Shown piece by piece: positions 1 to 64,000 of a DNA stretch of 64,000 nt. Numbering within the stretch: position 1 is the stretch's first letter; every line of letters begins with the position of its first letter. A program made the position numbers and the translations under genes. Where the stretch lies: positions 71,059 to 135,058 of the forward strand of contig CAIJYD010000111.1 of NCBI GenBank assembly GCA_903824785.1, in the 5' to 3' direction. This stretch comes from an uncultured Bacteroidota bacterium. Its GTDB lineage: Bacteria; Bacteroidota; Bacteroidia; Bacteroidales; VadinHA17. Under the pieces are notes generated by a model. That model made no database searches, was not told the DNA's origin, and worked only from the letters and a program-made list of their open reading frames with translations.

Positions 1-905
1 GCATTGTTGGCCTTAAACCAACTGTGGGCCTGATAAGCCGTTCGGGGATAATCCCTATCTCATTTACTCAGGACACCCCCGGGCCGATGGGTCGATCGGT
101 GGAAGATGTTGCCATTACCCTTGGAGCCTTAACAGGAGCAGACACATCAGATTCCAAAACGATAGCGTCGGATGGAAAATACCAGACTGATTACACAAAG
201 TTCCTTAAAAAAGATGGCCTGAACGGAAAGCGTATAGGCCTCCTTAAAAAAGCCATGGGGTTTTCGGACAAGGTTGATACCCTGATGAATAAGGCCGTGG
301 CGTTTCTTAAAGCAAATGGAGCAGAAGTAGTTGATATTGAGTTCCCTGAAGGTGAAAATTATGGAGAGGCTTCATTTGAAGTAATGCTTTATGAATTCAA
401 AGAGGGTCTTAATAAATATTTAGCAGGTCTCGATAGCGGAACGAAAGTAAAAAGCCTGAAAGAGCTTATTGACTTTAATCTGTCTGATACAGTTGAGTTA
501 AGGTATTTCGATCAGAAGCTCCTGAAGATGGCTGAGAAAAAAGGAGGACTTGACTCGCCTGAATACAAGAAGTCTCTTGCTCTGATGCTAAAGGCAACAA
601 GGGAAGATGGTATTGATAAAGTAATGACTATCAACAAGCTTGATGCCATTATAGCACCTACAGGATCTCCTGCATGTAAAACCGATCTCCTTCTGGGTGA
701 CCATTTTACCGGAGGAAGCTCTTCCCTGGCAGCAGTAGCAGGATATCCTGCCATTACAGTTCCAATGGGCTTTATTGATAATTTACCGGTTGGTATTACC
801 TTCTTCGGCAAAGCATGGAGCGAACCTCTGCTTATTGAAATAGCATACAGTTACGAACAGGTTACCAGACACAGAAAAGCACCAAAATATATTGTTTCAG
901 ACTGA
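1..905 (+). CDS. Amidase-signature family amidase, 5' end cut by the window edge
   Basis: The frame is open from nt 3. IVGLKPTVGLISRSGIIPISFTQDTPGPMGRSVEDVA matches the conserved amidase-signature (GatA-like) core. The GTG at 24 is only the track's first start-like codon. Confidence 0.8.
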   Translation, partial: IVGLKPTVGLISRSGIIPISFTQDTPGPMGRSVEDVAITLGALTGADTSDSKTIASDGKYQTDYTKFLKKDGLNGKRIGLLKKAMGFSDKVDTLMNKAVAFLKANGAEVVDIEFPEGENYGEASFEVMLYEFKEGLNKYLAGLDSGTKVKSLKELIDFNLSDTVELRYFDQKLLKMAEKKGGLDSPEYKKSLALMLKATREDGIDKVMTINKLDAIIAPTGSPACKTDLLLGDHFTGGSSSLAAVAGYPAITVPMGFIDNLPVGITFFGKAWSEPLLIEIAYSYEQVTRHRKAPKYIVSD

Positions 906-924
906 TGAACTAAAACATATGCAA

Positions 925-961
925 AATAATTATCTTACTGTATCAGAGTAAGATAATTATT
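925..961. terminator. Bidirectional hairpin terminator between the convergent amidase and tatA genes
   Basis: Perfect 15-bp stem AATAATTATCTTACT (925-939) / AGTAAGATAATTATT (947-961) with a 7-nt loop. A T-rich run follows on the + strand, and TTTT follows on the - strand. Confidence 0.6.
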
Positions 962-964
962 TAA

Positions 965-1153
965 TTATTTTTTTACTTCCTCTTTTGATTCAGCAGCTGT
1001 CTTTTCCGCTTCCTCGTCAAAGCGCGAAGCTTTCTTAAATTCCTTCATACCCTGACCAATACCTTTCATAAGTTCAGGTATTTTCCTTCCGCCAAAAAGA
1101 AGAACAACAACAAGCAGGATCAGAATGATTTCTGTAGCACCAAAATTTCCCAT
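965..1153 (-). CDS. tatA: Twin-arginine translocase subunit TatA/E
   Basis: [42 protein letters not shown] is the canonical TatA TM helix, hinge and amphipathic helix. I prefer the ATG at 1153; the track's TTG at 1162 is an alternative start. Confidence 0.9.
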
Positions 1154-1324
1154 TACTTTCAATTTTAATTAGTGCCCAAAGTTAATTATACTCTCAATCA
1201 ATACCAAATGAAAAAGATGAATAACTACCAAAACAATGGAATGGATTAACAATCTTTAACTTCTGAATCTCCGTTGATTTTCTATCTTTAGGGCATTAAA
1301 CAACACACTAACAAAACTATATCC

Positions 1325-2452
1325 ATGAAAATCTACTCAATCCTTATTCTTGCATTATCATTGAATTCATTCAGTGAAAATGCTGCCGGTCAGAAACGGA
1401 GTCTGAATGATCGTAATGCAACAGCTGAAACACGTAACCTTTATCATAACCTCGGGGAACTGGCAAAAAAGCATACTCTCTTTGGGCATCAGCATTCTTC
1501 AGAGTATGGTCATGGATGGTCTGGTGATGCTGACAGATCTGACGTGAAGTCTGTTATCGGCTCCCATCCTGCCGTTACGGGCATTGATTTCAGTGGCTTT
1601 ACCGGAGGCTCGCCGGAAAACTCTGCCAAGTATAAAGAGAAAGTACGGCAGAGTGTTGTTTCAACATATGACCGTGGTGGTGTAGTTACCGCCGCCTGGC
1701 ATTTCCCTAATCCTGTTTCAGGAGGTGGTTTCAACTGGGTTGATTCCGTTTCCCTTCCTGCTGTAAGCTATATCATTCCGGGGGGAGCAGCTCATCAGAA
1801 ATATAAAGAGATACTGAAAGGTATCGGAGATTGGGCACATAGTATTAAAGGATCTGACGGCAAGCTTATCCCAATTATTTTTCGCCCCTATCATGAGTTT
1901 GACGGAGGATGGTTCTGGTGGGGAAGTACACATTGCACAAAAGAAGAGTTCACCTCATTATGGCGTTTTACTGTATCGTACCTGAGAGACAGCCTCGCTG
2001 TTCATAATTTCATATACGCCTTTTCACCTGACAACAAGTTCAATACCGAAGAAGAATACCTTGCCCGTTACCCGGGTGACGAATGGGTTGATCTCCTTGG
2101 AATGGATAATTATGGTGATATGGGTCGCAACCAATATGATATTCCTTTAGCAGCCAAAAAGCTGAAAATAGTATCGGATTATGCTGTTAAAACAGGAAAA
2201 CTGGCAGCATTCACTGAGACAGGCCTTGAGTCGATTCCAAATACAGAATGGTGGACCGGAACACTTCTGAAAACAATGAAAACCACCGACATGCAGCTTT
2301 GTTATGTATTGGTGTGGAGAAATGATATAAGGAGCCCCACTCACTTTTATGCTCCATTTCCCGGTCAGGTTAGTGTACCAGATTTTATGAAATTCTATGA
2401 AGATCCTTACACTTTATTTGAAAAGGATCTGAAAGGTATTTATAAAAAATAA
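1325..2452 (+). CDS. Glycoside hydrolase family 26 (beta-mannanase-like), secreted
   Basis: Has a signal peptide. GH26-type blocks LFGHQH, VTGIDF, AAWHF and FRPYHEFDGGWFWWG are present. Confidence 0.75.
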   Translation: MKIYSILILALSLNSFSENAAGQKRSLNDRNATAETRNLYHNLGELAKKHTLFGHQHSSEYGHGWSGDADRSDVKSVIGSHPAVTGIDFSGFTGGSPENSAKYKEKVRQSVVSTYDRGGVVTAAWHFPNPVSGGGFNWVDSVSLPAVSYIIPGGAAHQKYKEILKGIGDWAHSIKGSDGKLIPIIFRPYHEFDGGWFWWGSTHCTKEEFTSLWRFTVSYLRDSLAVHNFIYAFSPDNKFNTEEEYLARYPGDEWVDLLGMDNYGDMGRNQYDIPLAAKKLKIVSDYAVKTGKLAAFTETGLESIPNTEWWTGTLLKTMKTTDMQLCYVLVWRNDIRSPTHFYAPFPGQVSVPDFMKFYEDPYTLFEKDLKGIYKK

Positions 2453-2470
2453 AACAAAATGGCAGCAAGC

Positions 2471-2510
2471 GGGGGAATTGGCTGACCAGTCAGGAAAGCC
2501 AATCCTCCCC
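2471..2510. terminator. Imperfect hairpin between convergent GH26 and nagA
   Basis: GGGGGAATTGGCT ... AGCCAATCCTCCCC is an imperfect stem followed by TGTTTT. It lies in the 69-bp convergent spacer. Confidence 0.4.
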
Positions 2511-2521
2511 TGTTTTAGCTT

Positions 2522-3694
2522 CTATTCCTGATAGACCAGCGTTCCGTTCAGGTAAGTTTTTTTAACTTGTATCTGGGAACCGGCTCTTTCAAAAAGAATG
2601 ATATCAGCTCTTTTTCCTTTAACCAGGCTTCCCCGCTCGTGCAGGTTAAGGATTCGTGCAACGTTGCCTGATGCCATATCTATTGCATTTTCCAGGGAAC
2701 AGCCTATGAACTTAATAATATTTCCAACCCCGCTTTTCAGAGGGAAAGAGGCTCCGGCAAGGCAGTTCCTTTCTGAATTAAGCAGCATCCCTTCCTCTGT
2801 AAGATAAACTTCGCTCTCCAGGAAAGAATATTTTCCCGGAGCCATTCCTGCCAGGAAAATAACATCAGAAGTAAGAATTATATTATCAAATCCTTTGGCT
2901 TTAACAAATACTTTTATCTCCTCAGGAAGAAGATGGAGCCCATCACCAATAATTGAAGGAGTAAGCCTGTCATTGGCAAGTTGCTGCCATATCGGATTAT
3001 TATGACGATGAATGAAGTTTGCACAGCCGTTGCCGAGGTGGGTGGACAACCTCACTCCTGCTTCAACAGCTTTTATTATCTGAGCTGAAGAGGCTCCGGT
3101 ATGACCCATTGCGACAATAATACCATCATTATGACAGGATCTTATAAATTCCATCGCCCCGTCAAGTTCCGGAGCAATAGTTACCTCGACAATTCTTCCA
3201 CCTGCAGCTTTCTGATATTCACCGAATTCTGCAATGGATGGTTTCCTGATATGCTGTACAGGATGGCATCCCCGGTAACCCTCTTCCGCAGAAATATAGG
3301 GACCTTCAAGATGAAATCCGGGAATCGATTCCTGCAGCAGTGAACTCTTACCAAGAGCATCATTCATAATGGTGAAATTCCGAAGCAGGTTTTCATGACT
3401 GTTTGTAACCAGTGTGGGAAGAAAAGTGGTTACTCCGTCTCTCCAGATTGCTTTTGCAGCATACAGAACATCTTCTGCTGTAAGGCTTTTACCTGAAAAA
3501 TCAACATTGGCATAGCCATTTATCTGATTATCAATAAGCCCGGGAGCAATATAAAGGTTACTATTCTCCTTTTCAAGGTTGGCTGATTCTTCGATTCCTG
3601 CAATAATTCCATCAATAATTGTAATGCTGACAGGCCTGCCTGTTGCATAATGGATACCTTCCAGTATAGTTGGAACTGTCTTATCTTTTGTCAT
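2522..3694 (-). CDS. nagA: N-acetylglucosamine-6-phosphate deacetylase
   Basis: 390 aa amidohydrolase with NagA-type blocks GLIDNQINGY, FHLEGPYIS, AMGHTGAS and THLGNG. Confidence 0.85.
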   Translation of the reverse strand: MTKDKTVPTILEGIHYATGRPVSITIIDGIIAGIEESANLEKENSNLYIAPGLIDNQINGYANVDFSGKSLTAEDVLYAAKAIWRDGVTTFLPTLVTNSHENLLRNFTIMNDALGKSSLLQESIPGFHLEGPYISAEEGYRGCHPVQHIRKPSIAEFGEYQKAAGGRIVEVTIAPELDGAMEFIRSCHNDGIIVAMGHTGASSAQIIKAVEAGVRLSTHLGNGCANFIHRHNNPIWQQLANDRLTPSIIGDGLHLLPEEIKVFVKAKGFDNIILTSDVIFLAGMAPGKYSFLESEVYLTEEGMLLNSERNCLAGASFPLKSGVGNIIKFIGCSLENAIDMASGNVARILNLHERGSLVKGKRADIILFERAGSQIQVKKTYLNGTLVYQE

Positions 3695-3944
3695 ATATAT
3701 TTTAGTTTATTTTCCTGATCAGATGCTGCAAGTAATTTAAGAACTATTTCGTTTAAATAAAAAAACACCAAATGCTTATGATAGTAATACGAAACCGTTA
3801 AAAGTATAATAATTAATCTTAAGTACTAAAAAATCGCGAATGATTTTTCTCCATTTTTATCATAATAAAATCCCTTGCACTTTAATAATTCTGCCGTTAC
3901 AACTTAAACCTTTTTTATATCTTGCGAAAAATTAAAATCTTGTG

Positions 3945-6110
3945 ATGTTCAGACCTTTAATCTTCCTCTTTACCGCAACACTCCTTTGTTTTAGCACTAT
4001 ACTTTTTGGTCAGTCAAAAGGAATAAACAGGGAAAAATACCGTATTAATATTTCAGAGACCAGCAGTGAAATAAATATTGACGGAATTCTCGATGAACCG
4101 GTCTGGCTGTCGGCTGAAAAAGCTGACCATTTTCAGAGGGTTTTACCAACAGATACGGGTTTTGCCATTGCCCAGACAGAAGTAAGAGTCACATATACTG
4201 AATCAACTTTATATATTGGTATCACCTGCTTTGATCCTACATCCGGAAAGAGACCGGTAGAGTCGTTACGGCGCGACTTCAATTTTGGGAAGAACGATAA
4301 TTTTATTGTTTTCATCGATACCTATAATGATCAGACAAATGGTTTTGCATTCGGGATCTCTCCGGCAGGAGCCCAGTGGGACGGATTGCAGGCAAACGGC
4401 GGTAACGTGAATCTTGACTGGGATATAAAATGGAGATCGGAGGTTAAGAACTATGAAGACCGCTGGGTTGCAGAATTTGCCATACCATTCCGCAGTATGC
4501 GCTATAACGGAGGAGCTGCTGAATGGGGAATAAATTTCAGCCGGCAGGATCTGAAGACCAGTGAAAAATCGAGCTGGGCACCAATGCCAAGACAGTTTGC
4601 CACTGCAACTCTGGCATTCACCGGTTCCCTTGTCTGGGATAAGCCACTGCCATTATCAGGCCCCCGGTTTTCGCTTATTCCTTATGTATCTGCAAAAACA
4701 GTCCAGAATGCTGAAGCAGGTGAAGGGTTCAAACCCGATGCCAATGCAGGTATTGATGCCAAGGTTATTCTTTCCACATCAATGAACCTTGACCTGACAG
4801 TTAATCCTGACTATTCTCAGGTTGAAGTAGACAAACAAAGGACCAACCTTGACAGATTTGAACTCTTCTTTCCTGAAAAAAGACAGTTCTACCTTGAAAA
4901 CAGCGATCTGTTTGCAAACCTTGGTACTGAAAATCTCAGACCTTTCTTCTCGCGCAGAATTGGACTAAACAGCCCCGTTCAGGCCGGTGCACGACTCAGT
5001 GGGAAAATCGGCAATAACTGGAGGATCGGGATAATGGATATCCAGACCGGACAAAAAGATGAAATACAGGCAGGTAACTTTACTGTGGCTGCCCTTCAGC
5101 GTAAAGTATTCAGCCGCTCAAACGTTTCCGCTTTCTTTGTCAATAAACAGCTGACTGACGTTCATAGCGACACCGCAGGTTACAGGTTTAACCGGGTTGC
5201 CGGAGTGGAATACAACCTGGCAAGTGCCAATAACAGGTGGACAGGAAAGACATTTTACCATCAGTCGTTTTACCCGGGGGCATCCGGCAATGCTGCTGCT
5301 GTTGCTGCCAATATCACCTTTGCCACCCAATATCTGATGGCAACGATGAACCAGTCGTGGGTTGGTGCTGATTATCTGGCCGAAGTCGGTTACATCCGGA
5401 GAAAAGGTTACTATGAGATTAATCCGATGGTGCAGTATAAGTTTTTTCCCTCTTCAAGCAAAATTGCCAACCATGGACCGATTGCCAAGCTGGATATGTT
5501 TTTTGATCCTGCTCTTTCACTGACTGACAGAGAAGCCGAAATCTCATACCAGGTTGAATGGATTAATAAAAGTATCGTCAAAGTAGATTTTGAAGATACC
5601 TATCTTTTACTCCTGAATCCATTCGATCCGACCAATACCGGCGGTGATTCTCTGGCTGCAAATACAGAATTTAAATGGAACGAGATAAGCGCATCCTACA
5701 CATCAGATATCCGGAAACAGGTTAATTTCCTGGCAAGCACCGTTTATGGTGGATATTACGGAGGAAAACGACTTACCCTGAACGGAGAATTATACTATCG
5801 CATTCAGCCATACAGCAGTCTTGCCATTGTTACATCATATAACAAGATAGACATGCCTTCCCCATACAGCAGCGCAGCATTTGTCCTTATCGGACCCAGG
5901 CTCGATCTGACTTTTACCAACAAACTCTTCTTCACAAGCTTTGCTCAGTATAATAACCAGATAGACAATTTCAATCTGAATCTCCGTTTTCAGTGGCGCT
6001 TTGCACCTGTATCCGACCTGTTTATTGTTTATACAGAGAACTCTTTTCCGGGTGATTACAGGGTAAAAAACAGGGGATTAGTCTTCAAGTTATCATATTG
6101 GTTTAATTGA
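3945..6110 (+). CDS. CBM9-like / DUF5916 family outer-membrane-associated protein
   Basis: Signal peptide. N-terminal IDGILDEPVW...FQRVLP...LYIG resembles family-9 carbohydrate-binding modules. The long beta-rich C-terminus ends in an aromatic residue. GTG 3942 is an alternative start. Confidence 0.6.
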   Translation: MFRPLIFLFTATLLCFSTILFGQSKGINREKYRINISETSSEINIDGILDEPVWLSAEKADHFQRVLPTDTGFAIAQTEVRVTYTESTLYIGITCFDPTSGKRPVESLRRDFNFGKNDNFIVFIDTYNDQTNGFAFGISPAGAQWDGLQANGGNVNLDWDIKWRSEVKNYEDRWVAEFAIPFRSMRYNGGAAEWGINFSRQDLKTSEKSSWAPMPRQFATATLAFTGSLVWDKPLPLSGPRFSLIPYVSAKTVQNAEAGEGFKPDANAGIDAKVILSTSMNLDLTVNPDYSQVEVDKQRTNLDRFELFFPEKRQFYLENSDLFANLGTENLRPFFSRRIGLNSPVQAGARLSGKIGNNWRIGIMDIQTGQKDEIQAGNFTVAALQRKVFSRSNVSAFFVNKQLTDVHSDTAGYRFNRVAGVEYNLASANNRWTGKTFYHQSFYPGASGNAAAVAANITFATQYLMATMNQSWVGADYLAEVGYIRRKGYYEINPMVQYKFFPSSSKIANHGPIAKLDMFFDPALSLTDREAEISYQVEWINKSIVKVDFEDTYLLLLNPFDPTNTGGDSLAANTEFKWNEISASYTSDIRKQVNFLASTVYGGYYGGKRLTLNGELYYRIQPYSSLAIVTSYNKIDMPSPYSSAAFVLIGPRLDLTFTNKLFFTSFAQYNNQIDNFNLNLRFQWRFAPVSDLFIVYTENSFPGDYRVKNRGLVFKLSYWFN

Positions 6111-6126
6111 TAAAAAGGAGGTTAAT

Positions 6127-6936
6127 ATGGATGAAAAAAGTTATCCCATAACAAGTATCAAACCGGAAAAATACAAGGTCTGGTTCTTTGCAGGAGGAGA
6201 AACACGCGATAACCGGTTTAATATTTTCACAGGAGCTTTCATAAGATTAATGAAGAAGATTATGGAAGATGATTTTGAATTTATCAAAGGAATTTATTAT
6301 AAATCACCTATGATGAATGTTATTTGGGCACTAAATAATGCTCAGAAACCGATCAGCGATCCGGGAAACCACAGGATTACCACGGCAGCTTTCAGCCAGA
6401 TTATTGCAGCCGGACTTTCACCCGATACACAACTCGTAATAACATCTTCCAGTTCAGGAAGTATTGTTGCTGCCCAGACTGCCTGTTATCTTGCAGAAAA
6501 AAACAGGAACAATGTCTATTTCAGCAAACCTTTTCACCTCGTTTTAGGCGCAAGCATGCTCTCCTCCCGTTCAGCTCTTTACAAAAAGCTTCTCCTTTAT
6601 CAGAAAGAGGGAACTATCGGAACAATTCTTCACGATGAGGTTCAGGACAAAGGTGATAGTTCTGCGGGTGTTGGCGGGACATCAAGAACAGAAGCCTACA
6701 CTAATGCTTTTGGCTTGATTCTTCCGTTCCTGTCAGGGAAGTTCAAAGGGCCATCATTCCTGAATACCCACCCTGAAAAAGGCCATATTCACAGGAAAAG
6801 ATCCAAAACAGTTCAGAAAGCTCTCGACTATATCGATATAATACTGGTACAACATAAACTTGCCGGTAACAGGTATAAGGAAAAAGCTGTTGAGGTTGTT
6901 AATTCAGAACTGCAATCCGGTACTGAAACCAGATAA
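6127..6936 (+). CDS. Hypothetical protein (possible serine-hydrolase-like fold)
   Basis: 269-aa ORF 16 nt after the previous stop, preceded by AAGGAGG. VITSSSSGSIVAAQ resembles a nucleophile elbow. No family recognised. Confidence 0.5.
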   Translation: MDEKSYPITSIKPEKYKVWFFAGGETRDNRFNIFTGAFIRLMKKIMEDDFEFIKGIYYKSPMMNVIWALNNAQKPISDPGNHRITTAAFSQIIAAGLSPDTQLVITSSSSGSIVAAQTACYLAEKNRNNVYFSKPFHLVLGASMLSSRSALYKKLLLYQKEGTIGTILHDEVQDKGDSSAGVGGTSRTEAYTNAFGLILPFLSGKFKGPSFLNTHPEKGHIHRKRSKTVQKALDYIDIILVQHKLAGNRYKEKAVEVVNSELQSGTETR

Positions 6937-6977
6937 CAAAACTACTATCGCTGAGATAATTAAGTTTTAACTGTTTG

Positions 6978-7589
6978 CTATTTTATCTGAAAATCCAGAA
7001 GAGGTTTATCGCCCAGATAAGCAACAAGATTATCATTTCTGTTCAGCCGGCCAACACCCTGAGGAGTGCCGGTAAATATCAGATCGCCTGTCTTAAGGGT
7101 AAAAAATGTTGAGACATATTCAATTATCTCATTGAAGCCGAATATCATATCGGAGGTATTGCTCTCCTGAACTACTTTATTATTGATCTCGAGCCTGAAT
7201 CCAAGATCGCTCATATCGGCCACACTACTGACCGGAATAAAAGTTCCGAGGGGTGCCGAGCCATCAAAACATTTCGAAATCTCCCACGGCTTCCCGGCAG
7301 CTGCAAGTCTGCTTTGAATGTCGCGCGCAGTAATATCTATGCCTAAAGTTACTTCATCATAATAGCGTGAAGCAAACCTGGCGGAGATTCCCTTCCCCAG
7401 TTTGCTGATCTTTATAACGACCTCAACCTCATAGTGTATATTAGCCGAAAAATCAGGAAGGAAAAATGGTTTGTTGTTTTTAATAATTGATGAATCTGGT
7501 TTCATGAAGACCACAGGTTCTTCAGGAACCGGCCAGCCCATCTCCAAGGCATGTTTCCTGTAGTTGAGTCCGATACAGATGATCTTCAT
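6978..7589 (-). CDS. Fumarylacetoacetate hydrolase (FAH) family protein
   Basis: 203 aa. MKIICIGLNY..H..E, HYEVEVVI and GDLIFTGTPQGVG are typical of short FAH-family hydratase/isomerases. Confidence 0.8.
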   Translation of the reverse strand: MKIICIGLNYRKHALEMGWPVPEEPVVFMKPDSSIIKNNKPFFLPDFSANIHYEVEVVIKISKLGKGISARFASRYYDEVTLGIDITARDIQSRLAAAGKPWEISKCFDGSAPLGTFIPVSSVADMSDLGFRLEINNKVVQESNTSDMIFGFNEIIEYVSTFFTLKTGDLIFTGTPQGVGRLNRNDNLVAYLGDKPLLDFQIK

Positions 7590-7593
7590 TCTG

Positions 7594-8367
7594 TTACTGA
7601 TTTTTGCCGAACGATCTTAACTTAATTTCCGTAAGCACTTTTTTTGTATAGAGAGGAAATTCACCATTCATCATCCACGAATAATAGGCAGGCTCTTCAG
7701 TAAAGACAAGCTCAACCGATTTGCCTTTATGTTTACCAAAATTGAAGATCTCAATTCCGTTTTCATCAAGTATTATTCTTCCGGCAAAGTCAACAATAGT
7801 ATTGAATGAACTGAAATCTGCCAGTTTCTCAACATCATTTTCAAGATCACTATATCTGTCGAGCTGCGATTTAAGAACTTCAAAAGTGGCTGCAGTATCG
7901 GCTTTGGAACTGTGAGCGTCGTGAAGATCTTTTTTGCAGTAAAACTGATAAGCCGCAGCCAGAGTACGCTGCTCCTTTTTATGGAATATTACCTGAACAT
8001 CAACATACCTCCGTTTTTTGAAGTTGAAATCAATATTTACCCTGAGGAATTCTTCTGCAAGAACAGGGAGATCAAATTTAATCGCATTATATCCGGCAAG
8101 GTCGCATCCCTCCAGAAAAGCTGCAAGTTTTTTGGCAACTTCAACGAATTTAGGTGAATTTGCTACATCTTCATCTGTAATACCGTGAATGGCAGTGGTT
8201 TTAGGAGGAATGGCCATTTCGGGATTAACCCTGGTAGTCATCCACTCCTCTTTGCCATTGGGGCTGATCTTCAGAACTGAGAGCTCAACAATACGATCAT
8301 TTGAAATATTTATCCCGGTTGTCTCAAGGTCGAGAAAAGCGAGAGGACGTTTAAGGTTCAGATTCAA
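7594..8367 (-). CDS. DnaQ-like 3'-5' exonuclease domain protein
   Basis: Exo I motif FLDLETTG, an Exo II region, and Exo III H..S.ADT (HDAHSSKADTAAT). It lies 3 nt downstream of dnaN. Confidence 0.8.
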   Translation of the reverse strand: MNLNLKRPLAFLDLETTGINISNDRIVELSVLKISPNGKEEWMTTRVNPEMAIPPKTTAIHGITDEDVANSPKFVEVAKKLAAFLEGCDLAGYNAIKFDLPVLAEEFLRVNIDFNFKKRRYVDVQVIFHKKEQRTLAAAYQFYCKKDLHDAHSSKADTAATFEVLKSQLDRYSDLENDVEKLADFSSFNTIVDFAGRIILDENGIEIFNFGKHKGKSVELVFTEEPAYYSWMMNGEFPLYTKKVLTEIKLRSFGKNQ

Positions 8368-8370
8368 TGG

Positions 8371-9501
8371 TTACGAATTTATCATCATTGGCATGAGAAG
8401 CATCAGAAGATCTTCCGATTTATTATCGGTTGTTACCGGTAAAAATAATCCGGCTCTTGTCGGATCGGCAAGTTCAATCATAACATCCTGTGAAGTAATA
8501 TTAGCCAGAATCTCAAGAAGGAATACCGATTTGAAACCGATCTCAATCTCTTCCCCTTCATAAAGACATTTGATCCTCTCATAAGCTGAAATAGAAAAAT
8601 CAATATCCTGTGCCGAGACAATCACCTGATTACCTGTAAGCTGCAACTTAACAAGATTACTTGCCTGATTGGAGAAAACGGATACTCTCTTGAGGGTATT
8701 ATAGAATTCAACCCTGTCGATAGTGATATTGCGGGGATTATTTTTTGGTATTACCGAGTTGTAATTAGGATAGTTTCCTTCAACCAGACGACATACAACT
8801 TTGTAATCGTTCAGGATAAAAAATGCATTTTTATCATCAAACTCAACAGTTACAGAGCCAACTTCCCTTGGCAGGATATTTTTAAGCAATGATGCCGGTT
8901 TTTTTGGAAGAATAAATGAAGCGTTGTCGTCAGCATAAGCGTCAGTTCGCTGGTATCTTACCAGTTTATGGGCATCAGAAGCAACAAACGTAATTTTGTC
9001 AGTTGAAGCCTCAACGAAAATTCCACCCATAACCGGACGAAGTTCATCATCGGCTGTGGCAAAGAGCGTTTTGGTGATACCGGAGAGTAATATATCGGCA
9101 TTTATAACAAATACAAATTTCTTATCTTTCTTTATTGAAGGCAAGGCAGGAAAATCGATACCGTTCTGACCAACAACATTAAACTGCCCGTTTTCAGAGC
9201 TGATAACAACGGCCATTGTATCTTTATTGATATCGAATGTAAGAGGTTGTACGGAAAACTCTTTAAGTGAATCGAGTAATATTCTTGCCGGAAGAGCAAT
9301 CGTACCATCTCCATCGGTATTCTCAAGTTTCATTCTTGTAATAAGCGTTGATTCAAGGTCGGAGGCCGTTATTTCAAGATCGTTTCCTGAAAGGTTAAAG
9401 AGAAAGTTATCAAGTATAGGAAGCGTGTTCTTAGAACTGATTACCCTGCTTATGGCCTGCAGATGGCCGAGAAGTTCCGAACTGGATACTACAAATTTCA
9501 T
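8371..9501 (-). CDS. dnaN: DNA polymerase III beta sliding clamp
   Basis: 376 aa. N-terminus MKFVVSSSELLGHLQAISRVISSKNTLPILDNFLF and three-domain length are typical of DnaN. Confidence 0.92.
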   Translation of the reverse strand: MKFVVSSSELLGHLQAISRVISSKNTLPILDNFLFNLSGNDLEITASDLESTLITRMKLENTDGDGTIALPARILLDSLKEFSVQPLTFDINKDTMAVVISSENGQFNVVGQNGIDFPALPSIKKDKKFVFVINADILLSGITKTLFATADDELRPVMGGIFVEASTDKITFVASDAHKLVRYQRTDAYADDNASFILPKKPASLLKNILPREVGSVTVEFDDKNAFFILNDYKVVCRLVEGNYPNYNSVIPKNNPRNITIDRVEFYNTLKRVSVFSNQASNLVKLQLTGNQVIVSAQDIDFSISAYERIKCLYEGEEIEIGFKSVFLLEILANITSQDVMIELADPTRAGLFLPVTTDNKSEDLLMLLMPMMINS

Positions 9502-9637
9502 ACTTGTATAGTTTTAAATTGATTTATTGATTTCCAAATTTTGCTATTTCAGTCAAAATGAATGAGTTGAATTATATAATTTATTCAATTCCCAATTACC
9601 AATATTACAAAAAAAAACTATTACGTCAAACAAAAAA

Positions 9638-10615
9638 TTATTTCGGAAAGAAATATGATCTCTTCTTCAGCAAAGGGTCTATATCAAAATACCTCATGAC
9701 AAAAAGCTCATCCCTGTTTTGTGTTTTGCCCAGCAGTCTGTCTGTGTCTTTCGATCCGGTATTATTTTCGCTGTTCATCCTTTCCCATAATGTAAGTACC
9801 TCAGTAATACCATTTACTGTGGTTACAGTTATCCTGTAAAGGGGTTCCTGCCGTTCAACAATTTTCTTTTCCTTCTCCCCTGTTTCAAATACCCACGATT
9901 CAAAAGGGATCCAGGTGAAATATGAGAGATAACGGACCACCAGCGTTGAATCATATCCAGTAAGATTCCGCGTTCCATCAGATAAAACATAATGCCGGTT
10001 ATTATTTACTATTGAAAAAGAGGAGGCAGTATCTGACAGGTTTTCAAAGACGACGGAGGCAATTTCTGAAGGGAGAAGATTAAAAACTGTGTAGGGCTGC
10101 CAGAATAGTTCATTCACGGTGAACACTGAACCGATATTTATCTCCGAGCCCGGCACCGAGACAATAAAAGGTTTTGAGCTTCCCCGGATCTTCATGAAAT
10201 TTCCATATACATTCGAACCGGTTTTATATACCAGAAAACTCTTCAGCAGCTTTCTCTTTTCGAAAACTTTTACTCTTACCGGAACTATCTTTTTCTCTGT
10301 AATTTCTTTTTCAAATAACTCACCCGAAACAGGCGATTTTATCTTTATCTCCTGTAAAACTCTGCTAATATATAATATGCCGCTTTTTCTTGTTTCACCC
10401 TTACCGTTAATCAACCACTTTTCATCTTTTTTCTCCAGAGTTAATTGTTTGTCTCCCTCTGTAAACTCAATCCGGGTAATCCCTGACTGTGGTTCTGAAG
10501 CAAAAGAGCTGTTGTTTTTTCCGAACGGAGATCTGCTTTTGAACAGAATCAGGATAATAAGTGCTGATGCAAATGCCAGGATAACTAATCTGATAATTAT
10601 CTTATTCATTATCAA
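9638..10615 (-). CDS. DUF4340-like protein associated with gldG
   Basis: N-terminal TM anchor. 4-nt overlap with the gldG stop. This position after gldF-gldG is typical for DUF4340 proteins; the family call is from memory. Confidence 0.55.
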   Translation of the reverse strand: MIMNKIIIRLVILAFASALIILILFKSRSPFGKNNSSFASEPQSGITRIEFTEGDKQLTLEKKDEKWLINGKGETRKSGILYISRVLQEIKIKSPVSGELFEKEITEKKIVPVRVKVFEKRKLLKSFLVYKTGSNVYGNFMKIRGSSKPFIVSVPGSEINIGSVFTVNELFWQPYTVFNLLPSEIASVVFENLSDTASSFSIVNNNRHYVLSDGTRNLTGYDSTLVVRYLSYFTWIPFESWVFETGEKEKKIVERQEPLYRITVTTVNGITEVLTLWERMNSENNTGSKDTDRLLGKTQNRDELFVMRYFDIDPLLKKRSYFFPK

Positions 10616-12327
10616 TAGTTTGTATATTTTTTCCTTCTTAGAAAATTATATAGTAATCCCAAAAGAATAACAATCAGTATTGGTCCGGCAATATTAATCA
10701 ACTGCCATTTGAATTTTTCAGCTTTTACCTTTCCAGTATCAAGAAGCCGCAGTTTAAGTTCCCTCGATCGCAATTCCATTAAACCGTTATCATCCACAAG
10801 GTAGTTAAGGCAATTGATCAGAAAATCCCTGTTCCCATACATCTCGCCGGTATATTTATCAATTCCCAGAGGATAAGGTGCCTCCCTGTTTCCTTCCCGG
10901 CTTACTTCATTCCTGATAATATCACCATCTGCAACAACGATCATCTTTGTTTTCCTGCTTTCAGTTCTGATCTTCAGATTCTTATCATTGGTCAGATTAC
11001 TTACCATTCTGTTTATGAATACTGAAGGAAAAGTACCTTCCAGCAAAACCGCCACAGGAAGCCCCGGTTTGTTGAATTTTTTTTCGTCCGGAGCTGACTC
11101 TGCCTCTTTCAGGCTTATCACTACAGGAGGAGAAAGAGTACGGCTGAAATATGAAGTGGAGAGAAGAACCGTTTTTCGTATTGCCCCATCGAGACCAACA
11201 GTATCGATATAGTTTGTGAATTCACCTTTTACCCTGTTAAGGTTTCTTGTTATAGGATGACCGGGTGCCGGAATAAGTAATGGATAATAGACCCATGGCG
11301 CAGGGATAATCTGCTGACGGGTTCCACCGCTCATAACTTTCAATCTGATGCGCATGCACTCAATATCCTGGACGATTTCCGGGTTCACTCTTGCGCCGTA
11401 CCTGAACAGTTGATCCTCAATATTTAACGACCGGTATATTCCTACTGTTTCTCCGTTAACAAGACTATCTGAATTCACTTTTACCTCTTCAAATAACCAC
11501 AAAACCTTGCCCCCATTCATAATATACTGATCAAGAACCAGTTTATCCGATTCACTGAATTCTTTTTCGGGACCGGCAATAATAACAGCTGCATATTTGT
11601 CAAGGATCCCGGTTTTACCCCCGATAATTCCTCTGTCGACAGTAAAAAATTTTGCGAGATTAATTGTTATATCTGCCGTTTCAATCTCCGGAATTTCTTC
11701 GTGCCCTTCAATGAAAGCAACCTTGTAAATCGTATCCGAAGATAGGGTGGCAATAGTCTGAATCATTTCATATTCAAGCCCTTCAACTGAATGAAGAATA
11801 TTTTGCTCATAAGGAATTGACTGATTATTCGCCAGAAAGTTAAGAGGCACCTCTGTTCCGTTGTAGTTTACGATCATTCCCGGAAAAATTCGCTTTACGG
11901 TAGAGCCTCCTTCGGCATCAGAGGCTCTGATATCAACCGGAACCAGCCCTTTCTTAACAAGAGCCTGAAATTGAGTTTCGCGCTGTCCGGCATCCTTACC
12001 TTCAGAAGGATTGATAAATTCATAATCAATTTTCCGCCCGGAGGCTATTCTGAATTCATCAAGCATATCTGTCACAGACCTTTTCAGCCTTTTAAGTGGA
12101 ATGGGAATATCCCCGTCGAGATAAACCTGAATATAAATATCATTCTTAATGGCGGATAGGACTTTGCGTGTCGGGACTGAAAGAGTATATCTTTTATCTT
12201 CAGTAAGGTCGAGTCTGACCCTTAACAATGAGCTAACAGAAGCCAGAAGGATGATACCCGCAGCTACATAAATGAACTGAAGCCATCCCCGGAGTTTAAG
12301 TCTTTTATTTTCTTCTGAAACTGCCAT
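10612..12327 (-). CDS. gldG: Gliding-motility-associated ABC transporter substrate-binding protein GldG
   Basis: 571 aa with N- and C-terminal TM anchors and a large periplasmic domain. It lies immediately downstream of gldF. Confidence 0.8.
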   Translation of the reverse strand: MAVSEENKRLKLRGWLQFIYVAAGIILLASVSSLLRVRLDLTEDKRYTLSVPTRKVLSAIKNDIYIQVYLDGDIPIPLKRLKRSVTDMLDEFRIASGRKIDYEFINPSEGKDAGQRETQFQALVKKGLVPVDIRASDAEGGSTVKRIFPGMIVNYNGTEVPLNFLANNQSIPYEQNILHSVEGLEYEMIQTIATLSSDTIYKVAFIEGHEEIPEIETADITINLAKFFTVDRGIIGGKTGILDKYAAVIIAGPEKEFSESDKLVLDQYIMNGGKVLWLFEEVKVNSDSLVNGETVGIYRSLNIEDQLFRYGARVNPEIVQDIECMRIRLKVMSGGTRQQIIPAPWVYYPLLIPAPGHPITRNLNRVKGEFTNYIDTVGLDGAIRKTVLLSTSYFSRTLSPPVVISLKEAESAPDEKKFNKPGLPVAVLLEGTFPSVFINRMVSNLTNDKNLKIRTESRKTKMIVVADGDIIRNEVSREGNREAPYPLGIDKYTGEMYGNRDFLINCLNYLVDDNGLMELRSRELKLRLLDTGKVKAEKFKWQLINIAGPILIVILLGLLYNFLRRKKYTNY

Positions 12328-12330
12328 CCC

Positions 12331-13074
12331 TTATTTTTTATTCTTCCACTTGCGCGATACCAGATGAAACCTTGTTACCTCATTCAGGAAAGCCACCACC
12401 CCTACAAAATAGACGACATCCCTGATATCAATAACCCCTCTGCTGATAGATTTATAATGTTCATTTATTCCCAGCCTGATAACAAATTCATCAAGGTTTT
12501 TCAATCCGGGCAGATATGCAAATGAATCGAATCCAATAAACAGAATAAGAGAGATAAAAACAGCAATTACAAATGCAATTACCTGATTATCTGTAAGAGA
12601 CGATGCAAATATTCCTGCTGAAGCATAAACTGAAGCGAGGAAAAACAATCCAATAAAAGCACCCAGGGTACCGCCTTTATCAATATTCCCCGGCGATTCT
12701 CCGAGCAGGTAAACAGAAAAATAGTAGATAAGGCAGGGCAGCAGGGCAAGAAGAACAAGTGATACGGAAGCAAGAAATTTACCATAGATAATTTCTCTTT
12801 CGGTAATTGGTCTTGAATAGATGAGTTCTATGGTCCCCAGCCTTTTCTCTTCCGCAATCATCCTCATGGTAACGGCAGGCACCAGAAAGAGAAATACCCA
12901 TGGAGAGAGGAAAAAGAGAGTATCAAGACCGGCATAACCGCTGTCAAAAACATTCCATTCACCTGGAAAAACCCACATAAACAGAGAGTTAACCATCAGG
13001 AAAACAATAATAACTATATAACCTGTAAGGCTGCTGAAAAATCCGCTTATCTCTTTCCTGAAAATTGCAAACAT
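12331..13074 (-). CDS. gldF: Gliding-motility-associated ABC transporter permease GldF
   Basis: MFAIFRKEISGFFSSLTGYIVIIVFL...SPWVFLFLVPAVTMRMIAEEKRLGTIEL matches the ABC-2 permease GldF N-terminal pattern. Six TM segments. Confidence 0.85.
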   Translation of the reverse strand: MFAIFRKEISGFFSSLTGYIVIIVFLMVNSLFMWVFPGEWNVFDSGYAGLDTLFFLSPWVFLFLVPAVTMRMIAEEKRLGTIELIYSRPITEREIIYGKFLASVSLVLLALLPCLIYYFSVYLLGESPGNIDKGGTLGAFIGLFFLASVYASAGIFASSLTDNQVIAFVIAVFISLILFIGFDSFAYLPGLKNLDEFVIRLGINEHYKSISRGVIDIRDVVYFVGVVAFLNEVTRFHLVSRKWKNKK

Positions 13075-13172
13075 AAACCTTTTACGATCTGAAATATTTA
13101 TCTCAACAATTGATCTCTTCTTACAACATTTTCTTCTTAAACTTTACTTTAACCAACCTCCCTGAAGTCCTT

Positions 13173-14366
13173 CTAATAATCTGCCACCTTAAGACCCGCA
13201 AGCGGAGGAATAAGCGGTAAAGTTCTGGTTAAAACAACAGCACTCTTAATATCTGAAATAATTACACCCGGATAATAAAAATCAATGATCTTCTGATAAC
13301 TGAATCCCTTTGTTGCCATAATCATTGCACCCTCCTGGCATAATCCGACACCATGACCATACCCGCGTCCTTTGAGGATAATAGTATCTCCGGCCTGAAC
13401 TACTGAAAAATAGGTTGACCGAAGGTTCATATCGGTTCTTATCGTTCTCAGCGGTACCGAAAAGGAGCCTACTCTGTAATCGGTAACACGCGAATCCTGA
13501 AAAACGCTGAAAGAGAGAGAATCGCTGCTTCCCTTGAATCCTGATTTCCGCAGATAACCAATCCACTCTTTCAGAGTTATTTTTTTCTCCCATCTGGAGC
13601 TGTGCGAAGAGAGGCAATAGGGATCAAACACATTTTTCAGATATTGCTGACTGGTCAGCCAGACATCTTCAGATGAGGCTGTTTCTCCGCCGCAATTAGA
13701 ATGAAAAGCTGATATTATCAAAGTGCTATCCTTGTCAAGAATAACGAGCCCCTTTGTTTCCAATGCTGCCCTGTCAATGATTGTATCGGATGACAAGCCG
13801 TTAAAAGCCTGACAATGTGTATCATCGCATAAATTATATCGATCGCTGATATGTTTACGGAAATATTTGTACATGTAAGTTCTGGCTATAACAGCCTGAG
13901 TCTTAAAATATTCCTCATTTCTGCCGCTTCCGCCTTCAGCTCTTACAACGCCTGCAACATATTGTTCGACATCGCAGGTATTTATCATTACAATTGTTTC
14001 CAGATCGGGGAAACATTGAAAATCGCCGGAATAATATTTCCTGAGAGGAACTTTTCCATTAATCCTGAGTGAGAATGAATCATCCCCTGTTTTTCCGGTA
14101 AAAGTGACAGAATCACAGACGACTCCTTTAGAGTTTCTTGTTTTGAGGGCCAGTTTGCCTGAGTATCTGGTAATGAGCACAGGTTCACCTTTCAACACAA
14201 TCAGAGGTTTACCCCCTCCGGTTTTTATTTCGTATTTTCCTGAAGAGACTGAAAACAGGGCTGACTCAGGAAGCCTGTCAGCGAAAATCCGCACTCTCAC
14301 CTGCCCGTATCCGGAAGATGGAAAAAGAATTGTCAGGAAAAAAAGTAATATCAGGTTCCGAATCAT
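13173..14366 (-). CDS. SpoIID/LytB domain protein
   Basis: Signal peptide. VEQYVAGVVRAEGG, QAVIARTY, C.DTHCQAF and FHSNCGG are hallmark SpoIID blocks. Confidence 0.85.
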   Translation of the reverse strand: MIRNLILLFFLTILFPSSGYGQVRVRIFADRLPESALFSVSSGKYEIKTGGGKPLIVLKGEPVLITRYSGKLALKTRNSKGVVCDSVTFTGKTGDDSFSLRINGKVPLRKYYSGDFQCFPDLETIVMINTCDVEQYVAGVVRAEGGSGRNEEYFKTQAVIARTYMYKYFRKHISDRYNLCDDTHCQAFNGLSSDTIIDRAALETKGLVILDKDSTLIISAFHSNCGGETASSEDVWLTSQQYLKNVFDPYCLSSHSSRWEKKITLKEWIGYLRKSGFKGSSDSLSFSVFQDSRVTDYRVGSFSVPLRTIRTDMNLRSTYFSVVQAGDTIILKGRGYGHGVGLCQEGAMIMATKGFSYQKIIDFYYPGVIISDIKSAVVLTRTLPLIPPLAGLKVADY

Positions 14367-14434
14367 ATCAATATTTTAATTCTGCGTGGAGCCGTTATAT
14401 CTGCCGGAAAATATTTTCAACAGGCAGTATCGGT

Positions 14435-15568
14435 TTACGTAGGTTTATTCAACTCTCTGAACATCTCATTTGCAATTCTGAACGAGGCTCCTGAAGGGCC
14501 AAGTATATCTTTCAGAATCTTATAATCAGACAATATCTTTTCACGTTTAACTCCCCCGGGAAGAATAGATTTCAGTTCAGCCAAAAGATCCTTTTTATTT
14601 AGATTATGCTGAATAAGTTCTCTGATAACCTCAGAAGACATTATCAGATTTACCAGCGAGATATATTTTACTTTAATTACTATCCGTGCTATGATTACTG
14701 ACAAGAAATCGCCTTTGTAGCAGACAACCTGAGGAGTATCCATGAGGGCAGCCTCAAGAGTAGCCGTTCCTGAAGTGACGAGAGCTGCCTCAGCCGAAAA
14801 GAGTATTTCATAAGTCCGTTCCTTGATTAGTTTAACAGGTACGGTTCCAATAATCTGATTATAAATCTCGTCTGAAATATTTTTAACTCCGGCAAGAACA
14901 AACTGATAATCAGGAAAATGGCTGACCACTTTCAACATTTCAGGAAGGACGAGCTCAATTTCATGTCTGCGGCTTCCGGCAAGCAATGCAATTACCGGCT
15001 TTTCTTCAATACAGAGATATTTACAAATTTCACTTCTGGGCGGAAATGAGGAGATCCGAATTTCTGTCTCATCAACAAGCGGATTGCCATTATATTCAAC
15101 AGTAATATTGTGTTTTTTATAGAACTCGACCTCAAAAGGGAAAATGATAAACATCCTGTCGATATATTTTCTGATCTTCTCCACCCTTCCTTCATTCCAC
15201 GCCCACAGTTTCGGTGAGATATAATAGAAGGTTTTGTATCCTTGGCTTTTTGAGAAGCTGGCAATGCGCAGGTTAAAACCCGGGTAATCGATAAATATTA
15301 CAACATCGGGCCTGTATTTAGTTATCTGTTGTTTGCAAAGATTAAGGTTTTTTGAGATAGCGCCCAGGTTTTTCAATACCGCCACGAATCCCATGAAAGC
15401 AAGTTTTCTGTAATGCACCAGTAGAGTTGCCCCTGCTGATTCCATTAAATCGCCGCCCCAGCAGAATATTTCTGCATTTTTGTCTGCTGAAATCAGGCCT
15501 CTCACCAGATTTGATCCATGAAGGTCGCCCGACTGTTCTCCTGCAATTATGAAATACCTCATCCCCAA
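14435..15568 (-). CDS. lpxB: Lipid-A-disaccharide synthase
   Basis: MRYFIIAGEQSGDLHGSNL, VIFIDYPGFNLR and TSGTATLEAAL are LpxB signatures. Confidence 0.92.
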   Translation of the reverse strand: MGMRYFIIAGEQSGDLHGSNLVRGLISADKNAEIFCWGGDLMESAGATLLVHYRKLAFMGFVAVLKNLGAISKNLNLCKQQITKYRPDVVIFIDYPGFNLRIASFSKSQGYKTFYYISPKLWAWNEGRVEKIRKYIDRMFIIFPFEVEFYKKHNITVEYNGNPLVDETEIRISSFPPRSEICKYLCIEEKPVIALLAGSRRHEIELVLPEMLKVVSHFPDYQFVLAGVKNISDEIYNQIIGTVPVKLIKERTYEILFSAEAALVTSGTATLEAALMDTPQVVCYKGDFLSVIIARIVIKVKYISLVNLIMSSEVIRELIQHNLNKKDLLAELKSILPGGVKREKILSDYKILKDILGPSGASFRIANEMFRELNKPT

Positions 15569-15858
15569 AACTTTACTCCAAAAACAATTACCGCCCAGAT
15601 GATTGTAACAGCCAGCACACCACGTGCAGCACGAAGCATATCGAGCCGGTTGAATATCAGAAAGATAATGATATTAGGGAACACGCACAGAGTGATTGAA
15701 TGAGTAATGATACCCGACTCTGCAATTCTGATCAGATATGAATGAACTGAAGAATGGTCTGAGGTCGACAGGAATATAACCAATGCCACAATAAGTGGTA
15801 ATACCACTCCCGAAATCAGTCCTGTTATGACTTTATCATATTTTTCAGGAAGCGTCAT
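15559..15858 (-). CDS. Small integral membrane protein, function unknown
   Basis: 99 aa with three predicted TM helices. Overlaps the surE stop by 4 nt and the lpxB start by 10 nt, which suggests operon coupling. Confidence 0.5.
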   Translation of the reverse strand: MTLPEKYDKVITGLISGVVLPLIVALVIFLSTSDHSSVHSYLIRIAESGIITHSITLCVFPNIIIFLIFNRLDMLRAARGVLAVTIIWAVIVFGVKFWG

Positions 15859-16658
15859 TTTTTGAAACTTTTTCTTAATTTGTCAATATATGAATGAGCG
15901 GTCATATCAACAGTAACGGGAACAACCGACACAAAATTGTTTGTCAGAGCCCATTCATCTGTATCAGTGGATTCCGGTTCATGATTAATAAAAACACCTG
16001 TAAGCCAGTAATATGTTTTGCCCATAGGGTCCTTTCTCTTTTCAAACTCTTCTTTCCAGTTTCCGCGGGCCTGCCGGCATATTTTTATCCCTTTTATCTC
16101 ATCCTTACGGGCTGAAGGGATATTTACATTCAGGCAAATACCCGAAGGCAGTGGCTCTGAAGCAAGCTTCTTCATTACAATACGGATATATTTTTTACAG
16201 ATTGAGAAATCGGCAGCAGGTGAAAAATTATTAAGAGAAAATCCTACAGAGTTAATTCCATAAAGACACCCCTCAATAGCCGCAGCCATTGTGCCGGAGT
16301 AGAGAACGCTGACGGAAGCATTGGCACCATGGTTTATTCCTGATGCGACCCAGTCAGGGGCCCTTTCTAGAAGCTGATTAATAGCCAGTTTTACGCTATC
16401 TGTAGGGGTTCCGCTGCAGGCGTAAATCCGGTGCCGGTCATTCTCTTCAAGGAGTTTAACACGAATGGGAGTTTTTACTGTCAGGGCTTGCGACATGCCC
16501 GACATACTTTCTACTGTCGATATAAGGACAACCTTTCCAAACTCTTCCATTACCTCAAGGAGAGTCTTTAATCCGGCAGCATATAAACCATCATCATTTG
16601 TTAAAAGAATCAGTTTGTCATCTTTTTCCAGAATCATATTTAGATATTTTGAATACAA
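15855..16658 (-). CDS. surE: 5'/3'-nucleotidase SurE
   Basis: ILLTNDDG, GINHGANAS and VLYSGTMAAA are canonical SurE motifs. Confidence 0.92.
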   Translation of the reverse strand: MYSKYLNMILEKDDKLILLTNDDGLYAAGLKTLLEVMEEFGKVVLISTVESMSGMSQALTVKTPIRVKLLEENDRHRIYACSGTPTDSVKLAINQLLERAPDWVASGINHGANASVSVLYSGTMAAAIEGCLYGINSVGFSLNNFSPAADFSICKKYIRIVMKKLASEPLPSGICLNVNIPSARKDEIKGIKICRQARGNWKEEFEKRKDPMGKTYYWLTGVFINHEPESTDTDEWALTNNFVSVVPVTVDMTAHSYIDKLRKSFKK

Positions 16659-16754
16659 ATATAGGATATTTCGCGTAATAGCGATCAGGTTATTACCGTA
16701 AGAGACACCGGTTGAAAATCTTCAACCCGGCCTGTTTCTGCTATTTATATTATC

Positions 16755-18206
16755 TCAACTGTTACCCGGCAGCGGACGCACGGTAGTATTTCCTCCCTGT
16801 GACATCGAAATGTCAAGCGGACCATTTGTTTTGTAGGTTCCACAGGTAAAGTCAGGTATTCTGATGGAATTTGATCCGTTGGCAACCGACCATTCACTGC
16901 AAGGAATTATGGCACTCCAGGAAGCAGCATCATAGACATCCTGTTCAACGGGCAGGCCATTTCTCAAACAATCTATCAGGCGCCAGTTCATTAAAAAGTC
17001 CATTCCTCCGTGACCTCCCATCTCTTTGGCCAGCTCTCCCATTCGTTTTATAATTTCGGGATTGTATTTTTTTGTCAGTTCAGCCATCTCATCTTCACTA
17101 AACCAATCATCTTTGCCTTGCGAGATCCTGCCCGGTAGCGGATACTTCTGAAAAATCCCCTTTGTGCCGACAATGCTATGAATCCGTGAATAGACCCTCG
17201 GACTGGTAATATCGTATTGCAGCATAATTGTCTTACCATTCTGGGTTCTGATAAGTGAGGAATTCATGTTTCCCCGGTATGATTTTGTGTCGAATTCTTT
17301 GTAGAAAGGATCCTTTTTTGCCAGCTCGGACGCCATCTTTCCCATTGTAAAATCGTTTGATGCCATGGAAGTCAGAAGAAGAAGCCTGTCTCCTCTGTTT
17401 ATATCCATAGCCTGACAAACCGGACCTAGGCCATGTGAAGGATAGAGGTTGGCATTGCGGTGCTGACTTTCTCTGATGCGCCACATGTCGCCACTTTCAG
17501 GAACCGGAAAATTGTTCTGATGGTGCAGATAACCTGCATCAGCATGAATCAGCTCACCAAAATAACCCTGTCTGACCATATTAAGTGTCAGTAATTCAAA
17601 AAAATCGTAACAGCAGTTTTCGAGCATCATGCAATGTTTTTTTGTTTTTTCCGATGTCTCGACTAATTTCCATGCCTCTTCAAGTGTAGATACTGCAGGA
17701 ACTTCTACAGCTACGTGCTTTCCATTTTCCATGGCAAAAGTGGCCATTTGTGCATGGAGAGGCCCTCTGGGCACAGCAATATAGATCAGGTCGATATCGC
17801 TGTTTTTGCACAATTCCCTCCAGATTATTTCGCTGCCTCCATAAGCTTTGGCAGCAGGCAATCCATGTTTGGAAAGTATTTTTTGTGAGTTTTCAACTCT
17901 TACCATCCTTTTATCGCACAATGCTTTTATTTCAACACCGTTAATTGCTGCCAGTGCTTCAACATGGGTTGGGCCGCGATTACCAAGACCAATAAATCCA
18001 ACACGGACTTTTTCGATCTTTGGAGCGGAATAACCGCACATATTAAAATGTTGCTGATGATCCTGCTCAGAAAGCTCCCTGATATGTGCGAAAGGATCTG
18101 ATTTTTTATCCTGCTTTCCTGTATCCCCTTGTGATATTCCCGGAAGCATCATTCCTGTTCCTGTTACACCGGCTATTCTGATAAAATTCCTTCGGTCTGT
18201 TTTCAT
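16755..18206 (-). CDS. Tat-signal Gfo/Idh/MocA protein, GH109-like (NAD-dependent alpha-N-acetylgalactosaminidase family candidate)
   Basis: Twin-arginine motif DRRNFIR. Rossmann motif VRVGFIGLGNRG. MMLENCCY and FGELIHADAGYLH resemble my memory of the Elizabethkingia GH109 enzyme. Confidence 0.7.
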   Translation of the reverse strand: MKTDRRNFIRIAGVTGTGMMLPGISQGDTGKQDKKSDPFAHIRELSEQDHQQHFNMCGYSAPKIEKVRVGFIGLGNRGPTHVEALAAINGVEIKALCDKRMVRVENSQKILSKHGLPAAKAYGGSEIIWRELCKNSDIDLIYIAVPRGPLHAQMATFAMENGKHVAVEVPAVSTLEEAWKLVETSEKTKKHCMMLENCCYDFFELLTLNMVRQGYFGELIHADAGYLHHQNNFPVPESGDMWRIRESQHRNANLYPSHGLGPVCQAMDINRGDRLLLLTSMASNDFTMGKMASELAKKDPFYKEFDTKSYRGNMNSSLIRTQNGKTIMLQYDITSPRVYSRIHSIVGTKGIFQKYPLPGRISQGKDDWFSEDEMAELTKKYNPEIIKRMGELAKEMGGHGGMDFLMNWRLIDCLRNGLPVEQDVYDAASWSAIIPCSEWSVANGSNSIRIPDFTCGTYKTNGPLDISMSQGGNTTVRPLPGNS

Positions 18207-18287
18207 CCTGTAAGAAATTAAATTAATATTTTGATAAAATGTACTTTCTGAAATGAACGATGATAAATAGTTTCAATACGAATTAGC

Positions 18288-19472
18288 TTAATTAAAAACA
18301 CTCTCTTTTAAGAATCCGGGGGTATATCCGTTATCAACAGCCCATTTTACAGATGCCATTACTTTCTCCCTGAAATCAGGCTGGTAATTTACATAATCCT
18401 TATAAAAATATTGTTCATGTATCATTAAATCGATGTAACGGGGATTATAGGTTTTTTTTACATTATCCAGATTTGGTAATATCTGATCAAGAGTTACAGT
18501 ATTGATTACAATGGCAATCCGGGAAAAAATAATTCCCTCTTTATTGTCTTTCCAGATAAAGCGGCTCTTCAGGTGCCTTCTTTGTTCCTCAGTGAGGTAA
18601 TATGAAACAGGAGACAGATTATCATCAACATTAAAATATCCGGCAAGTATTGTATAGCCCTGATCTTTTAAAGCTCTGCAACCTTCAGTGGTCCCTTCTC
18701 CAAAGTGAAGTGTAGTCTCGGGGCCAAGAACCTCCTCTCCTGCAAATCTCCTGATCTGTTCCATGACCAGATTGCAGTCTTTGTATACCTGATCGTAACC
18801 GGCGTTGATATAAGGTCTGCCGGGAAATTCTGCAAGAGAATGAAAACTGAGTGCAAGCCACTCTGAATTTGCTTTCCATTCCGGTTTGAACTTAGCAGTC
18901 ATCTGAGAGAGGTTGAATCCCTCAGTCTCATAAAATAAGTTGAGATGAATTCTGGCACCATAGGTCTCATGTACCTTTTTCAGGAATCCCAGATATGGAT
19001 TATCAAAAATAGATTTATACTTATCTGCATTCAGGTTAATATCTTTCAGGAACAGGATATTGTCGTCGATAGAGAGACGGAACTTATTGGCATAGTTTTT
19101 AAGCCAGAATACTTTAATGTTTTCTTCATACCCTTTTTCCCCCTCAATAAGTTTTATTGTATTCTCGTACTGTTTCAGGCTGATATCATCCTGAAAAACA
19201 TTATCGATGAACTTTGCCTTTATTCCATTCACGTTGATTCTGCTTCCGGCAGGAGCTGAGATTTTTACTTTTATTATCAGGGTTTCGTTATTGACAGTTC
19301 CATCATATTCATTTAGCATATCGCCATCAACAGGAGTAATGAACTTTATCTCACTCTCACTGCTTTCCGGTGTTGTCTGTTTATTAAAAAGTGAAAATCC
19401 GGAAAGGCAAACAGCAACTCCGATTACTATTATCAGTATAAAAAAACTCCTTTTACTGCTATTCCTCATCAT
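18288..19472 (-). CDS. Hypothetical membrane-anchored or lipoprotein, unassigned
   Basis: N-terminal hydrophobic anchor with Cys (GVAVC). Weak CE4-like SIDDN motif only. No confident family. Confidence 0.5.
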   Translation of the reverse strand: MMRNSSKRSFFILIIVIGVAVCLSGFSLFNKQTTPESSESEIKFITPVDGDMLNEYDGTVNNETLIIKVKISAPAGSRINVNGIKAKFIDNVFQDDISLKQYENTIKLIEGEKGYEENIKVFWLKNYANKFRLSIDDNILFLKDINLNADKYKSIFDNPYLGFLKKVHETYGARIHLNLFYETEGFNLSQMTAKFKPEWKANSEWLALSFHSLAEFPGRPYINAGYDQVYKDCNLVMEQIRRFAGEEVLGPETTLHFGEGTTEGCRALKDQGYTILAGYFNVDDNLSPVSYYLTEEQRRHLKSRFIWKDNKEGIIFSRIAIVINTVTLDQILPNLDNVKKTYNPRYIDLMIHEQYFYKDYVNYQPDFREKVMASVKWAVDNGYTPGFLKESVFN

Positions 19473-19493
19473 AAAACTTTTATTTAAATGAAA

Positions 19494-20429
19494 TTATGGT
19501 AAGCTATGTGGGTTTGATACGGTTTTTACCTGGTTAATCCTGTAATCGACCAGTGTAACTATCACTGTAGATACAAGAACGAGGCTGCCACCTGCAATGG
19601 CTGAGCCCGTAACTCTTTCTCCGAGCCAGAGAGCTGCTATCATTAAACCAAAAAACGAAATAAGATAGTTTGATAATGCCACCTGCATTGCATCGAGTGC
19701 TTTTAAAGCTTTAAAGAACAAGATCATTGAGAGAAAATTGTGAAATACCGTCAATAATGACATTCCCATCCATGTCTGTTTTGTAAAAGATGGAATCCTG
19801 GCAAACACATCATGTTCATAATATATTACCAAAGGTGTAAGAAGGATAACCATAAAGATATAGATAAAGAACAGCATCTCCATGGGAGTATATCTCTCTG
19901 AGATTTTTTTACATCCTGTGTTGAAATATGCGTTTGCTGCAACAGAAAAAAAGATCAAAATATTTCCTAAACTATATTTTGATCCGAAATTAAGATTCTT
20001 AAAATCACTTGATGAGCAAAGGATTACACCCACGATGGCCAGTACAAAACTGATCCATCGTATCTTATTCATTGTTTCTTTTAAAAGAAGGAAAGCAAAA
20101 ATCGCAGTAATTACCGGCAGGCAAAGTGAGATTATTGAAGCATTGCTTGCCAGCGAATACTGTGTGCCCCAGGTCATAAGTACCTGTGCAGGAAAAGCAC
20201 CCAGGAAGGCGAGCTGAGCAAAAATTAAGATATCCTTCAGGGATTTACCGCTCTTTGAGAAATCCTTCAAGGCAAACGGAGTAAGGAATATCGTAGCCAA
20301 AAGCATCGGAGCCCAGACAGTAAAATATGGTCCTACCTGATCCTGTGTAAGTTTAATACAGGTAAACTGAAGCGACCACATAAGGTTACATGCAAACAAT
20401 AAAGCCCACGAAATAATTGTTTTTCTCAT
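19494..20429 (-). CDS. DMT superfamily (EamA-like) transporter
   Basis: 311 aa with about 10 TM helices arranged as two EamA-type halves. Confidence 0.75.
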   Translation of the reverse strand: MRKTIISWALLFACNLMWSLQFTCIKLTQDQVGPYFTVWAPMLLATIFLTPFALKDFSKSGKSLKDILIFAQLAFLGAFPAQVLMTWGTQYSLASNASIISLCLPVITAIFAFLLLKETMNKIRWISFVLAIVGVILCSSSDFKNLNFGSKYSLGNILIFFSVAANAYFNTGCKKISERYTPMEMLFFIYIFMVILLTPLVIYYEHDVFARIPSFTKQTWMGMSLLTVFHNFLSMILFFKALKALDAMQVALSNYLISFFGLMIAALWLGERVTGSAIAGGSLVLVSTVIVTLVDYRINQVKTVSNPHSLP

Positions 20430-20520
20430 ACTCTTTTAGCCGGAACCATTATTTGTCAAATGCGCTTTGTTTTCCTTTTTCTGACATAGACACCCTCTGT
20501 TTCAGATGTTTATGCACAGA

Positions 20521-21846
20521 TTACATTCCTTTTCGCATCTCATGAACGGCTTCGATAATATTATCTGCCATATATTCAAGTTGCTGTTCAGTTAAAGGAT
20601 ACAACGGAAAATGGGTAAACTTATGAAGAAATGCTTCTTCTGCATTTGGGCAGCTTTTTTGCATAGCAGCCGTGTCGTGACCCAGTTGTTTCAGGTATGA
20701 GAAGCGGTAAAGGGGAGCAAAATGAGGGATATTTATTATACCCCGGTCATTCATTTTAGTCTTGAAATCCTGGATATCACCATTGAGTCTTTTATGATCG
20801 AGTTGAAAAAGATATAAATGATAGGCGCTTTTAATATCTTTTGTGTCAAGCGGACATGGTAGAATCTCTTCTATACCGGCAAATCTGCTGTTCAGGTATT
20901 CAGCATTTAATTTCCTGGTCTTGATTATTTCCGGCAATCTCTTAAACTGGTTAAGGAGAACAACAGCCTGTATTTCGGTTGAAGAATGGTTTCCTGCCAT
21001 TGAAAAATGGTCTCCCTTTCCTTTAAGAGCAACTACGTCATAGAGCCATTTGTCGATAGGATTGGCAATATCAAATCCTCCAAAACGGGCTTTAGGAAAA
21101 TCATTCCCGTAATCTGAATTGGTAACTACAATTCCTCCTTCACCGCATGAGGTAATGTTCTTTACTTCGTGAAAACTGAAGGAACCGAAATCGCCAATTG
21201 TTCCTACTGCCTTCCCTTTGTAGAAGCTACCGAATGCATGAGCACCGTCCTCAATGACAGCAATATCATTCTCTTTTGCTATTTTCATTATAGCCTCCAT
21301 GTCGCAAGGATATCCGCCGATATGAACCGGCATAATGGCTTTAGTCCGTTTTGTAATCTTTTTTGCAATATCTTCCGGACTGATATTCAGAGTTTTCGGA
21401 TCAACATCTGCCAGAACAACTTTTGCTCCGATCTGCAAAGGATAAGTAATGGTTGAGAGGAAAGTAATTGCAGGGGCTATAACCTCATCTCCCGGCGTCA
21501 GGCCAGCAAACTTAAGTCCCATCTCAAATCCGGCAGTTGCATTGGTGACAAAACTGGCATGCTTTACATCGAGTAATTCCCTGGTGGCATCTTCCAGTTT
21601 TTTCACATTTGATCCTAACGACAGTTTTGTTGCGAAATGTCCTTTTTCAAGAAGTTTTTCAAGCTCCAGAGAAACCTGTGATAATTGCTTTTTGTAAGCG
21701 GCATCATCTTTCCCTTCAGGGATAAGTAATTCAATTATTGAAGTTATATCTTCAATATTCATGGTTTCGCCGACTGCAGCCCATGGCACTTTAGCTTCGC
21801 CTGTATCATAACGAAAATCTGATTTGGCTTTTTCTGGTTTCTTCAT
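20521..21846 (-). CDS. DegT/DnrJ/EryC1/StrS family aminotransferase (no signal peptide, cytoplasmic)
   Basis: Type-I fold PLP enzyme. AIMPVHIGGYPCDM, VIEDGAHAFGS and FSFHEVKNITSCGEGG (putative PLP lysine) are present. Confidence 0.85.
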   Translation of the reverse strand: MKKPEKAKSDFRYDTGEAKVPWAAVGETMNIEDITSIIELLIPEGKDDAAYKKQLSQVSLELEKLLEKGHFATKLSLGSNVKKLEDATRELLDVKHASFVTNATAGFEMGLKFAGLTPGDEVIAPAITFLSTITYPLQIGAKVVLADVDPKTLNISPEDIAKKITKRTKAIMPVHIGGYPCDMEAIMKIAKENDIAVIEDGAHAFGSFYKGKAVGTIGDFGSFSFHEVKNITSCGEGGIVVTNSDYGNDFPKARFGGFDIANPIDKWLYDVVALKGKGDHFSMAGNHSSTEIQAVVLLNQFKRLPEIIKTRKLNAEYLNSRFAGIEEILPCPLDTKDIKSAYHLYLFQLDHKRLNGDIQDFKTKMNDRGIINIPHFAPLYRFSYLKQLGHDTAAMQKSCPNAEEAFLHKFTHFPLYPLTEQQLEYMADNIIEAVHEMRKGM

Positions 21847-21933
21847 GGTTAAATCTATTTTAGAATATTAATACTAACTTACAGCATTATCCTTATTACC
21901 AATGCGTTACAACACATCAGAGGATCTCTTCCG

Positions 21934-23994
21934 TTATTTTGAATTTAAAAAGATATCTTCAAATTTTAAGGTGGAATTGTTAATATTATTAAGGTCGTTA
22001 AAATCAACGATTTTTGTATAAATATTTCTCCAGAGAAGGTACTCCGAATCAAATTTTCCGGTCATTGTTCCCAATCGGTATGGCCTGTTCTCCGAGAGCC
22101 AGGCCTTACTGTATTCACCCTTTATTTCAGTACACCAATCCATCATATCAACTGTAAGTCCGTGAGTTGTATAGTTAATATCATAAAACCGGTGGTTATC
22201 TTTTTTCCCATCTGCATTCAGGCTATAGATCCAGTTCCAGCGGTCGACTATGGTTTTTGCCCAGATAAACCTGGTTGCGGCATAATGTGACATCCGGCTA
22301 TTGACGAGCATAGACTCAATAAATGCCGTATCTCTGGTCTGATGGCTGCGAGCTTCAATAAAATATTCAAGGGCAGCTTCAGCCGCTATCCGTGAACTTT
22401 TAAAGTCGGCAAAGTGGTCATTGGTAATTTTCAGGGCTTCCGGAGAAAAAGGATCTTTAAACATTTTATTCAGAGTATGTCTACCGAGGCATTTTGCAAG
22501 AAAAGATTCTGACTCCTCCAGTTTTTTAAAACCATTGGCCATCTGTCCGGAAATTTCCGGGTACATTATCTTACAGTAATTTCCGACAAAACTATTTCTG
22601 TCGAGAGGTTCCTTTTGCCAGGCGCCAACCGATCCGTAAGCCATAAACAACCATGTGTTTCTTAACAACGGCTGTACAGCATCGGTCCATACAGAGGTTA
22701 TATACCCGATAGCCTTTTCGTTCTGACAGGTTTTCAGACAGATGTCAATGTTATCAAATGTATAATTGGCTGCAGTATAAACATTTCCCCAATTATCTAC
22801 CGCCGATTGTACGAAAAATGGCAATTTCTCTTTTTTTATTGGTTTTAACCATCTGGTAATGGATGCGGGGTTATCTGAATAATCCCATATCACAGGGATC
22901 AGCTCCTTTGGAAACTCTGAAATAATATCGGGGTAGTTATTTGAAATATCAGTCCATACCATAACTGTTTTTCCATAACCCTGGAGTGCTTTTGTAACGA
23001 AGTTGAGTTGTTTCAGATAAAGTTCTTTTGGTTTAATTGAAGGGTCCTCTATTTTAACTCTTTCTGTCTCCCAGGTTTCATCGAAGCCAACATGGATAAA
23101 AGGGCTGGGGAATATTTCAACGTACTGTTTAATCCAGTCGTTAAGAAACATTTGTACCCCGGGGTTTGCAGGATTCAGATCATGGCCATATTTCCCGATA
23201 CCCAGACCCGCGTATTTCTCCATCCTGATCATTTCATGAAGATGTCCATAAAAATTTACAAACGGAATAACGTCCATATGTCTTTCACGGCCATAGGCAA
23301 CAATCCGTTTAATCTCTTCCTGCGAATAACAGGCATTATAGTTGATGAGCGAATATCCTTTCATTTCAATGCTCACTTCATTATAGAAATAGTATTGATT
23401 CATTTTCCATTGTGCCAGAAAATCAATCTGATTTTTTATCTCTTTTTCAGTAAGCAATCCTCCGTGAGAGAAGTCCATCATAACGCCACGGTAAGCGAGG
23501 GATGGAAAATCTTCTATATTAACCTGAGGAATATAACTGCCTGTGCCTTCCTTAACAATCAGCTGTTGTAATGTTTGCAGAGCGTAAAACAGAGCTGCGT
23601 CGGATTTTGCATTTACTATAACTTTGCCGGCAGTAACAGTAATACGGTAACTTTCGCGTGACAGATTGCCTGGTTTTTCATTTAAAACCGGCAGGGCCGG
23701 ACCGGCCTGTTCAGAGTTCAGAACTATTACGCGGGAATCAGGAACGCCAGTACTAGTGGTCAGAAGAGACAATCCTGTACGTTGCTTCACAAAATCGATG
23801 AACTGAGCAATTGAGGTTTGTTCTCTTGATAATAATTCAGGAGAGACTACCACTTTAGCCCCTGAAATCTGGAATTTATCTTTGCCCCATTCTATGTTCT
23901 GAGGAACAGGCAACAGATTAACAACCTGTGCATTAAGGTTTTTCCCGATGAAGAGAATAACCAGAACGGATAAGATTATGATTTGTCTCTTCAT
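21934..23994 (-). CDS. Glycoside hydrolase family 20 beta-N-acetylhexosaminidase, secreted
   Basis: Signal peptide. YRGVMMDFSHGG and the catalytic-pair context IHVGFDETWE (H-x-G-x-D-E). Confidence 0.8.
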   Translation of the reverse strand: MKRQIIILSVLVILFIGKNLNAQVVNLLPVPQNIEWGKDKFQISGAKVVVSPELLSREQTSIAQFIDFVKQRTGLSLLTTSTGVPDSRVIVLNSEQAGPALPVLNEKPGNLSRESYRITVTAGKVIVNAKSDAALFYALQTLQQLIVKEGTGSYIPQVNIEDFPSLAYRGVMMDFSHGGLLTEKEIKNQIDFLAQWKMNQYYFYNEVSIEMKGYSLINYNACYSQEEIKRIVAYGRERHMDVIPFVNFYGHLHEMIRMEKYAGLGIGKYGHDLNPANPGVQMFLNDWIKQYVEIFPSPFIHVGFDETWETERVKIEDPSIKPKELYLKQLNFVTKALQGYGKTVMVWTDISNNYPDIISEFPKELIPVIWDYSDNPASITRWLKPIKKEKLPFFVQSAVDNWGNVYTAANYTFDNIDICLKTCQNEKAIGYITSVWTDAVQPLLRNTWLFMAYGSVGAWQKEPLDRNSFVGNYCKIMYPEISGQMANGFKKLEESESFLAKCLGRHTLNKMFKDPFSPEALKITNDHFADFKSSRIAAEAALEYFIEARSHQTRDTAFIESMLVNSRMSHYAATRFIWAKTIVDRWNWIYSLNADGKKDNHRFYDINYTTHGLTVDMMDWCTEIKGEYSKAWLSENRPYRLGTMTGKFDSEYLLWRNIYTKIVDFNDLNNINNSTLKFEDIFLNSK

Positions 23995-24032
23995 TGATAA
24001 AATATTTTAAACCAGAATAAGGTTGGTAAATA

Positions 24033-25364
24033 TTAATTTTTCTTAAATGTCCATCTTGTAACCCGATAACCATAATAAGCGTAATAGACCAGATAGAGGT
24101 AGCAAGGGAAGAGCACCATATAGGCAATACGCGGGTTATAATGATCAGCAAAATATCCGTAAAATATTGGAAGGATTGCGCTTCCGCAAAGCCCCATAAT
24201 AAGTATCGATCCCCCCATTTTAGTAAAGCGGCCGAGTCCGTTCAGTGCCAGAGGCCATAAAGTTGACCACATCAAAGAATTGGAGAGCCCCAACAGGACA
24301 AGGAACCAGATTGAAAGGTCACCGGTAATACCAAGAAATGTTACCTTTCCGTGCACCAGGAAGAATAAGATTGTCGACACAATAGCCGAGGTGGTACAGA
24401 TCCGCAACACATTAAGATGGTTTATGTATTTTGGAATAAGGACAATACCCATAAGAAAACCTGACATGGTTATCGCGAGAATATAAGATGGTAATACTTT
24501 TGCCTCAAGCAATGGCAGACCCAGCGACTGAGCATAACCAATAATGGTGTTAATTCCGATAACCTGAGAACCCACATGGAGGAAGATTGCCACAGCACCA
24601 AGAATCAGATATGGGAAATGAAGAATACTTGTTTTGCCTGAATTAATACTGGCCTCAGCAGAACTTTCATTGTCGGTATTAATTTCAGGCAGAACTGAAT
24701 ACCTGATCAATAATCCAAGTCCGAAAAGAACTACTGCCATACCTGCATAGGGGATGATTACTCTTCTGATCAACTCATCCAGCACAGCATTTCTTGTGGC
24801 GTCATCCATAAGCGGAATCTGCTTAAACAACTCCGTGTCGGATGGTCTGAGTATCGCTGCAGCCAATAATAACGGCGCAATTACCCCTGCTGTTTTATTG
24901 CAGACGCCCATAATACTCATTCTTTGAGCTGCTCTTGCCTTTGAACCAATCTTAGTAATATAGGTATTGCCGGCAGGTTGAAGTATAGCCAGTCCTGTAC
25001 CGATAGAAAAAAGTCCCAGCAAGAATAATCCATAGGTTCTGGTTAAGGCTGCCGGAATAAATATCAGAGCACCAAGAGCCATAATCCAGAGACCTATCAT
25101 TATTCCCTTTTTGAATCCGACCTTCCCGAGCAGGTGTGCTGCCGGTATGGCCATAACCAGATAAGCAATGTAAAAAGCAAAAGCCACCAGTAAAGACTGG
25201 ATATTATTTAATTCGCATGCTATTTTAAAATAAGGTATTAAGATCGCATTTATCCACGTAGTAAAGCCAAAAATAAAGAACATCAATGCTACTATTATCA
25301 TTGATTTCACAATGTTTCGCGTTGATAAAGAACTGACATCTACTATTTCGATTTCCTTTTGCAT
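24033..25364 (-). CDS. Sugar MFS transporter (FucP/GluP/NagP-like)
   Basis: 443 aa, 12 TM, with an N-terminal region typical of the glucose/galactose/GlcNAc MFS subfamily. Confidence 0.8.
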   Translation of the reverse strand: MQKEIEIVDVSSLSTRNIVKSMIIVALMFFIFGFTTWINAILIPYFKIACELNNIQSLLVAFAFYIAYLVMAIPAAHLLGKVGFKKGIMIGLWIMALGALIFIPAALTRTYGLFLLGLFSIGTGLAILQPAGNTYITKIGSKARAAQRMSIMGVCNKTAGVIAPLLLAAAILRPSDTELFKQIPLMDDATRNAVLDELIRRVIIPYAGMAVVLFGLGLLIRYSVLPEINTDNESSAEASINSGKTSILHFPYLILGAVAIFLHVGSQVIGINTIIGYAQSLGLPLLEAKVLPSYILAITMSGFLMGIVLIPKYINHLNVLRICTTSAIVSTILFFLVHGKVTFLGITGDLSIWFLVLLGLSNSLMWSTLWPLALNGLGRFTKMGGSILIMGLCGSAILPIFYGYFADHYNPRIAYMVLFPCYLYLVYYAYYGYRVTRWTFKKN

Positions 25365-25408
25365 AATCTGGATTTACTATATTCGTATAAGAAGTATTAT
25401 CTATATAA

Positions 25409-26752
25409 TTATATTTTGGGTTCCCAGCCAGGCTGATATTCACGTCGCCATAGTTTCTCGGAAACAGGATCATTTTTAATATGGCCTGTTGAAGCATCCA
25501 GATTAAGAGTATTACCTGAACGAAGGGCAATATTTCCTAACTGAACGAGAAGTGTGCTTTTATGACCACTCAGAATATCTGCATTAAGTTTTGCACCATT
25601 ACTTATCCCATCCAGGAAGTTACGGATATGAACACTATCGAGACCACCTGAAGGGTTGCTCAGATTACTGGCGTCTATTGACGTTTTACTGTTAACTTCC
25701 TTAATAAGTTTACCTTTCAGGTCAAAGACAGAATAGGAATCACCTCCATCCATTTTCATGGAACCTTCATCCCCGCTGAATATAACGCCGACGCCACTGC
25801 CTTCTATTGGCCTGCCATTACAACTGAGACCTTCCCATGTCATGCTGGTATTATTATTAAATTCCATTGTAATAACCTGTGTATCTGGTGTTTCCCAATC
25901 ATCAGTATAACGATACCGACCACCTGAAGAACAGACACGTACAGGATAATCGACACCTAAGCCCCAACGAGCCAGGTCAACAAAGTGGGTACCGTTATTC
26001 AGGGATTCACCTGTTCCCCAATTCCAGAACCAGTGCCAGTTATAATGTATAAGATTGTCTTTAAACGGTTTACGCGGAGCCGGGCCCTGCCATAGGTCAT
26101 AATTAAGCCATGAAGGCACAGCAACTTCCTTACCGCGTCCTATTGAGAGGCGGTTATTAGTGTACCATGTTTTCGCAAAATAGGGTCTGCCAATAATTCC
26201 GGCCTTTAGCTCGGTAATACCTGCAATAATATTAGGGAATGAGCGACGCTGATTTCCCATCTGAATAACATTCTTATATTTTGCAGCAGCAGCTACGAGC
26301 ATCTCTCCTTCGTTTGGATTATGGCTGCAGGGTTTTTCGAGATAGACATGCTTTCCGGCGGCTGAAGCAAGAATTGCAGCCGGAGCATGCCAATGATCAG
26401 GAGCCGCAATTACTATGGCATCCAGGTCCTTTTTTTCAAGAGCTTTTCTGAAATCTGGTATTGCTACCGGCCGGCTGTTCTGCACTTTTTCGATACTGTC
26501 TGAACATGCGGCTTCAGCATTAGAGTCAACATCGCAGACATAAATTATTTTTGCTTTTTCTTGTTTTGCAAAAGTATTTGCCAAAGCTTTTCCACGTGAA
26601 TTAACACCCATCATAGCAATATTAATCCTGTCATTAGCACCAAAAATGCCATTATAACTTTTTGCACTAAAACCAGGCAAAATGCCACCAAAGGAGACAG
26701 CTGCTGCTCCTGTCATGGCTTTTTTAATAAACGCCCTGCGATTATTTTCCAT
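25409..26752 (-). CDS. Tat-signal Gfo/Idh/MocA family oxidoreductase
   Basis: Twin-arginine motif NRRAFIK. INIAMMGVNSRG Rossmann motif. YLEKPCSHN (EKP motif). Confidence 0.85.
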   Translation of the reverse strand: MENNRRAFIKKAMTGAAAVSFGGILPGFSAKSYNGIFGANDRINIAMMGVNSRGKALANTFAKQEKAKIIYVCDVDSNAEAACSDSIEKVQNSRPVAIPDFRKALEKKDLDAIVIAAPDHWHAPAAILASAAGKHVYLEKPCSHNPNEGEMLVAAAAKYKNVIQMGNQRRSFPNIIAGITELKAGIIGRPYFAKTWYTNNRLSIGRGKEVAVPSWLNYDLWQGPAPRKPFKDNLIHYNWHWFWNWGTGESLNNGTHFVDLARWGLGVDYPVRVCSSGGRYRYTDDWETPDTQVITMEFNNNTSMTWEGLSCNGRPIEGSGVGVIFSGDEGSMKMDGGDSYSVFDLKGKLIKEVNSKTSIDASNLSNPSGGLDSVHIRNFLDGISNGAKLNADILSGHKSTLLVQLGNIALRSGNTLNLDASTGHIKNDPVSEKLWRREYQPGWEPKI

Positions 26753-26804
26753 AGTAATTATCTATTAATTAATCAGATATCAATTATTTTTTGTCCTGAA
26801 AACT

Positions 26805-27845
26805 TTAAAAACTTATTTTTTTTGCAATCCGGGTAGCTTTTTCCACTACCTTTTCTATTTCTACCGGGGCACCACCAGCAAGCTTGCTATCATCTGCTGC
26901 CTGCATAAAGGCAAAAATATCCAGTGTCTCTTCCCTGCTTACAGGAACCACTCCAGTATTAAAGAACTCTAAAATTTTATTGAGCAGAGGTACATATCCG
27001 TTAAAAGCCCCAAGAGCGAGGATCCCTTTCTCTCCGAATACATTTCCGCCATAACCGCTTTTTCCTGCACGGATTCCGCGGTATGAGCCAATACGGTTAT
27101 CCTGCCAGGTTCCAACAGCCAAATCTGTATCAGGTGTAGTTACCCTTGTAACGCTTTTACATCCGGTTCCCATGATAGTAAATAACATCTCGACGCCATG
27201 AATTCCGTACCAGAAAAAATCAGGGTGTGTTTTTTCGAGGCTGCATGGAGAAAAAGTATCAGCACCTAACACCTTACCTATCTGACCCTCAGAAATCTCT
27301 TTAGCTCCTGTAATATACCGAAGGGAAGAAGAGGAGAAGACAGGTACCTTGAAATGAGCTGAGGCATTGAATATTGCAATTGCATCGGATAATGAAGCAG
27401 CAACAGGTTTATCAATGAACATACGTTTGCCGGCTTTTAATACCGGAATGGCCTGCTCCAGATGAAGCCTTCCATCGTTGGTTTCCAATAAAACAAAATC
27501 AACTTTTGTAAGAAGTTCATCAATTGAATTGACAATCTCAACACCAAGTTTTTTAACATCCTCAATATAACCGGGGATCCTCTCAACACTTGATTTGATA
27601 TCATTACTACCCTTTGGATAGGCTGCTACAACTTTAAATCCACCATAATCTGCACCAGGCTCAGGGGCATTAAGAGCTTTTGTAAAAGCTATGCTGTGTG
27701 ATGTATCAAGTCCGATAATACCTATTTTCCCTCCACTCGCAAAGCTTCTGCCGTATAAGGAAGCTGCATTACCTGCCAGGCCAAGACCAATACCACCAAT
27801 TGCAGCTGTTTTTACAAAATCACGGCGATTGAATTCTTTTTTCAT
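26805..27845 (-). CDS. Tat-signal Gfo/Idh/MocA family oxidoreductase
   Basis: Twin-arginine motif NRRDFVK. GKIGIIGLDTSH Rossmann-like motif. MFIDKPVAAS (DKP variant of the EKP motif). Confidence 0.75.
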   Translation of the reverse strand: MKKEFNRRDFVKTAAIGGIGLGLAGNAASLYGRSFASGGKIGIIGLDTSHSIAFTKALNAPEPGADYGGFKVVAAYPKGSNDIKSSVERIPGYIEDVKKLGVEIVNSIDELLTKVDFVLLETNDGRLHLEQAIPVLKAGKRMFIDKPVAASLSDAIAIFNASAHFKVPVFSSSSLRYITGAKEISEGQIGKVLGADTFSPCSLEKTHPDFFWYGIHGVEMLFTIMGTGCKSVTRVTTPDTDLAVGTWQDNRIGSYRGIRAGKSGYGGNVFGEKGILALGAFNGYVPLLNKILEFFNTGVVPVSREETLDIFAFMQAADDSKLAGGAPVEIEKVVEKATRIAKKISF

Positions 27846-27907
27846 TTTTTATATTTTAATTTTTCTGATTATTATTTCAAAAAATAATTAACACAATTTA
27901 GTTTTTC

Positions 27908-29293
27908 TTACTTATTTAATTTCTTAACCTGCACCGGAATACTGATAAGGTCGGTACGTGTTTTTCCATTTTCGGTTATTCTGGCAAGAGTATATACGGT
28001 GCCATCATCCCCTATTGCAATTGAGTTGACATAATAGGGACGCTGACCATCGGGATAATAAACAGCACCATGATCGAGATATTTTCCTGTTGGAATATCA
28101 TAAGTTATCAAATGAAGATCTTCCATACCCTTTGCTTCGCCTTTTGCTGTTGAGGTGGCACCCATAACCCGTTTTCCGTCAACATATACGGGGCCTCCTG
28201 TGAGGTAATTGATTGTACGCCCGTCGGGGCCAAGTTTGAAACCGAGATACCCGTAGCTGAACTGGTCACCCATACCTGTAAGTTTTGATGGCACTGAAGT
28301 AAGCCTTTCAAGAACTTCAATCCGGGGTGCAACCGGATCGAACCGGAACAGATAGCCTGAGTTGCCATGAACACCATAGATCTTTTTCTCTGGTCCATAC
28401 CAGAAAGCCTGACGCCAGTTATAAGCCATACTTCCTGATGTGAAAATATCATAAGTCCCAAAGTAGTCCTTCTTCATATCCTCACCTTCAATAGTCTCCA
28501 CAACATCCGATCCAAGTTTCAGGCACTTGATCTGCCCCTCAGCATTGGTAAGATAAACGGAACCATCTTCAGAATTAATGGCAATAGAACGGCATACTAC
28601 GCGAAAGTCTTTATCCCAGCCATCTTCACCTTTGCCGGTGAAGGGACCAAGATCTTTCATCTCCTTTGTTGCAATATCAAACCTGAAGAGTATACCTGTT
28701 GGCCATGAGAGCCCATAGATAAGACCCCGCTGAGTATCCATGTTCATTGTTATGATACCTTCCTTATTCGGACCGATTCCCAGATCTTCAAATTTCTTTG
28801 TTTTCATGTCGTAGGAAATCAAATGGCCGCCACGGTAAGCTTTGTAGTCACCGGTAGGAAGGCCTGTTTTTTCCATACCTTTAATGATGCTGTAGTAACC
28901 AAGGTGTGTAGCGAAATAGAGTTTGCCGTTTGATTCGACAAAGTTCACATGGCTTTTCCCCTGTGCAACCACTTTCATACCTTTCTCACCGCATATCTCG
29001 GAAAGATCAGCTAAAAATTCAGTTTTTTTGGTTGCCGGGTCGAAAACGAACATCTGACCGGCAACATCCATCAACTGAGAGCAGAGAACATAATAGATCT
29101 TACCATCGCTTGCAGAAGAAATGCCATTATAAGTGTCGTGGGCATGTTCAAAGCCTGAATTATATACCGTGGCAATTAAACTGTCTCCGGGAGTGGATTC
29201 CTCAGGAGCTTCAGCCACCGGTTGAGCCTGTTTGCAACCTGAAATAATCAGTATTGCAAACAGGAGTGTCAACAAAAGTCGGTTTATTCTCAT
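27908..29293 (-). CDS. Lipoprotein, predicted beta-propeller, function unknown
   Basis: Lipobox LIISGC. Recurrent beta-rich repeats of about 45 aa (..G.IY...S.....F.FD..TKK...LG..). Confidence 0.6.
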   Translation of the reverse strand: MRINRLLLTLLFAILIISGCKQAQPVAEAPEESTPGDSLIATVYNSGFEHAHDTYNGISSASDGKIYYVLCSQLMDVAGQMFVFDPATKKTEFLADLSEICGEKGMKVVAQGKSHVNFVESNGKLYFATHLGYYSIIKGMEKTGLPTGDYKAYRGGHLISYDMKTKKFEDLGIGPNKEGIITMNMDTQRGLIYGLSWPTGILFRFDIATKEMKDLGPFTGKGEDGWDKDFRVVCRSIAINSEDGSVYLTNAEGQIKCLKLGSDVVETIEGEDMKKDYFGTYDIFTSGSMAYNWRQAFWYGPEKKIYGVHGNSGYLFRFDPVAPRIEVLERLTSVPSKLTGMGDQFSYGYLGFKLGPDGRTINYLTGGPVYVDGKRVMGATSTAKGEAKGMEDLHLITYDIPTGKYLDHGAVYYPDGQRPYYVNSIAIGDDGTVYTLARITENGKTRTDLISIPVQVKKLNK

Positions 29294-29333
29294 TGATTAA
29301 ATATTAAACAATTTTTCAGGGTTACATTAACTA

Positions 29334-30704
29334 TTATATTGAATTCAGTTTATCTCTGTTTTCGTAAACTTTTAAAACAGCATTAATCACATCATCCATG
29401 TCAGCGAGTGTTCCGAGCAGAGGACCTGAAGCCCATAGCATTACCATATCCTGACAAACCTGGTCACATTTTGGAAGAAGCAGTTCATCCTGGAATTTTT
29501 TCAGCCTTGCAGCACCAAACATTGTTTTATACTCAGGTAAAGTCTGAATATGGCTGGTCCAAGGCTCTTTATGCAATCCGTTTGAAATATAACCGCTTAA
29601 GCTGATACCTTCAGCAGCAACTGCTTTCAGGAATTTATCACGTGGTGCATTATTGAAATGCTCTTTTTTATACGACCATGTATAGAGGTAGAACGATCCT
29701 GCAGTTGTTCCTTCGTACAATTTCTGTGGTACAAGGCCGGGACAGCCTTTAAGTTTCTCAGTCAGGTATTTTGCATTTCTGTTACGAGTATTATGACGCT
29801 CTCTTACTCCTGGCATTTGACCAAGAAGTACTGCACCTTCAAATTCATTCATCCTGTACTTTGAACCGATAGTTTCTGTTTTGCCTCTTTTTGAAGTGCC
29901 ATGATTCTGAACAGTATAGCACTTATCCATTAACTCATCATTATTACTTATGAGTCCACCGCCCTCACCGCAGGAGAGAACTTTGCTTGTCTGGAAGCTA
30001 AAGCAGCCAACATCACCAATGGTTCCAATTGTTTTACCCTGATACTCAGCAAGAAATGCCTGGCAGGCATCTTCAATTACTTTCAGATTATTCTTCTTTG
30101 CAATTGCCATAATACGCTCCATATTACAAGGCTGACCCATAATATGAACAGGCATAATAGCTTTTGTTCTTTTTGTAATTTTCCGTTCCACATCGTCAGG
30201 ATCGAGCTGGAATGAATCGGGATCAAGATCAGCCATTACAGGAAGTGCGCGGCTAACCAGAATTGCCTGTATTGTTCCTGGATCTGTATAGGGAGAAGTG
30301 ATTATCTCGTCACCCGGGCCTATTCCAAGAGCTTCAACTGCAGTATTTAATGCCTGTGTGCCTGATCCAACGCATACACTCGACTTGGTTCCAAGTATTT
30401 TAGCAAATTCTTTCTCAAATGTTGATACGGTACCGGTTGCTGATTGAATCCTGCACCAGATACCACTTCTTGTTGTTTTAACAACTTCTTCAACTACTTT
30501 CTCATCAACATAAGGCCAATCAGGCCAGACTTTTGCAGGAGCAACAGGGGTTCCTCCCAGGATGGCAAGCTTTCCTGAATTATTGTTTATTGATGTAATA
30601 TTCCCAAAAGCCGGAATAGAGCTTGATACAGCAACAGCAGCAGTACCTGCAGATACTGTGGAAATGAATTTCCGTCTGGTAAAATCGTTCTTTTTCATCA
30701 TCAT
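29334..30704 (-). CDS. Tat-signal DegT/DnrJ/EryC1/StrS family aminotransferase (predicted periplasmic)
   Basis: Twin-arginine motif TRRKFIS followed by a hydrophobic h-region and AFG. DegT core AIMPVHIMGQPCNM, VIEDACQAF and FSFQTSKVLSCGEGG. Confidence 0.85.
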   Translation of the reverse strand: MMMKKNDFTRRKFISTVSAGTAAVAVSSSIPAFGNITSINNNSGKLAILGGTPVAPAKVWPDWPYVDEKVVEEVVKTTRSGIWCRIQSATGTVSTFEKEFAKILGTKSSVCVGSGTQALNTAVEALGIGPGDEIITSPYTDPGTIQAILVSRALPVMADLDPDSFQLDPDDVERKITKRTKAIMPVHIMGQPCNMERIMAIAKKNNLKVIEDACQAFLAEYQGKTIGTIGDVGCFSFQTSKVLSCGEGGGLISNNDELMDKCYTVQNHGTSKRGKTETIGSKYRMNEFEGAVLLGQMPGVRERHNTRNRNAKYLTEKLKGCPGLVPQKLYEGTTAGSFYLYTWSYKKEHFNNAPRDKFLKAVAAEGISLSGYISNGLHKEPWTSHIQTLPEYKTMFGAARLKKFQDELLLPKCDQVCQDMVMLWASGPLLGTLADMDDVINAVLKVYENRDKLNSI

Positions 30705-30789
30705 TAATTTTAATTTTAAATATTTAATACGGATAAAAATCAGTTAATGAACAAATGCGAAACATGATGGTATTCTCATTATAATTAAT

Positions 30790-31506
30790 CTATTTTGTTT
30801 TATCTTCTATTCCTGACAGGAGGTTTATAAGTATTACACCATTGGCGCCTCTGATTCCATAAACAGAAGCAGCCGGTCCCTTAAGCACCTCAATGGATTT
30901 AACAATCTGAGGTGAAATATTATCAATACTGTTTACCATCACACCATCCACAACAAACAGTGGCTCTGTATTGGCATTCAGAGAAGACGAACCCATAACT
31001 TTTATACTTTTCCCGGATACACCAACCCCGGGAACAGCTCCACGAAGCATATCATAAATATCCTGATATCCGGCAAACCTCTGACTTTGCCCATCGATCT
31101 TGTTTACCCGGGTTGCTGAATCTTTTTTCTTCATGGTACCATATCCGGTACTAATAGTTTCATTATCACTATCGGTAACATTTTCTTCTGGTTTTCCGGA
31201 TTCACCCGGAAGAATAAAATCAATGGTAGTCCTTCCTTCTATCGGTACTTTCACATATCCGGTATAAAAAGAAAAAACCATAATTTCACGGGCTTTCAGG
31301 CTGGCTTTAACTTTATAATACCCTTTTTTATCTGTTACTGAATTCGTCTTTACTTTGTCAATAAAAATAGCGGTATTCTCAACAGGCTTTTGTTTTGCAT
31401 CTGTAACAAAACCTGTTATTATTATATTCTTCTTTACCTTTTGCCCCGATGAGATCTGGCAAACACAAATAAAAGAAAGCAATAAAAAGAAACCGGTGCT
31501 CTTCAT
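30790..31506 (-). CDS. CarboxypepD_reg-like plus TonB-plug domain protein lacking a beta-barrel
   Basis: Signal peptide. ITGFVTDAKQKPVENTAIFI...GYYKV resembles a CarboxypepD_reg domain. PLFVVDGVMV...IKSIEVLKGPAASVYGIRGANGVILI is the plug core. The ORF ends at 238 aa. Confidence 0.7.
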   Translation of the reverse strand: MKSTGFFLLLSFICVCQISSGQKVKKNIIITGFVTDAKQKPVENTAIFIDKVKTNSVTDKKGYYKVKASLKAREIMVFSFYTGYVKVPIEGRTTIDFILPGESGKPEENVTDSDNETISTGYGTMKKKDSATRVNKIDGQSQRFAGYQDIYDMLRGAVPGVGVSGKSIKVMGSSSLNANTEPLFVVDGVMVNSIDNISPQIVKSIEVLKGPAASVYGIRGANGVILINLLSGIEDKTK

Positions 31507-31563
31507 GTTTTTATTTTTTGAATAATTTTCACAAACTGGCTTGAAATAAAAAACATTATAAAC

Positions 31564-32829
31564 TTATTTTTCTGAACGTTTTTTAACATGAGGTTTATCT
31601 CCATATTCAATAATAACCGCATCGCCGTCATTTAATATTGAGATCCGTGCCGCTTCAACAACAAGTTCATTAATAAAGCTATTGGCAGGAGTGGCAATAA
31701 TTCCTTTTTTGTCAACTTCCCTGATCATCTCCTGTCGCCTTTTCAAGGATTCTCCCGCTGTCATACCATCTACTTCATTTTCAATACCAATTGCCATGGT
31801 TATGCTTGCCGAAACGGAGTCTGGACCATAACCTACAGGCTTATAACCCTCCCCCTCCCACGGAACAATCCGGTAAAAATCAGGACTTACAAAATTGAAT
31901 TGCGATCCGCCGCAGCCTATTCCTTCAAGGTACGAATGTTCCACACCACGGTTCTGATCATTATGTTTTATCATACCTGTCTTGCCATCTCCTTCAAAAA
32001 ACATCTGCAGATTCTGTTCATTACTTCCTGCTGCTGCATCGGGATATCCCAAACCGTCAATTACTGAGAGGATTGCATTGTTTTCAAAACGGACTCTTCC
32101 GTTAGCCCACATATATCCTTCATTCCCGTTGGGAAATTTCCCTTTTATTCCTGTAACTGATACCTCCACCGGTCTTAATCCGGTTATAAAATACACAAGA
32201 TCAACATAATGGCAACCTATATATACAAACGGATCTGTTTTATCGCAGGTGAACCAGTTCTGAAAGTTTGATGACCTGTAGTAATATGGTTCAATCAGTT
32301 TTGCTTCGCCCATTACAAACTCACCGAACTGTTTTAATTCATAGCCTCTTTTAGCCATCAATGACCTGCGGTCGAAACGTTTATGATATTCAACACCTAC
32401 AAAAAGTCCTTTTTCGTATGCAATTTTTTCTATCTCAATAGCCTGCTCATATTTAAGTACCAGCGGTTTTACGCAGAGGATATGCTGATTATGTTTCAGA
32501 GCCTCCATAACCACAGGATAGTGAAGCTGATCGGGCATTGCAACAACGACAATCTGCCTTGGTTTCATCTTTGCGATGACTTCACGGTAGAGGTCAGGAA
32601 ATTTATTCTCCTCCGGTTCACCAAAAGGGGGAAAAGGTTCAAAACTCTGCCCCGGGAAAGCCTCCCTGATCTCTTTGCTGTTTTTCAATGCATTGAGGGG
32701 AGGTGAATCGAGAGCACAGACTTTGATATCGTTAATATAACCTGTACGCTGGAGATGATAAGCAACAGGCAATAACAGATCGAAGGTGATCATTCCTCCG
32801 CCAATGATAACTACATCCAAAGAATTCAT
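31564..32829 (-). CDS. Gfo/Idh/MocA family oxidoreductase (no signal peptide, cytoplasmic)
   Basis: VVIIGGGMI dinucleotide motif. HILCVKPL (EKP-position variant). 22 nt downstream of the class-III aminotransferase. Confidence 0.7.
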   Translation of the reverse strand: MNSLDVVIIGGGMITFDLLLPVAYHLQRTGYINDIKVCALDSPPLNALKNSKEIREAFPGQSFEPFPPFGEPEENKFPDLYREVIAKMKPRQIVVVAMPDQLHYPVVMEALKHNQHILCVKPLVLKYEQAIEIEKIAYEKGLFVGVEYHKRFDRRSLMAKRGYELKQFGEFVMGEAKLIEPYYYRSSNFQNWFTCDKTDPFVYIGCHYVDLVYFITGLRPVEVSVTGIKGKFPNGNEGYMWANGRVRFENNAILSVIDGLGYPDAAAGSNEQNLQMFFEGDGKTGMIKHNDQNRGVEHSYLEGIGCGGSQFNFVSPDFYRIVPWEGEGYKPVGYGPDSVSASITMAIGIENEVDGMTAGESLKRRQEMIREVDKKGIIATPANSFINELVVEAARISILNDGDAVIIEYGDKPHVKKRSEK

Positions 32830-32851
32830 CTATTTACGCTTTTAAGTGATA

Positions 32852-34222
32852 CTATTTTCCTAAAATTTCATCGCATGCTTCTTCGAACACCTTAATGCCT
32901 TCTCTTAATGCCTCTTCAGTAATCATTAAAGGAGGAGCAATTTTCAGACACTCACCTGCAATACCAACCGGAGCAAACATTAACAATCCCTTGTGGAAAC
33001 ATTTCTCATTAATTTTCAGAGCAGTATCTGAATCAGGGGTTTTGGTCCCTTTCTTTACAACCTGAATACCGGCTACAAGTCCAAGTCCATGCATGCATCC
33101 TAACACATCGGGGTATTTATTTCTGATCCTGTTTAATTCAGGAATAAGTATTTCGCCTGATATCCGGGCCTTTTCAACAAGATTTTCTTTCAAGATGATT
33201 TTCAGACTTTCAACAGCAGCAACAACAGGTAAAGGGCTTCCTGAATGTGTCGATGTCATTGACCCCGGACCATAAAGGCTCATTATATCTTTTCTGCCAA
33301 TGACAGCGGAGACAGGCAATGATGAAGAGATCCCTTTTCCGCAGGCTATCAGGTCAGGTTTTATCCCATAATGCTCATATGTGAACATTTTTCCTGTTCG
33401 CCCAAACCCAGACTGTACTTCATCATAAATACTTACAATATCATATTCAAGACAAAAGGCTTCTAGTCTTTTTGCATATTCAACAGGTAAGAAATCCGGA
33501 CCCACACCCTGGTATGATTCTGTCATTATGCCGGCAATCTCCCCGGGTTCAACGCCTTTTTCCTTCAGAGTTTCAAGAAAAAGATCGAAAGAGGTGTTTT
33601 CATTTTTATACCCGTCGGGAAAAGGAACCTGGATAAATGTCTTTCCTTCATCTACTATCCAGGTCTTTAATTTTGCCATTCCTCCTGCGAGCTGTGCGCC
33701 AAGGGTTCTTCCATGAAAGGCATTAATAAATGAAACAAAATATTTCTTCTGAGGTCCGTGTTTTTCAAAAGCGTATGTTCGGGCAAGCTTAATACAGTTT
33801 TCAGTTGCTTCGCTGCCGGTGCTAAGGAGAAAGGCAAGATAATTTGCAGGATCGGGTGATATGCTCTGAAGCATCCTGGTAAGCTCAGCACGTTTTTCAT
33901 GAACAAAAACATAAGTAGCAAGGAGTTTACTGTCGAGCAGATTACGAAGAGCTTTGATTATCTCTTTGCGACCATGGCCGGCATTGGTTATTAAGACTCC
34001 CGATGACCAGTCGATCCACTTGTTTCCCCATTTGTCGTAAACCTGAAATCCCTCAGCCCTGTCCCATATAATAGGAGGCTGGCCCATCATTGAGACCGGT
34101 TCTGATTCAGACAGTGTTTGAAATATACTTAAGGATTCAGGGACTGGTAATTTTGTTTTGATCCTTCTATATTTGGTTTTTACTTTGGGGACATCAACTG
34201 GAGTAAGATCGTATTTTGCCAT
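32852..34222 (-). CDS. Class-III (omega/acetylornithine-type) PLP aminotransferase
   Basis: LLSTGSEATENCIKLAR, DEVQSGFGRTGKMF and ACGKGISSSLP (Schiff-base lysine context). Confidence 0.85.
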   Translation of the reverse strand: MAKYDLTPVDVPKVKTKYRRIKTKLPVPESLSIFQTLSESEPVSMMGQPPIIWDRAEGFQVYDKWGNKWIDWSSGVLITNAGHGRKEIIKALRNLLDSKLLATYVFVHEKRAELTRMLQSISPDPANYLAFLLSTGSEATENCIKLARTYAFEKHGPQKKYFVSFINAFHGRTLGAQLAGGMAKLKTWIVDEGKTFIQVPFPDGYKNENTSFDLFLETLKEKGVEPGEIAGIMTESYQGVGPDFLPVEYAKRLEAFCLEYDIVSIYDEVQSGFGRTGKMFTYEHYGIKPDLIACGKGISSSLPVSAVIGRKDIMSLYGPGSMTSTHSGSPLPVVAAVESLKIILKENLVEKARISGEILIPELNRIRNKYPDVLGCMHGLGLVAGIQVVKKGTKTPDSDTALKINEKCFHKGLLMFAPVGIAGECLKIAPPLMITEEALREGIKVFEEACDEILGK

Positions 34223-34394
34223 AAAACTAAAATTTTGAAAAAGTAATTTTAAAAAATAATCATAAAGAACTGAAATACAAAGTTACAGAAAAAAAATCCT
34301 CGCAACAGACAGAGGAAAGTGCCAGAAATTACTCCCAATGGTTACCGTAAGAAGATTTATTAAAATTAATATAAATAAGTTTACCATTGACAGG

Positions 34395-35411
34395 TTAATT
34401 CTTTTCATCATCAAACCAGTTTTCGTTTATTTCAAGAGACCAGACATCATTTACAAGAGGAGGATTCATCCCCCCGGCAATCCAGATTTTGTCCCGGAAA
34501 ACAAAAGCTGAGAGTTCATGACGTTCTTTCCAGCAAACATCTGATTTTATTTGTTTCCATTCTTTGCCATCCTTTGTATACCAGACATCTGACCAGTTTT
34601 TATAAGGATTATTCGACCACCCTCCCATTATAAAGATTCTGTTTCGATAAACTACAGTTGAAAACCAGATCCGCTCATGCCATGGAGCAGCGCTTGTGAC
34701 CTCAGTCCAGTGAATACCATCTTCAGAGCACCACACATCATTTTTAGCGTGATATTCAGGAACATAATTTCCACCACCGAAAACATATATTTTCCCATCC
34801 AGTACAGCTGCCTGATGATAAGCACGGGGTGACCAGCCGGCATCTGCTGTTGCCTGTTTCCAGTTTTTCCCATCGGAGGAATACCAGACATCATTTTTCA
34901 GACTATTGCTGTTGCCAAAGTAGTAATCTTCGATACCTCCAAGAATCCATATTTTATTCTTAAACTCAACAATCCCGGAAGCAATCCTTGGGCTCCAGGC
35001 TGCATTTCCTGTAACTTGTTTCCAGCTTACTCCATCGGATGATGACCAGACCTGGTTACTTGCTGAATGTCCGGCAAGTCTGCCATTGTACCAGCCACCC
35101 ATTATCCACATTTTATTTTTAAAAACGATAGTCATTGACAGATCGCTGTGAATCCATGGAGCTGATTTATTTATGAGGTCCCATTTCTTTCCATCAGTTG
35201 AACTCCACACATCGCGTGGCGGAGCTTCTTTAGAGTTATACCACCCACCCAGAATCCATAGCTTATTTTTAAATACAATTTCCCCCTGTGAGTCACGCGA
35301 AATCCAATCAGCACTATCTGTTACCTGAACCCAGTTTAATTTTTTTTCCTGACCGGAAAGCGGAAGCACCAACATCAGGAAAATTATTGAGACCATCGTT
35401 TTTATCTTCAT
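34395..35411 (-). CDS. Secreted Kelch-repeat beta-propeller protein
   Basis: Signal peptide. Six repeats of the form KNK(L/M/I)WI(L/M)GGW...DVW.S.DG..W. Confidence 0.8.
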   Translation of the reverse strand: MKIKTMVSIIFLMLVLPLSGQEKKLNWVQVTDSADWISRDSQGEIVFKNKLWILGGWYNSKEAPPRDVWSSTDGKKWDLINKSAPWIHSDLSMTIVFKNKMWIMGGWYNGRLAGHSASNQVWSSSDGVSWKQVTGNAAWSPRIASGIVEFKNKIWILGGIEDYYFGNSNSLKNDVWYSSDGKNWKQATADAGWSPRAYHQAAVLDGKIYVFGGGNYVPEYHAKNDVWCSEDGIHWTEVTSAAPWHERIWFSTVVYRNRIFIMGGWSNNPYKNWSDVWYTKDGKEWKQIKSDVCWKERHELSAFVFRDKIWIAGGMNPPLVNDVWSLEINENWFDDEKN

Positions 35412-35450
35412 CAGGTTCCGGTATTTAAAGTTCTGATCATAAAGTTTAAG

Positions 35451-36851
35451 TTACTTTTTACTGTCCAGAAGTTTTCTCATTGAGCTCATAACAATGTCTT
35501 CAGCTTCTTCTGTAACGGCACTTGCAGGTCCCGCTTCATAGCCACCCTCTTTATATGCTTTTGCAGTGCAGATATAGCCGGTAGCATAATCCCCATAAGC
35601 TGCCATGGCAACAAACAAGTCGGGACGCATTTTCTTTGCAGCAAGCTGATATTCAACAAAAAGTTCGCCCGGCATAAAGAGTATACGGGCACGACCAATG
35701 GCAAGGCAGCCTATATTAATCTTCATCCCTGCCTGTGTGCGTTTGAGCCAGGCCAGTTTAAAAAGGTTATTTGTCAGATAAACAGGATCTTTGATTTTTA
35801 TCTCTTCCTGAATATTTTGAATATACGATGCAGGAGTTAATGCTATTGGATCCGTTTTCCAGCTAACATCAGCGGAAGAAACAGGTTCTTTGGTGGTTGA
35901 TTCCCAGGCTCTTTTCATTCCGTCGGCTAATCTTTCAGCAAGTACTCCTCTTCTTTCCTTTGATCCGTCATTGTATTTGCCGGCAGCCAGGTTGCCTCCT
36001 GCACCGCTAAAATGAACGTGTAATGCCTGAGGAACCGCAAGTTGCCTCATAAAACGTGCAACACCCGGAAAGTCAGGATTTGCTATCCCAAGCCGATAAT
36101 AGCTTTGTGGATGGCAGGCGTAATAACTCAAAACAGCTACCGGCTGGTTGCCATTCCAGAAACTTACCAGAGCAACCATCGGATCTGTCAATCCTTCAGG
36201 CTCGGCCCTCAAAGCAGAATCCCTGCAAGATGAAGATCTGTTTCCTTTCACTAATCCATCGGGACCAAGAATACGCCGGTTTGAAGCTACCTCATAAACC
36301 ACTGCCTGACCAACGCCAATATGTGTTACAGGCTGAGCCGATTCCAGAGAGTTCTTTACTGAAATACCCAGACGTTTTATAAGATCATATTGAAAAGAAC
36401 TTTCATAACTAAGCGGACTGAGCCCTGCTTCCTTTAAAATTTTCTCAGCACCAAAGTCGCTTATAGGAGCGTCGTGCTGGTGAACGGTATGTACAGCAAC
36501 CCTCTCAGGTATTGTTCCTGCTGCCTCAGCAAGGGTTTTTTTAAAAGCATCCTGGCTCTCGTTGGATATGCCAATCCAGTCAACAGAGCAAAGCACAACA
36601 GGCTGGCCGGCTCCGAGTAAAACAATCCCTTTGGCTCTTAGTCCAAGGTCCCACGAGTTTATCATTACATCGTACGCAAGACGACTACCGACCGGCGGTG
36701 TGGCATCAACATCGAAAGTGGAAATACGAAGAGCTGTATTCACTCCCGGCCCGGAGGAATTTCCATCTTCCTTAATAACTGCAAGTGCCGGCAGTGTTAA
36801 TATTAACAGGTACAGGAGAAGTTTTATTTTTAGTTCAGGGAAGCATTTCAT
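35451..36851 (-). CDS. Secreted protein, paralog 1 of a tandem pair (distant neutral-ceramidase-like pattern)
   Basis: Signal peptide. FDVDATPPVGSRLAY...GLRAKGIVLLG..QPVVLCSVDW...VAVHTVHQHDAP parallels the DITPP..G...L.ARA..L......D....ATHTHS.P layout of neutral/alkaline ceramidase N-domains. This is a weak assignment from memory. Confidence 0.6.
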   Translation of the reverse strand: MKCFPELKIKLLLYLLILTLPALAVIKEDGNSSGPGVNTALRISTFDVDATPPVGSRLAYDVMINSWDLGLRAKGIVLLGAGQPVVLCSVDWIGISNESQDAFKKTLAEAAGTIPERVAVHTVHQHDAPISDFGAEKILKEAGLSPLSYESSFQYDLIKRLGISVKNSLESAQPVTHIGVGQAVVYEVASNRRILGPDGLVKGNRSSSCRDSALRAEPEGLTDPMVALVSFWNGNQPVAVLSYYACHPQSYYRLGIANPDFPGVARFMRQLAVPQALHVHFSGAGGNLAAGKYNDGSKERRGVLAERLADGMKRAWESTTKEPVSSADVSWKTDPIALTPASYIQNIQEEIKIKDPVYLTNNLFKLAWLKRTQAGMKINIGCLAIGRARILFMPGELFVEYQLAAKKMRPDLFVAMAAYGDYATGYICTAKAYKEGGYEAGPASAVTEEAEDIVMSSMRKLLDSKK

Positions 36852-36903
36852 AAAAAGTTGAATTAAATAGTGTTAATAATATCAATTTCCAGACAATATA
36901 CTA

Positions 36904-38310
36904 TCAGTGTTTACCCTTCTGATTACTTTTCAGGAGTTTTGATATTGCTGCCATAATAATGCCTTCAGCTTCATTTGTTACATTAGATACCCCGATTTCG
37001 TAGCCACCCTGGTCATAAGATAACGCAGTTCCGATATAAGCAGGGTCAGAATCGCCATATGCTGCCATGGCCACAAACAGGTCGGGACGCATGGCTTTGG
37101 CTGCAAGCTGATACTCGACGAAAAGTTCCCCCGGCATATTTAAAATACGTGCCCTTCCAAGAGAAAGGCATGAAATATCGAGCTTCTCTCCTTTTTCAGA
37201 ACGTTGCAGCCATGCAATCTTTTTCGCATTTGCACGAAGGAGTGTAGTATCTTTCAGATTTATCTCTGATTTTATTTTTTTTATTGATTCCGGTAAAGGA
37301 AGTAAAACGGGCACAACAGACCATTCTACCTGACTTGCAATTAATGGTTCAATTTTGGTTGATTCCCAGGCTCTCTTCATGCCATCGGCAAGTCGTTCAG
37401 CCAGTATCCCGCGGTTCTCATGAGAACCATCATTATATTTTCCTGCGCCAACGTTTCCTCCTGCACCTGTAAAATGTATATGAAGTGCATCAGGAACAGC
37501 GAGTTGTCGGTAAAAACGGGCAACTCCGGGATAATCAGGATTAGCTACCCCTAAACGGTAATAGCTTTGCGGATGTGTTGCATAATAGCTTAACACTGCA
37601 ACCGGTTTTGAGTTATTCCAGAAGCTGATTACCGACACCATTGGATCGATAACACCTTCAGGTTCTGCGCGGATAAGTGAATCGCGGCAAGTGGTCATTC
37701 GACCTGCCCGTACCTTACCATTATCATCCAGTATCCGCCTGTTTGAAGCGACCTTGAAAACCTGGGCCTCTCCAAAACCAATATGTGTTACGGCCGAACC
37801 ATTTTTCAGACAGTTTTTTACTGAAACTTCAAGCCGTTTAATCACTTCCCTCTGAAAAGTACCCTCGTAAGTCTCCGGTTTTAACCCGGCATTATTAAGG
37901 ATCCGTTCAGCGGCAAAATTACTTCGAGGAGCATCGTGCTGGTGCAAAGTCTGAACGGCAACCCTTGAGGGAATTGTTCCGGCACCATTTGCTACCGCAG
38001 TACGGAAAGCATTATAACTCTCACCATCAATGCCTAGCCAGTCAATAGCCACCAGAACAACAGGTTGTCCTGCTCCTGACAATACAATGCCTTTTGCCCT
38101 TAAACCAAGATCCCACGAATTAACATTCGGATCGTATGATAAAAAACTTCCAACAGGAGGGGTAACATCAATATCAAATGTGGAAACTGTCAGCCCCGGT
38201 GTTTTTGGTTCCTGTTCAATCGCGCTCACATTTGCATATCCCTGAATAAACAACATAGATATCAGAATAATGCTGAGCAATGTTCTGAATAATTTTTTAT
38301 CTGAGCACAT
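36904..38310 (-). CDS. Secreted protein, paralog 2 of the tandem pair
   Basis: Collinear with 35451..36851 at roughly 60% identity by eye. Shared blocks include NSWDLGLRAKGIVL, HQHDAP, VASNRRIL, AEPEG, PVAVLSYYA.HPQSYYRLG.ANPD.PGVARF, LAERLADGMKRAWEST and MPGELFVEYQLAAK.MRPDLFVAMAAYGD. Confidence 0.6.
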   Translation of the reverse strand: MCSDKKLFRTLLSIILISMLFIQGYANVSAIEQEPKTPGLTVSTFDIDVTPPVGSFLSYDPNVNSWDLGLRAKGIVLSGAGQPVVLVAIDWLGIDGESYNAFRTAVANGAGTIPSRVAVQTLHQHDAPRSNFAAERILNNAGLKPETYEGTFQREVIKRLEVSVKNCLKNGSAVTHIGFGEAQVFKVASNRRILDDNGKVRAGRMTTCRDSLIRAEPEGVIDPMVSVISFWNNSKPVAVLSYYATHPQSYYRLGVANPDYPGVARFYRQLAVPDALHIHFTGAGGNVGAGKYNDGSHENRGILAERLADGMKRAWESTKIEPLIASQVEWSVVPVLLPLPESIKKIKSEINLKDTTLLRANAKKIAWLQRSEKGEKLDISCLSLGRARILNMPGELFVEYQLAAKAMRPDLFVAMAAYGDSDPAYIGTALSYDQGGYEIGVSNVTNEAEGIIMAAISKLLKSNQKGKH

Positions 38311-38517
38311 TGAGGAAAATTTAAGAATTAAAATTGATCTTGCTTTTACAAATTCTGATTGAAATCCCGGAATATTCCTTATTAATACTAATTATCAGGA
38401 ATAGTAATGCCGGGAAAAAATTAAATCTGCTACAGTATCAGGCAACCCGCCAAACAACTTATGATCCCCCGAATGAGGCAGGTGCATTTATCAATTGCAT
38501 TATAAGAATAACCAGGA

Positions 38518-38550
38518 GTAACATTGAGTTAAGAAATGTCTCAATGTTAC
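38518..38550. other. Perfect 11-bp hairpin in the 320-bp susD-downstream spacer
   Basis: GTAACATTGAG (38518-38528) / CTCAATGTTAC (38540-38550) with an 11-nt loop, about 80 nt downstream of the susD stop on the minus strand. No clear U-run follows. Confidence 0.35.
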
Positions 38551-38631
38551 TACCCGGTGATTCTGAATACATCTTGTCAAAAAACTTTACTATTTTTCCT
38601 TCAAGATATTAGTCTTATTATCGTTCAAAGT

Positions 38632-40344
38632 TTAATAACCAGGATTTTGAGCGAATGGAGCACCTACATTTAAGTCAATCTGTGCCTGAGGAATTGGCCA
38701 ACGGAAATTGAAGTCCTGAATATAAGCTCCAGGACAAGCCGGATTATCATTTAATCTTTTGACCCTTTCAATAAGTTTGCCTGTACGTCTCAGTGCGATA
38801 AGTCTCCATTCTTCACCATAAAGTTCTCTTGCTCTTTCGTCAAGAATATAATCGATGGTACAATTTGCAGCTGAAACAGGATTTGCACTGGATCTGCTTC
38901 TCACTACGTTAACATCTGCTGCTGCAAGATCCGGTCTGTTTATACCAAGATAAGCTTCGGCACGAAGGAGATATGTTTCAGCAAGACGTAATGCATACCA
39001 GTCTTTATGAGTAATCCCTGATCCGGCCCTGTTAGGCTGTAAGATATAATTCTGTGGATCGAAGAACTTAATAAAGGATGGGAAAATAATCTTGCATGTA
39101 TCAACCATAAGGTTAGAACGTGCAGGACTGGTATAAAGACTGAAATCAATTTTTTTACCATTGTATGCAGACGCCGGATTATCATAATAATAAGTACGTT
39201 TAATATTATGTTTAGCATTACGGATGTCGTTGTTCCAATCGCTTCTCCACATATCATAGAAAACAAAGTTAGTTCCACGGGCATTTGCCGTAGGACGACT
39301 TAATGTATCATTGATACCGGTATATGCTCCAGCATAAATTGTTCCGCGTGTTGCTTTAAATCCGTCAGGGGTAAGAGCTAAGTCGAAATAACGTGGCCCG
39401 AAGATATAAGCAGTTGCCAGCTGGCCGCCACCTGTTATTATTTTCTCAACCTGAATAACCCACATAGCTTCAGTGTTTGCGGCAAGATTTTGATTTCCGG
39501 TATAAAAGAGATCACTGTAGACATCGCCTGATCCAAAAACATCATGTCTTGTACCAAAACGTGAAGTCATCATTTGGTAACGATATCCGGTAATTACACG
39601 GGTAGCAGCATCAACTGCCAACTGTGCTTTACCCTCTTCCAGGTAAGTTTCGGAAAGGTAATGCATTGCCACTCCCTGTGTTATTCTGCCGGGGGCAGCC
39701 TCTGCGCCGGGGACTGGTAAGTTTTCGGAAGCAAATTTAAAATCATCTTCCATCAGTTTCTGTACATCAGCAATAGGATTTCTGACAAAATCATCCTTTG
39801 CAGTTGAAACCGGTTCAGTGAGAAGAGGAATGTCGCCATAAGTTGAAACAAGGTTACGATAAGCCCATGCTCTGAAGAATCTTGCTTCTGCCAGATAGAT
39901 ATTTTTCCCGGCTTCGCCCGCACTAAAAATTGTTGGTTCTAACCCTTTTATTTTGGAGATAAGAACATTTGCTCTCTGAACAATTCTGTAACCTGTATTC
40001 CAATGAGCAGTATCAGCTTTGAAAGTAGGATTCAGATCAAGATAGGAGTTTAAATAACCGGAACCAGCCTGTGGAACCTCGCCATTATAACCTAAATCGG
40101 ATCCATGGGTAGCCCAGTTCATAGTACCAAATTCATTAAAGGCATAGTAAGCACCTCTCACCCGTTCATGAAGTGCAGATACGCCCTGAAGTACACCTGC
40201 TTCAGATAAGTAAGCATTATCAGGTGACAAAAAGTCAAGAGGCACTTCATCGAGTATTTTATCATTACAGGAGGGAAGTATTAAGACCAGAAAACTGATT
40301 ATCAATAAATACTTCTTACCCAACGTATATAAATATTTTTTCAT
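38632..40344 (-). CDS. susD: SusD/RagB family nutrient-binding outer-membrane lipoprotein
   Basis: Lipobox LILPSCND. 570 aa. Directly downstream (56 nt) of the SusC-like gene. The C-terminal ERARELYGEEWR..ALRR block is typical of SusD-like proteins. Confidence 0.85.
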   Translation of the reverse strand: MKKYLYTLGKKYLLIISFLVLILPSCNDKILDEVPLDFLSPDNAYLSEAGVLQGVSALHERVRGAYYAFNEFGTMNWATHGSDLGYNGEVPQAGSGYLNSYLDLNPTFKADTAHWNTGYRIVQRANVLISKIKGLEPTIFSAGEAGKNIYLAEARFFRAWAYRNLVSTYGDIPLLTEPVSTAKDDFVRNPIADVQKLMEDDFKFASENLPVPGAEAAPGRITQGVAMHYLSETYLEEGKAQLAVDAATRVITGYRYQMMTSRFGTRHDVFGSGDVYSDLFYTGNQNLAANTEAMWVIQVEKIITGGGQLATAYIFGPRYFDLALTPDGFKATRGTIYAGAYTGINDTLSRPTANARGTNFVFYDMWRSDWNNDIRNAKHNIKRTYYYDNPASAYNGKKIDFSLYTSPARSNLMVDTCKIIFPSFIKFFDPQNYILQPNRAGSGITHKDWYALRLAETYLLRAEAYLGINRPDLAAADVNVVRSRSSANPVSAANCTIDYILDERARELYGEEWRLIALRRTGKLIERVKRLNDNPACPGAYIQDFNFRWPIPQAQIDLNVGAPFAQNPGY

Positions 40345-40400
40345 TTTTAATTAATTTTTAGATTTGAAAATAAATAATCTATCAATTTCAATAAACAGAG

Positions 40401-43400
40401 CTAAAAACTAAGCCTTAAGCCTGTAATAATATTCCGCATGAGCGGAGTATCGCTGATCCCGATTTCAGGATCCCATCCTTGCCATTTGGTCCAGACGTAT
40501 GGATTCTTACTTGAAACATAAATCTGACATGACTTCAGTTTTAATTTATCCAAAGCTCTCTGGCCCAGATTATAAGCAACCGAAACATCCTGTAATCTTA
40601 CAAAACTTCTGCTTTGATAGATTCCGCTTTGTCTCAAAGGATTATTATAAATTGCTGTTGTGTTGGTTGTAGGCGCATCGGGTCTCCAGTAAGCATTAAT
40701 TGCTGAGTTGTTCATTCTCTGTTGCATATAATAAAGTGGATTTATCATTGCAGCATTATCAGCTAAGTAATGATTATCACCTCCCTGTATTGAGTTAATA
40801 AAGAAAGAGAAGTTGAAATTTTTATAGGATAAAGTATTGTTAATACTGAATCTGTAACTTGGGGCACCGTATCCAATGATTTTTCTGTCTAAAGTAGGTT
40901 CAATCAGCAAGTCGCCATTCTGATCAACATATTTGAACTGACCGGGATACCAGCCTGCAAGAATAGTACGATTGAATAACTCTTCCTCGGACCAAACTCC
41001 TCCAGCCATTTCATAATCATATTTAGCAGATATTGGCTCACCAACAAACCATCCGTTACCGACATCTTTGTCGTTTTCACCACCATACAGTTTACTGATC
41101 TTATCTCTGTTCAAAGAGAAGACAAAACTGCTTTCCCATTTAAATACTCCATCAAAATTGATTGACTTTAGTTCAATCTCAACACCTTTATTATCAACTT
41201 CTCCCATATTTGCCCAGACACTTGCATATCCTGATGAAGGAGGAAGTTGTCTCTTAACCAAAACATCTGAGGTTTTAGCTGTGTAAACATCAATAGATCC
41301 TGTAATTCTGTTTTTCAGAATGCCAAAGTCAATTCCTGAATTGAATGATGCTGTTGTCTCCCATCCAAGATTTGCATTGGATAAAGAACTTGGATAAAGA
41401 GCGGTAGCTGTTGTTGAACCATATACATAATAAGTTGTTCCCATAGTTGATAAACTTGAGTAACGTCCGATTCCCTGGTTCCCGTTTTTACCATAAGATG
41501 TTCTTACTTTCAGATAAAATCCGAGATCTTTAAGAAATGGCTCATTGGAAGCAACCCATGCAAGAGAAGCAGAAGGGAATGTTGCCCATTTATTACCTGC
41601 TCCAAATCCTGAATAACCGTCTCTTCTTATAGTACCTGTAAACATATACCTTGACATAAAGGAATAGTTTATACGAGCCATATATGAAAGACTATTTTCT
41701 TCGTACCCTGATGATGCAACAGTTGCAATGGTACCAAGTCCCATATTATTATACCCAAGAGCTTCATTTTCAAATCCTTTTGCAGTTAGGGTTGAGGCAC
41801 TTCCATTAAGGTTTTCCCGGCTGAAAAGCAGAGTTGAATTAACCTGATGATTTCCAAAAGTCCTGTTGTAAGAGACAATATTATTAACGATCCAGTTTCT
41901 TCTTTCTGAAGGATTTTTGATCGCATATCCTTTGTTTTCTACACCTGCAGGTGTTCTGCTGTTATGATATGAATTAACATTCGCATTGTTGTATGTCTGT
42001 GAATAATTAAGTTCATATTTTAACCCTTTCACCCATGGGACAGTTATTTTAGCACTTCCTACTGCATACAATTCGTTGTTTACATTCAAATTATCAACAA
42101 ATAAATTAGCAAGAGGATATGGCTGGAATAATTCGCCACCCAGGTAGATATCATATTTTTCAGAACCAATGTTGTTATTTACCAATGGACTGGCAATTCT
42201 TGCACTGGAAAGACTTGCAGCAAGCCCTGAGTTGTCGCGGTATGAATATGATGTATTTAATCCAAGAGTAAGCCAGCTGTTAACTACGCTTTCCAGGTTA
42301 CTACGAACAGTTGTTCTTTTAAATTCATCATTAAGCTGGATACCATTAACATCAGAATATGATGTTGAAAGGAAATAAGATAATTTTTCAGAACCACCCT
42401 GAAGACTAAGATTATAATTCTGAATAGGGGCTACACGAAGAACCTCTTTTACCCAGTCAATTTCATTTCCGGCAAGATAATTCTGCTGCTCTTCATAAGT
42501 TCTAAGATGTGAAGAAACAACATTCCTGTTGGTAACGTCTGGTCTTACAGGTTGTCCTGCAACGCTTGTTGGGTTTGTTTTATACCAGGTATATAAATTC
42601 TCCTGATAATCCCAGTCAGCTAGCCTTGTTGCGAATTCATCTGAATTCATTACTCTCATAGGATTATTGGTCATATCCTGAAAACCTTTGTACATATCAA
42701 AAGAGATAACAGGTTTTTGTGTTTTTCCTTTTTTGGTTGTTATAAGGAGGACCCCGTTTGAAGATCTTGATCCATAAACCGCTGCAGAACTAGCGTCTTT
42801 AAGTATATCTATTGTTTCTACGTCGCTGATGTTAATGTTTGAGATAGACCCGTTATAGATAACACCATCGAGAACAATTAATGGCTGATCTGATGCTGAT
42901 AAAGAAGTCTGCCCCCTGATTGAAAGAGATGGTTCGCTGTATGCGCCGCCTCGTCCTTCAATATTAACACCTGCAGAAGCACCAGATAAGGCCTGAGAAA
43001 GGTTTACGTTTGCCTGAGAAACTTTATCAGCCATTGTTATTCTTGCTACAGAACCTGTTAAGTCACTTTTTTTCTGAGTACCATAACCAATAACGATAAC
43101 TTCATCAAGCCCGATTGAGGACTCAACCATAGTTACGTTAATCTGGGTCAGTGCACCAATAGCGACCTCCTGAGGTTCCATTCCAATAAAAGTGAATGTA
43201 AGGCTCTTGGCTCCATCAGTAATATCGATAACATATTTACCGCTGATATCAGTAATGGTACCTTTGGTAGAACCTGTTATTACTACGTTTACACCTGGAA
43301 TAGGGCCATTCTTGTCGGCAACAATACCAGATACCATTTTTTGCTGAGGAGCTTCCGGAATTACTCCAAATTGCTCATTTGAAGTAAGAATAACCTGCCG

Positions 43401-43742
43401 GTCATAGACAGCGTATTTTACTTTTTCTTTAAAGATATCATCTAAAATATCTTTAATAGTCTCATTTTCTGCATCAATAGTAACATTTCTATCAACGTCG
43501 ATCAGCTTAGGACTATAAAGGAAAAAAAACTCGCTCTGATTTTCAATTGCTTTAAGGGCTTCTGAAATTTTAACATCGTCAAGTTTAAGATTTAGCTTAG
43601 TCAGCTGAGAATAGGACTCAGTTGCCCAGAGCTGAATAATTGTAAAAAACGATAAAAACAGGGTTAGCTTCATGACTTTGATTGTTTTTTTTGATAAGAA
43701 TCCAAAAGAAATCCTATCATAATAATCTCGAAATTTTTTCAT
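40401..43742 (-). CDS. susC: SusC/RagA family TonB-linked outer-membrane transporter with an N-terminal signalling (STN) extension
   Basis: STN-like ISEALKAIENQSEFFFLYSPKLID. CarboxypepD_reg VSGIVADKNGPIPGVNVVITG..GTITDISGKYVI. Plug GYGTQKKSDLTGSV...PLIVLDGVIY..ILKDASSAAVYGSRSSNGVLLITTKKG. The barrel ends in GLRLSF. An alternative start at M24 (43673) gives a canonical signal peptide. Confidence 0.92.
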   Translation of the reverse strand: MKKFRDYYDRISFGFLSKKTIKVMKLTLFLSFFTIIQLWATESYSQLTKLNLKLDDVKISEALKAIENQSEFFFLYSPKLIDVDRNVTIDAENETIKDILDDIFKEKVKYAVYDRQVILTSNEQFGVIPEAPQQKMVSGIVADKNGPIPGVNVVITGSTKGTITDISGKYVIDITDGAKSLTFTFIGMEPQEVAIGALTQINVTMVESSIGLDEVIVIGYGTQKKSDLTGSVARITMADKVSQANVNLSQALSGASAGVNIEGRGGAYSEPSLSIRGQTSLSASDQPLIVLDGVIYNGSISNINISDVETIDILKDASSAAVYGSRSSNGVLLITTKKGKTQKPVISFDMYKGFQDMTNNPMRVMNSDEFATRLADWDYQENLYTWYKTNPTSVAGQPVRPDVTNRNVVSSHLRTYEEQQNYLAGNEIDWVKEVLRVAPIQNYNLSLQGGSEKLSYFLSTSYSDVNGIQLNDEFKRTTVRSNLESVVNSWLTLGLNTSYSYRDNSGLAASLSSARIASPLVNNNIGSEKYDIYLGGELFQPYPLANLFVDNLNVNNELYAVGSAKITVPWVKGLKYELNYSQTYNNANVNSYHNSRTPAGVENKGYAIKNPSERRNWIVNNIVSYNRTFGNHQVNSTLLFSRENLNGSASTLTAKGFENEALGYNNMGLGTIATVASSGYEENSLSYMARINYSFMSRYMFTGTIRRDGYSGFGAGNKWATFPSASLAWVASNEPFLKDLGFYLKVRTSYGKNGNQGIGRYSSLSTMGTTYYVYGSTTATALYPSSLSNANLGWETTASFNSGIDFGILKNRITGSIDVYTAKTSDVLVKRQLPPSSGYASVWANMGEVDNKGVEIELKSINFDGVFKWESSFVFSLNRDKISKLYGGENDKDVGNGWFVGEPISAKYDYEMAGGVWSEEELFNRTILAGWYPGQFKYVDQNGDLLIEPTLDRKIIGYGAPSYRFSINNTLSYKNFNFSFFINSIQGGDNHYLADNAAMINPLYYMQQRMNNSAINAYWRPDAPTTNTTAIYNNPLRQSGIYQSRSFVRLQDVSVAYNLGQRALDKLKLKSCQIYVSSKNPYVWTKWQGWDPEIGISDTPLMRNIITGLRLSF

Positions 43743-43836
43743 AGATTTGGATGGATTAAGTTTACTAAAGTTTTTAAGAGAAATCAGGTTCTTAGTCTGG
43801 CGGGATAGTGTGTCACCACTGTCCTGCTTTTTTTTT
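43742..43836 (+). ncRNA. Candidate cis-antisense sRNA (DonS-like): promoter box to terminator
   Basis: TAGATTTG (43742-43749) fits the Bacteroides -7 consensus TAnnTTTG on the + strand. The terminator at 43800-43836 would give an RNA of about 80 nt complementary to the susC 5' leader. No -33 element recognised. Confidence 0.3.
43800..43836 (+). terminator. Plus-strand intrinsic terminator in the fecR-susC spacer, antisense to the operon
   Basis: 11-bp stem GCGGGATAGTG / CACTGTCCTGC with a 6-nt loop, then nine T (43828-43836). Two stem positions are G-U wobbles in plus-sense RNA but C-A mismatches in minus-sense RNA. Confidence 0.5.
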
Positions 43837-43886
43837 AACTAGTTGTTCTTCATAGGCATAAAAGATTAATTAGGCAAGGTATTATT

Positions 43887-44975
43887 CTATTTGTTTTTTT
43901 TCGTTAAGATGACCTTTCTTTTTGCAAAAGTTCCGTTTTCTGTCACTTCCCGGTTCGAAATTGTATAACTGACAGGTGTCATTAGTGTCATAAGTTCCAT
44001 TACCTGAGGGAGTGTTTCATTTACAAATGTAGCAGTATAATTAAGCTCATTTAATTCAACATCTCTTATCTGTATGTCAACATTGAACCATCTGCTTAAT
44101 TTCCTGATAACCTGATCCATTGGTTCCGCATTAAAGATAAGTTTACCAAATCTCCATGAATAATAGCGGTTATCATTAATAGACCTTGTGGAAACCTCTT
44201 CACTAATCTTCTGGTAAACAGAAATATCGGTTGGTTTCATTACACGCAATGAGGAAGCTATACCCTTGGCGGATGGTTTCTGCAGTTCAACCATCCCTTT
44301 AATCAGGGAGATCTCAATATTATCTTCCTCAGGATAGGCCATAATGTTAAAAACTGTACCACGGGCGACAACCTGTAACTTGCCGGCTGTTACAATAAAA
44401 GGAACTTTTGAATTTGGTATCACCTCAAAATATCCTTCACCGTTAAGTTCCACCTTACGACTATTCCCACTGAAAAATGCAGGATACTTCAATGAACTGT
44501 TATGATTAAGCCACACACCTGAACCATCGGGCAATGTAACTTTTGTAATGGCGTCAACTGAGGAAAAAACTTCATTATACACCTGATTTACAGCAATATA
44601 ATCATACCTGGATGTCTCATACTTATAAGACATATAGAATCCGAAACCGAGAGCCGGCAGCAAGAGTACTGCTGCTGCCCTGAGAAGAATTTTCATAAAA
44701 TACTCTCTTCTTCTGAAATTAACAATATTATGATTTGATTTCTTCAGGATTTTTTTCGATTCTGAAAGATTTATTTCATGATGTATCCTTCCAAGCAAAT
44801 GGTCAAAATCAATCTGATTATTGCCCTCTTCCACCGCTAATTCATCCCATAGCTGCAATAAGACCGATTTGCCTTGTGGTGTTCTGGCTGATTCTACGAA
44901 CCATTCCAGCACAGAATCCAATTCCTCTCCCGAACAACTATTATTGCAATACTTTGTTAACAGTTCCTTATTCAT
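43887..44975 (-). CDS. FecR family anti-sigma factor
   Basis: 362 aa with an N-terminal cytoplasmic region, a single TM (AAVLLLPALGFGFYM), a periplasmic FecR domain and a C-terminal WFNVDIQI-type domain. It lies directly upstream of the STN-bearing SusC. Confidence 0.85.
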   Translation of the reverse strand: MNKELLTKYCNNSCSGEELDSVLEWFVESARTPQGKSVLLQLWDELAVEEGNNQIDFDHLLGRIHHEINLSESKKILKKSNHNIVNFRRREYFMKILLRAAAVLLLPALGFGFYMSYKYETSRYDYIAVNQVYNEVFSSVDAITKVTLPDGSGVWLNHNSSLKYPAFFSGNSRKVELNGEGYFEVIPNSKVPFIVTAGKLQVVARGTVFNIMAYPEEDNIEISLIKGMVELQKPSAKGIASSLRVMKPTDISVYQKISEEVSTRSINDNRYYSWRFGKLIFNAEPMDQVIRKLSRWFNVDIQIRDVELNELNYTATFVNETLPQVMELMTLMTPVSYTISNREVTENGTFAKRKVILTKKNK

Positions 44976-45154
44976 TATTTAATCGTATTATTTTGATTAA
45001 CAAGCACCTTCGGCAAATGCCGGAAGTGCTCGATTACCATGTTAACCAATTTTACCAAACCTAATTCTAAATAGTTAGACGCAGGAGATTGTATTTACCA
45101 CTACCTGCAAATGGATAAAAATGAATAATAATTAAAAGTATTTTTTAATGATAT

Positions 45155-45261
45155 GGGGTTGAAGGGGTTGAAGGGGTTGAAAGGGTTGAAAGGGTTGAAA
45201 AATGGCTTGCGGTTTGCGGTGTGCGGCGAAGGTTAAAGGGGTTGAAGGGGTTGAAAGGGGG
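45155..45261. repeat. Composite direct repeat, copy A
   Basis: Five tandem 9-mers (3x GGGGTTGAA, 2x AGGGTTGAA), then AAATGGCTTGCGGTTTGCGGTGTGCGGCGAAGGTTAAA, then 2x GGGGTTGAA. Confidence 0.9.
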
Positions 45262-45346
45262 AGGATATGGTAATTTAAAGTATCGTAACCGGATCTGGAG
45301 ATCCTTCGCTGGCGCTCAGGATGACAGGACTTTATGGGATCACATA

Positions 45347-45421
45347 GGGGGAAAGAAGTGGCGATTCGAAGAAAACTAGCGTTCAGGACAAATTGTTGGC
45401 GAATCGCCACTTCTTTCCCCC
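45347..45421. repeat. Perfect 22-bp inverted repeat with 31-nt spacer
   Basis: GGGGGAAAGAAGTGGCGATTCG (45347-45368) and CGAATCGCCACTTCTTTCCCCC (45400-45421) are exact reverse complements. Confidence 0.9.
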
Positions 45422-45761
45422 ACCCCCCGTCCTATGATACGAATTGTCATCCCGAATTCCTTCGCCGTCCTCATTTTAAGTCAACCTCTATATCAATATG
45501 GGCGAATGAATGAGGGATCTCCCTCTCTTATGACGACATTGATTAAAAGCTCATAATGTGCAAGTTATAAGATGTTGTTATTAGTAGCACAGTGAGGGAT
45601 TTCTGATTGGAAGAATGATAATTGTTTGCAGAATAAAGGCCATTCCAATGCGGCAGAGCACCGCAATATTAAATCCCAACCAATTATCAAGTGCAAATAT
45701 AAATAATCCAAACCAATAAGACAGAAAGTCACCTTTTACCTTAGGTCGCTATTTCAATGAA

Positions 45762-45841
45762 GGGGTTGAAGGGGTTGAAGGGGTTGAAAATGGCTTGCGG
45801 TTTGCGGTGTGCGGCGAAGGTTAAAGGGGTTGAAGGGGTTG
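45762..45841. repeat. Composite direct repeat, copy B
   Basis: 3x GGGGTTGAA, then AATGGCTTGCGGTTTGCGGTGTGCGGCGAAGGTTAAA, then GGGGTTGAAGGGGTTG. The core of about 60 nt is identical to copy A except for a one-nt A-run length difference. Same orientation, 607 nt from copy A. Confidence 0.9.
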
Positions 45842-45857
45842 TTTATTAAGGTATGTA

Positions 45858-46445
45858 CTAAACAAAAAGATAGCAGAATAGTAAGACTGTAAGGGAGTAG
45901 TTGCCTAGTTTTTCGCGGATCGTTTTAAGTGCGCGCGACATATGGTTTTCTATGGTGTTTTCAGAAATATTCAGGCGTTCTGAGATGTCGCTATATTTCA
46001 GACCTTCAACTCTGTGCAGAATATAAACCTCCTTCTGACGTTTGGGTAATGACTCAAGTATTTTATCAAGTTTATCAGAAAGTTCGTTATATTCAAGTTC
46101 CACATTTGCAGGTTCCTCGTTAATTTCCTGAAGAGACTTTAAATAATCAACAAATTCAGTATCCCTGACTTTCTTCCGCAGGTTGGATATAGCCAGATTG
46201 TAAGCTATGGTAAATACATAAGATTTAATTGAAGAGCCCTTGTTAACTCTTTTGCGACTTTGCCATAAATTAAGAAAAACATCCTGGATCAGATTTTCTG
46301 TCTCTTCCTGAGATTTAAGAAGTGAATAGCCGAATTTATATAATCTCGCTGAATACTTTTTATATAATAGATCAAAAGCAAACATATTGTCTGCCTTAAT
46401 CTCCTGCATTAATTCTTCATCACTATATGAAATAAAATCTTTCAT
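45858..46445 (-). CDS. ECF-type RNA polymerase sigma-70 family factor
   Basis: 195 aa. Region 2 (LIQDVFLNLW, YVFTIAYNLAISNLRK) and region 4 HTH (LPKRQKEVYILHRVEGLKYSDISERLNISENTIENHMSRALK). Confidence 0.9.
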   Translation of the reverse strand: MKDFISYSDEELMQEIKADNMFAFDLLYKKYSARLYKFGYSLLKSQEETENLIQDVFLNLWQSRKRVNKGSSIKSYVFTIAYNLAISNLRKKVRDTEFVDYLKSLQEINEEPANVELEYNELSDKLDKILESLPKRQKEVYILHRVEGLKYSDISERLNISENTIENHMSRALKTIREKLGNYSLTVLLFCYLFV

Positions 46446-46858
46446 AGAACCTCCAGATTCCCCTCATATTATACAAGTAACAACCACTTAAATTTATATA
46501 TTACAAACCTTCTAATCATCTAAAAGACAATATTATTCTACTCAGACATTAAAATTCTCTTTCGGGTTATTTCCCTCAAAAATAATTTATTACACTAAAC
46601 TCTACGGTTTAGCAGTATTCAAAAGTAATAAAATTTGGCTGAATATTTCAAAACAGTTGGTTTAATTTAATCAAAACAGCTTGGTACAAGACAAAACCAA
46701 CCCCTAGTTTTAACACGATAACCTTCAGACAAAGGGATTAGTTTAATCCAATACCCTACCCCTCCCAATGCTGATGCCAATGCGTGGAGTCGGGTATGTC
46801 ATTCCTTCAAAAGAACTGTATGTCCCTCCGAATAATGGTAAGTCCATGTTATAATCCG

Positions 46859-47185
46859 CTACAGACTAATTGCTTCAAAAAACAGAGTAAATGTAGCAGT
46901 ACCAACCAGTTTGAAATCAACTCCGGCAAGGAGAGAGGAACGCGGGGTCATTCCATTTGCCTTAGTTTCATCCCGGCTCTTTTTAAGCTGACCACTAATA
47001 ATTGTTGCGGAATTTATAGCTAATGAGGTGGTGTTGATAACAACAGACCCAACAGATCCGGATAAACCGGACAAACTTCCCGGAGATATTCTACCTGTCA
47101 ATTCGCCCTTCTGGGCATTAGTTTTAACCGGCAATAAAATCAATAAACAAACCAAACCCAACTGAATGACTTTATTTTTTTTCAT
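46859..47185 (-). CDS. Small secreted protein, function unknown
   Basis: Clear signal peptide MKKNKVIQLGLVCLLILLPVKTNAQ. The mature part is Ser/Gly/Thr-rich and beta-prone. 66 nt downstream of the 735-aa membrane protein. Confidence 0.45.
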   Translation of the reverse strand: MKKNKVIQLGLVCLLILLPVKTNAQKGELTGRISPGSLSGLSGSVGSVVINTTSLAINSATIISGQLKKSRDETKANGMTPRSSLLAGVDFKLVGTATFTLFFEAISL

Positions 47186-47251
47186 TTTATTGATGTCAGT
47201 ATTTATGGTGCTGACTCCGCCCTTTCGAATAGTATTTTTTTCGTTTTAGGT

Positions 47252-49459
47252 TTAGAAATGATATACCTTCAGCAAAATATAGACTAACGCCGGAATACCT
47301 GCTATCACAAACAAACCAAGCAGTGGCTGATCAGGGTTCTTCTTTTGAAGGTCAGATATCAGCTCTTCCCAATAATGCTTCCCTTCCTGTTCATATTTGT
47401 AAATATCAAAATTGAAGAGGATAAAATAGGTCCATATTGTTACCGATGCTATGGAGATAAGTAAACTGAACCCAAGTATCGCAAAGATAAGTCCGAGTAT
47501 TCTCAGAATATGATCTTTAATACCAGCCTTCAGGTTGCTTTGCTGGGCAACAATATTACTCTTCTCTTTCTGATAACTGATTATCAATGCGTTTCTCTCA
47601 TCCTTCAATGATGCCAACGTGCTTTTCAATTTTGCCATGTAAGTATTTGCAGCCTGTATAGTATAAAACAAGAATGGCCTCTGATAAGAAATTGATTCAG
47701 CTTTCTCATCTTCAATTTTAACTGCTGTAACCGGTTCACTTCCCACAGCTGACATTACCGAGACCAGAATTCCGGCCCAGTTGCTTGATTCCCCATTTTC
47801 CTTTGTCCCTTTTACTCTTACCGTTCCGGGTGTATTACCCCACTTAATATTGATATTATCGCCCTGGGCAGAGACTACTATTGCACCCTCAGGAATCTGC
47901 CATGAATAGGTTTCAAAACCTTTCTGTGCAATATATTTTTCAACATTACCTGTATATACACTTGTCTTGCCTGATGGAGCAGAAATACGCGGTTTCTGAG
48001 GAGGCTTATCATTTACCCTTACATTCAGACTGACTACAGAAGCATCGGTACAACTATTTGATGGAATGACAGATACTGTATAACTTCCGGTTCTTTCCCA
48101 TCTGTTGCTTATTTCATTAAGCGAAGCAAATGTCCTTATTATTCTATTGGTAAAATTATCTTTAATCTCCCATTTGAAATTCGGGCAGCTTTTGTTTTCA
48201 GGAATAGTAAATATCTGAGATTCCCCGACAAATGCATCACCTTCGAAGGTAAATATCTCGTTTTCTTTTATGAGTTTCCGTAATGCTATAGCCTCATCCA
48301 TCTTTGCATTAATTTTAAAGACATCATTCGCTAATTTAACTGTATCAGTCTGAAGCTTCTGTTCGAGCTTAATTAAACTTGTATCAAGTATTTTTATCTC
48401 TTTCCTTTTTTCAAATATTACAGGCACATGCACGGGCAATTTAACAATCTCACTCTGCCACTGCTGCGAACTTTTCTGGGTTGTAAGTTCAATTCCTGAA
48501 AGTAAAAAATAAGAAATTAAGAAAGGTATTAGAGCAGCAACCCCTAACCCTATTATCTGAAAAGGCTGCGAGAAAATCAATTTGGGAAGTCTGACAAATA
48601 TCTCTTTAAGAAAATCCTGAACTTTGATTTCACCATTTTTGGAAGCAAGGTGCGGAGCCAGATAAAACACCGACAAAATAACCGCTGCCAGCAGTAAAAC
48701 AGCAAGTGGCACAATAACCTGAGAAAGAGACACCCCTAATCCGCTAACCAGATGTTTTTCAGCATATTCCCTTAATAAAGCAATAATGCCGGCAGAGGAA
48801 GCCGAGATAGCCAGCCAGATAAGATTTACTTTCAGACTTGGCAAAACCCAGAATTCACTATAATTATCACTCCGGTAAAATACTACAGAGGAGTAAACAA
48901 GATACTGAAGGAGAAAGAACAATCCTGCAATTCCTGCATAAAGAATAATTCCGGAATTAAATAAAGAATATAAAATCCAGACCAAAGATAATGACCCTGA
49001 CAGTATCAGAACACTCTTAAAAGCATGAATAAAATTGTTTATCGTAAACAAAGGCTTAATCAACCTTAGTGCAAATTGAAAAAACTTCCAGGAGAAAATA
49101 ATAATGTAGTACCACAGAAGTTTTATTAAAGAGAAGAGTGTCGGATGCAAAACTTCCTTCCAGATCCAGCTTAATACCCACCAGAGCCTTGATATTAAAA
49201 AACCGATAAACTCAAATATTGAAGTGAATCCATATATACCCCATACGAAAAGATTGTAAATAAAAGCCAGAATACTGAATAGAGGGGTAAACCGGCTGAT
49301 CCAGGTGTTAGGTTCAAGCCATTTACGGGTAATCTGATCTACTTCAAGCAGATTTTTAACAGGCTTTCCATCTATGGAAAAACGAATGAATCCTATTAAT
49401 GGCAAAGCTGCAATTATTGCAGGATAGATTTGCGAAAATAAAAGTTTAATTAAACTCAT
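47252..49459 (-). CDS. Large polytopic membrane protein with coiled-coil and Ig/PKD-like modules, unassigned
   Basis: 735 aa. About 9 N-terminal TM helices. A soluble region of about 320 aa has heptad-like stretches and two beta-rich modules (..CPNFKWEIKD...GSYTVSVIPSNSC...; ..YSWQIPEGAIVVS.QGDNINIKWGNTPGTVRVKG..). Two C-terminal TM helices. Confidence 0.65.
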   Translation of the reverse strand: MSLIKLLFSQIYPAIIAALPLIGFIRFSIDGKPVKNLLEVDQITRKWLEPNTWISRFTPLFSILAFIYNLFVWGIYGFTSIFEFIGFLISRLWWVLSWIWKEVLHPTLFSLIKLLWYYIIIFSWKFFQFALRLIKPLFTINNFIHAFKSVLILSGSLSLVWILYSLFNSGIILYAGIAGLFFLLQYLVYSSVVFYRSDNYSEFWVLPSLKVNLIWLAISASSAGIIALLREYAEKHLVSGLGVSLSQVIVPLAVLLLAAVILSVFYLAPHLASKNGEIKVQDFLKEIFVRLPKLIFSQPFQIIGLGVAALIPFLISYFLLSGIELTTQKSSQQWQSEIVKLPVHVPVIFEKRKEIKILDTSLIKLEQKLQTDTVKLANDVFKINAKMDEAIALRKLIKENEIFTFEGDAFVGESQIFTIPENKSCPNFKWEIKDNFTNRIIRTFASLNEISNRWERTGSYTVSVIPSNSCTDASVVSLNVRVNDKPPQKPRISAPSGKTSVYTGNVEKYIAQKGFETYSWQIPEGAIVVSAQGDNINIKWGNTPGTVRVKGTKENGESSNWAGILVSVMSAVGSEPVTAVKIEDEKAESISYQRPFLFYTIQAANTYMAKLKSTLASLKDERNALIISYQKEKSNIVAQQSNLKAGIKDHILRILGLIFAILGFSLLISIASVTIWTYFILFNFDIYKYEQEGKHYWEELISDLQKKNPDQPLLGLFVIAGIPALVYILLKVYHF

Positions 49460-49849
49460 AACAGTCAGTTATTAATTGATAATCAGCAGATTATAATATG
49501 TCCACAAAAAAATATTTTTTCCCACGAGAAATTTATAAACAAAAGAAATTAAATAAAAATACAAGCTTAATTATGAGGAGCATCTCACATCCTTAAACTT
49601 CCTTATCGGTCTGTAACAGGTATGTTTTTTTTAAAATTTAGTGCAGTTTTAATGTTCCCCTTTTCACAAATATAACTATTATGAATCAGAAAAACAATTA
49701 ATTAACTTATCCATTTTCTTCAGTTACTCATATTATCAGGAAGAGAGAGAGTTTTCAGGAAAAGGAATGAATATTACAGATTAATCCATACCAGAATTTT
49801 TTGCTCCTGTTTTATCAGGCAGAGCCCTTTCTGATATTTTAAAAATCCT

Positions 49850-49857
49850 TACTTTTG
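49850..49857 (+). promoter_or_regulatory. Candidate Bacteroidota -7 promoter element upstream of pheT
   Basis: TACTTTTG matches TAnnTTTG, 37 nt upstream of the pheT ATG. A TTTC lies at about the -33 position. Confidence 0.4.
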
Positions 49858-49893
49858 CACTCTTACTGATAATATTTTAAGCTAAACCAAAAG

Positions 49894-52350
49894 ATGAAGA
49901 TTTCATATAACTGGATTAAGGACTATCTGAATATCGATATTGAACCCGCCAAAGTGGCCGAGATACTTACCGGTATCGGTCTCGAGGTTGAAGGGATGGA
50001 TGAATGGGTTTCTGTAAAGGGTGGCCTTGAAGGTGTTGTTATCGGTGAAGTCCTCACATGTGTAAAACACCCCGACGCAGATAAACTCTCTGTAACCACT
50101 GTGGATGTAGGTGGCTCACAGCCTCTTCAGATTGTATGCGGAGCTCCGAATGTTGCTGCCGGTCAGAAAGTTCCTGTTGCAACCATCGGCACAATTGTCT
50201 TTAAAGGAGATGAGAGTTTTGAGATAAAAAAATCAAAGATAAGGGGTGAATTATCTGAAGGAATGATTTGTGCCGAGGATGAACTTGGACTTGGCAATTC
50301 TCATGACGGTATTATGGTTCTCGAAAAAGATTCAAAACCGGGAACAAAAGCCGGAGCCTATTTCAAAGTGGCAAAAGATTTCGTTTTTGAAATAGGCCTG
50401 ACTCCCAACAGGATAGACAGCGGATCACATTTTGGTGTTGCAAGGGATCTTGCCGCATATCTGAATCTGAATGCCGGACTGAATCTGAGAGCAGTAAAAC
50501 CTTCAGTGACAGACTTTAAACCCGATAATCACAATAACACTTGTGAGGTGATTATTGAAAACGCTGCTGATTGTCCTCGATATACCGGGATTACCATAAG
50601 CGGTGTTACCATAGGAGAATCGCCTCAGTGGCTTAAGAATAAACTCAGGGCAGTCGGCCTCAATCCGATTAATAATGCAGTTGATATTACCAATTTTGTT
50701 CAGCATGAGATTGGCCAGCCTTTGCATGCCTTTGATGCAGATAAAATTGATGGAAAGAAAGTTATTATCAGAAATCTTCCTGAAAAAAGCAGGTTTATCA
50801 CCCTCGATGGAAATGAAAGAACCCTTTCGGCAAGAGACCTTATGATCTGCAATATGAATGAGGGTATGTGTATCGCAGGGGTATTTGGTGGAATAAAATC
50901 AGGAGTAACCGCCTCAACTAAAAACATCTTCCTTGAAAGCGCATATTTTAACCCGGTTGCGATCCGTAAAACTTCAAAAAGACACGGACTCAAAACCGAT
51001 GCTTCATTCAGGTTTGAAAGAGGTGCTGATCCAAACATTACGACATGGGCGCTGAAAAGAGCCATCATGCTTATTAAAGAGGTAGCCGGGGGTGAGATCT
51101 CATCAGAGATTACCGATATCTATCCTGTCCCTCTGAATAATGTGCTCATAGAAGTTAACTTCAATAATATAAACAGGCTCATCGGAAAAAATATTGAGAG
51201 GGCTGCAGTAAAGAAGATACTCGACCTTCTCGATATTACAATTAAGGATGAAACTGGTGACAACCTGACCCTCGAGATACCTGCTTACCGCGTTGATGTC
51301 AAAAAAGAGGCAGATGTTATTGAAGAGATTCTCAGGATCTACGGTTATAATAATGTAGAGGTCAGCAACCATGTGAATTCAATACTCTCGTATCCTGAAA
51401 AACCTGACAAAGAGAAGATAGTCAATATAATATCCAACCTTCTTTCAGCAAACGGCTTCGCAGAGATCATGTGCAACTCCCTTAATCCTGCGGCATGGTA
51501 TGAACAGAACAGCGATTTCGACAACGAACAGCTTGTGCGGCTTGCAAATCCCTTAAGTTCCGACCTGAACGCCATGAGGCAGTCGCTGCTATACGGTGGA
51601 CTGAGCTCTGTCAGCTGGAATATAAACCGGCAAAATCCCGACCTTAAGCTTTACGAGTTCGGTCACTGCTACTTTTATCATAAGCAGGAGCAGCTGTACC
51701 CCAAAGCTCACAATTATATTGAAAAAGCATCGCTCGATATTTTTCTTTCAGGAAACAACGGAAAACAAAATTGGAACTCAAAAATCAATCCTACCGACTT
51801 CTTTAATATTAAATCCTCCATTGAAACAATCCTATCACGGTTGGGTGTTAAACCTGAAAGCCTTACTACCGGAGATAGCGATAAAAAATACTTTGCCGAG
51901 TCGCTCATCTATATGGTTAATAATAAAATAGTTGCAGAAGCCGGTCGTATTTCCAAAAAATATCTTCTGCAATTCGATATCAGCCAGGATGTTTACTATG
52001 GCCATATTGAATGGGATCAGGTTTTAAAACTGATAAAAAAACATTCCATATCATTCAGGGAACTGCCTAAATATCCTTCTGTGCGCCGAGATCTCTCCCT
52101 TCTTCTCGACAGGGGGATTAAATTCAGGCAGATCAGGGAATTGGCTTTAAAGACAGAAAAAAACATTCTTTACGACATCTCACTCTTCGATGTTTACGAG
52201 AATGACAGTCTGGGTATTAACAAGAAATCATATGCAGTAAGTTTTATCCTGCGCGACGATCTTAAAACCCTTACCGACAAGTATATCGACAAGGTTATGA
52301 GTAATCTGATAAATGCGTTTGAAAAGGAGTTTAATGCACAGATAAGATAA
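49894..52350 (+). CDS. pheT: Phenylalanine--tRNA ligase beta subunit
   Basis: 818 aa. MKISYNWIKDYL start, tRNA-binding domain (CGAPNV..G), B3/4 and B5 domains, and a C-terminal FDX-ACB-like end (SFILRDD..TLTD). Confidence 0.93.
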   Translation: MKISYNWIKDYLNIDIEPAKVAEILTGIGLEVEGMDEWVSVKGGLEGVVIGEVLTCVKHPDADKLSVTTVDVGGSQPLQIVCGAPNVAAGQKVPVATIGTIVFKGDESFEIKKSKIRGELSEGMICAEDELGLGNSHDGIMVLEKDSKPGTKAGAYFKVAKDFVFEIGLTPNRIDSGSHFGVARDLAAYLNLNAGLNLRAVKPSVTDFKPDNHNNTCEVIIENAADCPRYTGITISGVTIGESPQWLKNKLRAVGLNPINNAVDITNFVQHEIGQPLHAFDADKIDGKKVIIRNLPEKSRFITLDGNERTLSARDLMICNMNEGMCIAGVFGGIKSGVTASTKNIFLESAYFNPVAIRKTSKRHGLKTDASFRFERGADPNITTWALKRAIMLIKEVAGGEISSEITDIYPVPLNNVLIEVNFNNINRLIGKNIERAAVKKILDLLDITIKDETGDNLTLEIPAYRVDVKKEADVIEEILRIYGYNNVEVSNHVNSILSYPEKPDKEKIVNIISNLLSANGFAEIMCNSLNPAAWYEQNSDFDNEQLVRLANPLSSDLNAMRQSLLYGGLSSVSWNINRQNPDLKLYEFGHCYFYHKQEQLYPKAHNYIEKASLDIFLSGNNGKQNWNSKINPTDFFNIKSSIETILSRLGVKPESLTTGDSDKKYFAESLIYMVNNKIVAEAGRISKKYLLQFDISQDVYYGHIEWDQVLKLIKKHSISFRELPKYPSVRRDLSLLLDRGIKFRQIRELALKTEKNILYDISLFDVYENDSLGINKKSYAVSFILRDDLKTLTDKYIDKVMSNLINAFEKEFNAQIR

Positions 52351-52862
52351 TGAAGAGACAAAGGGTTGAGCTGATAAATGGTGATATTACCAGAATGGAT
52401 GTAGAAGCCATAGTTAATGCCGCCAATAACTCACTTCTTGGAGGAGGTGGCGTTGACGGTGCAATCCATAATGCTGCCGGAGCTGATCTTCTTGCAGAAT
52501 GCGAGAAGCTTAAAGGATGTGAAACAGGTCAGTCGAAAATTACCGGAGGGTACAGACTTAAAGCCAGGCATATAATACATACTGTCGGTCCGGTGTGGCA
52601 TGGCGGCTGCCGCGATGAACATTCATTGCTCGCATCGTGCTACCAGACAAGCCTTGCACTTGCTAAGGAAAAGAGAATAAAAACACTTGCATTTCCCGGC
52701 ATCTCAACAGGAGTCTATGGTTTTCCAAAAGACCTTGCTGCCCTGATTGCTGTTAATGAGACCAAAAGATTCCTCGATAAACACAGCTATCCTGAAAAGG
52801 TAATATTCGTTACATTCGGTGAAGATAATTATGAAATTTACAGGAAGCTTCTCGAACAATGA
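52350..52862 (+). CDS. Macro domain protein (O-acetyl-ADP-ribose deacetylase, YmdB-like)
   Basis: GDITRMDVEAIVNAANNSLLGGGGVDGAIHNAAG and AFPGISTGVYGFP are canonical macro-domain blocks. The ATG shares its A with the pheT TAA. Confidence 0.9.
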   Translation: MKRQRVELINGDITRMDVEAIVNAANNSLLGGGGVDGAIHNAAGADLLAECEKLKGCETGQSKITGGYRLKARHIIHTVGPVWHGGCRDEHSLLASCYQTSLALAKEKRIKTLAFPGISTGVYGFPKDLAALIAVNETKRFLDKHSYPEKVIFVTFGEDNYEIYRKLLEQ

Positions 52863-53737
52863 TTAAACTTTTCAGATCGGTAACAAACTACTTCTCACTT
52901 GTAAAGTTTAGCCATACAGTCTTTGCTATGCCTTTTGCTCTCATAGGTTTTTCACTGGCGGTAACAAGTGAAAAATCTGAATTCAGTTTCAGGCTTCTGC
53001 TTCTTATTATTCTTTGCATGATCTTTGCCAGAAACGCTGCAATGGGATTTAACCGGGTTGCCGATAAAAAATTTGATTCGCTTAACCCAAGAACAAAAGA
53101 CCGTGAGATTCCGGCAGGTCTTATCAAAACAGATGCAGCAACTGCCTTTGTCGTCCTTAACGCTATGCTGTTTATAGCAACAACAGCATTTATCAACCGG
53201 CTTACCCTTTGGCTCTCCCCTGTTGCCCTGCTGATTATACTTGGCTACAGCCTCACCAAAAGGTTTACTTCGTTGTGTCATTTCATTCTCGGTCTCGGCT
53301 TAAGCCTTGCTCCTATTGGCGCATACATCTCAGTAACAGGCTCTTTCAGTATTATCCCAATAATTTATTCAGTTATTGTACTCACCTGGGTAAGTGGATT
53401 TGATATTATTTATGCCCTGCAGGATGATGAGTTTGACAAATCGAACAACCTCTACTCATTGCCATCTGTTACAGGACGAAAAAATGCCATTCTCATCTCC
53501 ATAATTGTTCATTTTATTACATTTATTATGGTTCTTGTAGCAGGTTTTGCGGGAAAAGGCGGATACCTTTACTGGACTGGCGCCTTGATTTTCACATCGC
53601 TGCTGATTTATCAGCACAGTATTGTAAAACACAATGATCTCAGCAGAGTGACACTTGCCTTTGGCACAACCAATGGAACAGGAAGTATTCTGTTTTCCAT
53701 TTTTGTAATCCTTGATCTGTTTATCAGGTTCAGTTAA
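52859..53737 (+). CDS. UbiA family polyprenyltransferase (4-hydroxybenzoate polyprenyltransferase-like)
   Basis: About 9 TM. NRVADKKFDSLNPRTKDREIP (first Asp-rich motif region) and YALQDDEFD (second). 4-nt overlap with the macro gene. Confidence 0.85.
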   Translation: MIKLFRSVTNYFSLVKFSHTVFAMPFALIGFSLAVTSEKSEFSFRLLLLIILCMIFARNAAMGFNRVADKKFDSLNPRTKDREIPAGLIKTDAATAFVVLNAMLFIATTAFINRLTLWLSPVALLIILGYSLTKRFTSLCHFILGLGLSLAPIGAYISVTGSFSIIPIIYSVIVLTWVSGFDIIYALQDDEFDKSNNLYSLPSVTGRKNAILISIIVHFITFIMVLVAGFAGKGGYLYWTGALIFTSLLIYQHSIVKHNDLSRVTLAFGTTNGTGSILFSIFVILDLFIRFS

Positions 53738-53811
53738 AGTTTATTATTATTACAATTAATTGTTCATCTGAATGTTTTTTTGTTTCTTGCCAATAATTAA
53801 AAAAGCGAACT

Positions 53812-54933
53812 ATGGGGGAATTAGTTATTAAAGAGGTACTTACGAAAAAAGACCTTCGCCAATTTATCTATCTGCCAAAGGAAGTACATAAAGACGAACC
53901 CGATTGGCTTCCACCTATCTATATGGATGAATGGGAGTTGTATAATAAGAAAAAGAACAAATCTTATCAGTATGCTGATGCGATTCTGCTTATTGCCCAC
54001 CGCGATAAAAAACCTGTAGGGAGAATCATGGGCATTATTAATAACCGATATAACACAATAAATAATGAGCAACATGGACGTTTCTGTTTCATGGAATGCT
54101 ATAATGATAAAGAGGTCTTTCATGCTCTTCTTTCAAAGGTTGAAGAGTGGGTAAAACAAAATGGAATGACCAGGATTATCGGACCACTTGGCTTTTCCGA
54201 TAAGGACCCTCAGGGATTTCAGATAGAAGGTTTTGAGTACGCTCAGTTCATGACAAGCCCTAACAATTCACCATATATGCCTGAACTCATTGCATTTGAA
54301 GGGTATGAGAAAAAGGTAGATCTGGTAAACTACCAGGGCAAACTTCCCGACAAATTTCCACTTATCTACGAAAAAGTCCTTACACGTGTAGACAATAACA
54401 AAGAGTATAAGATAATTGAGTTCAATTCAAAAAAAGAGCTTAAGCCTTACATCATTGGTGTACTCGAATTAATGAATGAAACATTCTCGGAAATTTATGG
54501 TTTTGTCCCCCTCAATGATAAAGAGAAAACCGATTTTGCTGCACGATATCTGCCAATCCTCGATCCTAAATTCATTAAAGTTATCGAAACAAATGGAAAA
54601 CTGGTTGGTTTTGCAATAGGAATGCCGGATTTCAGCAGAGGAATAAGGGAAGCTAAAGGAAAACTTCTGCCTTTTGGAATTTTTAAAATACTGAAGGATT
54701 CCAAACGATCAAAAAAATTGCTGATGATGCTTGGCGGTGTTCAGAAAGCTTACAGGGGAAAAGGTCTCGATGTTCTTATGGGTGTTAAGATTCTCCAGTC
54801 GGGGATTAAGCATAAGATGGATACCGTCGACAGCCACCTTGTTCTTGAAACCAATACCAAGATGAGAAGCGAATACGAAAGAATCGGATGTCAGGTGGTT
54901 AAAAAATTCCGGATCTACCAGAAAGAGTTATAA
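53812..54933 (+). CDS. Putative GNAT-type N-acetyltransferase
   Basis: 373 aa. VQKAYRGKGLD fits the GNAT motif A (Q/R-x-x-G-x-G/A). No closer assignment. Confidence 0.5.
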   Translation: MGELVIKEVLTKKDLRQFIYLPKEVHKDEPDWLPPIYMDEWELYNKKKNKSYQYADAILLIAHRDKKPVGRIMGIINNRYNTINNEQHGRFCFMECYNDKEVFHALLSKVEEWVKQNGMTRIIGPLGFSDKDPQGFQIEGFEYAQFMTSPNNSPYMPELIAFEGYEKKVDLVNYQGKLPDKFPLIYEKVLTRVDNNKEYKIIEFNSKKELKPYIIGVLELMNETFSEIYGFVPLNDKEKTDFAARYLPILDPKFIKVIETNGKLVGFAIGMPDFSRGIREAKGKLLPFGIFKILKDSKRSKKLLMMLGGVQKAYRGKGLDVLMGVKILQSGIKHKMDTVDSHLVLETNTKMRSEYERIGCQVVKKFRIYQKEL

Positions 54934-54945
54934 AGAGTCTGAAAA

Positions 54946-56739
54946 TCAGAATCTGAATACCACCGAGAATCCCAGCATCTCCTTAAACTGAATTCTGGCA
55001 GTTTTTTTCTGGGTACCATCTGGTCTCAAAACCGGTTTATTATTTTTATCAAGTTCCGGGGTTTTGGTATCATCATCAAAAATCAGGTGTGTGTTGAACC
55101 TTACATCGGTAAACCAGTTGATATTTGCCACTACGATCATCTCCCAGTCAACATCAATATTCAAAGGATTATCGATATAATTAGTAAAGAGTTGCAACCT
55201 GTTGGTTACGCCTACATTTTTAACAGGTCTGAATTCATTAGTAATCATAAAACTTGCTCCCGGCTCATTTTTCGACCTTTTATTAATCTGAATACCATAT
55301 TTTGTCTGGTCAATCTTTGCAGTATCAAGTACAAATGTTCCCTTATATGAAAACGGAGAAAAGTTTAATGATGTGAACTTATTTGGCTTATAATCGAGTC
55401 CTAAACCTATGGTAATTATAGCCGGATTCATTAATTTCGAGACAGGAACAGAATCATTCGGATAATTATAACCCCGTACTAACTGGGTCTTGAACAACAT
55501 GATGGCACTAAAGTCGAACTTACCGAATGCTTTATGGTTCAGCTTTGAGTTTGTCTCAATAAGGTCGAGGTTTTTCCTTATGGGATTATCGCCTGATGCA
55601 AGAAATCCAAGCTTAATTCTGGCAAAGTTGCTGGAAGAAAGTTTAAGTAACTTATTATTATAATCGGCATAGCCGGTTATGTCAAGGGCAGTTGAAATGC
55701 TGCTCTCCCCTCCTTTCACCCAGTTTGTCAGAGTTGCCTGGCTAAGAACAAATGAGGCTTCCGTCTTATATTTCCAGTATTGAGGCTTAACAATAATTTT
55801 TTGAATATTAAGAAGTTTGGAATTATCTATTGACTGAATATTAATCTTTGCATCGGAATAATTGCCCTGCTTTACCGGTCTTCTGAAGTTAATGCCCTGT
55901 TCAAGATAGAGTCCGATTGTATCCCTTGAAGTATTTCCAATCCACACGGTTACAGAATCGGAAAATTCATTCCTTAGCCAGAACCTTGCCATAGAATTCG
56001 ACTTCGTGTTCAGCCACAGAGGGGTAACCATTTTCCCTACCCCGGTAAAATTGATGACTGAAGAATCGCGATCTTCGAGGTACTTTACCAAAGATCGGAC
56101 AGCAACCTGTATTGAGTCGCCCTGATATGGAAAATTAAAATACCTGAAGGGAAAACCTGAGCCGGAGGATGTTACTTCAGCCAGTGTATCAATAACAACC
56201 ATAATGGTAGTATCCTTCATCTCAGCAAGCTGGAGCTGTTCAGGAACCGGCAGAGCTGCTCTGTTGAGGGAATCAGTAACATTTGCAGCAACTGATGAAT
56301 CAGAAACTGCTACAGTGTCAGCCTGCAGGGATACTACCAGAGACGGGATCTTTAGCTTCAGAGGCTCCCATATATAGAATTTATCCCAGGGAATACTCAG
56401 AGAATCATAGGGATAGTTCTGAAGAATATACTTCGATGAATCGTATGGCTGATGGGACGCTTCAAATATCAGTTGACCCAGAGCCTGCCTGAGCGGATCA
56501 AGCGGATTATTCCAGTACTGAGGCTTATAAATCTGCTGAAGAAATGTCACCGACTGCCCGGTTGAAAGTACAATTTCAGGCGGCTTCCTGTTCTCATTTA
56601 AGATAATTCCACTTGTTTTAAGTGAATCGATAATTGCAGTAACCGACCTGGCTCTTTCAGTATTATCCTGCGAAAAAGCTGATATATAAATATTTATACA
56701 AATAACTGAAAAAAACAATCGTAGAACTTTTACTCTCAT
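54946..56739 (-). CDS. DUF3078-like outer-membrane protein
   Basis: Signal peptide. LTNWVKGGESSIS motif is typical of DUF3078 as I recall it. Beta-rich C-terminus ending in FRF. Confidence 0.5.
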   Translation of the reverse strand: MRVKVLRLFFSVICINIYISAFSQDNTERARSVTAIIDSLKTSGIILNENRKPPEIVLSTGQSVTFLQQIYKPQYWNNPLDPLRQALGQLIFEASHQPYDSSKYILQNYPYDSLSIPWDKFYIWEPLKLKIPSLVVSLQADTVAVSDSSVAANVTDSLNRAALPVPEQLQLAEMKDTTIMVVIDTLAEVTSSGSGFPFRYFNFPYQGDSIQVAVRSLVKYLEDRDSSVINFTGVGKMVTPLWLNTKSNSMARFWLRNEFSDSVTVWIGNTSRDTIGLYLEQGINFRRPVKQGNYSDAKINIQSIDNSKLLNIQKIIVKPQYWKYKTEASFVLSQATLTNWVKGGESSISTALDITGYADYNNKLLKLSSSNFARIKLGFLASGDNPIRKNLDLIETNSKLNHKAFGKFDFSAIMLFKTQLVRGYNYPNDSVPVSKLMNPAIITIGLGLDYKPNKFTSLNFSPFSYKGTFVLDTAKIDQTKYGIQINKRSKNEPGASFMITNEFRPVKNVGVTNRLQLFTNYIDNPLNIDVDWEMIVVANINWFTDVRFNTHLIFDDDTKTPELDKNNKPVLRPDGTQKKTARIQFKEMLGFSVVFRF

Positions 56740-57062
56740 GATGTCACATTTTAACAGATCCTATTTCACGGTTGAATATATCGCAAAATACAACTAATTT
56801 TGCACAAACAATTTTGAAAATTGATACACCCTTTCATCATAACGCAAAATACTCTTATTGATATATACAAAAATATCAAAAACAGAGATTTTTTTATCAT
56901 GAACTGAAAAAAACAGGTAAAGCTTCAAATGTTTTTACCAAAAAACGGCTTTCCTGCTTTTCATAATGGAAGTCCCCGTAATATCGGCTTCATTCCTCCG
57001 CAGAATTAAACTTATTCATTATAGTAAAATATTGATATTCTATTCACTTAGCAAAACATATT

Positions 57063-58439
57063 ATGAATTTACCATTCACAGAGCCATTTAAAATCAAAAT
57101 GGTTGAAAATATATACAGAAGCACAAGGGAACAAAGGGAGACCTGGATAAAAGAGGCATCATTTAATCTTTTTAACCTGAGGTCAGAGCAGGTTTTCATC
57201 GATCTGCTTACCGATTCGGGCACAGGAGCCATGAGCGATAAACAGTGGTCCGAAATAATGGTTGGTGATGAGAGTTATGCTGGTGCCAGCTCATATTACA
57301 AACTTAAAGAGGCAATAAAAGAGATCACCGGCTTCAGTTATTTTCTTCCTACCCATCAGGGAAGAGCTGCAGAAAATGTTCTCTTTTCCGTTCTTGTTAA
57401 AGAGGGTGATGTCGTTCCGGGAAACTCACATTTTGATACCACCAAGGGACACATTGAATTCAGAAAAGCCAGAGCTGTCGATTGTACAGTTGACATTGCC
57501 GCAGATACTTCAACATTTCATCCATTTAAGGGAAATGTTGATATTGAGAAGCTGGAGAAGGTACTCATAAGTAATCCTGCTGATAAGATCTCATGCATTA
57601 TAATCACCATTACCAACAATTCGGCAGGAGGTCAGCCAGTAAGCATGGAGAATATCAGAGAGGTGAGAAAACTGTCTCTTAAATATGGAGTGAAGCTGAT
57701 AATTGATTCGGCACGATTCGCGGAAAATGCATATTTTATTAAGCTCCGGGAAGATGGCTATGCCGGAAAAGAGATAAGGGATATTGTTGCAGAGATGTTC
57801 TCATATGCCGACGGCATGACAATGAGCTCAAAGAAAGATGCCATAGTGAACATGGGTGGATTTATCGGTTTAAAGGATGAAGAGCTGTTTCGACAGGCTT
57901 CAACCTTTAATATTATATATGAAGGATTTATAACATACGGAGGTATGTCGGGCAGAGATATGAATGCTCTTGCACGTGGGCTTTATGAAGGGACTGAGTT
58001 TGAATATCTCGAATCGCGTATTAACCAGGTAGCATATCTTGGAACAAAAATGAAGGAGTATGGCATTCCTGTTCTGGAGCCTTTCGGAGGCCATGCAATT
58101 TTTATCGATGCAAAAAAATTCCTTCCGGATATTTCCAAAGAAGAGTTTCCTGCCCAGACCCTTGCCATTGAAATATATCTTGAGGGTGGAGTAAGAGCCG
58201 TTGAGATCGGAGCCCTGATGGCTGACAGGGATCCGGTGACCCGCGAAAACAGGTTTCCTGAACTTGAGATCGTGAGACTAGCTCTTCCCCGAAGGGTCTA
58301 TACAAATAACCATATGGATTATGTTGCAGCTTCAGTAAAAAATGTTTTCGACAGAAGGGATAAAATAAAAAAGGGGGTTAAAATAACTGGTGAAGCTCCT
58401 ATTATGCGCCATTTCACAGTTAAGCTTGAAAGGATCTGA
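57063..58439 (+). CDS. tnaA: Beta-eliminating lyase: tryptophanase or tyrosine phenol-lyase family
   Basis: PFKIKMVE, DLLTDSGTGAMS, HQGRAAE and MSSKKDAIVNMGG (PLP lysine context). Tryptophanase and tyrosine phenol-lyase cannot be separated by eye, so the symbol is tentative. Confidence 0.85.
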   Translation: MNLPFTEPFKIKMVENIYRSTREQRETWIKEASFNLFNLRSEQVFIDLLTDSGTGAMSDKQWSEIMVGDESYAGASSYYKLKEAIKEITGFSYFLPTHQGRAAENVLFSVLVKEGDVVPGNSHFDTTKGHIEFRKARAVDCTVDIAADTSTFHPFKGNVDIEKLEKVLISNPADKISCIIITITNNSAGGQPVSMENIREVRKLSLKYGVKLIIDSARFAENAYFIKLREDGYAGKEIRDIVAEMFSYADGMTMSSKKDAIVNMGGFIGLKDEELFRQASTFNIIYEGFITYGGMSGRDMNALARGLYEGTEFEYLESRINQVAYLGTKMKEYGIPVLEPFGGHAIFIDAKKFLPDISKEEFPAQTLAIEIYLEGGVRAVEIGALMADRDPVTRENRFPELEIVRLALPRRVYTNNHMDYVAASVKNVFDRRDKIKKGVKITGEAPIMRHFTVKLERI

Positions 58440-58494
58440 TCGAGCTTTGATAATAACCTTAAATTGATTTCCTTTGCAGCTCTGAAATTTAGCA

Positions 58495-59841
58495 ATGCAG
58501 GATCTTACAACAGGAAAGGAAGGAAAACTTATTTTTCAATTTGCAGCACCAATGCTGCTGGGAAATGTATTCCAGCAACTCTTCAGTGTTGTTGACAGCA
58601 TCGTAGTAGGTAAGTTTATAGGAAAAGAGGCTCTCGCAGCCGTAGGAGCATCGTTCCCTGTAATATTCATAATGGTCTCTATGATTATCGGGCTGGTCAT
58701 GGGCACAACTGTTGTTATCTCGCAATACTTTGGAGCTAAAGATTTTGTAAGAGTAAAACGGGCAATCGATACCATGTATATCTACAGTGCCGTTGCCGGT
58801 GTTATTGCAACCATTATCGGATTAATAGTAAGCGAACCTCTGCTTCGTCTATTAGGCCTTCCCGAAGACATTATGCCACAAGCTGTTCAATACCTCAGGA
58901 TTTACCTGTCGGGAATAATAATATTTTTCGGGTTTAATGGCACAAGTGCAGTTCTCAGGGGGCTGGGCGACTCAAAAACACCGTTATACTTTCTGATGAT
59001 TGCCACCATTGCCAATATTATCCTTGTTCTTCTGTTCGTAGGAGTGTTTAAATGGGGAGTGGCCGGTGCTGCCTATGCAACCCTCATTGCAAATGGAATA
59101 GCTTTCGGTCTGGCAATTTACTGGCTGAACAAAACGCATAAGCTGATAAGGATAGCAATAAAAGGGCTCCACTTCGACAAAGAGATATTCAGGAAAAGTA
59201 TAAATATCGGATTACCGACAGGTATACAGCAAACCCTTGTAGCAATGGGTGCACTGGCTTTAATGGGTATTGTTAATAAATTCGGTACCAATGTAATAGC
59301 CGGTTATTCAGTTGCAAGTCGCCTCGACTCCCTGGCTATGGTTCCTGCAATGTCTTTCTCTCAGGCACTCTCCACATTTGTGGGTCAGAACATAGGCGCC
59401 AATAAACCGGAAAGGATCCGGGCAGGGCTTATTTCAACAATAAAAATGTCAGGAATTGTAACAATTGTTACAACTCTATTTATCGTTCTAACAGCTCATA
59501 TTATAATGAGCTTGTTTACAAACGACAAAGAGGTTATCCGGCTTGGCGATCAATATCTTACAATTGTCAGTTCATTCTATATCCTCTTCACCCTTATGTT
59601 TATTTACAACGGGGTTATGCGTGGCGCCGGTGATACTCTGGTACCGATGTTTGTTTCAATCCTCTCCCTATGGATAATAAGAATACCCATGGCATGGTTC
59701 TTATCCGGAAAAATTGGAGCCGCAGGAATATGGTGGTCAATCCCGGCAGGATGGGCAATAGGGCTCGCTCTCTCTTTCCTCTATTATAAATCAGGTCGCT
59801 GGAAGAAGAAGGCAGTTGTAAAATACGCCGGTAATTTGTAA
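58495..59841 (+). CDS. MATE family efflux transporter
   Basis: 448 aa, 12 TM. N-terminal AAPMLLGNVFQQLFSVVDSIVVGKFIGKEALAAVG is typical of MATE/NorM-like proteins. Confidence 0.88.
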   Translation: MQDLTTGKEGKLIFQFAAPMLLGNVFQQLFSVVDSIVVGKFIGKEALAAVGASFPVIFIMVSMIIGLVMGTTVVISQYFGAKDFVRVKRAIDTMYIYSAVAGVIATIIGLIVSEPLLRLLGLPEDIMPQAVQYLRIYLSGIIIFFGFNGTSAVLRGLGDSKTPLYFLMIATIANIILVLLFVGVFKWGVAGAAYATLIANGIAFGLAIYWLNKTHKLIRIAIKGLHFDKEIFRKSINIGLPTGIQQTLVAMGALALMGIVNKFGTNVIAGYSVASRLDSLAMVPAMSFSQALSTFVGQNIGANKPERIRAGLISTIKMSGIVTIVTTLFIVLTAHIIMSLFTNDKEVIRLGDQYLTIVSSFYILFTLMFIYNGVMRGAGDTLVPMFVSILSLWIIRIPMAWFLSGKIGAAGIWWSIPAGWAIGLALSFLYYKSGRWKKKAVVKYAGNL

Positions 59842-59885
59842 CTTTCAACCATATATTTCACTAATTACAACCAAAAACAAGGGAG

Positions 59886-60761
59886 ATGATAAAATCCATG
59901 ACGGGCTATGGAAAGGCCATTGCAGAAACACCACAGAAGAAAATAACCATCGAAATAAAATCTCTCAATTCGAAGCAGCTCGATCTGAATACCAAATTCC
60001 CATGGATCTATAAAGAAAAGGAACCTGAAATAAGAAACCTTATAAGCCAGAACCTCGACAGAGGGAAGATAGATTTTTCCATATACTGCGATATGCTTGA
60101 TGATGAAGTTGTTACTATCATAAACAAGTCGGCTGTAAAAAATTACTATAACCAGTTTAAAGAGATTGCTGCAGAACTTACAATCAACCTTGATGATCAG
60201 ATCTTTACCGCAATAATGAAACTTCCCGACACCCTCAAGACTGAAAAACGGGAGATCCCTGAAGGGGAATGGGAAGTAGTTAAAAATCAAATTATTGAAT
60301 CAATCAAAATGCTTGATCTGTACAGGATTGAAGAGGGAAATTCAATAATGACGGATTTATCGAAATGTATTGGTAAGATTTTGTCATTCCTTGAAACGAT
60401 CGGGACATTTGAGGCGGGAAGGATAACAAAAATAAGAGAAAAACTGATGTCACTTCTTGAAGATAACATTATAAAAGAGCATCTCGATAAGAACAGGTTT
60501 GAGCAGGAAATGATCTTCTATCTTGAGAAGTATGATATCAATGAAGAAAAAGTGAGATTAAAAACACATTGTGACTATTTTCTTGAGACAATGGGCACTC
60601 CTTCACCCAACGGAAAGGTATTAAACTTTATAGCACAGGAAATAGGAAGGGAAATAAATACGATAGGTTCAAAAGCCAATGATGCCTCAATTCAGAAACT
60701 GGTGGTTATGATGAAAGATGAACTTGAGAAGATTAAAGAACAGACGCTGAATATATTATAA
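59886..60761 (+). CDS. yicC: YicC family stress-induced protein
   Basis: MIKSMTGYG start, SLNSKQLD, and C-terminal EIGREINTIGSKAND. It lies immediately upstream of gmk, a conserved arrangement. Confidence 0.9.
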   Translation: MIKSMTGYGKAIAETPQKKITIEIKSLNSKQLDLNTKFPWIYKEKEPEIRNLISQNLDRGKIDFSIYCDMLDDEVVTIINKSAVKNYYNQFKEIAAELTINLDDQIFTAIMKLPDTLKTEKREIPEGEWEVVKNQIIESIKMLDLYRIEEGNSIMTDLSKCIGKILSFLETIGTFEAGRITKIREKLMSLLEDNIIKEHLDKNRFEQEMIFYLEKYDINEEKVRLKTHCDYFLETMGTPSPNGKVLNFIAQEIGREINTIGSKANDASIQKLVVMMKDELEKIKEQTLNIL

Positions 60762-61328
60762 ATGACAGGTAAACTGGTTATTATATCCGCACCATCCGGA
60801 GCGGGCAAAACAACAATAGTTAAACATTTGCTTAACAGCGGATTAAACCTTGAGTTTTCAGTCTCTGCCACAACCCGGACTATAAGAGGAGAAGAAAAAA
60901 ATGGTGTTGATTACTTTTTCCTTTCAGTTCCGGAATTTAAGAAAAGTGTTGAAAAGGATGAATTCGTTGAATGGGAAGAGGTTTATAAAGACCTTTTGTA
61001 CGGGACCCTGAAAAGCGAGCTTGAGAAAATATGGGCCAATGGCAACTATGTTCTGTTCGATGTGGATGTAATGGGTGGAATAACCCTGAAAAAAATATTT
61101 GGTGATAGAGCTGTTTCAATATTCATCATGCCTCCGTCAGTTGAAGAACTCGAGAGCAGACTGGTAAAAAGGGGTACTGACTCAGCTGAAAAAATCAGGA
61201 TGAGAGTTGAAAAGGCAAAGGAGGAGATTAAGCTTGCAAGCTCTTTCGATAGAATTATCGTCAACGATAAGCTTGACATAGCTAAGGAGGAGGCAAGAAA
61301 AATAGTTTCATCATTTCTTGAAAAATAA
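60762..61328 (+). CDS. gmk: Guanylate kinase
   Basis: P-loop ISAPSGAGKTT, SATTR..R..E..G.DYFF and W.EVY...YGT. Confidence 0.93.
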   Translation: MTGKLVIISAPSGAGKTTIVKHLLNSGLNLEFSVSATTRTIRGEEKNGVDYFFLSVPEFKKSVEKDEFVEWEEVYKDLLYGTLKSELEKIWANGNYVLFDVDVMGGITLKKIFGDRAVSIFIMPPSVEELESRLVKRGTDSAEKIRMRVEKAKEEIKLASSFDRIIVNDKLDIAKEEARKIVSSFLEK

Positions 61329-61342
61329 ATCTGCGGATTAAG

Positions 61343-61939
61343 ATGGCAAAAATTGGATTATATTTCGGATCATTCAACCCTGTTCACATAGGGCACATGG
61401 CTATTGCCGGATATATGACCGAGTTTGCCGGTATTGATCAGGTGTGGTTTGTGGTCAGTCCTCATAATCCGTTAAAGAAAAAAGAGACCCTTCTGGCTGA
61501 CCATCACCGGCTCAGCATGGCAATGATTGCAATTGGAGATAATGACAGGCTGAAAGCTTCAGATATAGAATTCAGGCTGCCGGTTCCATCGTACACTATC
61601 GATACACTGACATATTTAAAGGAGAAATATCCGAAAAATGAATTCTGCCTGGTAATGGGTGAAGATAATTTATACACTCTTCATAAATGGAAAAATGCCG
61701 ATGAGCTGGTAAAAAAATATGCGATATACGTTTATCCCAGGCCGGGTACTCTGAAACCATCCTCCCCCCTTCTGAGCCAGATCCTTTCTTCAACGGTAAC
61801 CCACTATGTAAAAGCTCCGCTGATGGAGATCTCAGGAACTTTTATCAGGGACGGAATCCAAAAGGGAAAAGACATGTCATATTTTCTTCCTCCGGCAGTA
61901 TGGAAATACATAAAAGAGATGCATTTCTACGAGAAGTAA
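61343..61939 (+). CDS. nadD: Nicotinate-nucleotide adenylyltransferase
   Basis: GLYFGSFNPVHIGHM (HxGH motif), VSPHNPLK and ISGTFIR. Confidence 0.9.
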   Translation: MAKIGLYFGSFNPVHIGHMAIAGYMTEFAGIDQVWFVVSPHNPLKKKETLLADHHRLSMAMIAIGDNDRLKASDIEFRLPVPSYTIDTLTYLKEKYPKNEFCLVMGEDNLYTLHKWKNADELVKKYAIYVYPRPGTLKPSSPLLSQILSSTVTHYVKAPLMEISGTFIRDGIQKGKDMSYFLPPAVWKYIKEMHFYEK

Positions 61940-61979
61940 TAATGGATCCCCTCGTACATCAGAATGACATATTTAAAAA

Positions 61980-62531
61980 TCAGGCTTTCTGAACCTCAGT
62001 TATTATCTCTTCACCCCTGATCAGCGCCTTCTCATTCATAGGTATCAGGTTATGATATCTTTCCGGCAGTGATTTTTTCAAACCTTTGATAATATTCTCA
62101 ATCTTTATTACCGGTTTAACCTTAATAAATCCTCCGAGGACGATCATGTTGAAAGTTTTCGGGCTGTTCATTCTAGCAGCTTCTTCAGTTGCATCGACAC
62201 GATAAATGGTAATATCTTTTCTTTCAGGATGCCTGGTAATACCATTACCGTCGTAGATAAGTACGCCTCCCGCTTTTACTGAACTCTCAAATTTATCGAG
62301 CGACTGCTGGTTAAGAATAATAGCAGTATCGAAATGCCTTATTATGGGAGAACTGATCCGCTCACTGCTAAGGATAACAATAACATTTGCAGTACCTCCA
62401 CGCATTTCAGGACCATATGAAGGCATCCAGCTCACTTCCATATCCTGCATCACTCCGGAATAGGCCATTATCTTGCCCATCGACAGAACACCCTGTCCTC
62501 CGAAACCGGCTATAATTATTTCTTCAGTCAT
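61980..62531 (-). CDS. 2-oxoacid:ferredoxin oxidoreductase gamma subunit
   Basis: IIAGFGGQGVLSMGKI and SYGPEMRGGTA are hallmark gamma-subunit blocks. Confidence 0.88.
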   Translation of the reverse strand: MTEEIIIAGFGGQGVLSMGKIMAYSGVMQDMEVSWMPSYGPEMRGGTANVIVILSSERISSPIIRHFDTAIILNQQSLDKFESSVKAGGVLIYDGNGITRHPERKDITIYRVDATEEAARMNSPKTFNMIVLGGFIKVKPVIKIENIIKGLKKSLPERYHNLIPMNEKALIRGEEIITEVQKA

Positions 62532-62562
62532 TTTTTTACGAGTTTCTTAATTAATATGCAGA

Positions 62563-63342
62563 CTATTCTTCCGGAGTTTTCAGATCGCCGAGAGGGTAAA
62601 AGGGGAACATGGTCTCCTCCATCCATTTATTCGACTGAACCGGAGTCATCTTCCATCCCGAAGGGCAGTTTGCGACTATTTCAATAAAGCAGGTTCCCTT
62701 ATCAAGTTTTTGATACTGAACAGCTTTCCTAATTGCCTTTTTTGTCTTTCTGACATTTGCAGGAGTATGAACGCTCTGTCGCGTAACGTAGTAAGTTCCG
62801 GGTAATGTTGCGACAATATCGGTCATTTTGAGTGGATTACCCATTGTTTTCACATCTCTGCCAAATGGTGACGTAGATGATTTCATACCCGGGAGTGTTG
62901 TTGGCGCCATCTGACCACCTGTCATTCCGTAAATCCCGTTATTAATAAAAATGATAAGGATATTTTCGCCTCTGTTACAGGCGTGTATTGTCTCAGCAGT
63001 ACCAATAGCTGCAAGATCTCCATCGCCCTGGTAAGTAAAAACAAACTTCTCGGGCATCAGCCGTTTTATTGCTGTGGCAACTGCCGGAGCGCGACCATGT
63101 GCAGCCTGCTGAATATCAACATCGAGATAATTATACATCATCACAGAACATCCTACCGGAGAGACACCAATTGTCTGCGACTGAAGCTCCTCTTCATCAA
63201 TTACTTCTGCCAGTATTCTGTGTGCAGTTCCGTGTCCGCAACCGGGGCAATATGAGAGGATATTATCCGTCATAATATCCGTTTTCCTGTAAGCCAGATT
63301 TTCCGGCTTGATTATTTCTTTAATTCCAGTAGCCTCAATCAT
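62563..63342 (-). CDS. 2-oxoacid:ferredoxin oxidoreductase beta (TPP-binding) subunit
   Basis: CPGCGHG, GDGD..AIG TPP motif, NNGIYGMTGGQ. Confidence 0.88.
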   Translation of the reverse strand: MIEATGIKEIIKPENLAYRKTDIMTDNILSYCPGCGHGTAHRILAEVIDEEELQSQTIGVSPVGCSVMMYNYLDVDIQQAAHGRAPAVATAIKRLMPEKFVFTYQGDGDLAAIGTAETIHACNRGENILIIFINNGIYGMTGGQMAPTTLPGMKSSTSPFGRDVKTMGNPLKMTDIVATLPGTYYVTRQSVHTPANVRKTKKAIRKAVQYQKLDKGTCFIEIVANCPSGWKMTPVQSNKWMEETMFPFYPLGDLKTPEE

Positions 63343-63345
63343 ATT

Positions 63346-64000
63346 TTAACCTCCGATAATTTTTGATTTAAGATTTTCCACCACCTCTTCAGGGGTGGTA
63401 ACTATGCCTCCCAATCTGCCGAAATGTTTTACAGGGACTTTTCCATTAACTGCCAGAAGCACATCTTCAACCATCTGACCGGCACTCATCTCAACAGAAA
63501 GCATTCCTTTAACCTTCCCGGCCAGTTCATAAATACGCTTTGTCGGAAACGGGAATAGTGTAATTGGCCGTAACAGGCCAACTTTTATGCCTTCGCCTCT
63601 TAATATCTGCACAGCTTTCTGGGAAACCCGCGCACTTGTACCATATGCAACCAAAAGATATTCAGCATCTTCGCATAAAAACTCCTCGTAGCGCACCTCT
63701 TTTTCCCTTATCTCGGCATATTTTGCCTGAAGTTTATTGTTAAAAACCTCCTGACCATAAGGATCAAGATCGAGAGAAGTGATAAAGTTTCTGGGTCGTG
63801 ATGCTGGCTTGCCGGTTGTGGCCCATAGTGGAGAATCTGAAGATCGCTCTTTTTGCGGACTCAGGTAAACTTTCTCCATCATCTGTCCAATGGCTCCATC
63901 GGAAAGCATCATAACAGGATTACGGTATTTAAAAGCCAGTTCAAAACCCAGCTCAACAAAGTCAGCCATCTCCTGAACTGAGGAAGGAGCCAGAACAATC
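63346..64000 (-). CDS. 2-oxoacid:ferredoxin oxidoreductase alpha subunit, N-terminus beyond the window
   Basis: The frame stays open to nt 64000. The C-terminal alpha-subunit region (AYGTSARV...GLLRPITLFPFP) lies 3 nt upstream of the beta subunit. Confidence 0.8.
   Translation of the reverse strand, partial: IVLAPSSVQEMADFVELGFELAFKYRNPVMMLSDGAIGQMMEKVYLSPQKERSSDSPLWATTGKPASRPRNFITSLDLDPYGQEVFNNKLQAKYAEIREKEVRYEEFLCEDAEYLLVAYGTSARVSQKAVQILRGEGIKVGLLRPITLFPFPTKRIYELAGKVKGMLSVEMSAGQMVEDVLLAVNGKVPVKHFGRLGGIVTTPEEVVENLKSKIIGG

Follow-up and report, generated by a model that had tools for sequence, protein, structure and literature searches.

The locus occupies positions 16755-46445 of the window (the whole stretch of 64,000 nucleotides that was analysed) and consists of 20 consecutive ORFs, all of them on the minus strand, which run from a sigma factor (45858-46445) to a GH109-like protein (16755-18206); this run, described in an earlier note, was reproduced with identical coordinates. 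In that order the intergenic gaps measure 882, 144, 56, 321, 52, 39, 172, 22, 57 and 85 bp, and then 40, 62, 52, 44, 38, 87, 91, 21 and 81 bp towards GH109. Since 15 of the 19 are below 100 bp, the description of mostly short gaps stands, but the FecR-SusC gap (144 bp) has to be added to the three exceptions originally given. No convincing internal terminators were found within the 20-gene block. Both ends of the locus are defined by housekeeping genes, pheT beyond the sigma side and surE (15855-16658) with lpxB next to GH109, and the genes between them form one insert-like block; the boundary at the GH109 end, previously considered uncertain, is well defined. The arrangement is not due to chance: other genomes have syntenic loci with the same core genes.

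Annotation with Pfam and NCBIfam confirmed the sigma factor, FecR, SusC, SusD, Kelch protein, class-III aminotransferase, two DegT proteins, Plug-only protein, MFS and EamA transporters and GH20, as well as a protein combining GH109_C with a GFO N-terminal domain. The locus is a genuine sugar-uptake cluster of Bacteroidales, an ECF-sigma/anti-sigma SusC/SusD PUL of the trans-envelope signalling type. The ECF-type sigma-70 factor (195 aa; Sigma70_r2 and r4_2; TIGR02985 at 144 bits, cut-off 126) is separated from the FecR-type anti-sigma factor (43887-44975, 362 aa; Pfam FecR and FecR_C) by a spacer of 882 bp (44976-45857), whereas in relatives this spacer measures only 65-84 bp. It carries a repeat-flanked insert: the 9-mer GGGGTTGAA forms arrays at 45146-45265 and 45753-45853, a perfect inverted repeat of 22 nt lies at 45347-45421, and a search of the spacer gave no ORF and no Rfam match. 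The SusC/RagA TonB-dependent transporter (40401-43742, 1113 aa; TIGR04056 at 760 bits) contains Plug and CarboxypepD_reg domains and an N-terminal STN signalling extension, the STN match being weak (E 7e-5), and it is followed by a SusD-family lipoprotein (38632-40344, 570 aa; SusD_RagB and SusD-like_3; lipobox LPSC). Further into the block there is a barrel-less CarboxypepD_reg and Plug protein with a signal peptide (30790-31506, 238 aa; Pfam Plug), which covers only positions 3-211 of TIGR04056 and shares 40% identity with the plug of the locus SusC.

The cargo is composed mainly of GFO oxidoreductases and aminotransferases, as had been claimed, and its sole classical Koshland-type glycosidase is one GH20. 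Of the five Gfo/Idh/MocA proteins reported earlier, four with an RR motif, the count is corrected to four, three with the motif. The cytoplasmic one (31564-32829, 421 aa; GFO_IDH_MocA) has an N-terminal Rossmann GxGxxG. The twin-arginine members comprise a protein of 346 aa (26805-27845; GFO_IDH_MocA), another of 447 aa (25409-26752) that is distantly related to BT_2158, a glycoside 3-dehydrogenase (NF058561 at 148 bits against a cut-off of 750; best PDB matches 8tdf and 8tdh), and a GH109-family NAD-dependent glycosidase of 483 aa (16755-18206; Glyco_hydro_109_C at 142 bits; PDB 6t2b at 320 bits and 2ixa at 223 bits). The GH20 is a secreted, divergent beta-N-acetylhexosaminidase (21934-23994, 686 aa; Glyco_hydro_20 and 20b; PDB 6yhh at 84 bits) with an HVGFDE motif containing D305/E306. 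RRxF motifs are found in these three GFO proteins and in the DegT protein at 29334-30704; only by counting the DegT does one reach four RR proteins. With the TIGR01409 TAT_signal model, GFO 26805-27845 was the sole protein to pass (20.8 bits, cut-off 16.7); TAT_signal scores of the RR proteins were weak (13-19 bits, cut-off 22.7), and GFO 25409-26752 gave no TAT_signal match. The genome has a Tat pathway, because tatA (965-1162, minus strand, 65 aa; Pfam TatA_B_E at 58 bits) is present elsewhere in the window.

The aminotransferase predicted to be exported is a DegT/DnrJ/EryC1/StrS PLP enzyme of 456 aa (29334-30704; PF01041 at 300 bits) with the twin-arginine motif TRRKFIS, hereafter Tat-DegT. 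In alignments it keeps the Schiff-base lysine and the PLP aspartate, K241 and D212 falling at the catalytic positions in 7b0d, 8gyh and 7b0m. Its twin-arginine motif, noticed earlier, is borne out by conservation across phyla: it is present in 102 of 109 DegT ORFs from loci of Bacteroidota, Planctomycetota, Verrucomicrobiota and Acidobacteriota, and also in the top 17 full-length representatives. The closest cytoplasmic relatives are DegTs of about 410 aa whose alignment begins at query residue 44, and by sequence comparison Tat-DegT belongs to a distinct Tat-signal clade spanning the four phyla. The best PDB matches include scyllo-inositol and 2-deoxy-scyllo-inosose aminotransferases; PDB scores favour no substrate class, so regiochemistry (C2, C3 or C4) is not inferable from them. 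A second, cytoplasmic DegT-family aminotransferase (20521-21846, 441 aa; PF01041 at 281 bits) shares 34% identity with Tat-DegT and keeps the lysine, and the cytoplasmic class-III aminotransferase (32852-34222, 456 aa; Aminotran_3 at 269 bits) has no signal peptide and reached no equivalog cut-off in NCBIfam. Tat-exported PLP enzymes have precedent in PvdN and PtaA (PMC6206403; PMC9305348).

Two genes following susD, parA (36904-38310, 468 aa, Sec-type signal peptide) and parB (35451-36851, 466 aa), encode secreted proteins which share 60% identity and fall in one family cluster; the earlier note listed them as two secreted paralogs and did not recognise an amidase nature. Sequence searches with parB gave no Pfam match and no PDB match. 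Foldseek paired its AF2 model (pLDDT 83) with 2zws, 2zxc and 4wgk (E about 1e-21, probability 1.0), and hhalign against a Pfam Ceramidase_alk family gave a probability of 99.5%; this profile alignment shows that HxH, H, E, Y, Y and NRR are kept. Because of this neutral-ceramidase fold and the retained metal and catalytic residues, parA and parB are probably amidases, putatively Zn-dependent. True ceramidases are longer (630-670 aa), whereas parB lacks their C-terminal domain and its target-normalised TM-score is only 0.47. The fold could equally point to lipid amide substrates.

The other proteins are transporters, propellers and an anchored protein. The MFS sugar transporter (24033-25364, 443 aa) is of the GluP/NagP type, with TIGR01272 at 204.4 bits (cut-off 202.55) and the NagP model at 323 bits, below its cut-off of 625; the EamA/DMT transporter (19494-20429, 311 aa; two EamA domains) weakly matches a carboxylate/amino acid/amine transporter model. 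A secreted Kelch beta-propeller (34395-35411, 338 aa; Kelch Pfam families) is accompanied by a highly conserved lipoprotein beta-propeller (27908-29293, 461 aa; lipobox ISGC; AF2 pLDDT 77), which gives only generic propeller matches and has 3769 homologs, none carrying a name. The protein of 394 aa at 18288-19472 belongs to a family of 1345 homologs, none Pfam-assigned, and has no PDB match; this copy shows KR plus a hydrophobic anchor, and the family consensus N-terminus is NRRxF, with TAT_signal matched in 11 of 33 members, which suggests that its homologs are normally Tat-exported. The proteins previously left unassigned do not fall into ordinary GH or CE families: the paralogs have a ceramidase fold, the lipoprotein resembles propellers in general, and the anchored protein comes from a family, usually Tat-exported, that matches neither Pfam nor PDB.

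The three-gene core of the locus turns up in four or more bacterial phyla, and Chitinophaga chungangae and C. barathri are among its cultured carriers. Among 45 Tat-DegT loci flanked by 5 kb or more on both sides (raw counts), a ceramidase-fold gene lies within 5 kb of Tat-DegT in 34, and directly adjacent in 26; any amidase is near it in 38, and Tat-GFO, DUF1080 or AP_endonuc_2 in 20. Other frequent neighbours are the conserved propeller lipoprotein, whose family adjoins Tat-DegT in at least 23 loci, Tat-GFO, DUF1080 and xylose-isomerase-like genes, and reverse look-ups from parB homologs and from a propeller-lipoprotein homolog each lead to an adjoining RR-DegT. The 149 other neighbour representatives include no classical GH or PL family that recurs near the module. 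In L007, the syntenic locus closest to this one, there are sigma, FecR, SusC, SusD, a ceramidase-fold gene, the plug protein, Tat-DegT, two Tat-GFO and MFS in a single run, and a Kelch gene is also present in locus L084. In related loci LacI regulators replace sigma/anti-sigma, NagB and GH20-like genes are present, and some carry Peptidase_M55 D-aminopeptidase genes and a MurQ-like SIS gene. Genes 7-9 (Kelch, class-III aminotransferase, cytoplasmic GFO) and 17-18 (cytoplasmic DegT, EamA) are not kept beside Tat-DegT in other genomes, and for this reason the block of 20 may not work as a single unit.

The hexosamine or HexNAc context proposed from the start is supported by the GH20 with its HVGFDE motif, a true GH109 and the NagP/GluP-type MFS, together with NagB and GH20-like genes in related loci; judged from sequence, gene context points to hexosamine or HexNAc. 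What is directly observed is the set of genes, their folds and conserved catalytic residues, the RR motifs and the synteny kept between genomes. On this basis we tentatively propose, at a confidence slightly short of even, a periplasmic route in which glycans of N-acylated amino sugars first lose their acyl groups, are next transaminated to keto-sugars and are finally cleaved or reduced. Under predicted co-regulation by the sigma factor, the cell would import an oligosaccharide with a high content of N-acylated amino sugars, whether HexNAc, hexosamine or another aminodeoxy sugar, and break it down in the periplasm largely without Koshland glycosidases; a plausible source would be the surface glycans of microbial or host cells. 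In the order we infer, terminal HexNAc would be removed by GH20 and the GH109, predicted to be Tat-exported; N-acyl groups would then be stripped by the parA/parB metallo-amidases to leave free amines, and PLP-loaded Tat-DegT would convert the sugar amine into a ketone, the model specifying no periplasmic amino acceptor. The keto-glycoside could be beta-eliminated, or reduced to an ordinary sugar by Tat-GFO with tightly bound NAD(P), the conserved propeller lipoprotein and the 394-aa protein being candidates for elimination/hydration. Products would enter by the GluP/NagP-type MFS and be finished by the cytoplasmic GFO, the class-III aminotransferase and the second DegT, and EamA may shuttle an amino- or keto-acid co-substrate.

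ECF-sigma/anti-sigma PULs are classically host-glycan PULs, and this architecture, the catalytic D-E pair of GH20, the bona fide GH109, the BT_2158-like GFO, the NagP/GluP MFS and a known pathway already in print would all suit a conventional PUL for host or microbial HexNAc glycans. There, GH20 and GH109-type NAD-dependent glycosidases would do the cleaving, the other Tat-GFO would be further GH109/GH4-like or 3-keto-pathway enzymes, and aminotransferases and amidases would handle released monosaccharides or side groups with no role in bond cleavage. We consider this unlikely, though worth serious attention, as it leaves unexplained the conserved RR export of DegT in four phyla, its tight linkage to ceramidase-fold amidases and the absence of a recurring classical GH around the module. 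The block could also be a mosaic, only partly under sigma control, with a short PUL (sigma to about Kelch) beside unrelated operons: a cytoplasmic aminotransferase/GFO pair, the Tat-DegT module and a GH20/DegT/EamA/GH109 group. Such a mosaic would fit the internal gaps of 321 and 172 bp, the lack of conservation of genes 7-9 and 17-18, the LacI replacement and the splitting of sigma and anti-sigma by the 882-bp insert; yet the single strand, the preponderance of short gaps, the lack of convincing terminators, the sigma-through-MFS run in L007 and the flanking housekeeping genes make it rather improbable.

It is very unlikely that the target is a non-glycan amine or amide molecule such as (glyco)sphingolipids, aminocyclitols/aminoglycosides or peptidoglycan fragments, since the SusC/SusD, GluP/NagP MFS, NagB, DUF1080 and AP_endonuc_2 partners indicate carbohydrates, parB is without the ceramidase C-terminal domain and the DegT PDB scores do not separate substrate classes. 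For such a target the ceramidase-fold enzymes would cut lipid or peptide amides and DegT would act as an inosose/inosamine aminotransferase, and it draws on ceramidases as parB's sole structural relatives, on the inositol and inosose enzymes among the DegT matches, on the M55 and MurQ-like genes of some related loci, and on GH20 and GH109 as possible trimmers of glycolipid head groups. Finally, a GFO dehydrogenase with a DegT aminotransferase is the classic 3-amino-sugar route (WbpB/WbpE, GnnA/GnnB, NtdC/NtdA), and the resemblance to these cytoplasmic pairs, besides weak NCBIfam matches to UDP-GlcNAc 3-dehydrogenase, might suggest periplasmic oxidation and amination of the cell's own surface glycans or lipid A. 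We judge this biosynthetic role highly improbable: by Pfam the locus has no glycosyltransferase, nucleotidyltransferase, NDP-sugar dehydratase, flippase or polymerase, the periplasm has no NDP-sugars, and in several phyla the module lies among importers, amidases and GHs within uptake loci of the SusC/SusD kind.

The elimination or reduction step of the preferred reading, periplasmic deacylation and transamination, parallels the published 3-keto-glycoside pathway. Bacteroides and Alistipes have periplasmic, NAD-bound GFO enzymes, exported by the Tat route, that break glycosides through 3-oxidation followed by elimination and hydration (PMC8121099; bioRxiv 10.1101/2024.03.25.586180); these systems are BT2156-2159/AL1-4, and NCBIfam includes BT_2158 and BT_2159 models. 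The known pathway uses a lyase (AP_endonuc_2) and a hydratase (DUF1080), both absent from this window, which speaks against the preferred reading. The earlier view that such enzymology is undescribed for a PUL thus fails for Tat-GFO oxidation/elimination; for the exported aminotransferase and amidase module, which was not found in the literature searched, it seems to hold, and the new part is apparently the exported DegT together with ceramidase-fold amidases.

Twenty ORFs of the minus strand follow one another in an unbroken row from the ECF sigma gene (45858-46445) to the GH109-like gene (16755-18206), as seen in the ORF listing and translation, and the locus described in the earlier note is in this way borne out. 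From the sigma gene towards the GH109 side, the intergenic gaps measure 882, 144, 56, 321, 52, 39, 172, 22, 57, 85, 40, 62, 52, 44, 38, 87, 91, 21 and 81 bp, and the G+C content is uniform (0.37-0.45). The GH109-side flank is composed of surE (15855-16658), lpxB, a SpoIID-like gene, ABC/gliding-type genes and dnaN, and the sigma-side flank of a membrane protein without assigned function followed by pheT. Since housekeeping genes are present on both flanks, the border at the GH109 end, which the note had regarded as uncertain, is clear. Elsewhere in the window there are a secreted GH26 (1325-2452; 163 bits), an amidase-signature gene truncated at the window edge (24-905) and an Amidohydro_1 gene (2522-3694), which as far as could be seen have no relation to the locus.

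The locus is a PUL, characterised by an adjoining SusC/SusD pair and a linked ECF sigma/FecR regulator. The sigma factor reaches 144 bits with TIGR02985 (NCBIfam; cut-off 126), the anti-sigma gene carries FecR and FecR_C domains (Pfam), SusC reaches 760 bits with TIGR04056 (cut-off 368) and SusD 91 bits with SusD_RagB, susC and susD being separated by 56 bp. A weak STN match (22.9 bits, below the cut-off of 28.4; E 7e-5) is located in a 135-residue N-terminal extension of SusC. The Rfam scan of positions 14000-49000 gave no match. The promoter and terminator scans gave counts no different from chance, with a promoter model unsuited to Bacteroidota, so they neither support nor oppose the operon structure.

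Related to the regulatory genes, the 882-bp spacer between sigma and anti-sigma (44976-45857) contains two direct repeats of about 100 bp (45146-45265 and 45753-45853) consisting of GGGGTTGAA 9-mers that surround a GC-rich core; this 9-mer array is absent from the rest of the window. The repeats enclose about 490 bp with a perfect 22-nt inverted repeat (45347-45368 / 45400-45421). Because sigma and anti-sigma are separated by only 65-84 bp in the syntenic relatives, the spacer looks like the product of an inserted repetitive or mobile element, which may uncouple the expression of both genes.

The remaining genes mostly encode enzymes and transporters. A secreted Kelch propeller (Pfam), a class-III aminotransferase and a Gfo/Idh/MocA oxidoreductase (GFO), the last two cytoplasmic (Pfam/NCBIfam), an EamA transporter and a cytoplasmic DegT (20521-21846; both by Pfam) and an MFS transporter of the GluP/NagP type (NCBIfam) were found. 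The plug protein (30790-31506; 238 aa) has a signal peptide and CarboxypepD_reg and TonB-receptor Plug domains without beta-barrel, and shares 40% identity with the plug of the locus SusC. As a copy is kept at the same position, upstream of the DegT with the twin-arginine motif, in the closest syntenic locus from another genome (L007), it is probably a real gene instead of a SusC fragment. The GH20 is divergent (PF00728, 69 bits vs a cut-off of 22; best PDB match 84 bits), and keeps the catalytic Asp-Glu pair (H-x-G-x-D-E) as HVGFDE at residues 301-306. The gene at 16755-18206 can be assigned to GH109 by its domains, a Rossmann GFO N-terminal domain and a GH109 C-terminal domain (PF21252, 142 bits vs a cut-off of 27; PDB 6t2b 320 bits, 2ixa 223 bits), and its product bears a twin-arginine (RR) motif. 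Two other GFO proteins with RR motifs (Pfam) are encoded at 26805-27845 and 25409-26752. The latter, with 148 bits for NF058561 (BT_2158; cut-off 750) and 95-98 bits for PDB 8tdf/8tdh, is only a distant relative of the BT_2158-type glycoside 3-dehydrogenase; none of the GFO proteins of the locus reaches the equivalog cut-offs of BT_2158 and BT_2159. Neither AP_endonuc_2 nor DUF1080 is present among the 20 genes (Pfam). The families listed in the earlier note were right, and the GFO count has to be corrected from five with four RR motifs to four with three.

The two secreted paralogs of the locus, here parA (36904..38310; 468 aa) and parB (35451..36851; 466 aa), are 60% identical to each other. 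At least 7,914 database relatives of parB exist, all unnamed and none with a Pfam assignment; neither protein matches Pfam at E <=0.01, Ceramidase_alk included, and single-sequence and profile searches of the PDB with parB found nothing usable. The AlphaFold2 model of parB (pLDDT 83), on the other hand, matches neutral ceramidases alone when compared with the PDB by Foldseek (2zws, 2zxc and 4wgk; E about 1e-21, probability 1.0, TM-score 0.61-0.65 normalised by query and 0.47 by target). Besides, the parB profile aligns at an hhalign probability of 99.5% with a family of neighbour genes positive for PF04734, the aligned positions being H124/H126, H247, E396, Y426, Y438 and R192/R193. We take these HxH, His, Glu, Tyr, Tyr and NRR residues to be those that bind zinc and act in catalysis in the ceramidases of Pseudomonas and of humans. 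The likeness to neutral/alkaline ceramidases (PF04734; 2zws, 4wgk) comprises the fold of the catalytic domain and the His/His/His/Glu/Tyr/Tyr and Arg residues. In contrast to those enzymes, parA and parB have no detectable Pfam or PDB sequence match and lie in a genomic setting related to carbohydrates and not to lipids, and parB (466 aa vs 630-670) has no C-terminal immunoglobulin-like domain. Given that this domain of the true ceramidases is missing, both proteins are read as putative secreted metallo-amidases.

The DegT genes of the locus reach 300 bits with PF01041 in the case of the one with an RR motif, which is predicted to be exported (29334..30704; hereafter RR-DegT), and 281 bits in the cytoplasmic one. 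Residue K241 of RR-DegT, part of the segment FSFQTSK, lines up with the lysine in 7b0d, 8gyh and 7b0m, and the PLP-binding D212 is kept. As the Schiff-base lysine and the PLP aspartate are retained, RR-DegT is by its residues a predicted enzyme of the aminotransferase type and not of the dehydratase type. All the NCBIfam scores for characterised DegT equivalogs (PseC, WecE, ArnB, DesI, etc.) are far under the cut-off, the best being 178 bits vs 375. The assignment of regiochemistry from PDB bit scores was dropped, since C3, C4, C8 and inosose enzymes score alike. A literature search by the PDB codes 7B0D, 7B0M and 8GYH retrieved irrelevant papers only.

Four proteins of the locus, RR-DegT and three GFO proteins, begin with the motifs TRRKFIS, NRRDFVK, NRRAFIK and DRRNFIR. 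By motif, all four N-termini match the Tat consensus used (S/T-R-R-x-F-L-K followed by a hydrophobic region), and tatA is located within the window (965-1162, minus strand). Among the four, only the protein of 26805-27845 passes the TIGR01409 cut-off; in the N-terminal peptides, Pfam TAT_signal gives 13-19 bits for three (below the cut-off of 22.7) and none for 25409-26752. Evolutionary conservation is stronger evidence of Tat export than these HMM scores. Among the loci recovered from other genomes, DegT-family ORFs with 400 aa or more number 109, and 102 of these have the RR motif, those of Planctomycetota, Verrucomicrobiota and Acidobacteriota included. When 1.84 billion representatives at 50% identity were searched with RR-DegT, RR signals were present in all of the best 17 full-length matches (>=302 bits); the cytoplasmic DegTs (about 410 aa) appear from about 270 bits down and align with RR-DegT only from query residue 44.

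The scan of 185,579 species genomes with RR-DegT recovered 80 loci at 46-89% identity. Within Bacteroidota, the carriers are Bacteroidales, Rikenellaceae, Prolixibacteraceae, Draconibacterium and cultured Chitinophaga species; in other phyla, they are Sedimentisphaerales, Pirellulales, other Phycisphaerae, Verrucomicrobiota and Acidobacteriota. The nearest relatives of the window are uncultured Bacteroidales and Rikenellaceae MAGs. All the ORFs of these 80 loci were clustered and the cluster representatives annotated with Pfam, and the set that recurs around RR-DegT contains the parA/parB family, a more canonical Ceramidase_alk family, the propeller lipoprotein (27908..29293 in the window), an Amidohydro_2 pair, Peptidase_M55, Tat-GFO, DUF1080 (3-keto-disaccharide hydrolase), AP_endonuc_2, esterases, LacI regulators, the MFS transporter, NagB and a GH20-like gene. 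The Pfam census of the 149 other neighbour representatives brought out no GH or PL family that recurs, an informative negative though without any hint of the substrate. In the 45 loci where RR-DegT has 5 kb or more of sequence to each side, a ceramidase-fold gene lies within 5 kb in 34 and directly adjoins it in 26, some amidase is present in 38, and GFO, DUF1080 or AP_endonuc_2 in 20. Look-ups seeded with homologs of parB and of the lipoprotein led again to an adjoining RR-DegT, in one case within a Mangrovibacterium PUL (L088, described below).

The closest syntenic locus, L007, retains sigma, FecR, SusC, SusD, a ceramidase-fold gene, the plug protein, RR-DegT, two RR-GFO and MFS, and downstream of these it has a gene for DUF1080. 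No conservation beside the module is seen for the genes of the Kelch protein, the class-III aminotransferase, the cytoplasmic GFO and DegT, and EamA; consequently, the 20-gene block consists of a conserved core and lineage-specific accessories. The core module is widespread among sediment and soil polymer degraders.

Several features of individual related loci (designated by L-numbers) are also worth recording. Many of them (L005, L011, L014, L020, L024, L029, L048 and L049) have RR-DegT in two or three copies, either side by side or with a few genes in between, which suggests that each locus handles several amine positions or substrates. L084 (3627-13998) contains a MurQ-like SIS gene, two Amidohydro_2, Kelch, isochorismatase, LacI, a ceramidase-fold gene, RR-DegT and RR-GFO, and the PUL of L088 (1-11380; Mangrovibacterium) contains SusD, AP_endonuc_2, an esterase, Ceramidase_alk, RR-GFO, Amidohydro_1, DegT and the propeller lipoprotein; these contents hint at peptidoglycan or other cell-wall amino-sugar substrates. 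The ABC-2/ABC_transp_aux genes found about 4 kb past the locus (window 9638-13074) are also near the RR-DegT modules of L016, L021 and L023 (Rikenellaceae-type MAGs), and this neighbourhood may be a recurrent chromosomal site of such modules.

Sequence searches of the PDB with the propeller lipoprotein and with a 394-aa protein (18288..19472), single and profile, also gave nothing usable. The lipoprotein has about 3,800 relatives, the best 120 of these being 77-86% identical to the window copy, and is a beta-propeller by predicted structure. No function was given to it, because Foldseek retrieved only generic propellers from the PDB (TolB, the BT4663 sensor, YncE, Drp35). The family of the 394-aa protein comprises about 1,345 unnamed members, the consensus N-terminus being a Tat signal (NRRxF) and Pfam TAT_signal matching 11 of 33 members; the window copy has KR in place of RR and a longer hydrophobic stretch. 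Of the 33, 21 show a weak signal of a Glucodextran_B-like beta-sandwich at the N-terminus.

The mechanism considered most likely, although with a probability somewhat short of even, is the deacylation of an N-acylated amino-sugar oligosaccharide followed by transamination and keto-glycoside cleavage or reduction. The scaffold, families, folds, conserved catalytic residues, RR motifs and synteny are observed, and the steps themselves are inferred. SusC/SusD would import an oligosaccharide rich in N-acylated amino sugars, terminal HexNAc would be trimmed by GH20 and GH109, and the N-acyl groups would be taken off by parA and parB. The amidase step is placed ahead of DegT because amide hydrolysis necessarily comes before transamination. 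The freed amine would then be converted into a ketone by the PLP-loaded DegT, and the resulting keto-glycoside could undergo beta-elimination, or reduction by the Tat-GFO enzymes, as in the published 3-keto-glycoside pathway. The reasoning also draws on the pairing of GFO with DegT, by which hydroxyl, keto and amino sugars are ordinarily converted into one another. The propeller lipoprotein and the 394-aa protein are candidates for the steps performed elsewhere by AP_endonuc_2 and DUF1080. Finally, MFS would import the products, the cytoplasmic GFO and aminotransferases would finish them, and EamA may carry an amino- or keto-acid co-substrate. To our knowledge the periplasm contains no NDP-sugars, and this agrees with a clade of DegTs related most closely to enzymes with non-nucleotide substrates.

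Other explanations have to be weighed against this one. GH20, GH109 and MFS could all be accounted for by a conventional HexNAc PUL whose accessory enzymes process monosaccharides; this is unlikely, and would leave unexplained the conserved export signal of DegT and its linkage to amidases. That the block is a mosaic of several operons, only part of which is governed by the sigma factor, is improbable: it is compatible with the gaps of 321 and 172 bp, with accessory genes that are not conserved and with the insert of 882 bp that separates sigma from anti-sigma, but a single strand is used throughout, the gaps are short and the synteny extends to L007.

Sphingolipids, aminocyclitols or muropeptides have also been considered as targets instead of glycans, in view of the ceramidase fold, the matches with inosose aminotransferases and the neighbouring M55 and MurQ-like genes; sugar transporters and partners from the keto-glycoside pathway point the other way, and such targets seem quite improbable. 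Envelope biosynthesis is very improbable, every defining gene being missing from the locus: among the 20 genes, Pfam and NCBIfam revealed no glycosyltransferase, NDP-sugar synthesis genes, Wzx/Wzy or ABC export. An O-antigen-type biosynthesis cluster was likewise rejected for the GFO and DegT genes because there are no glycosyltransferases or NDP-sugar genes and putative export signals are present.

A broader proposal, possible but on balance doubtful, goes further: the exported DegT, the ceramidase-fold amidases and the propeller lipoprotein would constitute an unrecognised periplasmic route of deacylation, transamination and elimination, which makes keto-glycosides from N-acylated amino sugars and so cleaves glycans resistant to Koshland glycosidases and to the 3-oxidation pathway. 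Examples of such targets would be hexosamine polymers, or surface polysaccharides of bacteria through their 3- or 4-amino-deoxy sugars. A large part of microbial necromass, and of the glycans on the surfaces of hosts and bacteria, consists of amino sugars; we know of no depolymerising enzymes for many of these, N-acylated 3- and 4-amino-deoxy sugars among them. If the proposal is true, the first carbohydrate-active family of periplasmic PLP enzymes and a new family of carbohydrate de-N-acylases would have been found, both spanning Bacteroidota, Planctomycetota, Verrucomicrobiota and Acidobacteriota. The presence of the core module in cultured Chitinophaga makes the idea directly testable; C. 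chungangae MAH-28 and C. barathri YLT18 have it as a locus of LacI, RR-DegT, ceramidase-fold, SusC, SusD and DUF1080 genes. Even if the chemistry is wrong, three large families without a name, the ceramidase-fold family, the propeller lipoprotein and the 394-aa Tat family, gain a testable context.

Regarding known systems, Bacteroides PULs with ECF sigma/anti-sigma pairs use trans-envelope signalling via an STN-bearing SusC. The window locus shares with them the scaffold for regulation and transport (sigma, FecR, N-terminally extended SusC and SusD) and differs in its cargo, with a single Koshland-type GH, and in the 882-bp insert that parts sigma from anti-sigma. GH109 and GH4 enzymes act by NAD-dependent oxidation and then elimination. 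The protein of 16755-18206 resembles the Elizabethkingia alpha-N-acetylgalactosaminidase (2ixa) and the Akkermansia enzyme (6t2b) as a GH109 with a Tat-type N-terminus; however, it is only one of the 20 genes, and the remaining GFO proteins do not have the GH109 C-terminal domain. Cytoplasmic pairs of a GFO dehydrogenase and a DegT (WbpB/WbpE, GnnA/GnnB, NtdC/NtdA) make amino sugars. In these pairs, as in the window, both enzyme families are joined via a keto-sugar intermediate, whereas they are cytoplasmic, biosynthetic and act on NDP- or phospho-sugars. The putative export signals of the window GFO and DegT, within an uptake locus, imply that these enzymes would work catabolically, opposite to such pairs, and on sugars that are not activated.

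A clade of DegTs exported by Tat would represent a new class among the PLP enzymes of the periplasm. PvdN and PtaA, which are exported by the Tat route, provide a precedent for sending PLP enzymes to the periplasm, although they act on a siderophore side chain, outside glycan catabolism, and judged by this activity they are unlikely to be DegT-fold sugar aminotransferases. Both are PLP enzymes of the periplasm that take part in pyoverdine maturation (PMC6206403, PMC9305348).

A close parallel is offered by BT2156-BT2160 of B. thetaiotaomicron and AL1-AL4 of Alistipes. BT2157 is a DUF1080 3-keto-disaccharide hydrolase, and for BT2158, a Tat-exported GFO, a role in the periplasmic oxidation of disaccharides with bound cofactor has been proposed (Liu et al., PMC8121099). 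Oxidation, elimination and hydration have been reconstituted with AL1-3 and BT1-3 (Nasseri et al., bioRxiv 10.1101/2024.03.25.586180). Most of the interpretation in the earlier note stands, but its view that this enzymology is undescribed for a PUL holds only in part: the oxidative half is published (PMC8121099; 10.1101/2024.03.25.586180), whereas no report of exported DegT or ceramidase-fold proteins in glycan utilisation loci was found in the open-access literature searched. The framing as an oxidative PUL never described should be changed. C3-modified sugars, including 3-amino sugars and aminoglycosides, are reported not to be substrates of the 3-keto-glycoside pathway (bioRxiv 10.1101/2024.03.25.586180), and an exported aminotransferase that turned 3-amines into the same keto intermediates would fill this gap. 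Both systems would have in common a Tat-exported GFO with non-exchanging NAD(P), periplasmic glycosides and a non-Koshland logic of cleavage, and related Tat-DegT loci have DUF1080 and AP_endonuc_2 partners. On the other hand, the published pathway has neither aminotransferase nor amidase, whereas the window locus, which does not have the AP_endonuc_2 lyase and the DUF1080 hydratase, is a full SusC/SusD PUL under putative sigma/anti-sigma control.

Follow-up and report, generated by a model that had tools for sequence, protein, structure and literature searches.

Transamination with pyridoxal phosphate (PLP) outside the cytoplasm is already known from Pseudomonas, where PtaA, a Tat-exported PLP transaminase, deaminates in the periplasm, turning a glutamate residue into 2-oxoglutarate. 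PtaA is thus a precedent for the Tat-signal aminotransferase of the DegT family described here (Tat-DegT). PtaA and PvdN are, like Tat-DegT, PLP enzymes with a Tat route; they are exported folded with their cofactor and work in the periplasm, as Tat-DegT is predicted to do, and PtaA shares with Tat-DegT the puzzle of how PLP is regenerated in the periplasm. The likeness drawn here is one of function; PtaA and PvdN act on a siderophore side chain, occur in Pseudomonas and have a different gene context. Zymomonas glucose-fructose oxidoreductase, reported to be Tat-exported with NADP bound, is a second precedent.

Pairs of a Gfo/Idh/MocA dehydrogenase and a DegT aminotransferase, namely WbpB/WbpE, GnnA/GnnB and NtdC/NtdA, interconvert C3-hydroxyl, C3-keto and C3-amino groups, and the Tat-DegT locus resembles them in pairing the same two families. 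These pairs are cytoplasmic and biosynthetic and act on UDP-sugars or glucose-6-phosphate, whereas here both partners carry a twin-arginine (RR) motif and the context suggests catabolism of nucleotide-free sugars. Glycan breakdown in Bacteroidota is usually framed in terms of hydrolases and lyases, and it is only of late that periplasmic reactions depending on cofactors, as in keto-glycoside pathways and GH109, have come to notice. The periplasmic keto-glycoside chemistry of Bacteroides BT2157-BT2160 and of the Tat-exported glycoside 3-dehydrogenase is not known to involve an aminotransferase and uses a sugar-phosphate-isomerase-like lyase. The present locus is like it in carrying a Tat-signal Gfo/Idh/MocA relative of BT_2158 and of PDB 8tdf/8tdh two genes downstream of Tat-DegT, and this oxidoreductase suggests non-hydrolytic, cofactor-dependent sugar chemistry in the Bacteroidota periplasm. 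No gene for a sugar-phosphate-isomerase-like lyase was detected in the Tat-DegT locus.

The window (the whole 64,000-nucleotide stretch of Bacteroidota DNA that was analysed) carries the Tat-DegT gene on its minus strand at 29334..30704, as identified from the open reading frame list, Pfam PF01041 and an AF2 model. The 456-aa product matches PF01041 with E = 4.4e-89 and 299.6 bits (cut-off 19.8), and its DegT_DnrJ_EryC1 domain covers residues 67-385 (29550..30506, minus strand). Residues 235-249 read FSFQTSKVLSCGEGG and include K241 (codon 29982..29984, minus strand), assigned as the PLP Schiff-base lysine from its invariance in alignments of 25 and of 17 family members. D212, S236, G115 and Q215 are likewise invariant, and T116 nearly so, across the 17-25 aligned homologs; by analogy with the DegT family, D212 presumably contacts the pyridine nitrogen and S236 with G115/T116 holds the phosphate. 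The AF2 model has a pLDDT of 88, and Foldseek gave target-normalised TM scores of 0.85-0.91 to Fic25, BtrR, RbmB, perosamine synthase and ArnB. Judged from the gene and its PLP site, Tat-DegT is an intact, complete enzyme of the DegT/DnrJ/EryC1/StrS type. DegT-fold enzymes are typically homodimeric, and with its intact PLP site Tat-DegT is the kind of cofactor-bearing passenger that Tat carries after folding.

The N-terminus reads MMMKKNDFTRRKFISTVSAGTAAVAVSSSIPAFG. A predicted Tat signal peptide with n-region, RR motif and h-region occupies residues 1-34 (30603..30704, minus strand) and ends at a candidate A-F-G cleavage site. Its twin-arginine motif, TRRKFIS, spans residues 9-15 (30660..30680, minus strand; R10/R11 codons 30672..30677), in line with the S/T-R-R-x-F-L-K consensus; the h-region that follows, at residues 15-34, is mildly hydrophobic (mean Kyte-Doolittle value 1.06) and free of charged residues. 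Among 17 sequences that are 31-73 per cent identical to Tat-DegT, neither R10 nor R11 ever varies and F13 is kept in at least 90 per cent; the h-region of the homologs drifts in sequence yet stays uncharged. The RR pair is also invariant over about 20 clusters at the 50 per cent identity level. By a loose Tat-motif rule, an RR-type N-terminus is present in 75/81 species-level genome loci, which span Bacteroidota, Planctomycetota, Acidobacteriota and Verrucomicrobiota, and such N-termini come from at least four phyla. Relatives without a signal start at Tat-DegT residue 44-46; correspondingly placed, the AF2 model has pLDDT below 50 at residues 1-8 and 17-41 and is confident from about residue 45. 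TIGR01409, a very short NCBIfam model for which the hmmscan filters shed weak matches, did not report Tat-DegT at E <= 0.01 and did report a neighbouring Gfo/Idh/MocA protein (E = 3.4e-4).

The only in-frame ATG, GTG or TTG codons among the first 160 are codons 1, 2, 3 and 157. A downstream start is thereby ruled out, and because no in-frame start lies between codons 3 and 157, the signal cannot be removed by re-annotation. These results bear out an earlier, sequence-only reading of the gene, which had described a Tat motif with an h-region in front of a complete DegT core with its PLP lysine; of the points on which it had thought itself vulnerable, two, a true start at a downstream methionine and a lysine that varied in alignment, fell out in its favour. 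The RR motif is, on this conservation, more than chance, and the Tat-type signal is real as a sequence feature and conserved across phyla, with export itself predicted from it.

When only the mature domains were clustered, 17/18 Tat-bearing representatives fell into one cluster. Tat-bearing and signal-less DegT proteins had been put forward for comparison in the sequence-only reading, and by this measure the Tat-bearing ones form a coherent subfamily. Tat-DegT, by its sequence relationships, belongs to this large, uncharacterised subfamily of predicted exported proteins. Candidate carriers in culture are Niabella pedocola JCM 31011, Chitinophaga sp. SYP-B3965, Dyadobacter bucti QTA69, Dyadobacter sp. 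CY343, Membranihabitans maritimus C281, Proteiniphilum sp. X52 and Petrimonas sulfuriphila DSM 16547. Full-text literature searches turned up no publication that describes a Tat-signal DegT enzyme or its subfamily; papers on Bacteroides thetaiotaomicron fitness genetics and on GapMind came up as candidates for Tat-DegT and turned out to be unrelated.

The window also encodes a signal-less, presumably cytoplasmic DegT paralog of 441 aa (20521..21846, minus strand; Pfam 1.6e-83). It lacks an RR motif, and its N-terminus is much less hydrophobic than that of Tat-DegT, in keeping with the original description. BLASTP aligned the two proteins with 34 per cent identity over 306 aa (E = 2e-51). An identity of about 53 per cent is confined to the central 119-residue PLP-binding core, so the by-eye estimate of about 50 per cent was accurate for that core and too high overall. 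Both proteins contain KITKRTKAIMPVHI, letter for letter the same 14-mer, as had been noticed. Its coding DNA has 7 synonymous differences in 42 nt between the two genes, which rules out recent gene conversion; the 14-mer is therefore a case of motif conservation. The suggestion that the same chemistry is duplicated on both sides of the inner membrane is not supported, given the low overall identity: the paralog sits in another branch than Tat-DegT, and a counterpart of it was found in one related locus only (L036, 36 per cent identity).

Periplasmic transamination of a sugar had seemed puzzling at first reading because NDP-sugars are not expected there. Of the PDB relatives, Fic25 (8gyh-j), BtrR and RbmB (2c7t, 5w70, 5w71) can be aligned with Tat-DegT right from the start of the mature protein, the 5w70 alignment spanning residues 45-447, whereas for NDP-sugar enzymes the alignment begins only at residue ~88-94. 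The PDB matches also include AHBA synthase and KdnA. The substrates of Fic25, BtrR and RbmB are nucleotide-free keto-polyols or inososes, either free or bound to a carrier. The puzzle is largely dissolved, because the solved relatives that span the entire mature domain act on substrates without a nucleotide. These three share with Tat-DegT the same fold (target-normalised TM 0.85-0.87, with Fic25 at 0.85 and the inosose aminotransferases at 0.86-0.87; 27-31 per cent identity) and a GGxP...WP segment that is unaligned in NDP-sugar enzymes. BtrR and RbmB are L-glutamine:2-deoxy-scyllo-inosose aminotransferases. BtrR, RbmB and Fic25 are cytoplasmic, signal-less enzymes of antibiotic biosynthesis in Firmicutes and Actinobacteria, in contrast to Tat-DegT with its Tat signal and its catabolic SusC/SusD locus, in which no genes for inosose synthase or for aminocyclitol or aminoglycoside pathways were found. 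Going by the alignment, Tat-DegT would work in the manner of the BtrR/RbmB/StsC-type inosose aminotransferases, but an identity of 27-30 per cent and the content of its locus place it outside that group.

Tat-DegT also falls outside every NCBIfam NDP-sugar aminotransferase equivalog, scoring less than half of the cut-off in each: PRK11706 (178 against 375), LegC (176 against 420), PseC (166 against 423.5), ArnB (154 against 631) and DesI (140.5 against 650). Automatic names given to Tat-DegT proteins at JGI include perosamine synthetase and dTDP-4-amino-4,6-dideoxygalactose transaminase. Because the equivalog cut-offs are not reached, these names are unjustified, and databases that at present call such proteins perosamine synthetase or the like probably mislabel them. 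A look through the 20 genes of the locus found none for NDP-sugar synthesis (nucleotidyltransferase, 4,6-dehydratase) and no glycosyltransferases; polysaccharide export genes were likewise not found in the locus. In Foldseek, the match to GDP-perosamine synthase nearly equals that to the nucleotide-free enzymes, and relatedness therefore does not fix the substrate class. From these observations together we infer that the substrate of Tat-DegT is a nucleotide-free sugar.

All other features of the locus given here are on the minus strand. Directly downstream of Tat-DegT lies its syntenic partner, an uncharacterised beta-propeller lipoprotein of 461 aa (27908..29293). It has no significant Pfam or NCBIfam match and none in a PDB sequence search; it has 3769 homologs at E <= 1e-5, and among the 120 listed every source name shown is 'hypothetical protein'. 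Its model is a propeller, for which Foldseek returned generic propellers only (TM <= ~0.5). A sialic-acid mutarotase reading of the Kelch protein found no support in NCBIfam, which returned no match. Next come two Tat-signal Gfo/Idh/MocA oxidoreductases. One, of 346 aa with the motif NRRDFV (26805..27845; Pfam GFO_IDH_MocA, TIGR01409), has a weak PDB match to 1,5-anhydro-D-fructose reductase, and its homologs adjoin Tat-DegT in about 12 loci. The other, of 447 aa with the motif NRRAFI (25409..26752; Pfam), is akin to glycoside 3-dehydrogenases: it matched NCBIfam BT_2158_fam at 3e-43, under the cut-off, and in the PDB 8tdf/8tdh, which we take to be a glycoside 3-dehydrogenase, at 5e-27 and DgpA at 1e-9. 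They are followed by a NagP/GluP/FucP-type MFS sugar transporter (24033..25364; NCBIfam NagP 2.4e-96, under the cut-off), a GH20 beta-hexosaminidase with a Sec-type signal (21934..23994; open reading frame list and Pfam), an EamA/DMT-family transporter of the carboxylate/amino acid/amine type (19494..20429; EamA 4.7e-38, TIGR00950 2.2e-17), a 65 per cent identical homolog of which lies close to Tat-DegT in L034, and a Tat-signal GH109-like NAD-dependent glycosidase/oxidoreductase of 483 aa with the motif DRRNFI (16755..18206; Glyco_hydro_109_C 1.8e-41, GFO_IDH_MocA). Besides Tat-DegT, three proteins in the window have RR signals, and each is of the Gfo/Idh/MocA type. Because these three oxidoreductases also bear RR signals, the locus is most economically read as one for keto-sugar/amino-sugar chemistry in the periplasm.

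On the other side of Tat-DegT, a signal-less Gfo/Idh/MocA oxidoreductase (31564..32829) and a signal-less class-III aminotransferase (32852..34222) form part of a cytoplasmic arm. Two secreted amidases follow, paralog B of 466 aa (35451..36851) and paralog A of 468 aa (36904..38310), which the family profile identifies as neutral-ceramidase-like. That profile matches the neutral ceramidases 2zws (8.5e-13) and 4wgk (4.5e-10), limited to the N-terminal catalytic domain; the 466-aa protein alone gave nothing in the PDB and a Pfam E of 0.2, so that the likeness appeared only with the family profile. The locus annotation continues with a SusD-like protein (38632..40344) and a SusC-like TonB-dependent transporter (40401..43742), and a FecR-type anti-sigma factor (43887..44975) and an ECF sigma factor (45858..46445) are its likely regulators. 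In a promoter and terminator scan of the locus, a hairpin behind the final gene was the sole feature to emerge; the sigma-70 consensus is inapplicable to Bacteroidota.

Across the 75 Tat-positive loci, the commonest neighbour is the ceramidase-like amidase (34/75), and a Gfo/Idh/MocA-type neighbour occurs in 31/75, in 27 of them with an RR signal. The beta-propeller lipoprotein adjoins Tat-DegT in 19/75 loci, SusC/D are present in 18/75 and MFS transporter homologs in 10/75, and NagA-like genes were found in 6 loci and NagB-like genes in 8. Neighbourhoods are heterogeneous: in 23/75 loci not one of the three commonest neighbours was seen, in part owing to short contigs.

On balance, we consider it probable, if not comfortably so, that Tat-DegT is a periplasmic PLP aminotransferase step acting on a nucleotide-free sugar or glycoside in a catabolic, SusC/SusD-linked module. 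The enzyme would fold and bind PLP in the cytoplasm, probably as a homodimer, and would then be exported by Tat to the periplasm, where we infer it to be active, interconverting amino and keto groups on its substrate. It would thus probably add or remove sugar amino groups outside the cytoplasm during glycan breakdown. In the sequence of steps that we picture, an N-acylated amino-sugar glycan would enter via SusC/SusD and be trimmed by the GH20 and GH109-type enzymes; the neutral-ceramidase-like amidases would take off the N-acyl group; Tat-DegT would move the amino group thus exposed onto a keto acid, giving a keto-sugar; the Tat-exported Gfo/Idh/MocA enzymes, with bound NAD(P), would reduce or otherwise process it, most plausibly at C3; and the NagP-like MFS transporter would take up the product. 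The gene context only hints at the deaminating direction, the C3 position, the order of the steps and the identity of the amino acceptor, and we know of no source of keto acid in the periplasm for recycling PMP to PLP. More tentatively, as something possible rather than probable, Tat-DegT may mark a widespread, undescribed periplasmic pathway of de-N-acylation by amidases, PLP-dependent amine removal (by transamination or elimination), keto-reduction by Tat-exported Gfo/Idh/MocA enzymes and NagP-like uptake. Its substrates would be rare N-acylated amino or diamino sugars from microbial and host glycans and its product an ordinary hexose or HexNAc, and in the conserved beta-propeller lipoprotein it would have a new part that it cannot do without, acting e.g. 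as a lyase, as an isomerase or in substrate delivery.

The enzyme might instead be no true transaminase but a PLP-dependent eliminase or deaminase of the de-N-acylated amino sugar, which we regard as unlikely. An external aldimine would form, a proton would be lost at the amine-bearing carbon and a neighbouring hydroxyl or glycosidic oxygen would be expelled, after which the released enamine or imine would hydrolyse to a keto-sugar and ammonia. Because an amino acceptor is unneeded, such a reaction would solve the co-substrate problem of a periplasm without a known keto-acid pool. The PDB matches include the DegT-fold dehydrases 3bb8/3bcx, 2po3 and 2r0t, and AHBA synthase couples transamination with dehydration. 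Enamines and imines made by PLP enzymes are hydrolysed by RidA proteins, and secreted multi-domain RidA/L-PSP proteins adjoin Tat-DegT in some loci (L051, L052, L064, L053, L054), but these are only 5/81. The aligned members of the Tat-DegT family, moreover, all keep the lysine and the complete transaminase signature; the DegT-fold dehydrases ColD and E1 have a histidine in place of the Schiff-base lysine and use PMP. No sequence feature was found that separates Tat-DegT from ordinary transaminases. Also improbable, in our estimate, is a reaction in the opposite direction, with Tat-DegT aminating keto-glycosides to amino-glycosides in the periplasm, where glutamate, glutamine or alanine would serve as donor. 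The keto-glycosides would come from the Tat-exported 447-aa enzyme, which resembles glycoside 3-dehydrogenases. Such a reaction could capture reactive keto-sugars, supply an amino-sugar that is then taken up, or alter a glycan of the envelope or outside the cell. A Gfo/Idh/MocA enzyme paired with a DegT enzyme is the biosynthetic order, WbpE and NtdA are among the PDB matches, and a donor amino acid could plausibly come from outside the cell, unlike a periplasmic source of keto acid. Amination sits poorly, however, with the catabolic layout of a polysaccharide utilization locus (ECF/anti-sigma pair, SusC/D, GH20, GH109-like enzyme and MFS importer), with the NagA- and NagB-like genes that join related loci and with the lack of glycosyltransferase or polysaccharide export genes found in the locus; the amidase that is the commonest neighbour makes sense upstream of deamination, not amination.

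The ceramidase likeness raises the further idea that the substrate is a non-sugar amino-polyol freed by the amidases, e.g. the sphingoid base of a glycosphingolipid whose glycan head would beforehand be stripped by GH20, GH109 and sialidase-type enzymes. The 466/468-aa protein family does match neutral ceramidases, L001 holds a BNR sialidase-like gene together with a Pfam Ceramidase_alk gene, the GH20 and GH109-like enzymes suit removal of a glycolipid head group, and the closest structure, Fic25, acts on an acyclic amino-polyol chain. We nevertheless think it very unlikely: the ceramidase match is remote, the transporter is of a sugar type (NagP/GluP/FucP), NagA/NagB-like genes recur, and none of the genes seen in the locus handles fatty acids or lipids. 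Least credible of all, to the point that we give it hardly any weight, is that the RR region is non-functional and the protein an ordinary cytoplasmic NDP-sugar aminotransferase, as its automatic names say. The good structural match to GDP-perosamine synthase and the silence of TIGR01409 would agree with this. Against it, the first alternative start is far downstream, the RR pair stays the same from phylum to phylum while the other residues among the first ~40 vary freely yet keep their signal-peptide character, and exactly that N-terminal segment is what signal-less relatives lack; the equivalog scores and the absence of NDP-sugar synthesis or glycosyltransferase genes among those found in the locus weigh the same way.

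If Tat-DegT is indeed a periplasmic aminotransferase, its subfamily would extend the periplasmic toolkit to reactions of amino groups and would sharpen the question raised by PtaA, namely how PLP is regenerated in a compartment without a known keto-acid pool. To our knowledge, little is known about the catabolism of rare amino sugars, and the subfamily could explain their recycling from O-antigens, capsules, S-layers, fungal walls and host glycans. The PLP aminotransferase subfamily, predicted from its signals to be exported, was found in no fewer than 75 species-level genomes of several phyla, with recurrent Tat-oxidoreductases and amidases beside it.

The ORF at 29334..30704 (minus strand, 456 aa) begins with MMMKKNDFTRRKFISTVSAGTAAVAVSSSIPAFG and carries a Pfam DegT_DnrJ_EryC1 match at residues 67-385 (E = 4.4e-89), which bears out the sequence-only reading of a Tat-type N-terminus in front of a DegT core. 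We call its product Tat-DegT. After a polar n-region come T-R-R-K-F-I-S, some 20 uncharged residues that form a modestly hydrophobic h-region (mean Kyte-Doolittle 1.06), and a polar linker. In the AF2 model (pLDDT 88), confidence is very low for residues 1-8 and 17-41, and the confident part starts at about residue 45. NCBIfam TIGR01409, a short Tat model, reported a neighbouring oxidoreductase but not Tat-DegT at E ≤ 0.01. A downstream start could have removed the twin-arginine (RR) region, but in-frame ATG, GTG or TTG codons among the first 160 occur only at positions 1, 2, 3 and 157. With none among codons 4-156, the signal is not an annotation artefact, and a start at codon 157 would cost the protein one third of its PLP domain. 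Judged by sequence, Tat-DegT qualifies as a Tat substrate, and its export is predicted.

The best 120 database matches to Tat-DegT are 71-100 per cent identical and about 454 aa long, and [ST]RR[KQ]F was kept in all of the full-length proteins inspected among them (11/11). A search of 1.84 billion 50 per cent-identity representatives found about 20 clusters with an N-terminal extension and RR motif, 31-61 per cent identical to the query. The next relatives beyond these are about 400-420 aa long, share at most 37 per cent identity with the query over the mature domain, and start exactly at query residue 44-46. When 17 Tat-bearing sequences are aligned, R10 and R11 never vary and F13 is conserved in at least 90 per cent; the h-region varies in sequence but is constant in character. 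When clustered on the mature domain alone, 17 of the 18 Tat-bearing representatives fell together in a group of 20, whose other three members are N-terminally truncated sequences. Because they group in this way, the Tat signal marks a coherent subfamily rather than scattered acquisitions.

Scanning a single genome for each GTDB species gave at least 80 related loci, and L001, added separately, brings the set to 81. By a simple rule (RR and then 13 or more uncharged residues, located in the first 80 of the longest ORF), an RR-type N-terminus was found in 75/81. The Bacteroidota hosts include Prolixibacteraceae, Rikenellaceae, Sphingobacteriales, Chitinophagaceae, Cytophagales, Saprospiraceae and others; Tat-positive loci outside this phylum come from Planctomycetota, Acidobacteriota, Verrucomicrobiota and a few others. 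Many loci are MAGs, and the taxonomic assignments may include binning errors, including for the Planctomycetota copies. In two Pirellulales/Planctomycetota MAGs (L005, L008), Tat-DegT matches the window protein at 63-64 per cent identity, on a par with most Bacteroidota homologs, which suggests inter-phylum transfer or a binning error. Four loci (L001, L015, L019, L054) carry two to four DegT genes in tandem or nearby, mostly with RR signals, a pattern that suggests diversification of substrate or position specificity inside one locus.

The second DegT ORF in the window (20521..21846, minus strand, 441 aa) is without an RR motif, as expected, and its N-terminus is far less hydrophobic. An estimate by eye put the two proteins at about 50 per cent identity over the core; this holds only in a central 119-residue core (53 per cent), and over 306 aa the value is 34 per cent (E = 2e-51). 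They do have the 14-mer KITKRTKAIMPVHI in common. Its coding DNA shows seven synonymous differences in 42 nt, which rules out recent gene conversion and identifies it as a conserved motif. Among the 81 related loci, a counterpart of this signal-less paralog was detected in only one other (L036, 36 per cent identity).

The HMM, catalytic residues and fold all place Tat-DegT in the DegT family. The active-site lysine, K241 within FSFQTSKVLSCGEGG (residues 235-249), is invariant in the alignment, as are D212, S236, G115 and Q215, with T116 nearly so. Tat-DegT falls outside the named NDP-sugar aminotransferase equivalogs of NCBIfam; since all of these score it below half of their cut-offs, the database names "perosamine synthetase" and "dTDP-4-amino-4,6-dideoxygalactose transaminase" are not justified. 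PDB sequence matches extend from the mature N-terminus onward for Fic25 (8gyh, from query residue 44), over residues 45-447 for RbmB (5w70), and from residues 50-56 for BtrR (2c7t, 5w71); those to perosamine synthase, ArnB, WbpE and WecE begin only at residue 88-105. Fic25 is also the best fold match (TM 0.85-0.86, normalised to target), with a metagenomic sugar transaminase, BtrR, AHBA synthase and RbmB among the further top matches and GDP-perosamine synthase close behind. Because Fic25 aminates a carrier-bound keto-polyol and BtrR and RbmB aminate free inososes (according to their PDB titles), relatedness leans towards nucleotide-free substrates, short of proof. Tat-DegT is not an aminocyclitol-pathway enzyme, as neither identity nor context fits.

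Tat-DegT is one of a series of minus-strand genes that spans about 30 kb with short gaps. The series begins with an ECF sigma factor and FecR anti-sigma factor, SusC and SusD, and a pair of secreted paralogs of 468 and 466 aa. Next are a Kelch propeller, two enzymes without a signal (a class-III aminotransferase and then a Gfo/Idh/MocA, or GFO, enzyme) and a 238-aa Plug-only protein. After Tat-DegT come a 461-aa lipoprotein (27908..29293), two Tat-signal GFO enzymes (346 and then 447 aa), a NagP-like MFS transporter and a GH20. The signal-less DegT paralog is next, then an EamA transporter, a 394-aa protein of unknown kind and, last, a GH109-like enzyme with a Tat signal. In all, RR signals are present in four proteins of the locus, three of which belong to NAD(P)-dependent sugar oxidoreductase types. 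The 447-aa enzyme matches NCBIfam BT_2158_fam (3e-43, below its cut-off) and, in the PDB, 8tdf/8tdh (5e-27) and DgpA (1e-9), and is related by sequence to glycoside 3-dehydrogenases; the 346-aa enzyme weakly resembles 1,5-anhydro-D-fructose reductase. The 238-aa protein (30790..31506, minus strand) has a signal peptide, CarboxypepD_reg and TonB-receptor Plug domains without a beta-barrel, which makes it a stand-alone plug or the remnant of a receptor. The copy in L002, the sole other contig with this locus, is identical, and none was seen in the remaining loci. A terminator-like hairpin (16710..16727, minus strand) directly downstream of the GH109-like gene, the sole intergenic one on the coding strand in the scanned 16.5-36.4 kb, may be the end of a very long transcription unit.

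ORFs of the 81 loci were compared with the window proteins and clustered mutually, and neighbours were counted within the available flanks of the 75 Tat-positive loci; these counts vary with the length of the contigs and with the thresholds of the BLAST comparison to the window's own proteins. The commonest neighbour was a ceramidase-like amidase (34/75), and others were a GFO-type enzyme (31/75, 27 with an RR signal), the beta-propeller lipoprotein (19/75; 51-72 per cent identical, usually just downstream), SusC/SusD (18/75), a second DegT (13/75, nine with an RR signal) and an MFS transporter (10/75). At least one of the amidase, GFO and lipoprotein was found in 52/75. NagB-like genes were present in eight loci, NagA-like in six, Tat-signal Amidohydro_2 proteins in about seven, and secreted RidA/L-PSP proteins in five. 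Several Cytophagales, Chitinophagaceae, Sphingobacteriales and Rikenellaceae loci have a window-like gene order, and the Dyadobacter locus L062 reads SusC-SusD-TatGFO-TatDegT-amidase-lipoprotein-GFO-MFS ... NagA-NagB. In L009, L013, L016, L017, L018, L035 and L040, a Tat-signal Amidohydro_2 gene overlaps a signal-less Amidohydro_2 gene by a few bases (e.g. L016:18920-19843 and 19833-20618), an arrangement that resembles a Tat 'hitchhiker' pair whose members would be exported together as a complex.

The tandem secreted paralogs (36904..38310 and 35451..36851, both minus strand) are 61 per cent identical. Neither gave a significant single-sequence match, but a profile of their family matches neutral ceramidases in the catalytic domain (2zws, 8.5e-13; 4wgk, 4.5e-10), which makes them candidate N-acyl amidases. 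The lipoprotein has no Pfam or NCBIfam match, and the beta-propeller that AF2 predicts for it has no specific relative among solved structures. At E ≤ 1e-5 its family is large, with 3769 proteins; among the 120 homologs listed, each source name given is 'hypothetical protein'. In the 19 loci it is better conserved than the Tat-DegT that precedes it.

Tat-DegT is an intact PLP enzyme with a conserved Tat-type signal. Genetically it is tied to exported keto-sugar oxidoreductases, to candidate N-acyl amidases, and to sugar import and glycan uptake across the outer membrane. Its localisation, substrate and direction are all predictions. We propose that it would be exported folded with PLP and would transaminate a nucleotide-free sugar or glycoside in the periplasm, in the order N-acyl amino sugar, amino sugar, keto-sugar, hydroxy sugar and uptake. 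The amidase association favours the deaminating direction, because the amide must open before the amine can be transaminated, and C3 is the best guess for the position, since the partner dehydrogenase is akin to 3-dehydrogenases. Cofactor economy is the weak point of this pathway. With NAD(P) kept bound, the Tat-GFO enzymes could cycle by a ping-pong mechanism, as described for Zymomonas glucose-fructose oxidoreductase, and Tat-DegT as a transaminase would need a periplasmic keto acid. An eliminase releasing ammonia is hinted at instead by the RidA neighbours. RidA proteins hydrolyse enamine/imine products of PLP enzymes. The secreted RidA/L-PSP proteins are about 400 aa long and adjoin Tat-DegT in Sphingobacteriales and Planctomycetota (L051:8551-9753, L052:8555-9844, L064:8646-9848, L053:3863-5251, L054:14332-15579); three RidA/L-PSP stretches were matched in the L054 protein, the one scanned.

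WbpB/WbpE, GnnA/GnnB and NtdC/NtdA are cytoplasmic oxidoreductase/aminotransferase pairs, and the transaminase pathway proposed here would reverse their logic on free sugars. The one documented precedent for a Tat-exported periplasmic PLP transaminase is Pseudomonas PtaA, with the PLP enzyme PvdN alongside, so such an enzyme is not new in principle; PLP regeneration has been noted as a problem there too. A full-text literature search, from which subscription journals were largely absent, turned up no account of any DegT enzyme with a Tat signal, nor of this gene module. With the principle supplied by PtaA, the novelty would lie in a large, cross-phylum, uncharacterised DegT subfamily with predicted export and a recurrent gene partnership. 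Elsewhere in the window, and unrelated to Tat-DegT, a beta-eliminating lyase of the tryptophanase/tyrosine phenol-lyase type (57063..58439, plus strand; Pfam 6.8e-84) precedes a MatE transporter.

Follow-up and report, generated by a model that had tools for sequence, protein, structure and literature searches.

Gene context of the sigma/fecR interval

The window, that is, the whole 64,000-nt stretch of DNA analysed here, carries genes for an ECF sigma factor, a FecR-type anti-sigma factor and a SusC-like transporter, all on its reverse strand:

45858–46445, minus strand: ECF sigma factor gene, 195 aa (Pfam Sigma70_r2, Sigma70_r4_2 and Sigma70_ECF)
43887–44975, minus strand: FecR-type anti-sigma gene, 362 aa (Pfam FecR and FecR_C)
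40401–43742, minus strand: SusC-like transporter gene with an STN signalling domain (assigned by Pfam)

The sigma and fecR genes are separated by a gap of 882 bp (44976–45857). An earlier note on this DNA had described the gap as free of credible ORFs; its coordinates hold, and the three longest ORFs within it, of 92, 59 and 55 aa, are without a Pfam match. The interval was also said to be richer in G+C than the AT-rich spacers elsewhere, which agrees with a G+C content of 0.41–0.49 over 45100–45600 versus 0.27–0.31 in the spacer upstream of sigma and in the fecR-susC spacer. Since contigs L055 and L056, which come from other metagenome assemblies, match the window at 100% across the sigma gene and the whole interval, with the match of L056 extending into part of fecR, the interval is probably not an assembly artefact.

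Orthologous loci and the ancestral spacer

Comparison with 28 orthologous loci, which belong to the same family and represent three genera, revealed the same gene order throughout, the sigma and FecR proteins being 52–78% and 45–64% identical, respectively, to those of the window. The sigma and fecR genes are adjacent or overlapping in none of the 28 loci; their spacers range from 112 to 406 bp with a median of ~245 bp, and the 882 bp of the window is an outlier. Among the other FecR pairs of the window's genome, the estimated gaps are -4, 273 and 438 bp. The premise that the genes of such a pair are normally adjacent and coupled, on which the earlier note had relied, thus does not describe this group, and a long spacer between sigma and anti-sigma is, on this comparison of sequences, the normal state of the orthologous loci. 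The possibility raised there that related loci would all share a similarly long spacer with a conserved small gene also falls away, as the orthologous spacers are shorter and no small gene was found in any of the 28.

The excess length of the window's spacer can be assigned to a single insert at 45151–45845 (~695 bp), located between the sigma stop and the conserved promoter candidate described in the following section. Most orthologues have ~50 nt of AT-rich sequence between the sigma stop and the start of the -35 block of this candidate, a distance that is 753 nt in the window, and excision of 45151–45845 in silico leaves ~67 nt of AT-rich sequence. The extra DNA is absent from the orthologues and falls exactly between two direct repeats, B and A, in line with what the earlier note had expected of such a comparison. 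The 882-bp gap thus appears to consist of an ancestral regulatory spacer of ~190 bp, common to all orthologues, and a ~695-bp nest of repeats.

Promoter candidates and the fecR leader

The conserved blocks, a GGTTAG-rich leader and a leader hairpin are all located downstream of the insert. Two of these features have the following positions:

45074–45104, minus strand: ECF-type promoter candidate upstream of fecR, composed of GTAGTGGTAA (45104–45095), 13 nt and CGTCTAAC (45081–45074)
45002–45031, minus strand: conserved fecR leader hairpin, GAGCACTTCCGG-loop-CCGAAGGTGCTT, located 26 nt upstream of the ATG

The GTAGTGGTAA and tGCGTCTwA blocks (window positions 45104–45095 and 45083–45074) are present in nearly all 28 orthologues and are nearly invariant across the three genera within otherwise variable surroundings, with a spacing like that of -35 and -10 elements and the consensus GTAGTGGTAA-N13-CGTCTwA. 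The pattern GTGGTAA-N10-22-CGTC has five matches in the window's genome, among which the full GTAGTGGTAA-N13-CGTCTAAC arrangement occurs at the fecR locus only. We regard the two blocks as an ECF-type promoter candidate, their conservation suggesting a promoter function.

The leader hairpin is preceded by a G/T-rich tract with GGTTAG-like repeats (GGTTAG/GGTTTGG), which is common to the orthologous spacers. The 12-bp hairpin is found 25–35 nt ahead of the start codon across orthologues; in 18 of them, 97% of the alignment cells are paired and 7 of the 12 pairs vary solely by G-U wobble. Because variation of this kind works only in sense-strand RNA, the hairpin probably acts as an RNA structure of the sense strand. 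The RNA fold of the native spacer has z = -2.8. As far as we could find, no conserved leader that combines GGTTAG-rich sequence with an RNA hairpin is described in the literature that we looked at.

Upstream of the sigma gene, most orthologues possess a TAnnTTTG housekeeping box (the -7 box of Bacteroidota) ~20 nt before the ATG, as in TAACTTTG, TAGCTTTG and TATATTTG; upstream of the window's own sigma gene, the matches to TAnnTTTG are imperfect only (TAAATTTA, ~50 nt upstream). Scanning with the sigma-70 consensus promoter is not informative for Bacteroidota. In the PULs of B. thetaiotaomicron, 24 of 26 ECF-sigma genes are under housekeeping sigma-AB promoters; transcription of the Sus-like and anti-sigma genes depends on ECF sigma factors (Martens et al. 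2009, J Biol Chem, PMC2709373). The locus in the window resembles the trans-envelope PULs of that organism in the order of its genes (sigma, FecR-type anti-sigma, and SusC with an N-terminal signalling domain), as well as in the housekeeping-type box at sigma, as seen in the orthologues, and the separate conserved promoter candidate before the anti-sigma gene. It differs from them in that its host is an uncultured environmental member of the Bacteroidales, and its promoters are predicted solely from conservation.

If sigma has a housekeeping-type promoter, as the boxes of the orthologues suggest, and fecR is served by its own ECF-type candidate along with a structured leader, sigma and fecR-susC would each be transcribed as a unit of its own, in keeping with the model published for Bacteroides PULs. 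According to one of two inferences in the earlier note, an inserted element had uncoupled the pair. One half of this proposal is upheld, as the spacer lengths of the orthologues are those expected for a lineage-specific insertion in the window; the other half is not, because the insert lies upstream of the promoter candidate of fecR and would have uncoupled nothing that was previously coupled.

Composition of the insert

The insert can be divided into the following parts:

45151–45265, plus strand: direct repeat A with a longer 9-mer array, the duplicated part being 45169–45253
45155–45194, plus strand (the template strand): canonical G-quadruplex motif, the sole canonical one in the interval
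45266–45296, plus strand: accessory module M3, GGTAATTTAAAGTATCGTAACC with GGATCT, ahead of the palindromic element and common to the copy at C70:9666–9712
45297–45522, plus strand: orphan palindromic element of ~226 nt (arm, hairpin and inverted arm)
45523–45619, plus strand: accessory module M5, repeated along with the palindromic element in 4–5 other places
45620–45757, no strand assigned: single-copy DNA of unexplained origin, ~135 nt inside the insert, with only a self-match in a search of the genome
45758–45841, plus strand: direct repeat B, composed of three GGGGTTGAA units, ATGGCTTGCGGTTTGCGGTGTGCGGCGAAGGTTAAA and two further GGGGTTGAA units

A BLAST search of the interval against its own genome for copy number, as the earlier note had advised, confirmed the repetitive nature of this DNA, which is a mosaic of multi-copy modules that are often located at contig ends. 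With the exception of ~135 nt, every part of the insert is a multi-copy repeat that also occurs in unrelated surroundings. Copies of M5 with the palindromic element, 87–93% identical, are found on contigs C70, C126, C41 and C78; most of them adjoin contig ends, and those on C70 are arranged in tandem. The ~135-nt segment was also considered as a diverged fecR leader or orthologous spacer, a candidate that was rejected as local alignment scores were no better than those of shuffled sequences.

Given this composition, we find it very improbable that the interval gives rise to a structured non-coding RNA, or to a small protein, acting on the sigma/anti-sigma pair. The predicted structure is strong, and ORFs of 92 and 55 aa do exist in a mechanical sense. 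However, these ORFs lack Pfam matches and run through repeat units, and the search against Rfam 15 with permissive thresholds gave spurious microRNA-like hairpin matches of 22–35 bits versus gathering thresholds of 62–114 bits. The multi-copy origin of nearly all parts and the absence of the whole segment from the orthologues argue in the same direction.

Direct repeats A and B and the dispersed 9-mer arrays

The interval had been described as bounded by repeats, which proved correct: repeats A (45169–45253) and B (45758–45841) are identical at 82 of 85 positions, repeat B lies 12–16 nt past the sigma stop, and repeat A ends ~175–180 nt before the ATG of fecR. The two repeats share a 52-nt core that is 100% identical between them and absent elsewhere in the window and the genome. 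Both are composed of GGGGTTGAA 9-mer units flanking a ATGGCTTGCGGTTTGCGGTGTGCGG core and can be described as copies of a 9-mer-array element with a TGCGG core.

The 9-mer units of repeats A and B are part of a dispersed intergenic family. Arrays of NNNGTTGAA occupy ~25 intergenic loci in the genome, often beside a AATGGCWTGCGG module, and arrays of at least four units are intergenic without exception and patchy among relatives. Matches to the 9-mer pattern number 68 in the window's genome and 111 in one genome of another family, and there are none in most relatives; the reversed control pattern has no match in either of these two array-rich genomes. Short tandemly repeated repetitive (STRR) arrays of heptamers were reportedly described in heterocystous cyanobacteria by Mazel and colleagues in 1990. 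The local arrays resemble them as dispersed intergenic arrays of short units with a patchy distribution between genomes; they differ in that the unit has 9 nt (NNNGTTGAA) and is often joined to a AATGGCTTGCGG(T)GTGCGG module, and they belong to another phylum. To our knowledge, no function is known either for STRR arrays or for the 9-mer arrays found here.

The palindromic element

The palindromic element is built of an arm (45297–45327) similar to the SRM and NTS repeats discussed in the next section, a 22-bp central hairpin (45347–45368/45400–45421) and an inverted arm with an expanded loop (45444–45522). The inverted repeat that forms the central hairpin is 100% complementary. In related genomes, the canonical form of the element is 172–174 nt long and follows the order GGAGATTCCTCGCT..CGCTCGGAATGACA, spacer, 22–23-bp hairpin, spacer, TGTCATTCCGAGCG..AGCGAGGAATCTCC.

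A comparison of 15 copies, taken from nine genomes, shows 97% pairing in the main stem; 7 of its 18 pairs are altered on both sides, and G-U pairs are nearly absent. Because the changes are Watson-Crick on both sides and G-U pairs hardly occur, this pattern points to a palindrome that is kept as a DNA-level element, not as an RNA structure. When folded as single-stranded DNA, the element has z = -6.2.

The central hairpin pattern has more than 118 matches in MAGs of uncultured Bacteroidales from fens, peat, permafrost, lake sediment and soil. Among 301 sampled Bacteroidota genomes, the arm motif is present in 73, representing 40 of 144 genera, and its reversed control has zero matches among the same 301 genomes. 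A string search of the literature for the arm sequence returned primer coincidences only. No transposase or master copy was found between arm pairs in the genome. The element was also compared with a classical MITE, a candidate that we rejected: inverted arms are present, yet none of six inspected copies has a short duplication of fixed length.

Association with small GIY-YIG nuclease genes

When the ORFs beside 80 hairpin loci were clustered, the sole recurrent neighbour was a stand-alone protein of ~100 aa with a GIY-YIG domain (Pfam PF01541), whose gene is located 110–430 nt from the hairpin in 7 of the 80 MAG loci. Two subfamilies of these proteins can be distinguished in the genus. In the close subfamily, defined by at least 65% identity to the GIY-YIG copy of the window's genome, ~17 of 19 genes have arm motifs within 600 nt upstream, compared with 0 of 11 in the distant subfamily. 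Inspection of nine close-subfamily loci identified the palindromic element 165–200 nt upstream of the start codon in all nine (truncated in one of them), and across genomes the presence of the element coincides with that of the close subfamily (Fisher p = 0.003).

The window's genome possesses a single copy of the stand-alone GIY-YIG gene, C122:25359–25664, which encodes a protein of ~102 aa (PF01541, E 5e-16) whose best relatives in the PDB are UPF0213 proteins (E 4e-6). In terms of CDD families, this protein may belong to cd10448, the family expected of an Ssn nuclease, or to cd10456. This gene adjoins, at a distance of ~100 nt, five tandem modules of ~97 bp bearing the same arm hairpin. In the interval itself, no degraded GIY-YIG gene was found by tblastn, by three-frame translation or by blastn against the genome's own GIY-YIG region.

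The Ssn family comprises small GIY-YIG nucleases that are specific for single strands; each is flanked by hairpin repeats of its own, which are known as NTS in Neisseria and as SRM in general (Chenal et al. 2025, Nat Commun, PMC11893778). SsnA and NTS/dRS3 are the nuclease and the repeat of Neisseria meningitidis, and SRMs are tied to ssnA (PMC11893778). In an alignment with three 1-nt gaps, the canonical arm of the palindromic element, TGTCATTCCGAGCGAAGCGAGGAATCTCC, and the NTS consensus, CGTCATTCCCGCGMAVGCGGGAATCYRG, agree at 23 of 28 positions. The degenerate SRM motif HGTCWYN(0-2)YYVSBRHN(0-5)WNVSBRGN(0-2)RNCYNB (PMC11893778) does not match the arm, and its 14 matches in the genome are near background. 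Similar to NTS, the local arms begin with a GTCAT head and have a TTCC...GGAA stem closed by a GAA-type loop; similar to SRMs, they are intergenic, multi-copy and directional and, within the genus, physically tied to a stand-alone GIY-YIG gene of ~100 aa. Unlike NTS and SRM, the stem of the local arm has tandem G.A mismatches. The two arms are moreover part of a palindrome of ~170–226 nt with a separate 22-bp hairpin at its centre; the window's copy is without a nuclease gene, and flanking duplications of 60–134 bp are absent from the description in that paper. We therefore call the arms SRM-like, and their putative kinship with the Ssn system is suggested by sequence and position.

A second comparison is offered by the REP/BIME mosaics of Proteobacteria and their RAYT (TnpA-REP) enzymes, an analogy also drawn for the SRM repeats (Chenal et al. 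2025, PMC11893778). Both systems combine stable short hairpins with other motifs in mosaic intergenic blocks, comprise many orphan copies and few enzyme genes, are placed at gene ends and break draft assemblies. The system described here differs from REP/BIME in its linked enzyme, a GIY-YIG nuclease in place of a Y1 transposase, and in the tandem 9-mer arrays that occur within the mosaic.

Origin of the insert

In related genomes, six GIY-YIG units lie between direct repeats of 60–134 bp that are 88–100% identical. These repeats are locus-specific, with one repeat common to two orthologous sites only, where it is apparently the 3' end of a host gene, and four of the six are without the arm motif. 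In this respect, the flanking repeats of GIY-YIG units look like long target duplications. The window has a comparable layout, with a duplication of 85 bp around an interior of 504 bp, whose modules (M3, the palindromic element and M5) are collinear with the 5' part of a GIY-YIG unit and which lacks the ~300-bp gene. The ~135-nt single-copy segment has one 21-nt match, a weak one (E 0.001), to the 5' end of the GIY-YIG unit in L206.

These similarities suggest a scenario in three steps. A 9-mer-array element with the TGCGG core would have lain downstream of sigma. A unit of ~500 bp, with two SRM/NTS-like arms and the 22-bp central hairpin, would then have arrived and split this array element, and ~85 bp of the latter would have been duplicated on insertion, giving rise to repeats A and B as a presumed target duplication. 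The inserted unit may have been a gene-less relative of the GIY-YIG unit or one that lost its gene later, and its insertion would have landed in the short AT-rich stretch between two transcription units, leaving both promoters intact. We propose tentatively, at somewhat below even chances, that the interval is a fossil of the transposition of an Ssn-type GIY-YIG unit into a 9-mer array, with ~85 bp of the target duplicated and the nuclease gene lost or never carried.

Homologous recombination between dispersed 9-mer arrays, by integration of a Campbell-type circle or by unequal exchange, might have generated repeats A and B and their interior with no involvement of a nuclease-associated element. 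The genome provides many arrays for such events (the 68 pattern matches and ~25 intergenic loci mentioned above), A and B themselves belong to the dispersed repeat family, and metagenome contig L054 joins repeat B directly to another array (C111:22987), from which it is separated by 93.8 kb on the window's own contig; this junction represents either recombination or a chimera. The 52-nt core of A and B is, however, unique to the locus, and hence the assembly contains no other array with that core that could have been the donor; in addition, the GIY-YIG units of relatives show similarly long locus-specific duplications at sites without the repeat family. We consider this route unlikely. Among contigs encoding identical sigma or FecR proteins, there is no empty-site allele: they are either identical to the window or break off or change sequence at the repeats (L054, L057, L234 and L235), and the breaks and switches in these four may be real variants or assembly chimeras.

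Possible effects on signalling

The stretch that holds the insert has grown in other lineages as well. In four other species (L063, L075, L023 and L072), it has reached 109–250 nt by the addition of unrelated GC-rich, partly palindromic DNA, which in L023 includes a short run of TTCAACNNN 9-mers. Because these four species carry unrelated inserts, the site would seem to tolerate insertions and to be a recurrent landing place, which argues against a purpose-built device.

The same observation bears on the proposal that the insert is an insulator or attenuator, at which read-through from sigma is stopped, paused or cleaved, so that basal anti-sigma expression is lowered and the set point of the switch is shifted. 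Candidates for such a function include the 22-bp perfect hairpin as a possible RNase III substrate, the SRM-like hairpins and the G-quadruplex motif on the template strand (45155–45194). Read-through from sigma is plausible, since in the orthologues the native 50-nt stretch past sigma is without a GC-rich terminator hairpin; furthermore, the insert folds strongly, and its arrangement is unchanged in two other metagenome assemblies. Nevertheless, the terminator scan, which covered the whole insert, found no hairpin with a T-run on the strand of the genes; it identified one site only, a 5-pair stem at 45397–45409 on the plus strand, opposite to the genes. The quite different inserts of the four other species indicate tolerance and not selection, the putative strain variant L057 has different modules at the site, the palindrome evolves as DNA, almost without G-U pairs, and fecR retains its own conserved promoter candidate downstream. 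None of the observations points to a regulation of the pair by the insert, and on balance an insulating or attenuating role appears unlikely.

We therefore favour the reading that the gap is an ancestral spacer enlarged by a ~695-bp selfish or neutral nest of non-coding repeats; because the insert leaves both predicted promoters intact, it probably has little or no effect on signalling.

Implications

For the biology of PULs, the result is mainly a correction. It is the ancestral spacer that holds the regulatory candidates, namely the ECF-type promoter candidate and the RNA leader hairpin, and the extra DNA is probably a passenger. The insert may be seen as an ordinary nest of non-coding repeats, of a kind that was described only recently, with the long flanking duplication as one possibly new aspect.

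For genome biology, the locus and its relatives provide a clear example of SRM/NTS-like hairpin repeats together with a small GIY-YIG nuclease gene in uncultured environmental Bacteroidales, in a local arrangement where a composite palindrome lies within a long duplication. Should such long duplications prove to be target duplications, they would be relevant to the spread of Ssn/SRM units and help to explain breaks in draft assemblies and MAGs. If the fossil-transposition reading is true, Ssn/SRM units would be mobile and would generate unusual, very long target duplications, which were not reported in the 2025 description of the family (PMC11893778).

Conserved leader of fecR

Conservation upstream of the anti-sigma gene fecR covers positions 45002-45104 of the window (minus strand) and, in the comparison of the window with the orthologous loci L022-L084, spans three genera. 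The following elements were identified in this region:

45002-45104 (within), minus strand: candidate ECF-type promoter, a tract rich in GGTTAG/GGTTTGG and an RNA hairpin of 12 bp, conserved in orthologous loci
25-35 nt upstream of the fecR ATG, minus strand: the 12-bp leader hairpin, AAGCRCTTCCGG-loop-CCGGAAGTGCTT

Nearly all variation in the hairpin consists of G-U wobbles on the sense strand, and a U-rich tail follows it in some species. Given this tail, the hairpin could act as an attenuator or as a stabilising 5' hairpin. A paralogous gene pair on contig C51 of the same genome has a leader that resembles that of fecR in the window.

Gene neighborhood and a deletion-like contig

Three further features lie beside the sigma, fecR and susC-like genes:

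43799-43828, plus strand: terminator-like hairpin followed by eight T, in the fecR-susC spacer, on the strand opposite to both genes
46859-47185, minus strand: 108-aa ORF upstream of the sigma gene
47252-49459, minus strand: polytopic membrane protein of 735 aa with a weak PKD_6 match, upstream of the sigma gene

In every metagenome contig that contains the sigma gene, the 735-aa membrane protein and the 108-aa ORF accompany it. One metagenome contig, L054 (ERZ27313532 k141_381925), whose sigma gene is identical to that of the window, was compared with window positions 45820-45846 and with positions 22268-22987 of genomic contig C111. Its repeat B 9-mers (window 45820-45846), which follow the sigma stop, are joined directly to a 9-mer array from C111 (22957-23010), so that 93.8 kb of the genome, including fecR and the whole PUL, are missing. 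This junction represents either a real deletion variant that arose by recombination between the arrays or an assembly chimera.

Hairpin modules and GIY-YIG units

Units of ~97 bp with the hairpin GAGATCCTTCGC-loop-GCGAGGAATCTC are repeated in tandem, at most five to an array, and were noted at:

C122:25768-26267, C70:9666-10218 and C33:11800-12000, in the window's genome
L057 and L151

One such array is located directly upstream of a small GIY-YIG nuclease gene, the only one in the genome. The true copy numbers of these modules are underestimated, since they form the ends of many contigs in the assembly. In two species of the genus (loci L206 and L208), intact GIY-YIG units occupy the same host site, each between the two copies of a 72-74-bp duplication. 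The duplicated segment ends in ...GGAAATGTAGATTTCAGGAAATTGCCGTTTTAA and looks like the 3' end of a coding gene of the host. The shared insertion is either inherited or site-specific.

Distribution of 9-nt and 18-nt tandem arrays

Nine is the most frequent tandem-repeat period of the genome (349 of 1841 TRF calls). Further families of intergenic arrays with 9-nt or 18-nt units were observed, namely TTGCACGAC, CGACTTGCATGACCTGCA and CCTTGAATA-like, and some of these other arrays directly adjoin GGGTTGAA arrays. Their locations include:

C63:5006-5085, C93:30525-30726, C52:43720-43760 and C108:12379-12590

The NNNGTTGAA arrays are more abundant in G327 (111 pattern matches), a genome that belongs to another family within this order, than in the window's genome. 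Their units in G327 are mostly GTTGAA(A/T)TG, as exemplified by:

C1:28041-28100 and C4:30352-30438 (G327 contigs)

Within the genus to which the window belongs, most members lack the NNNGTTGAA arrays, and the distribution of these arrays looks like the result of independent blooms.
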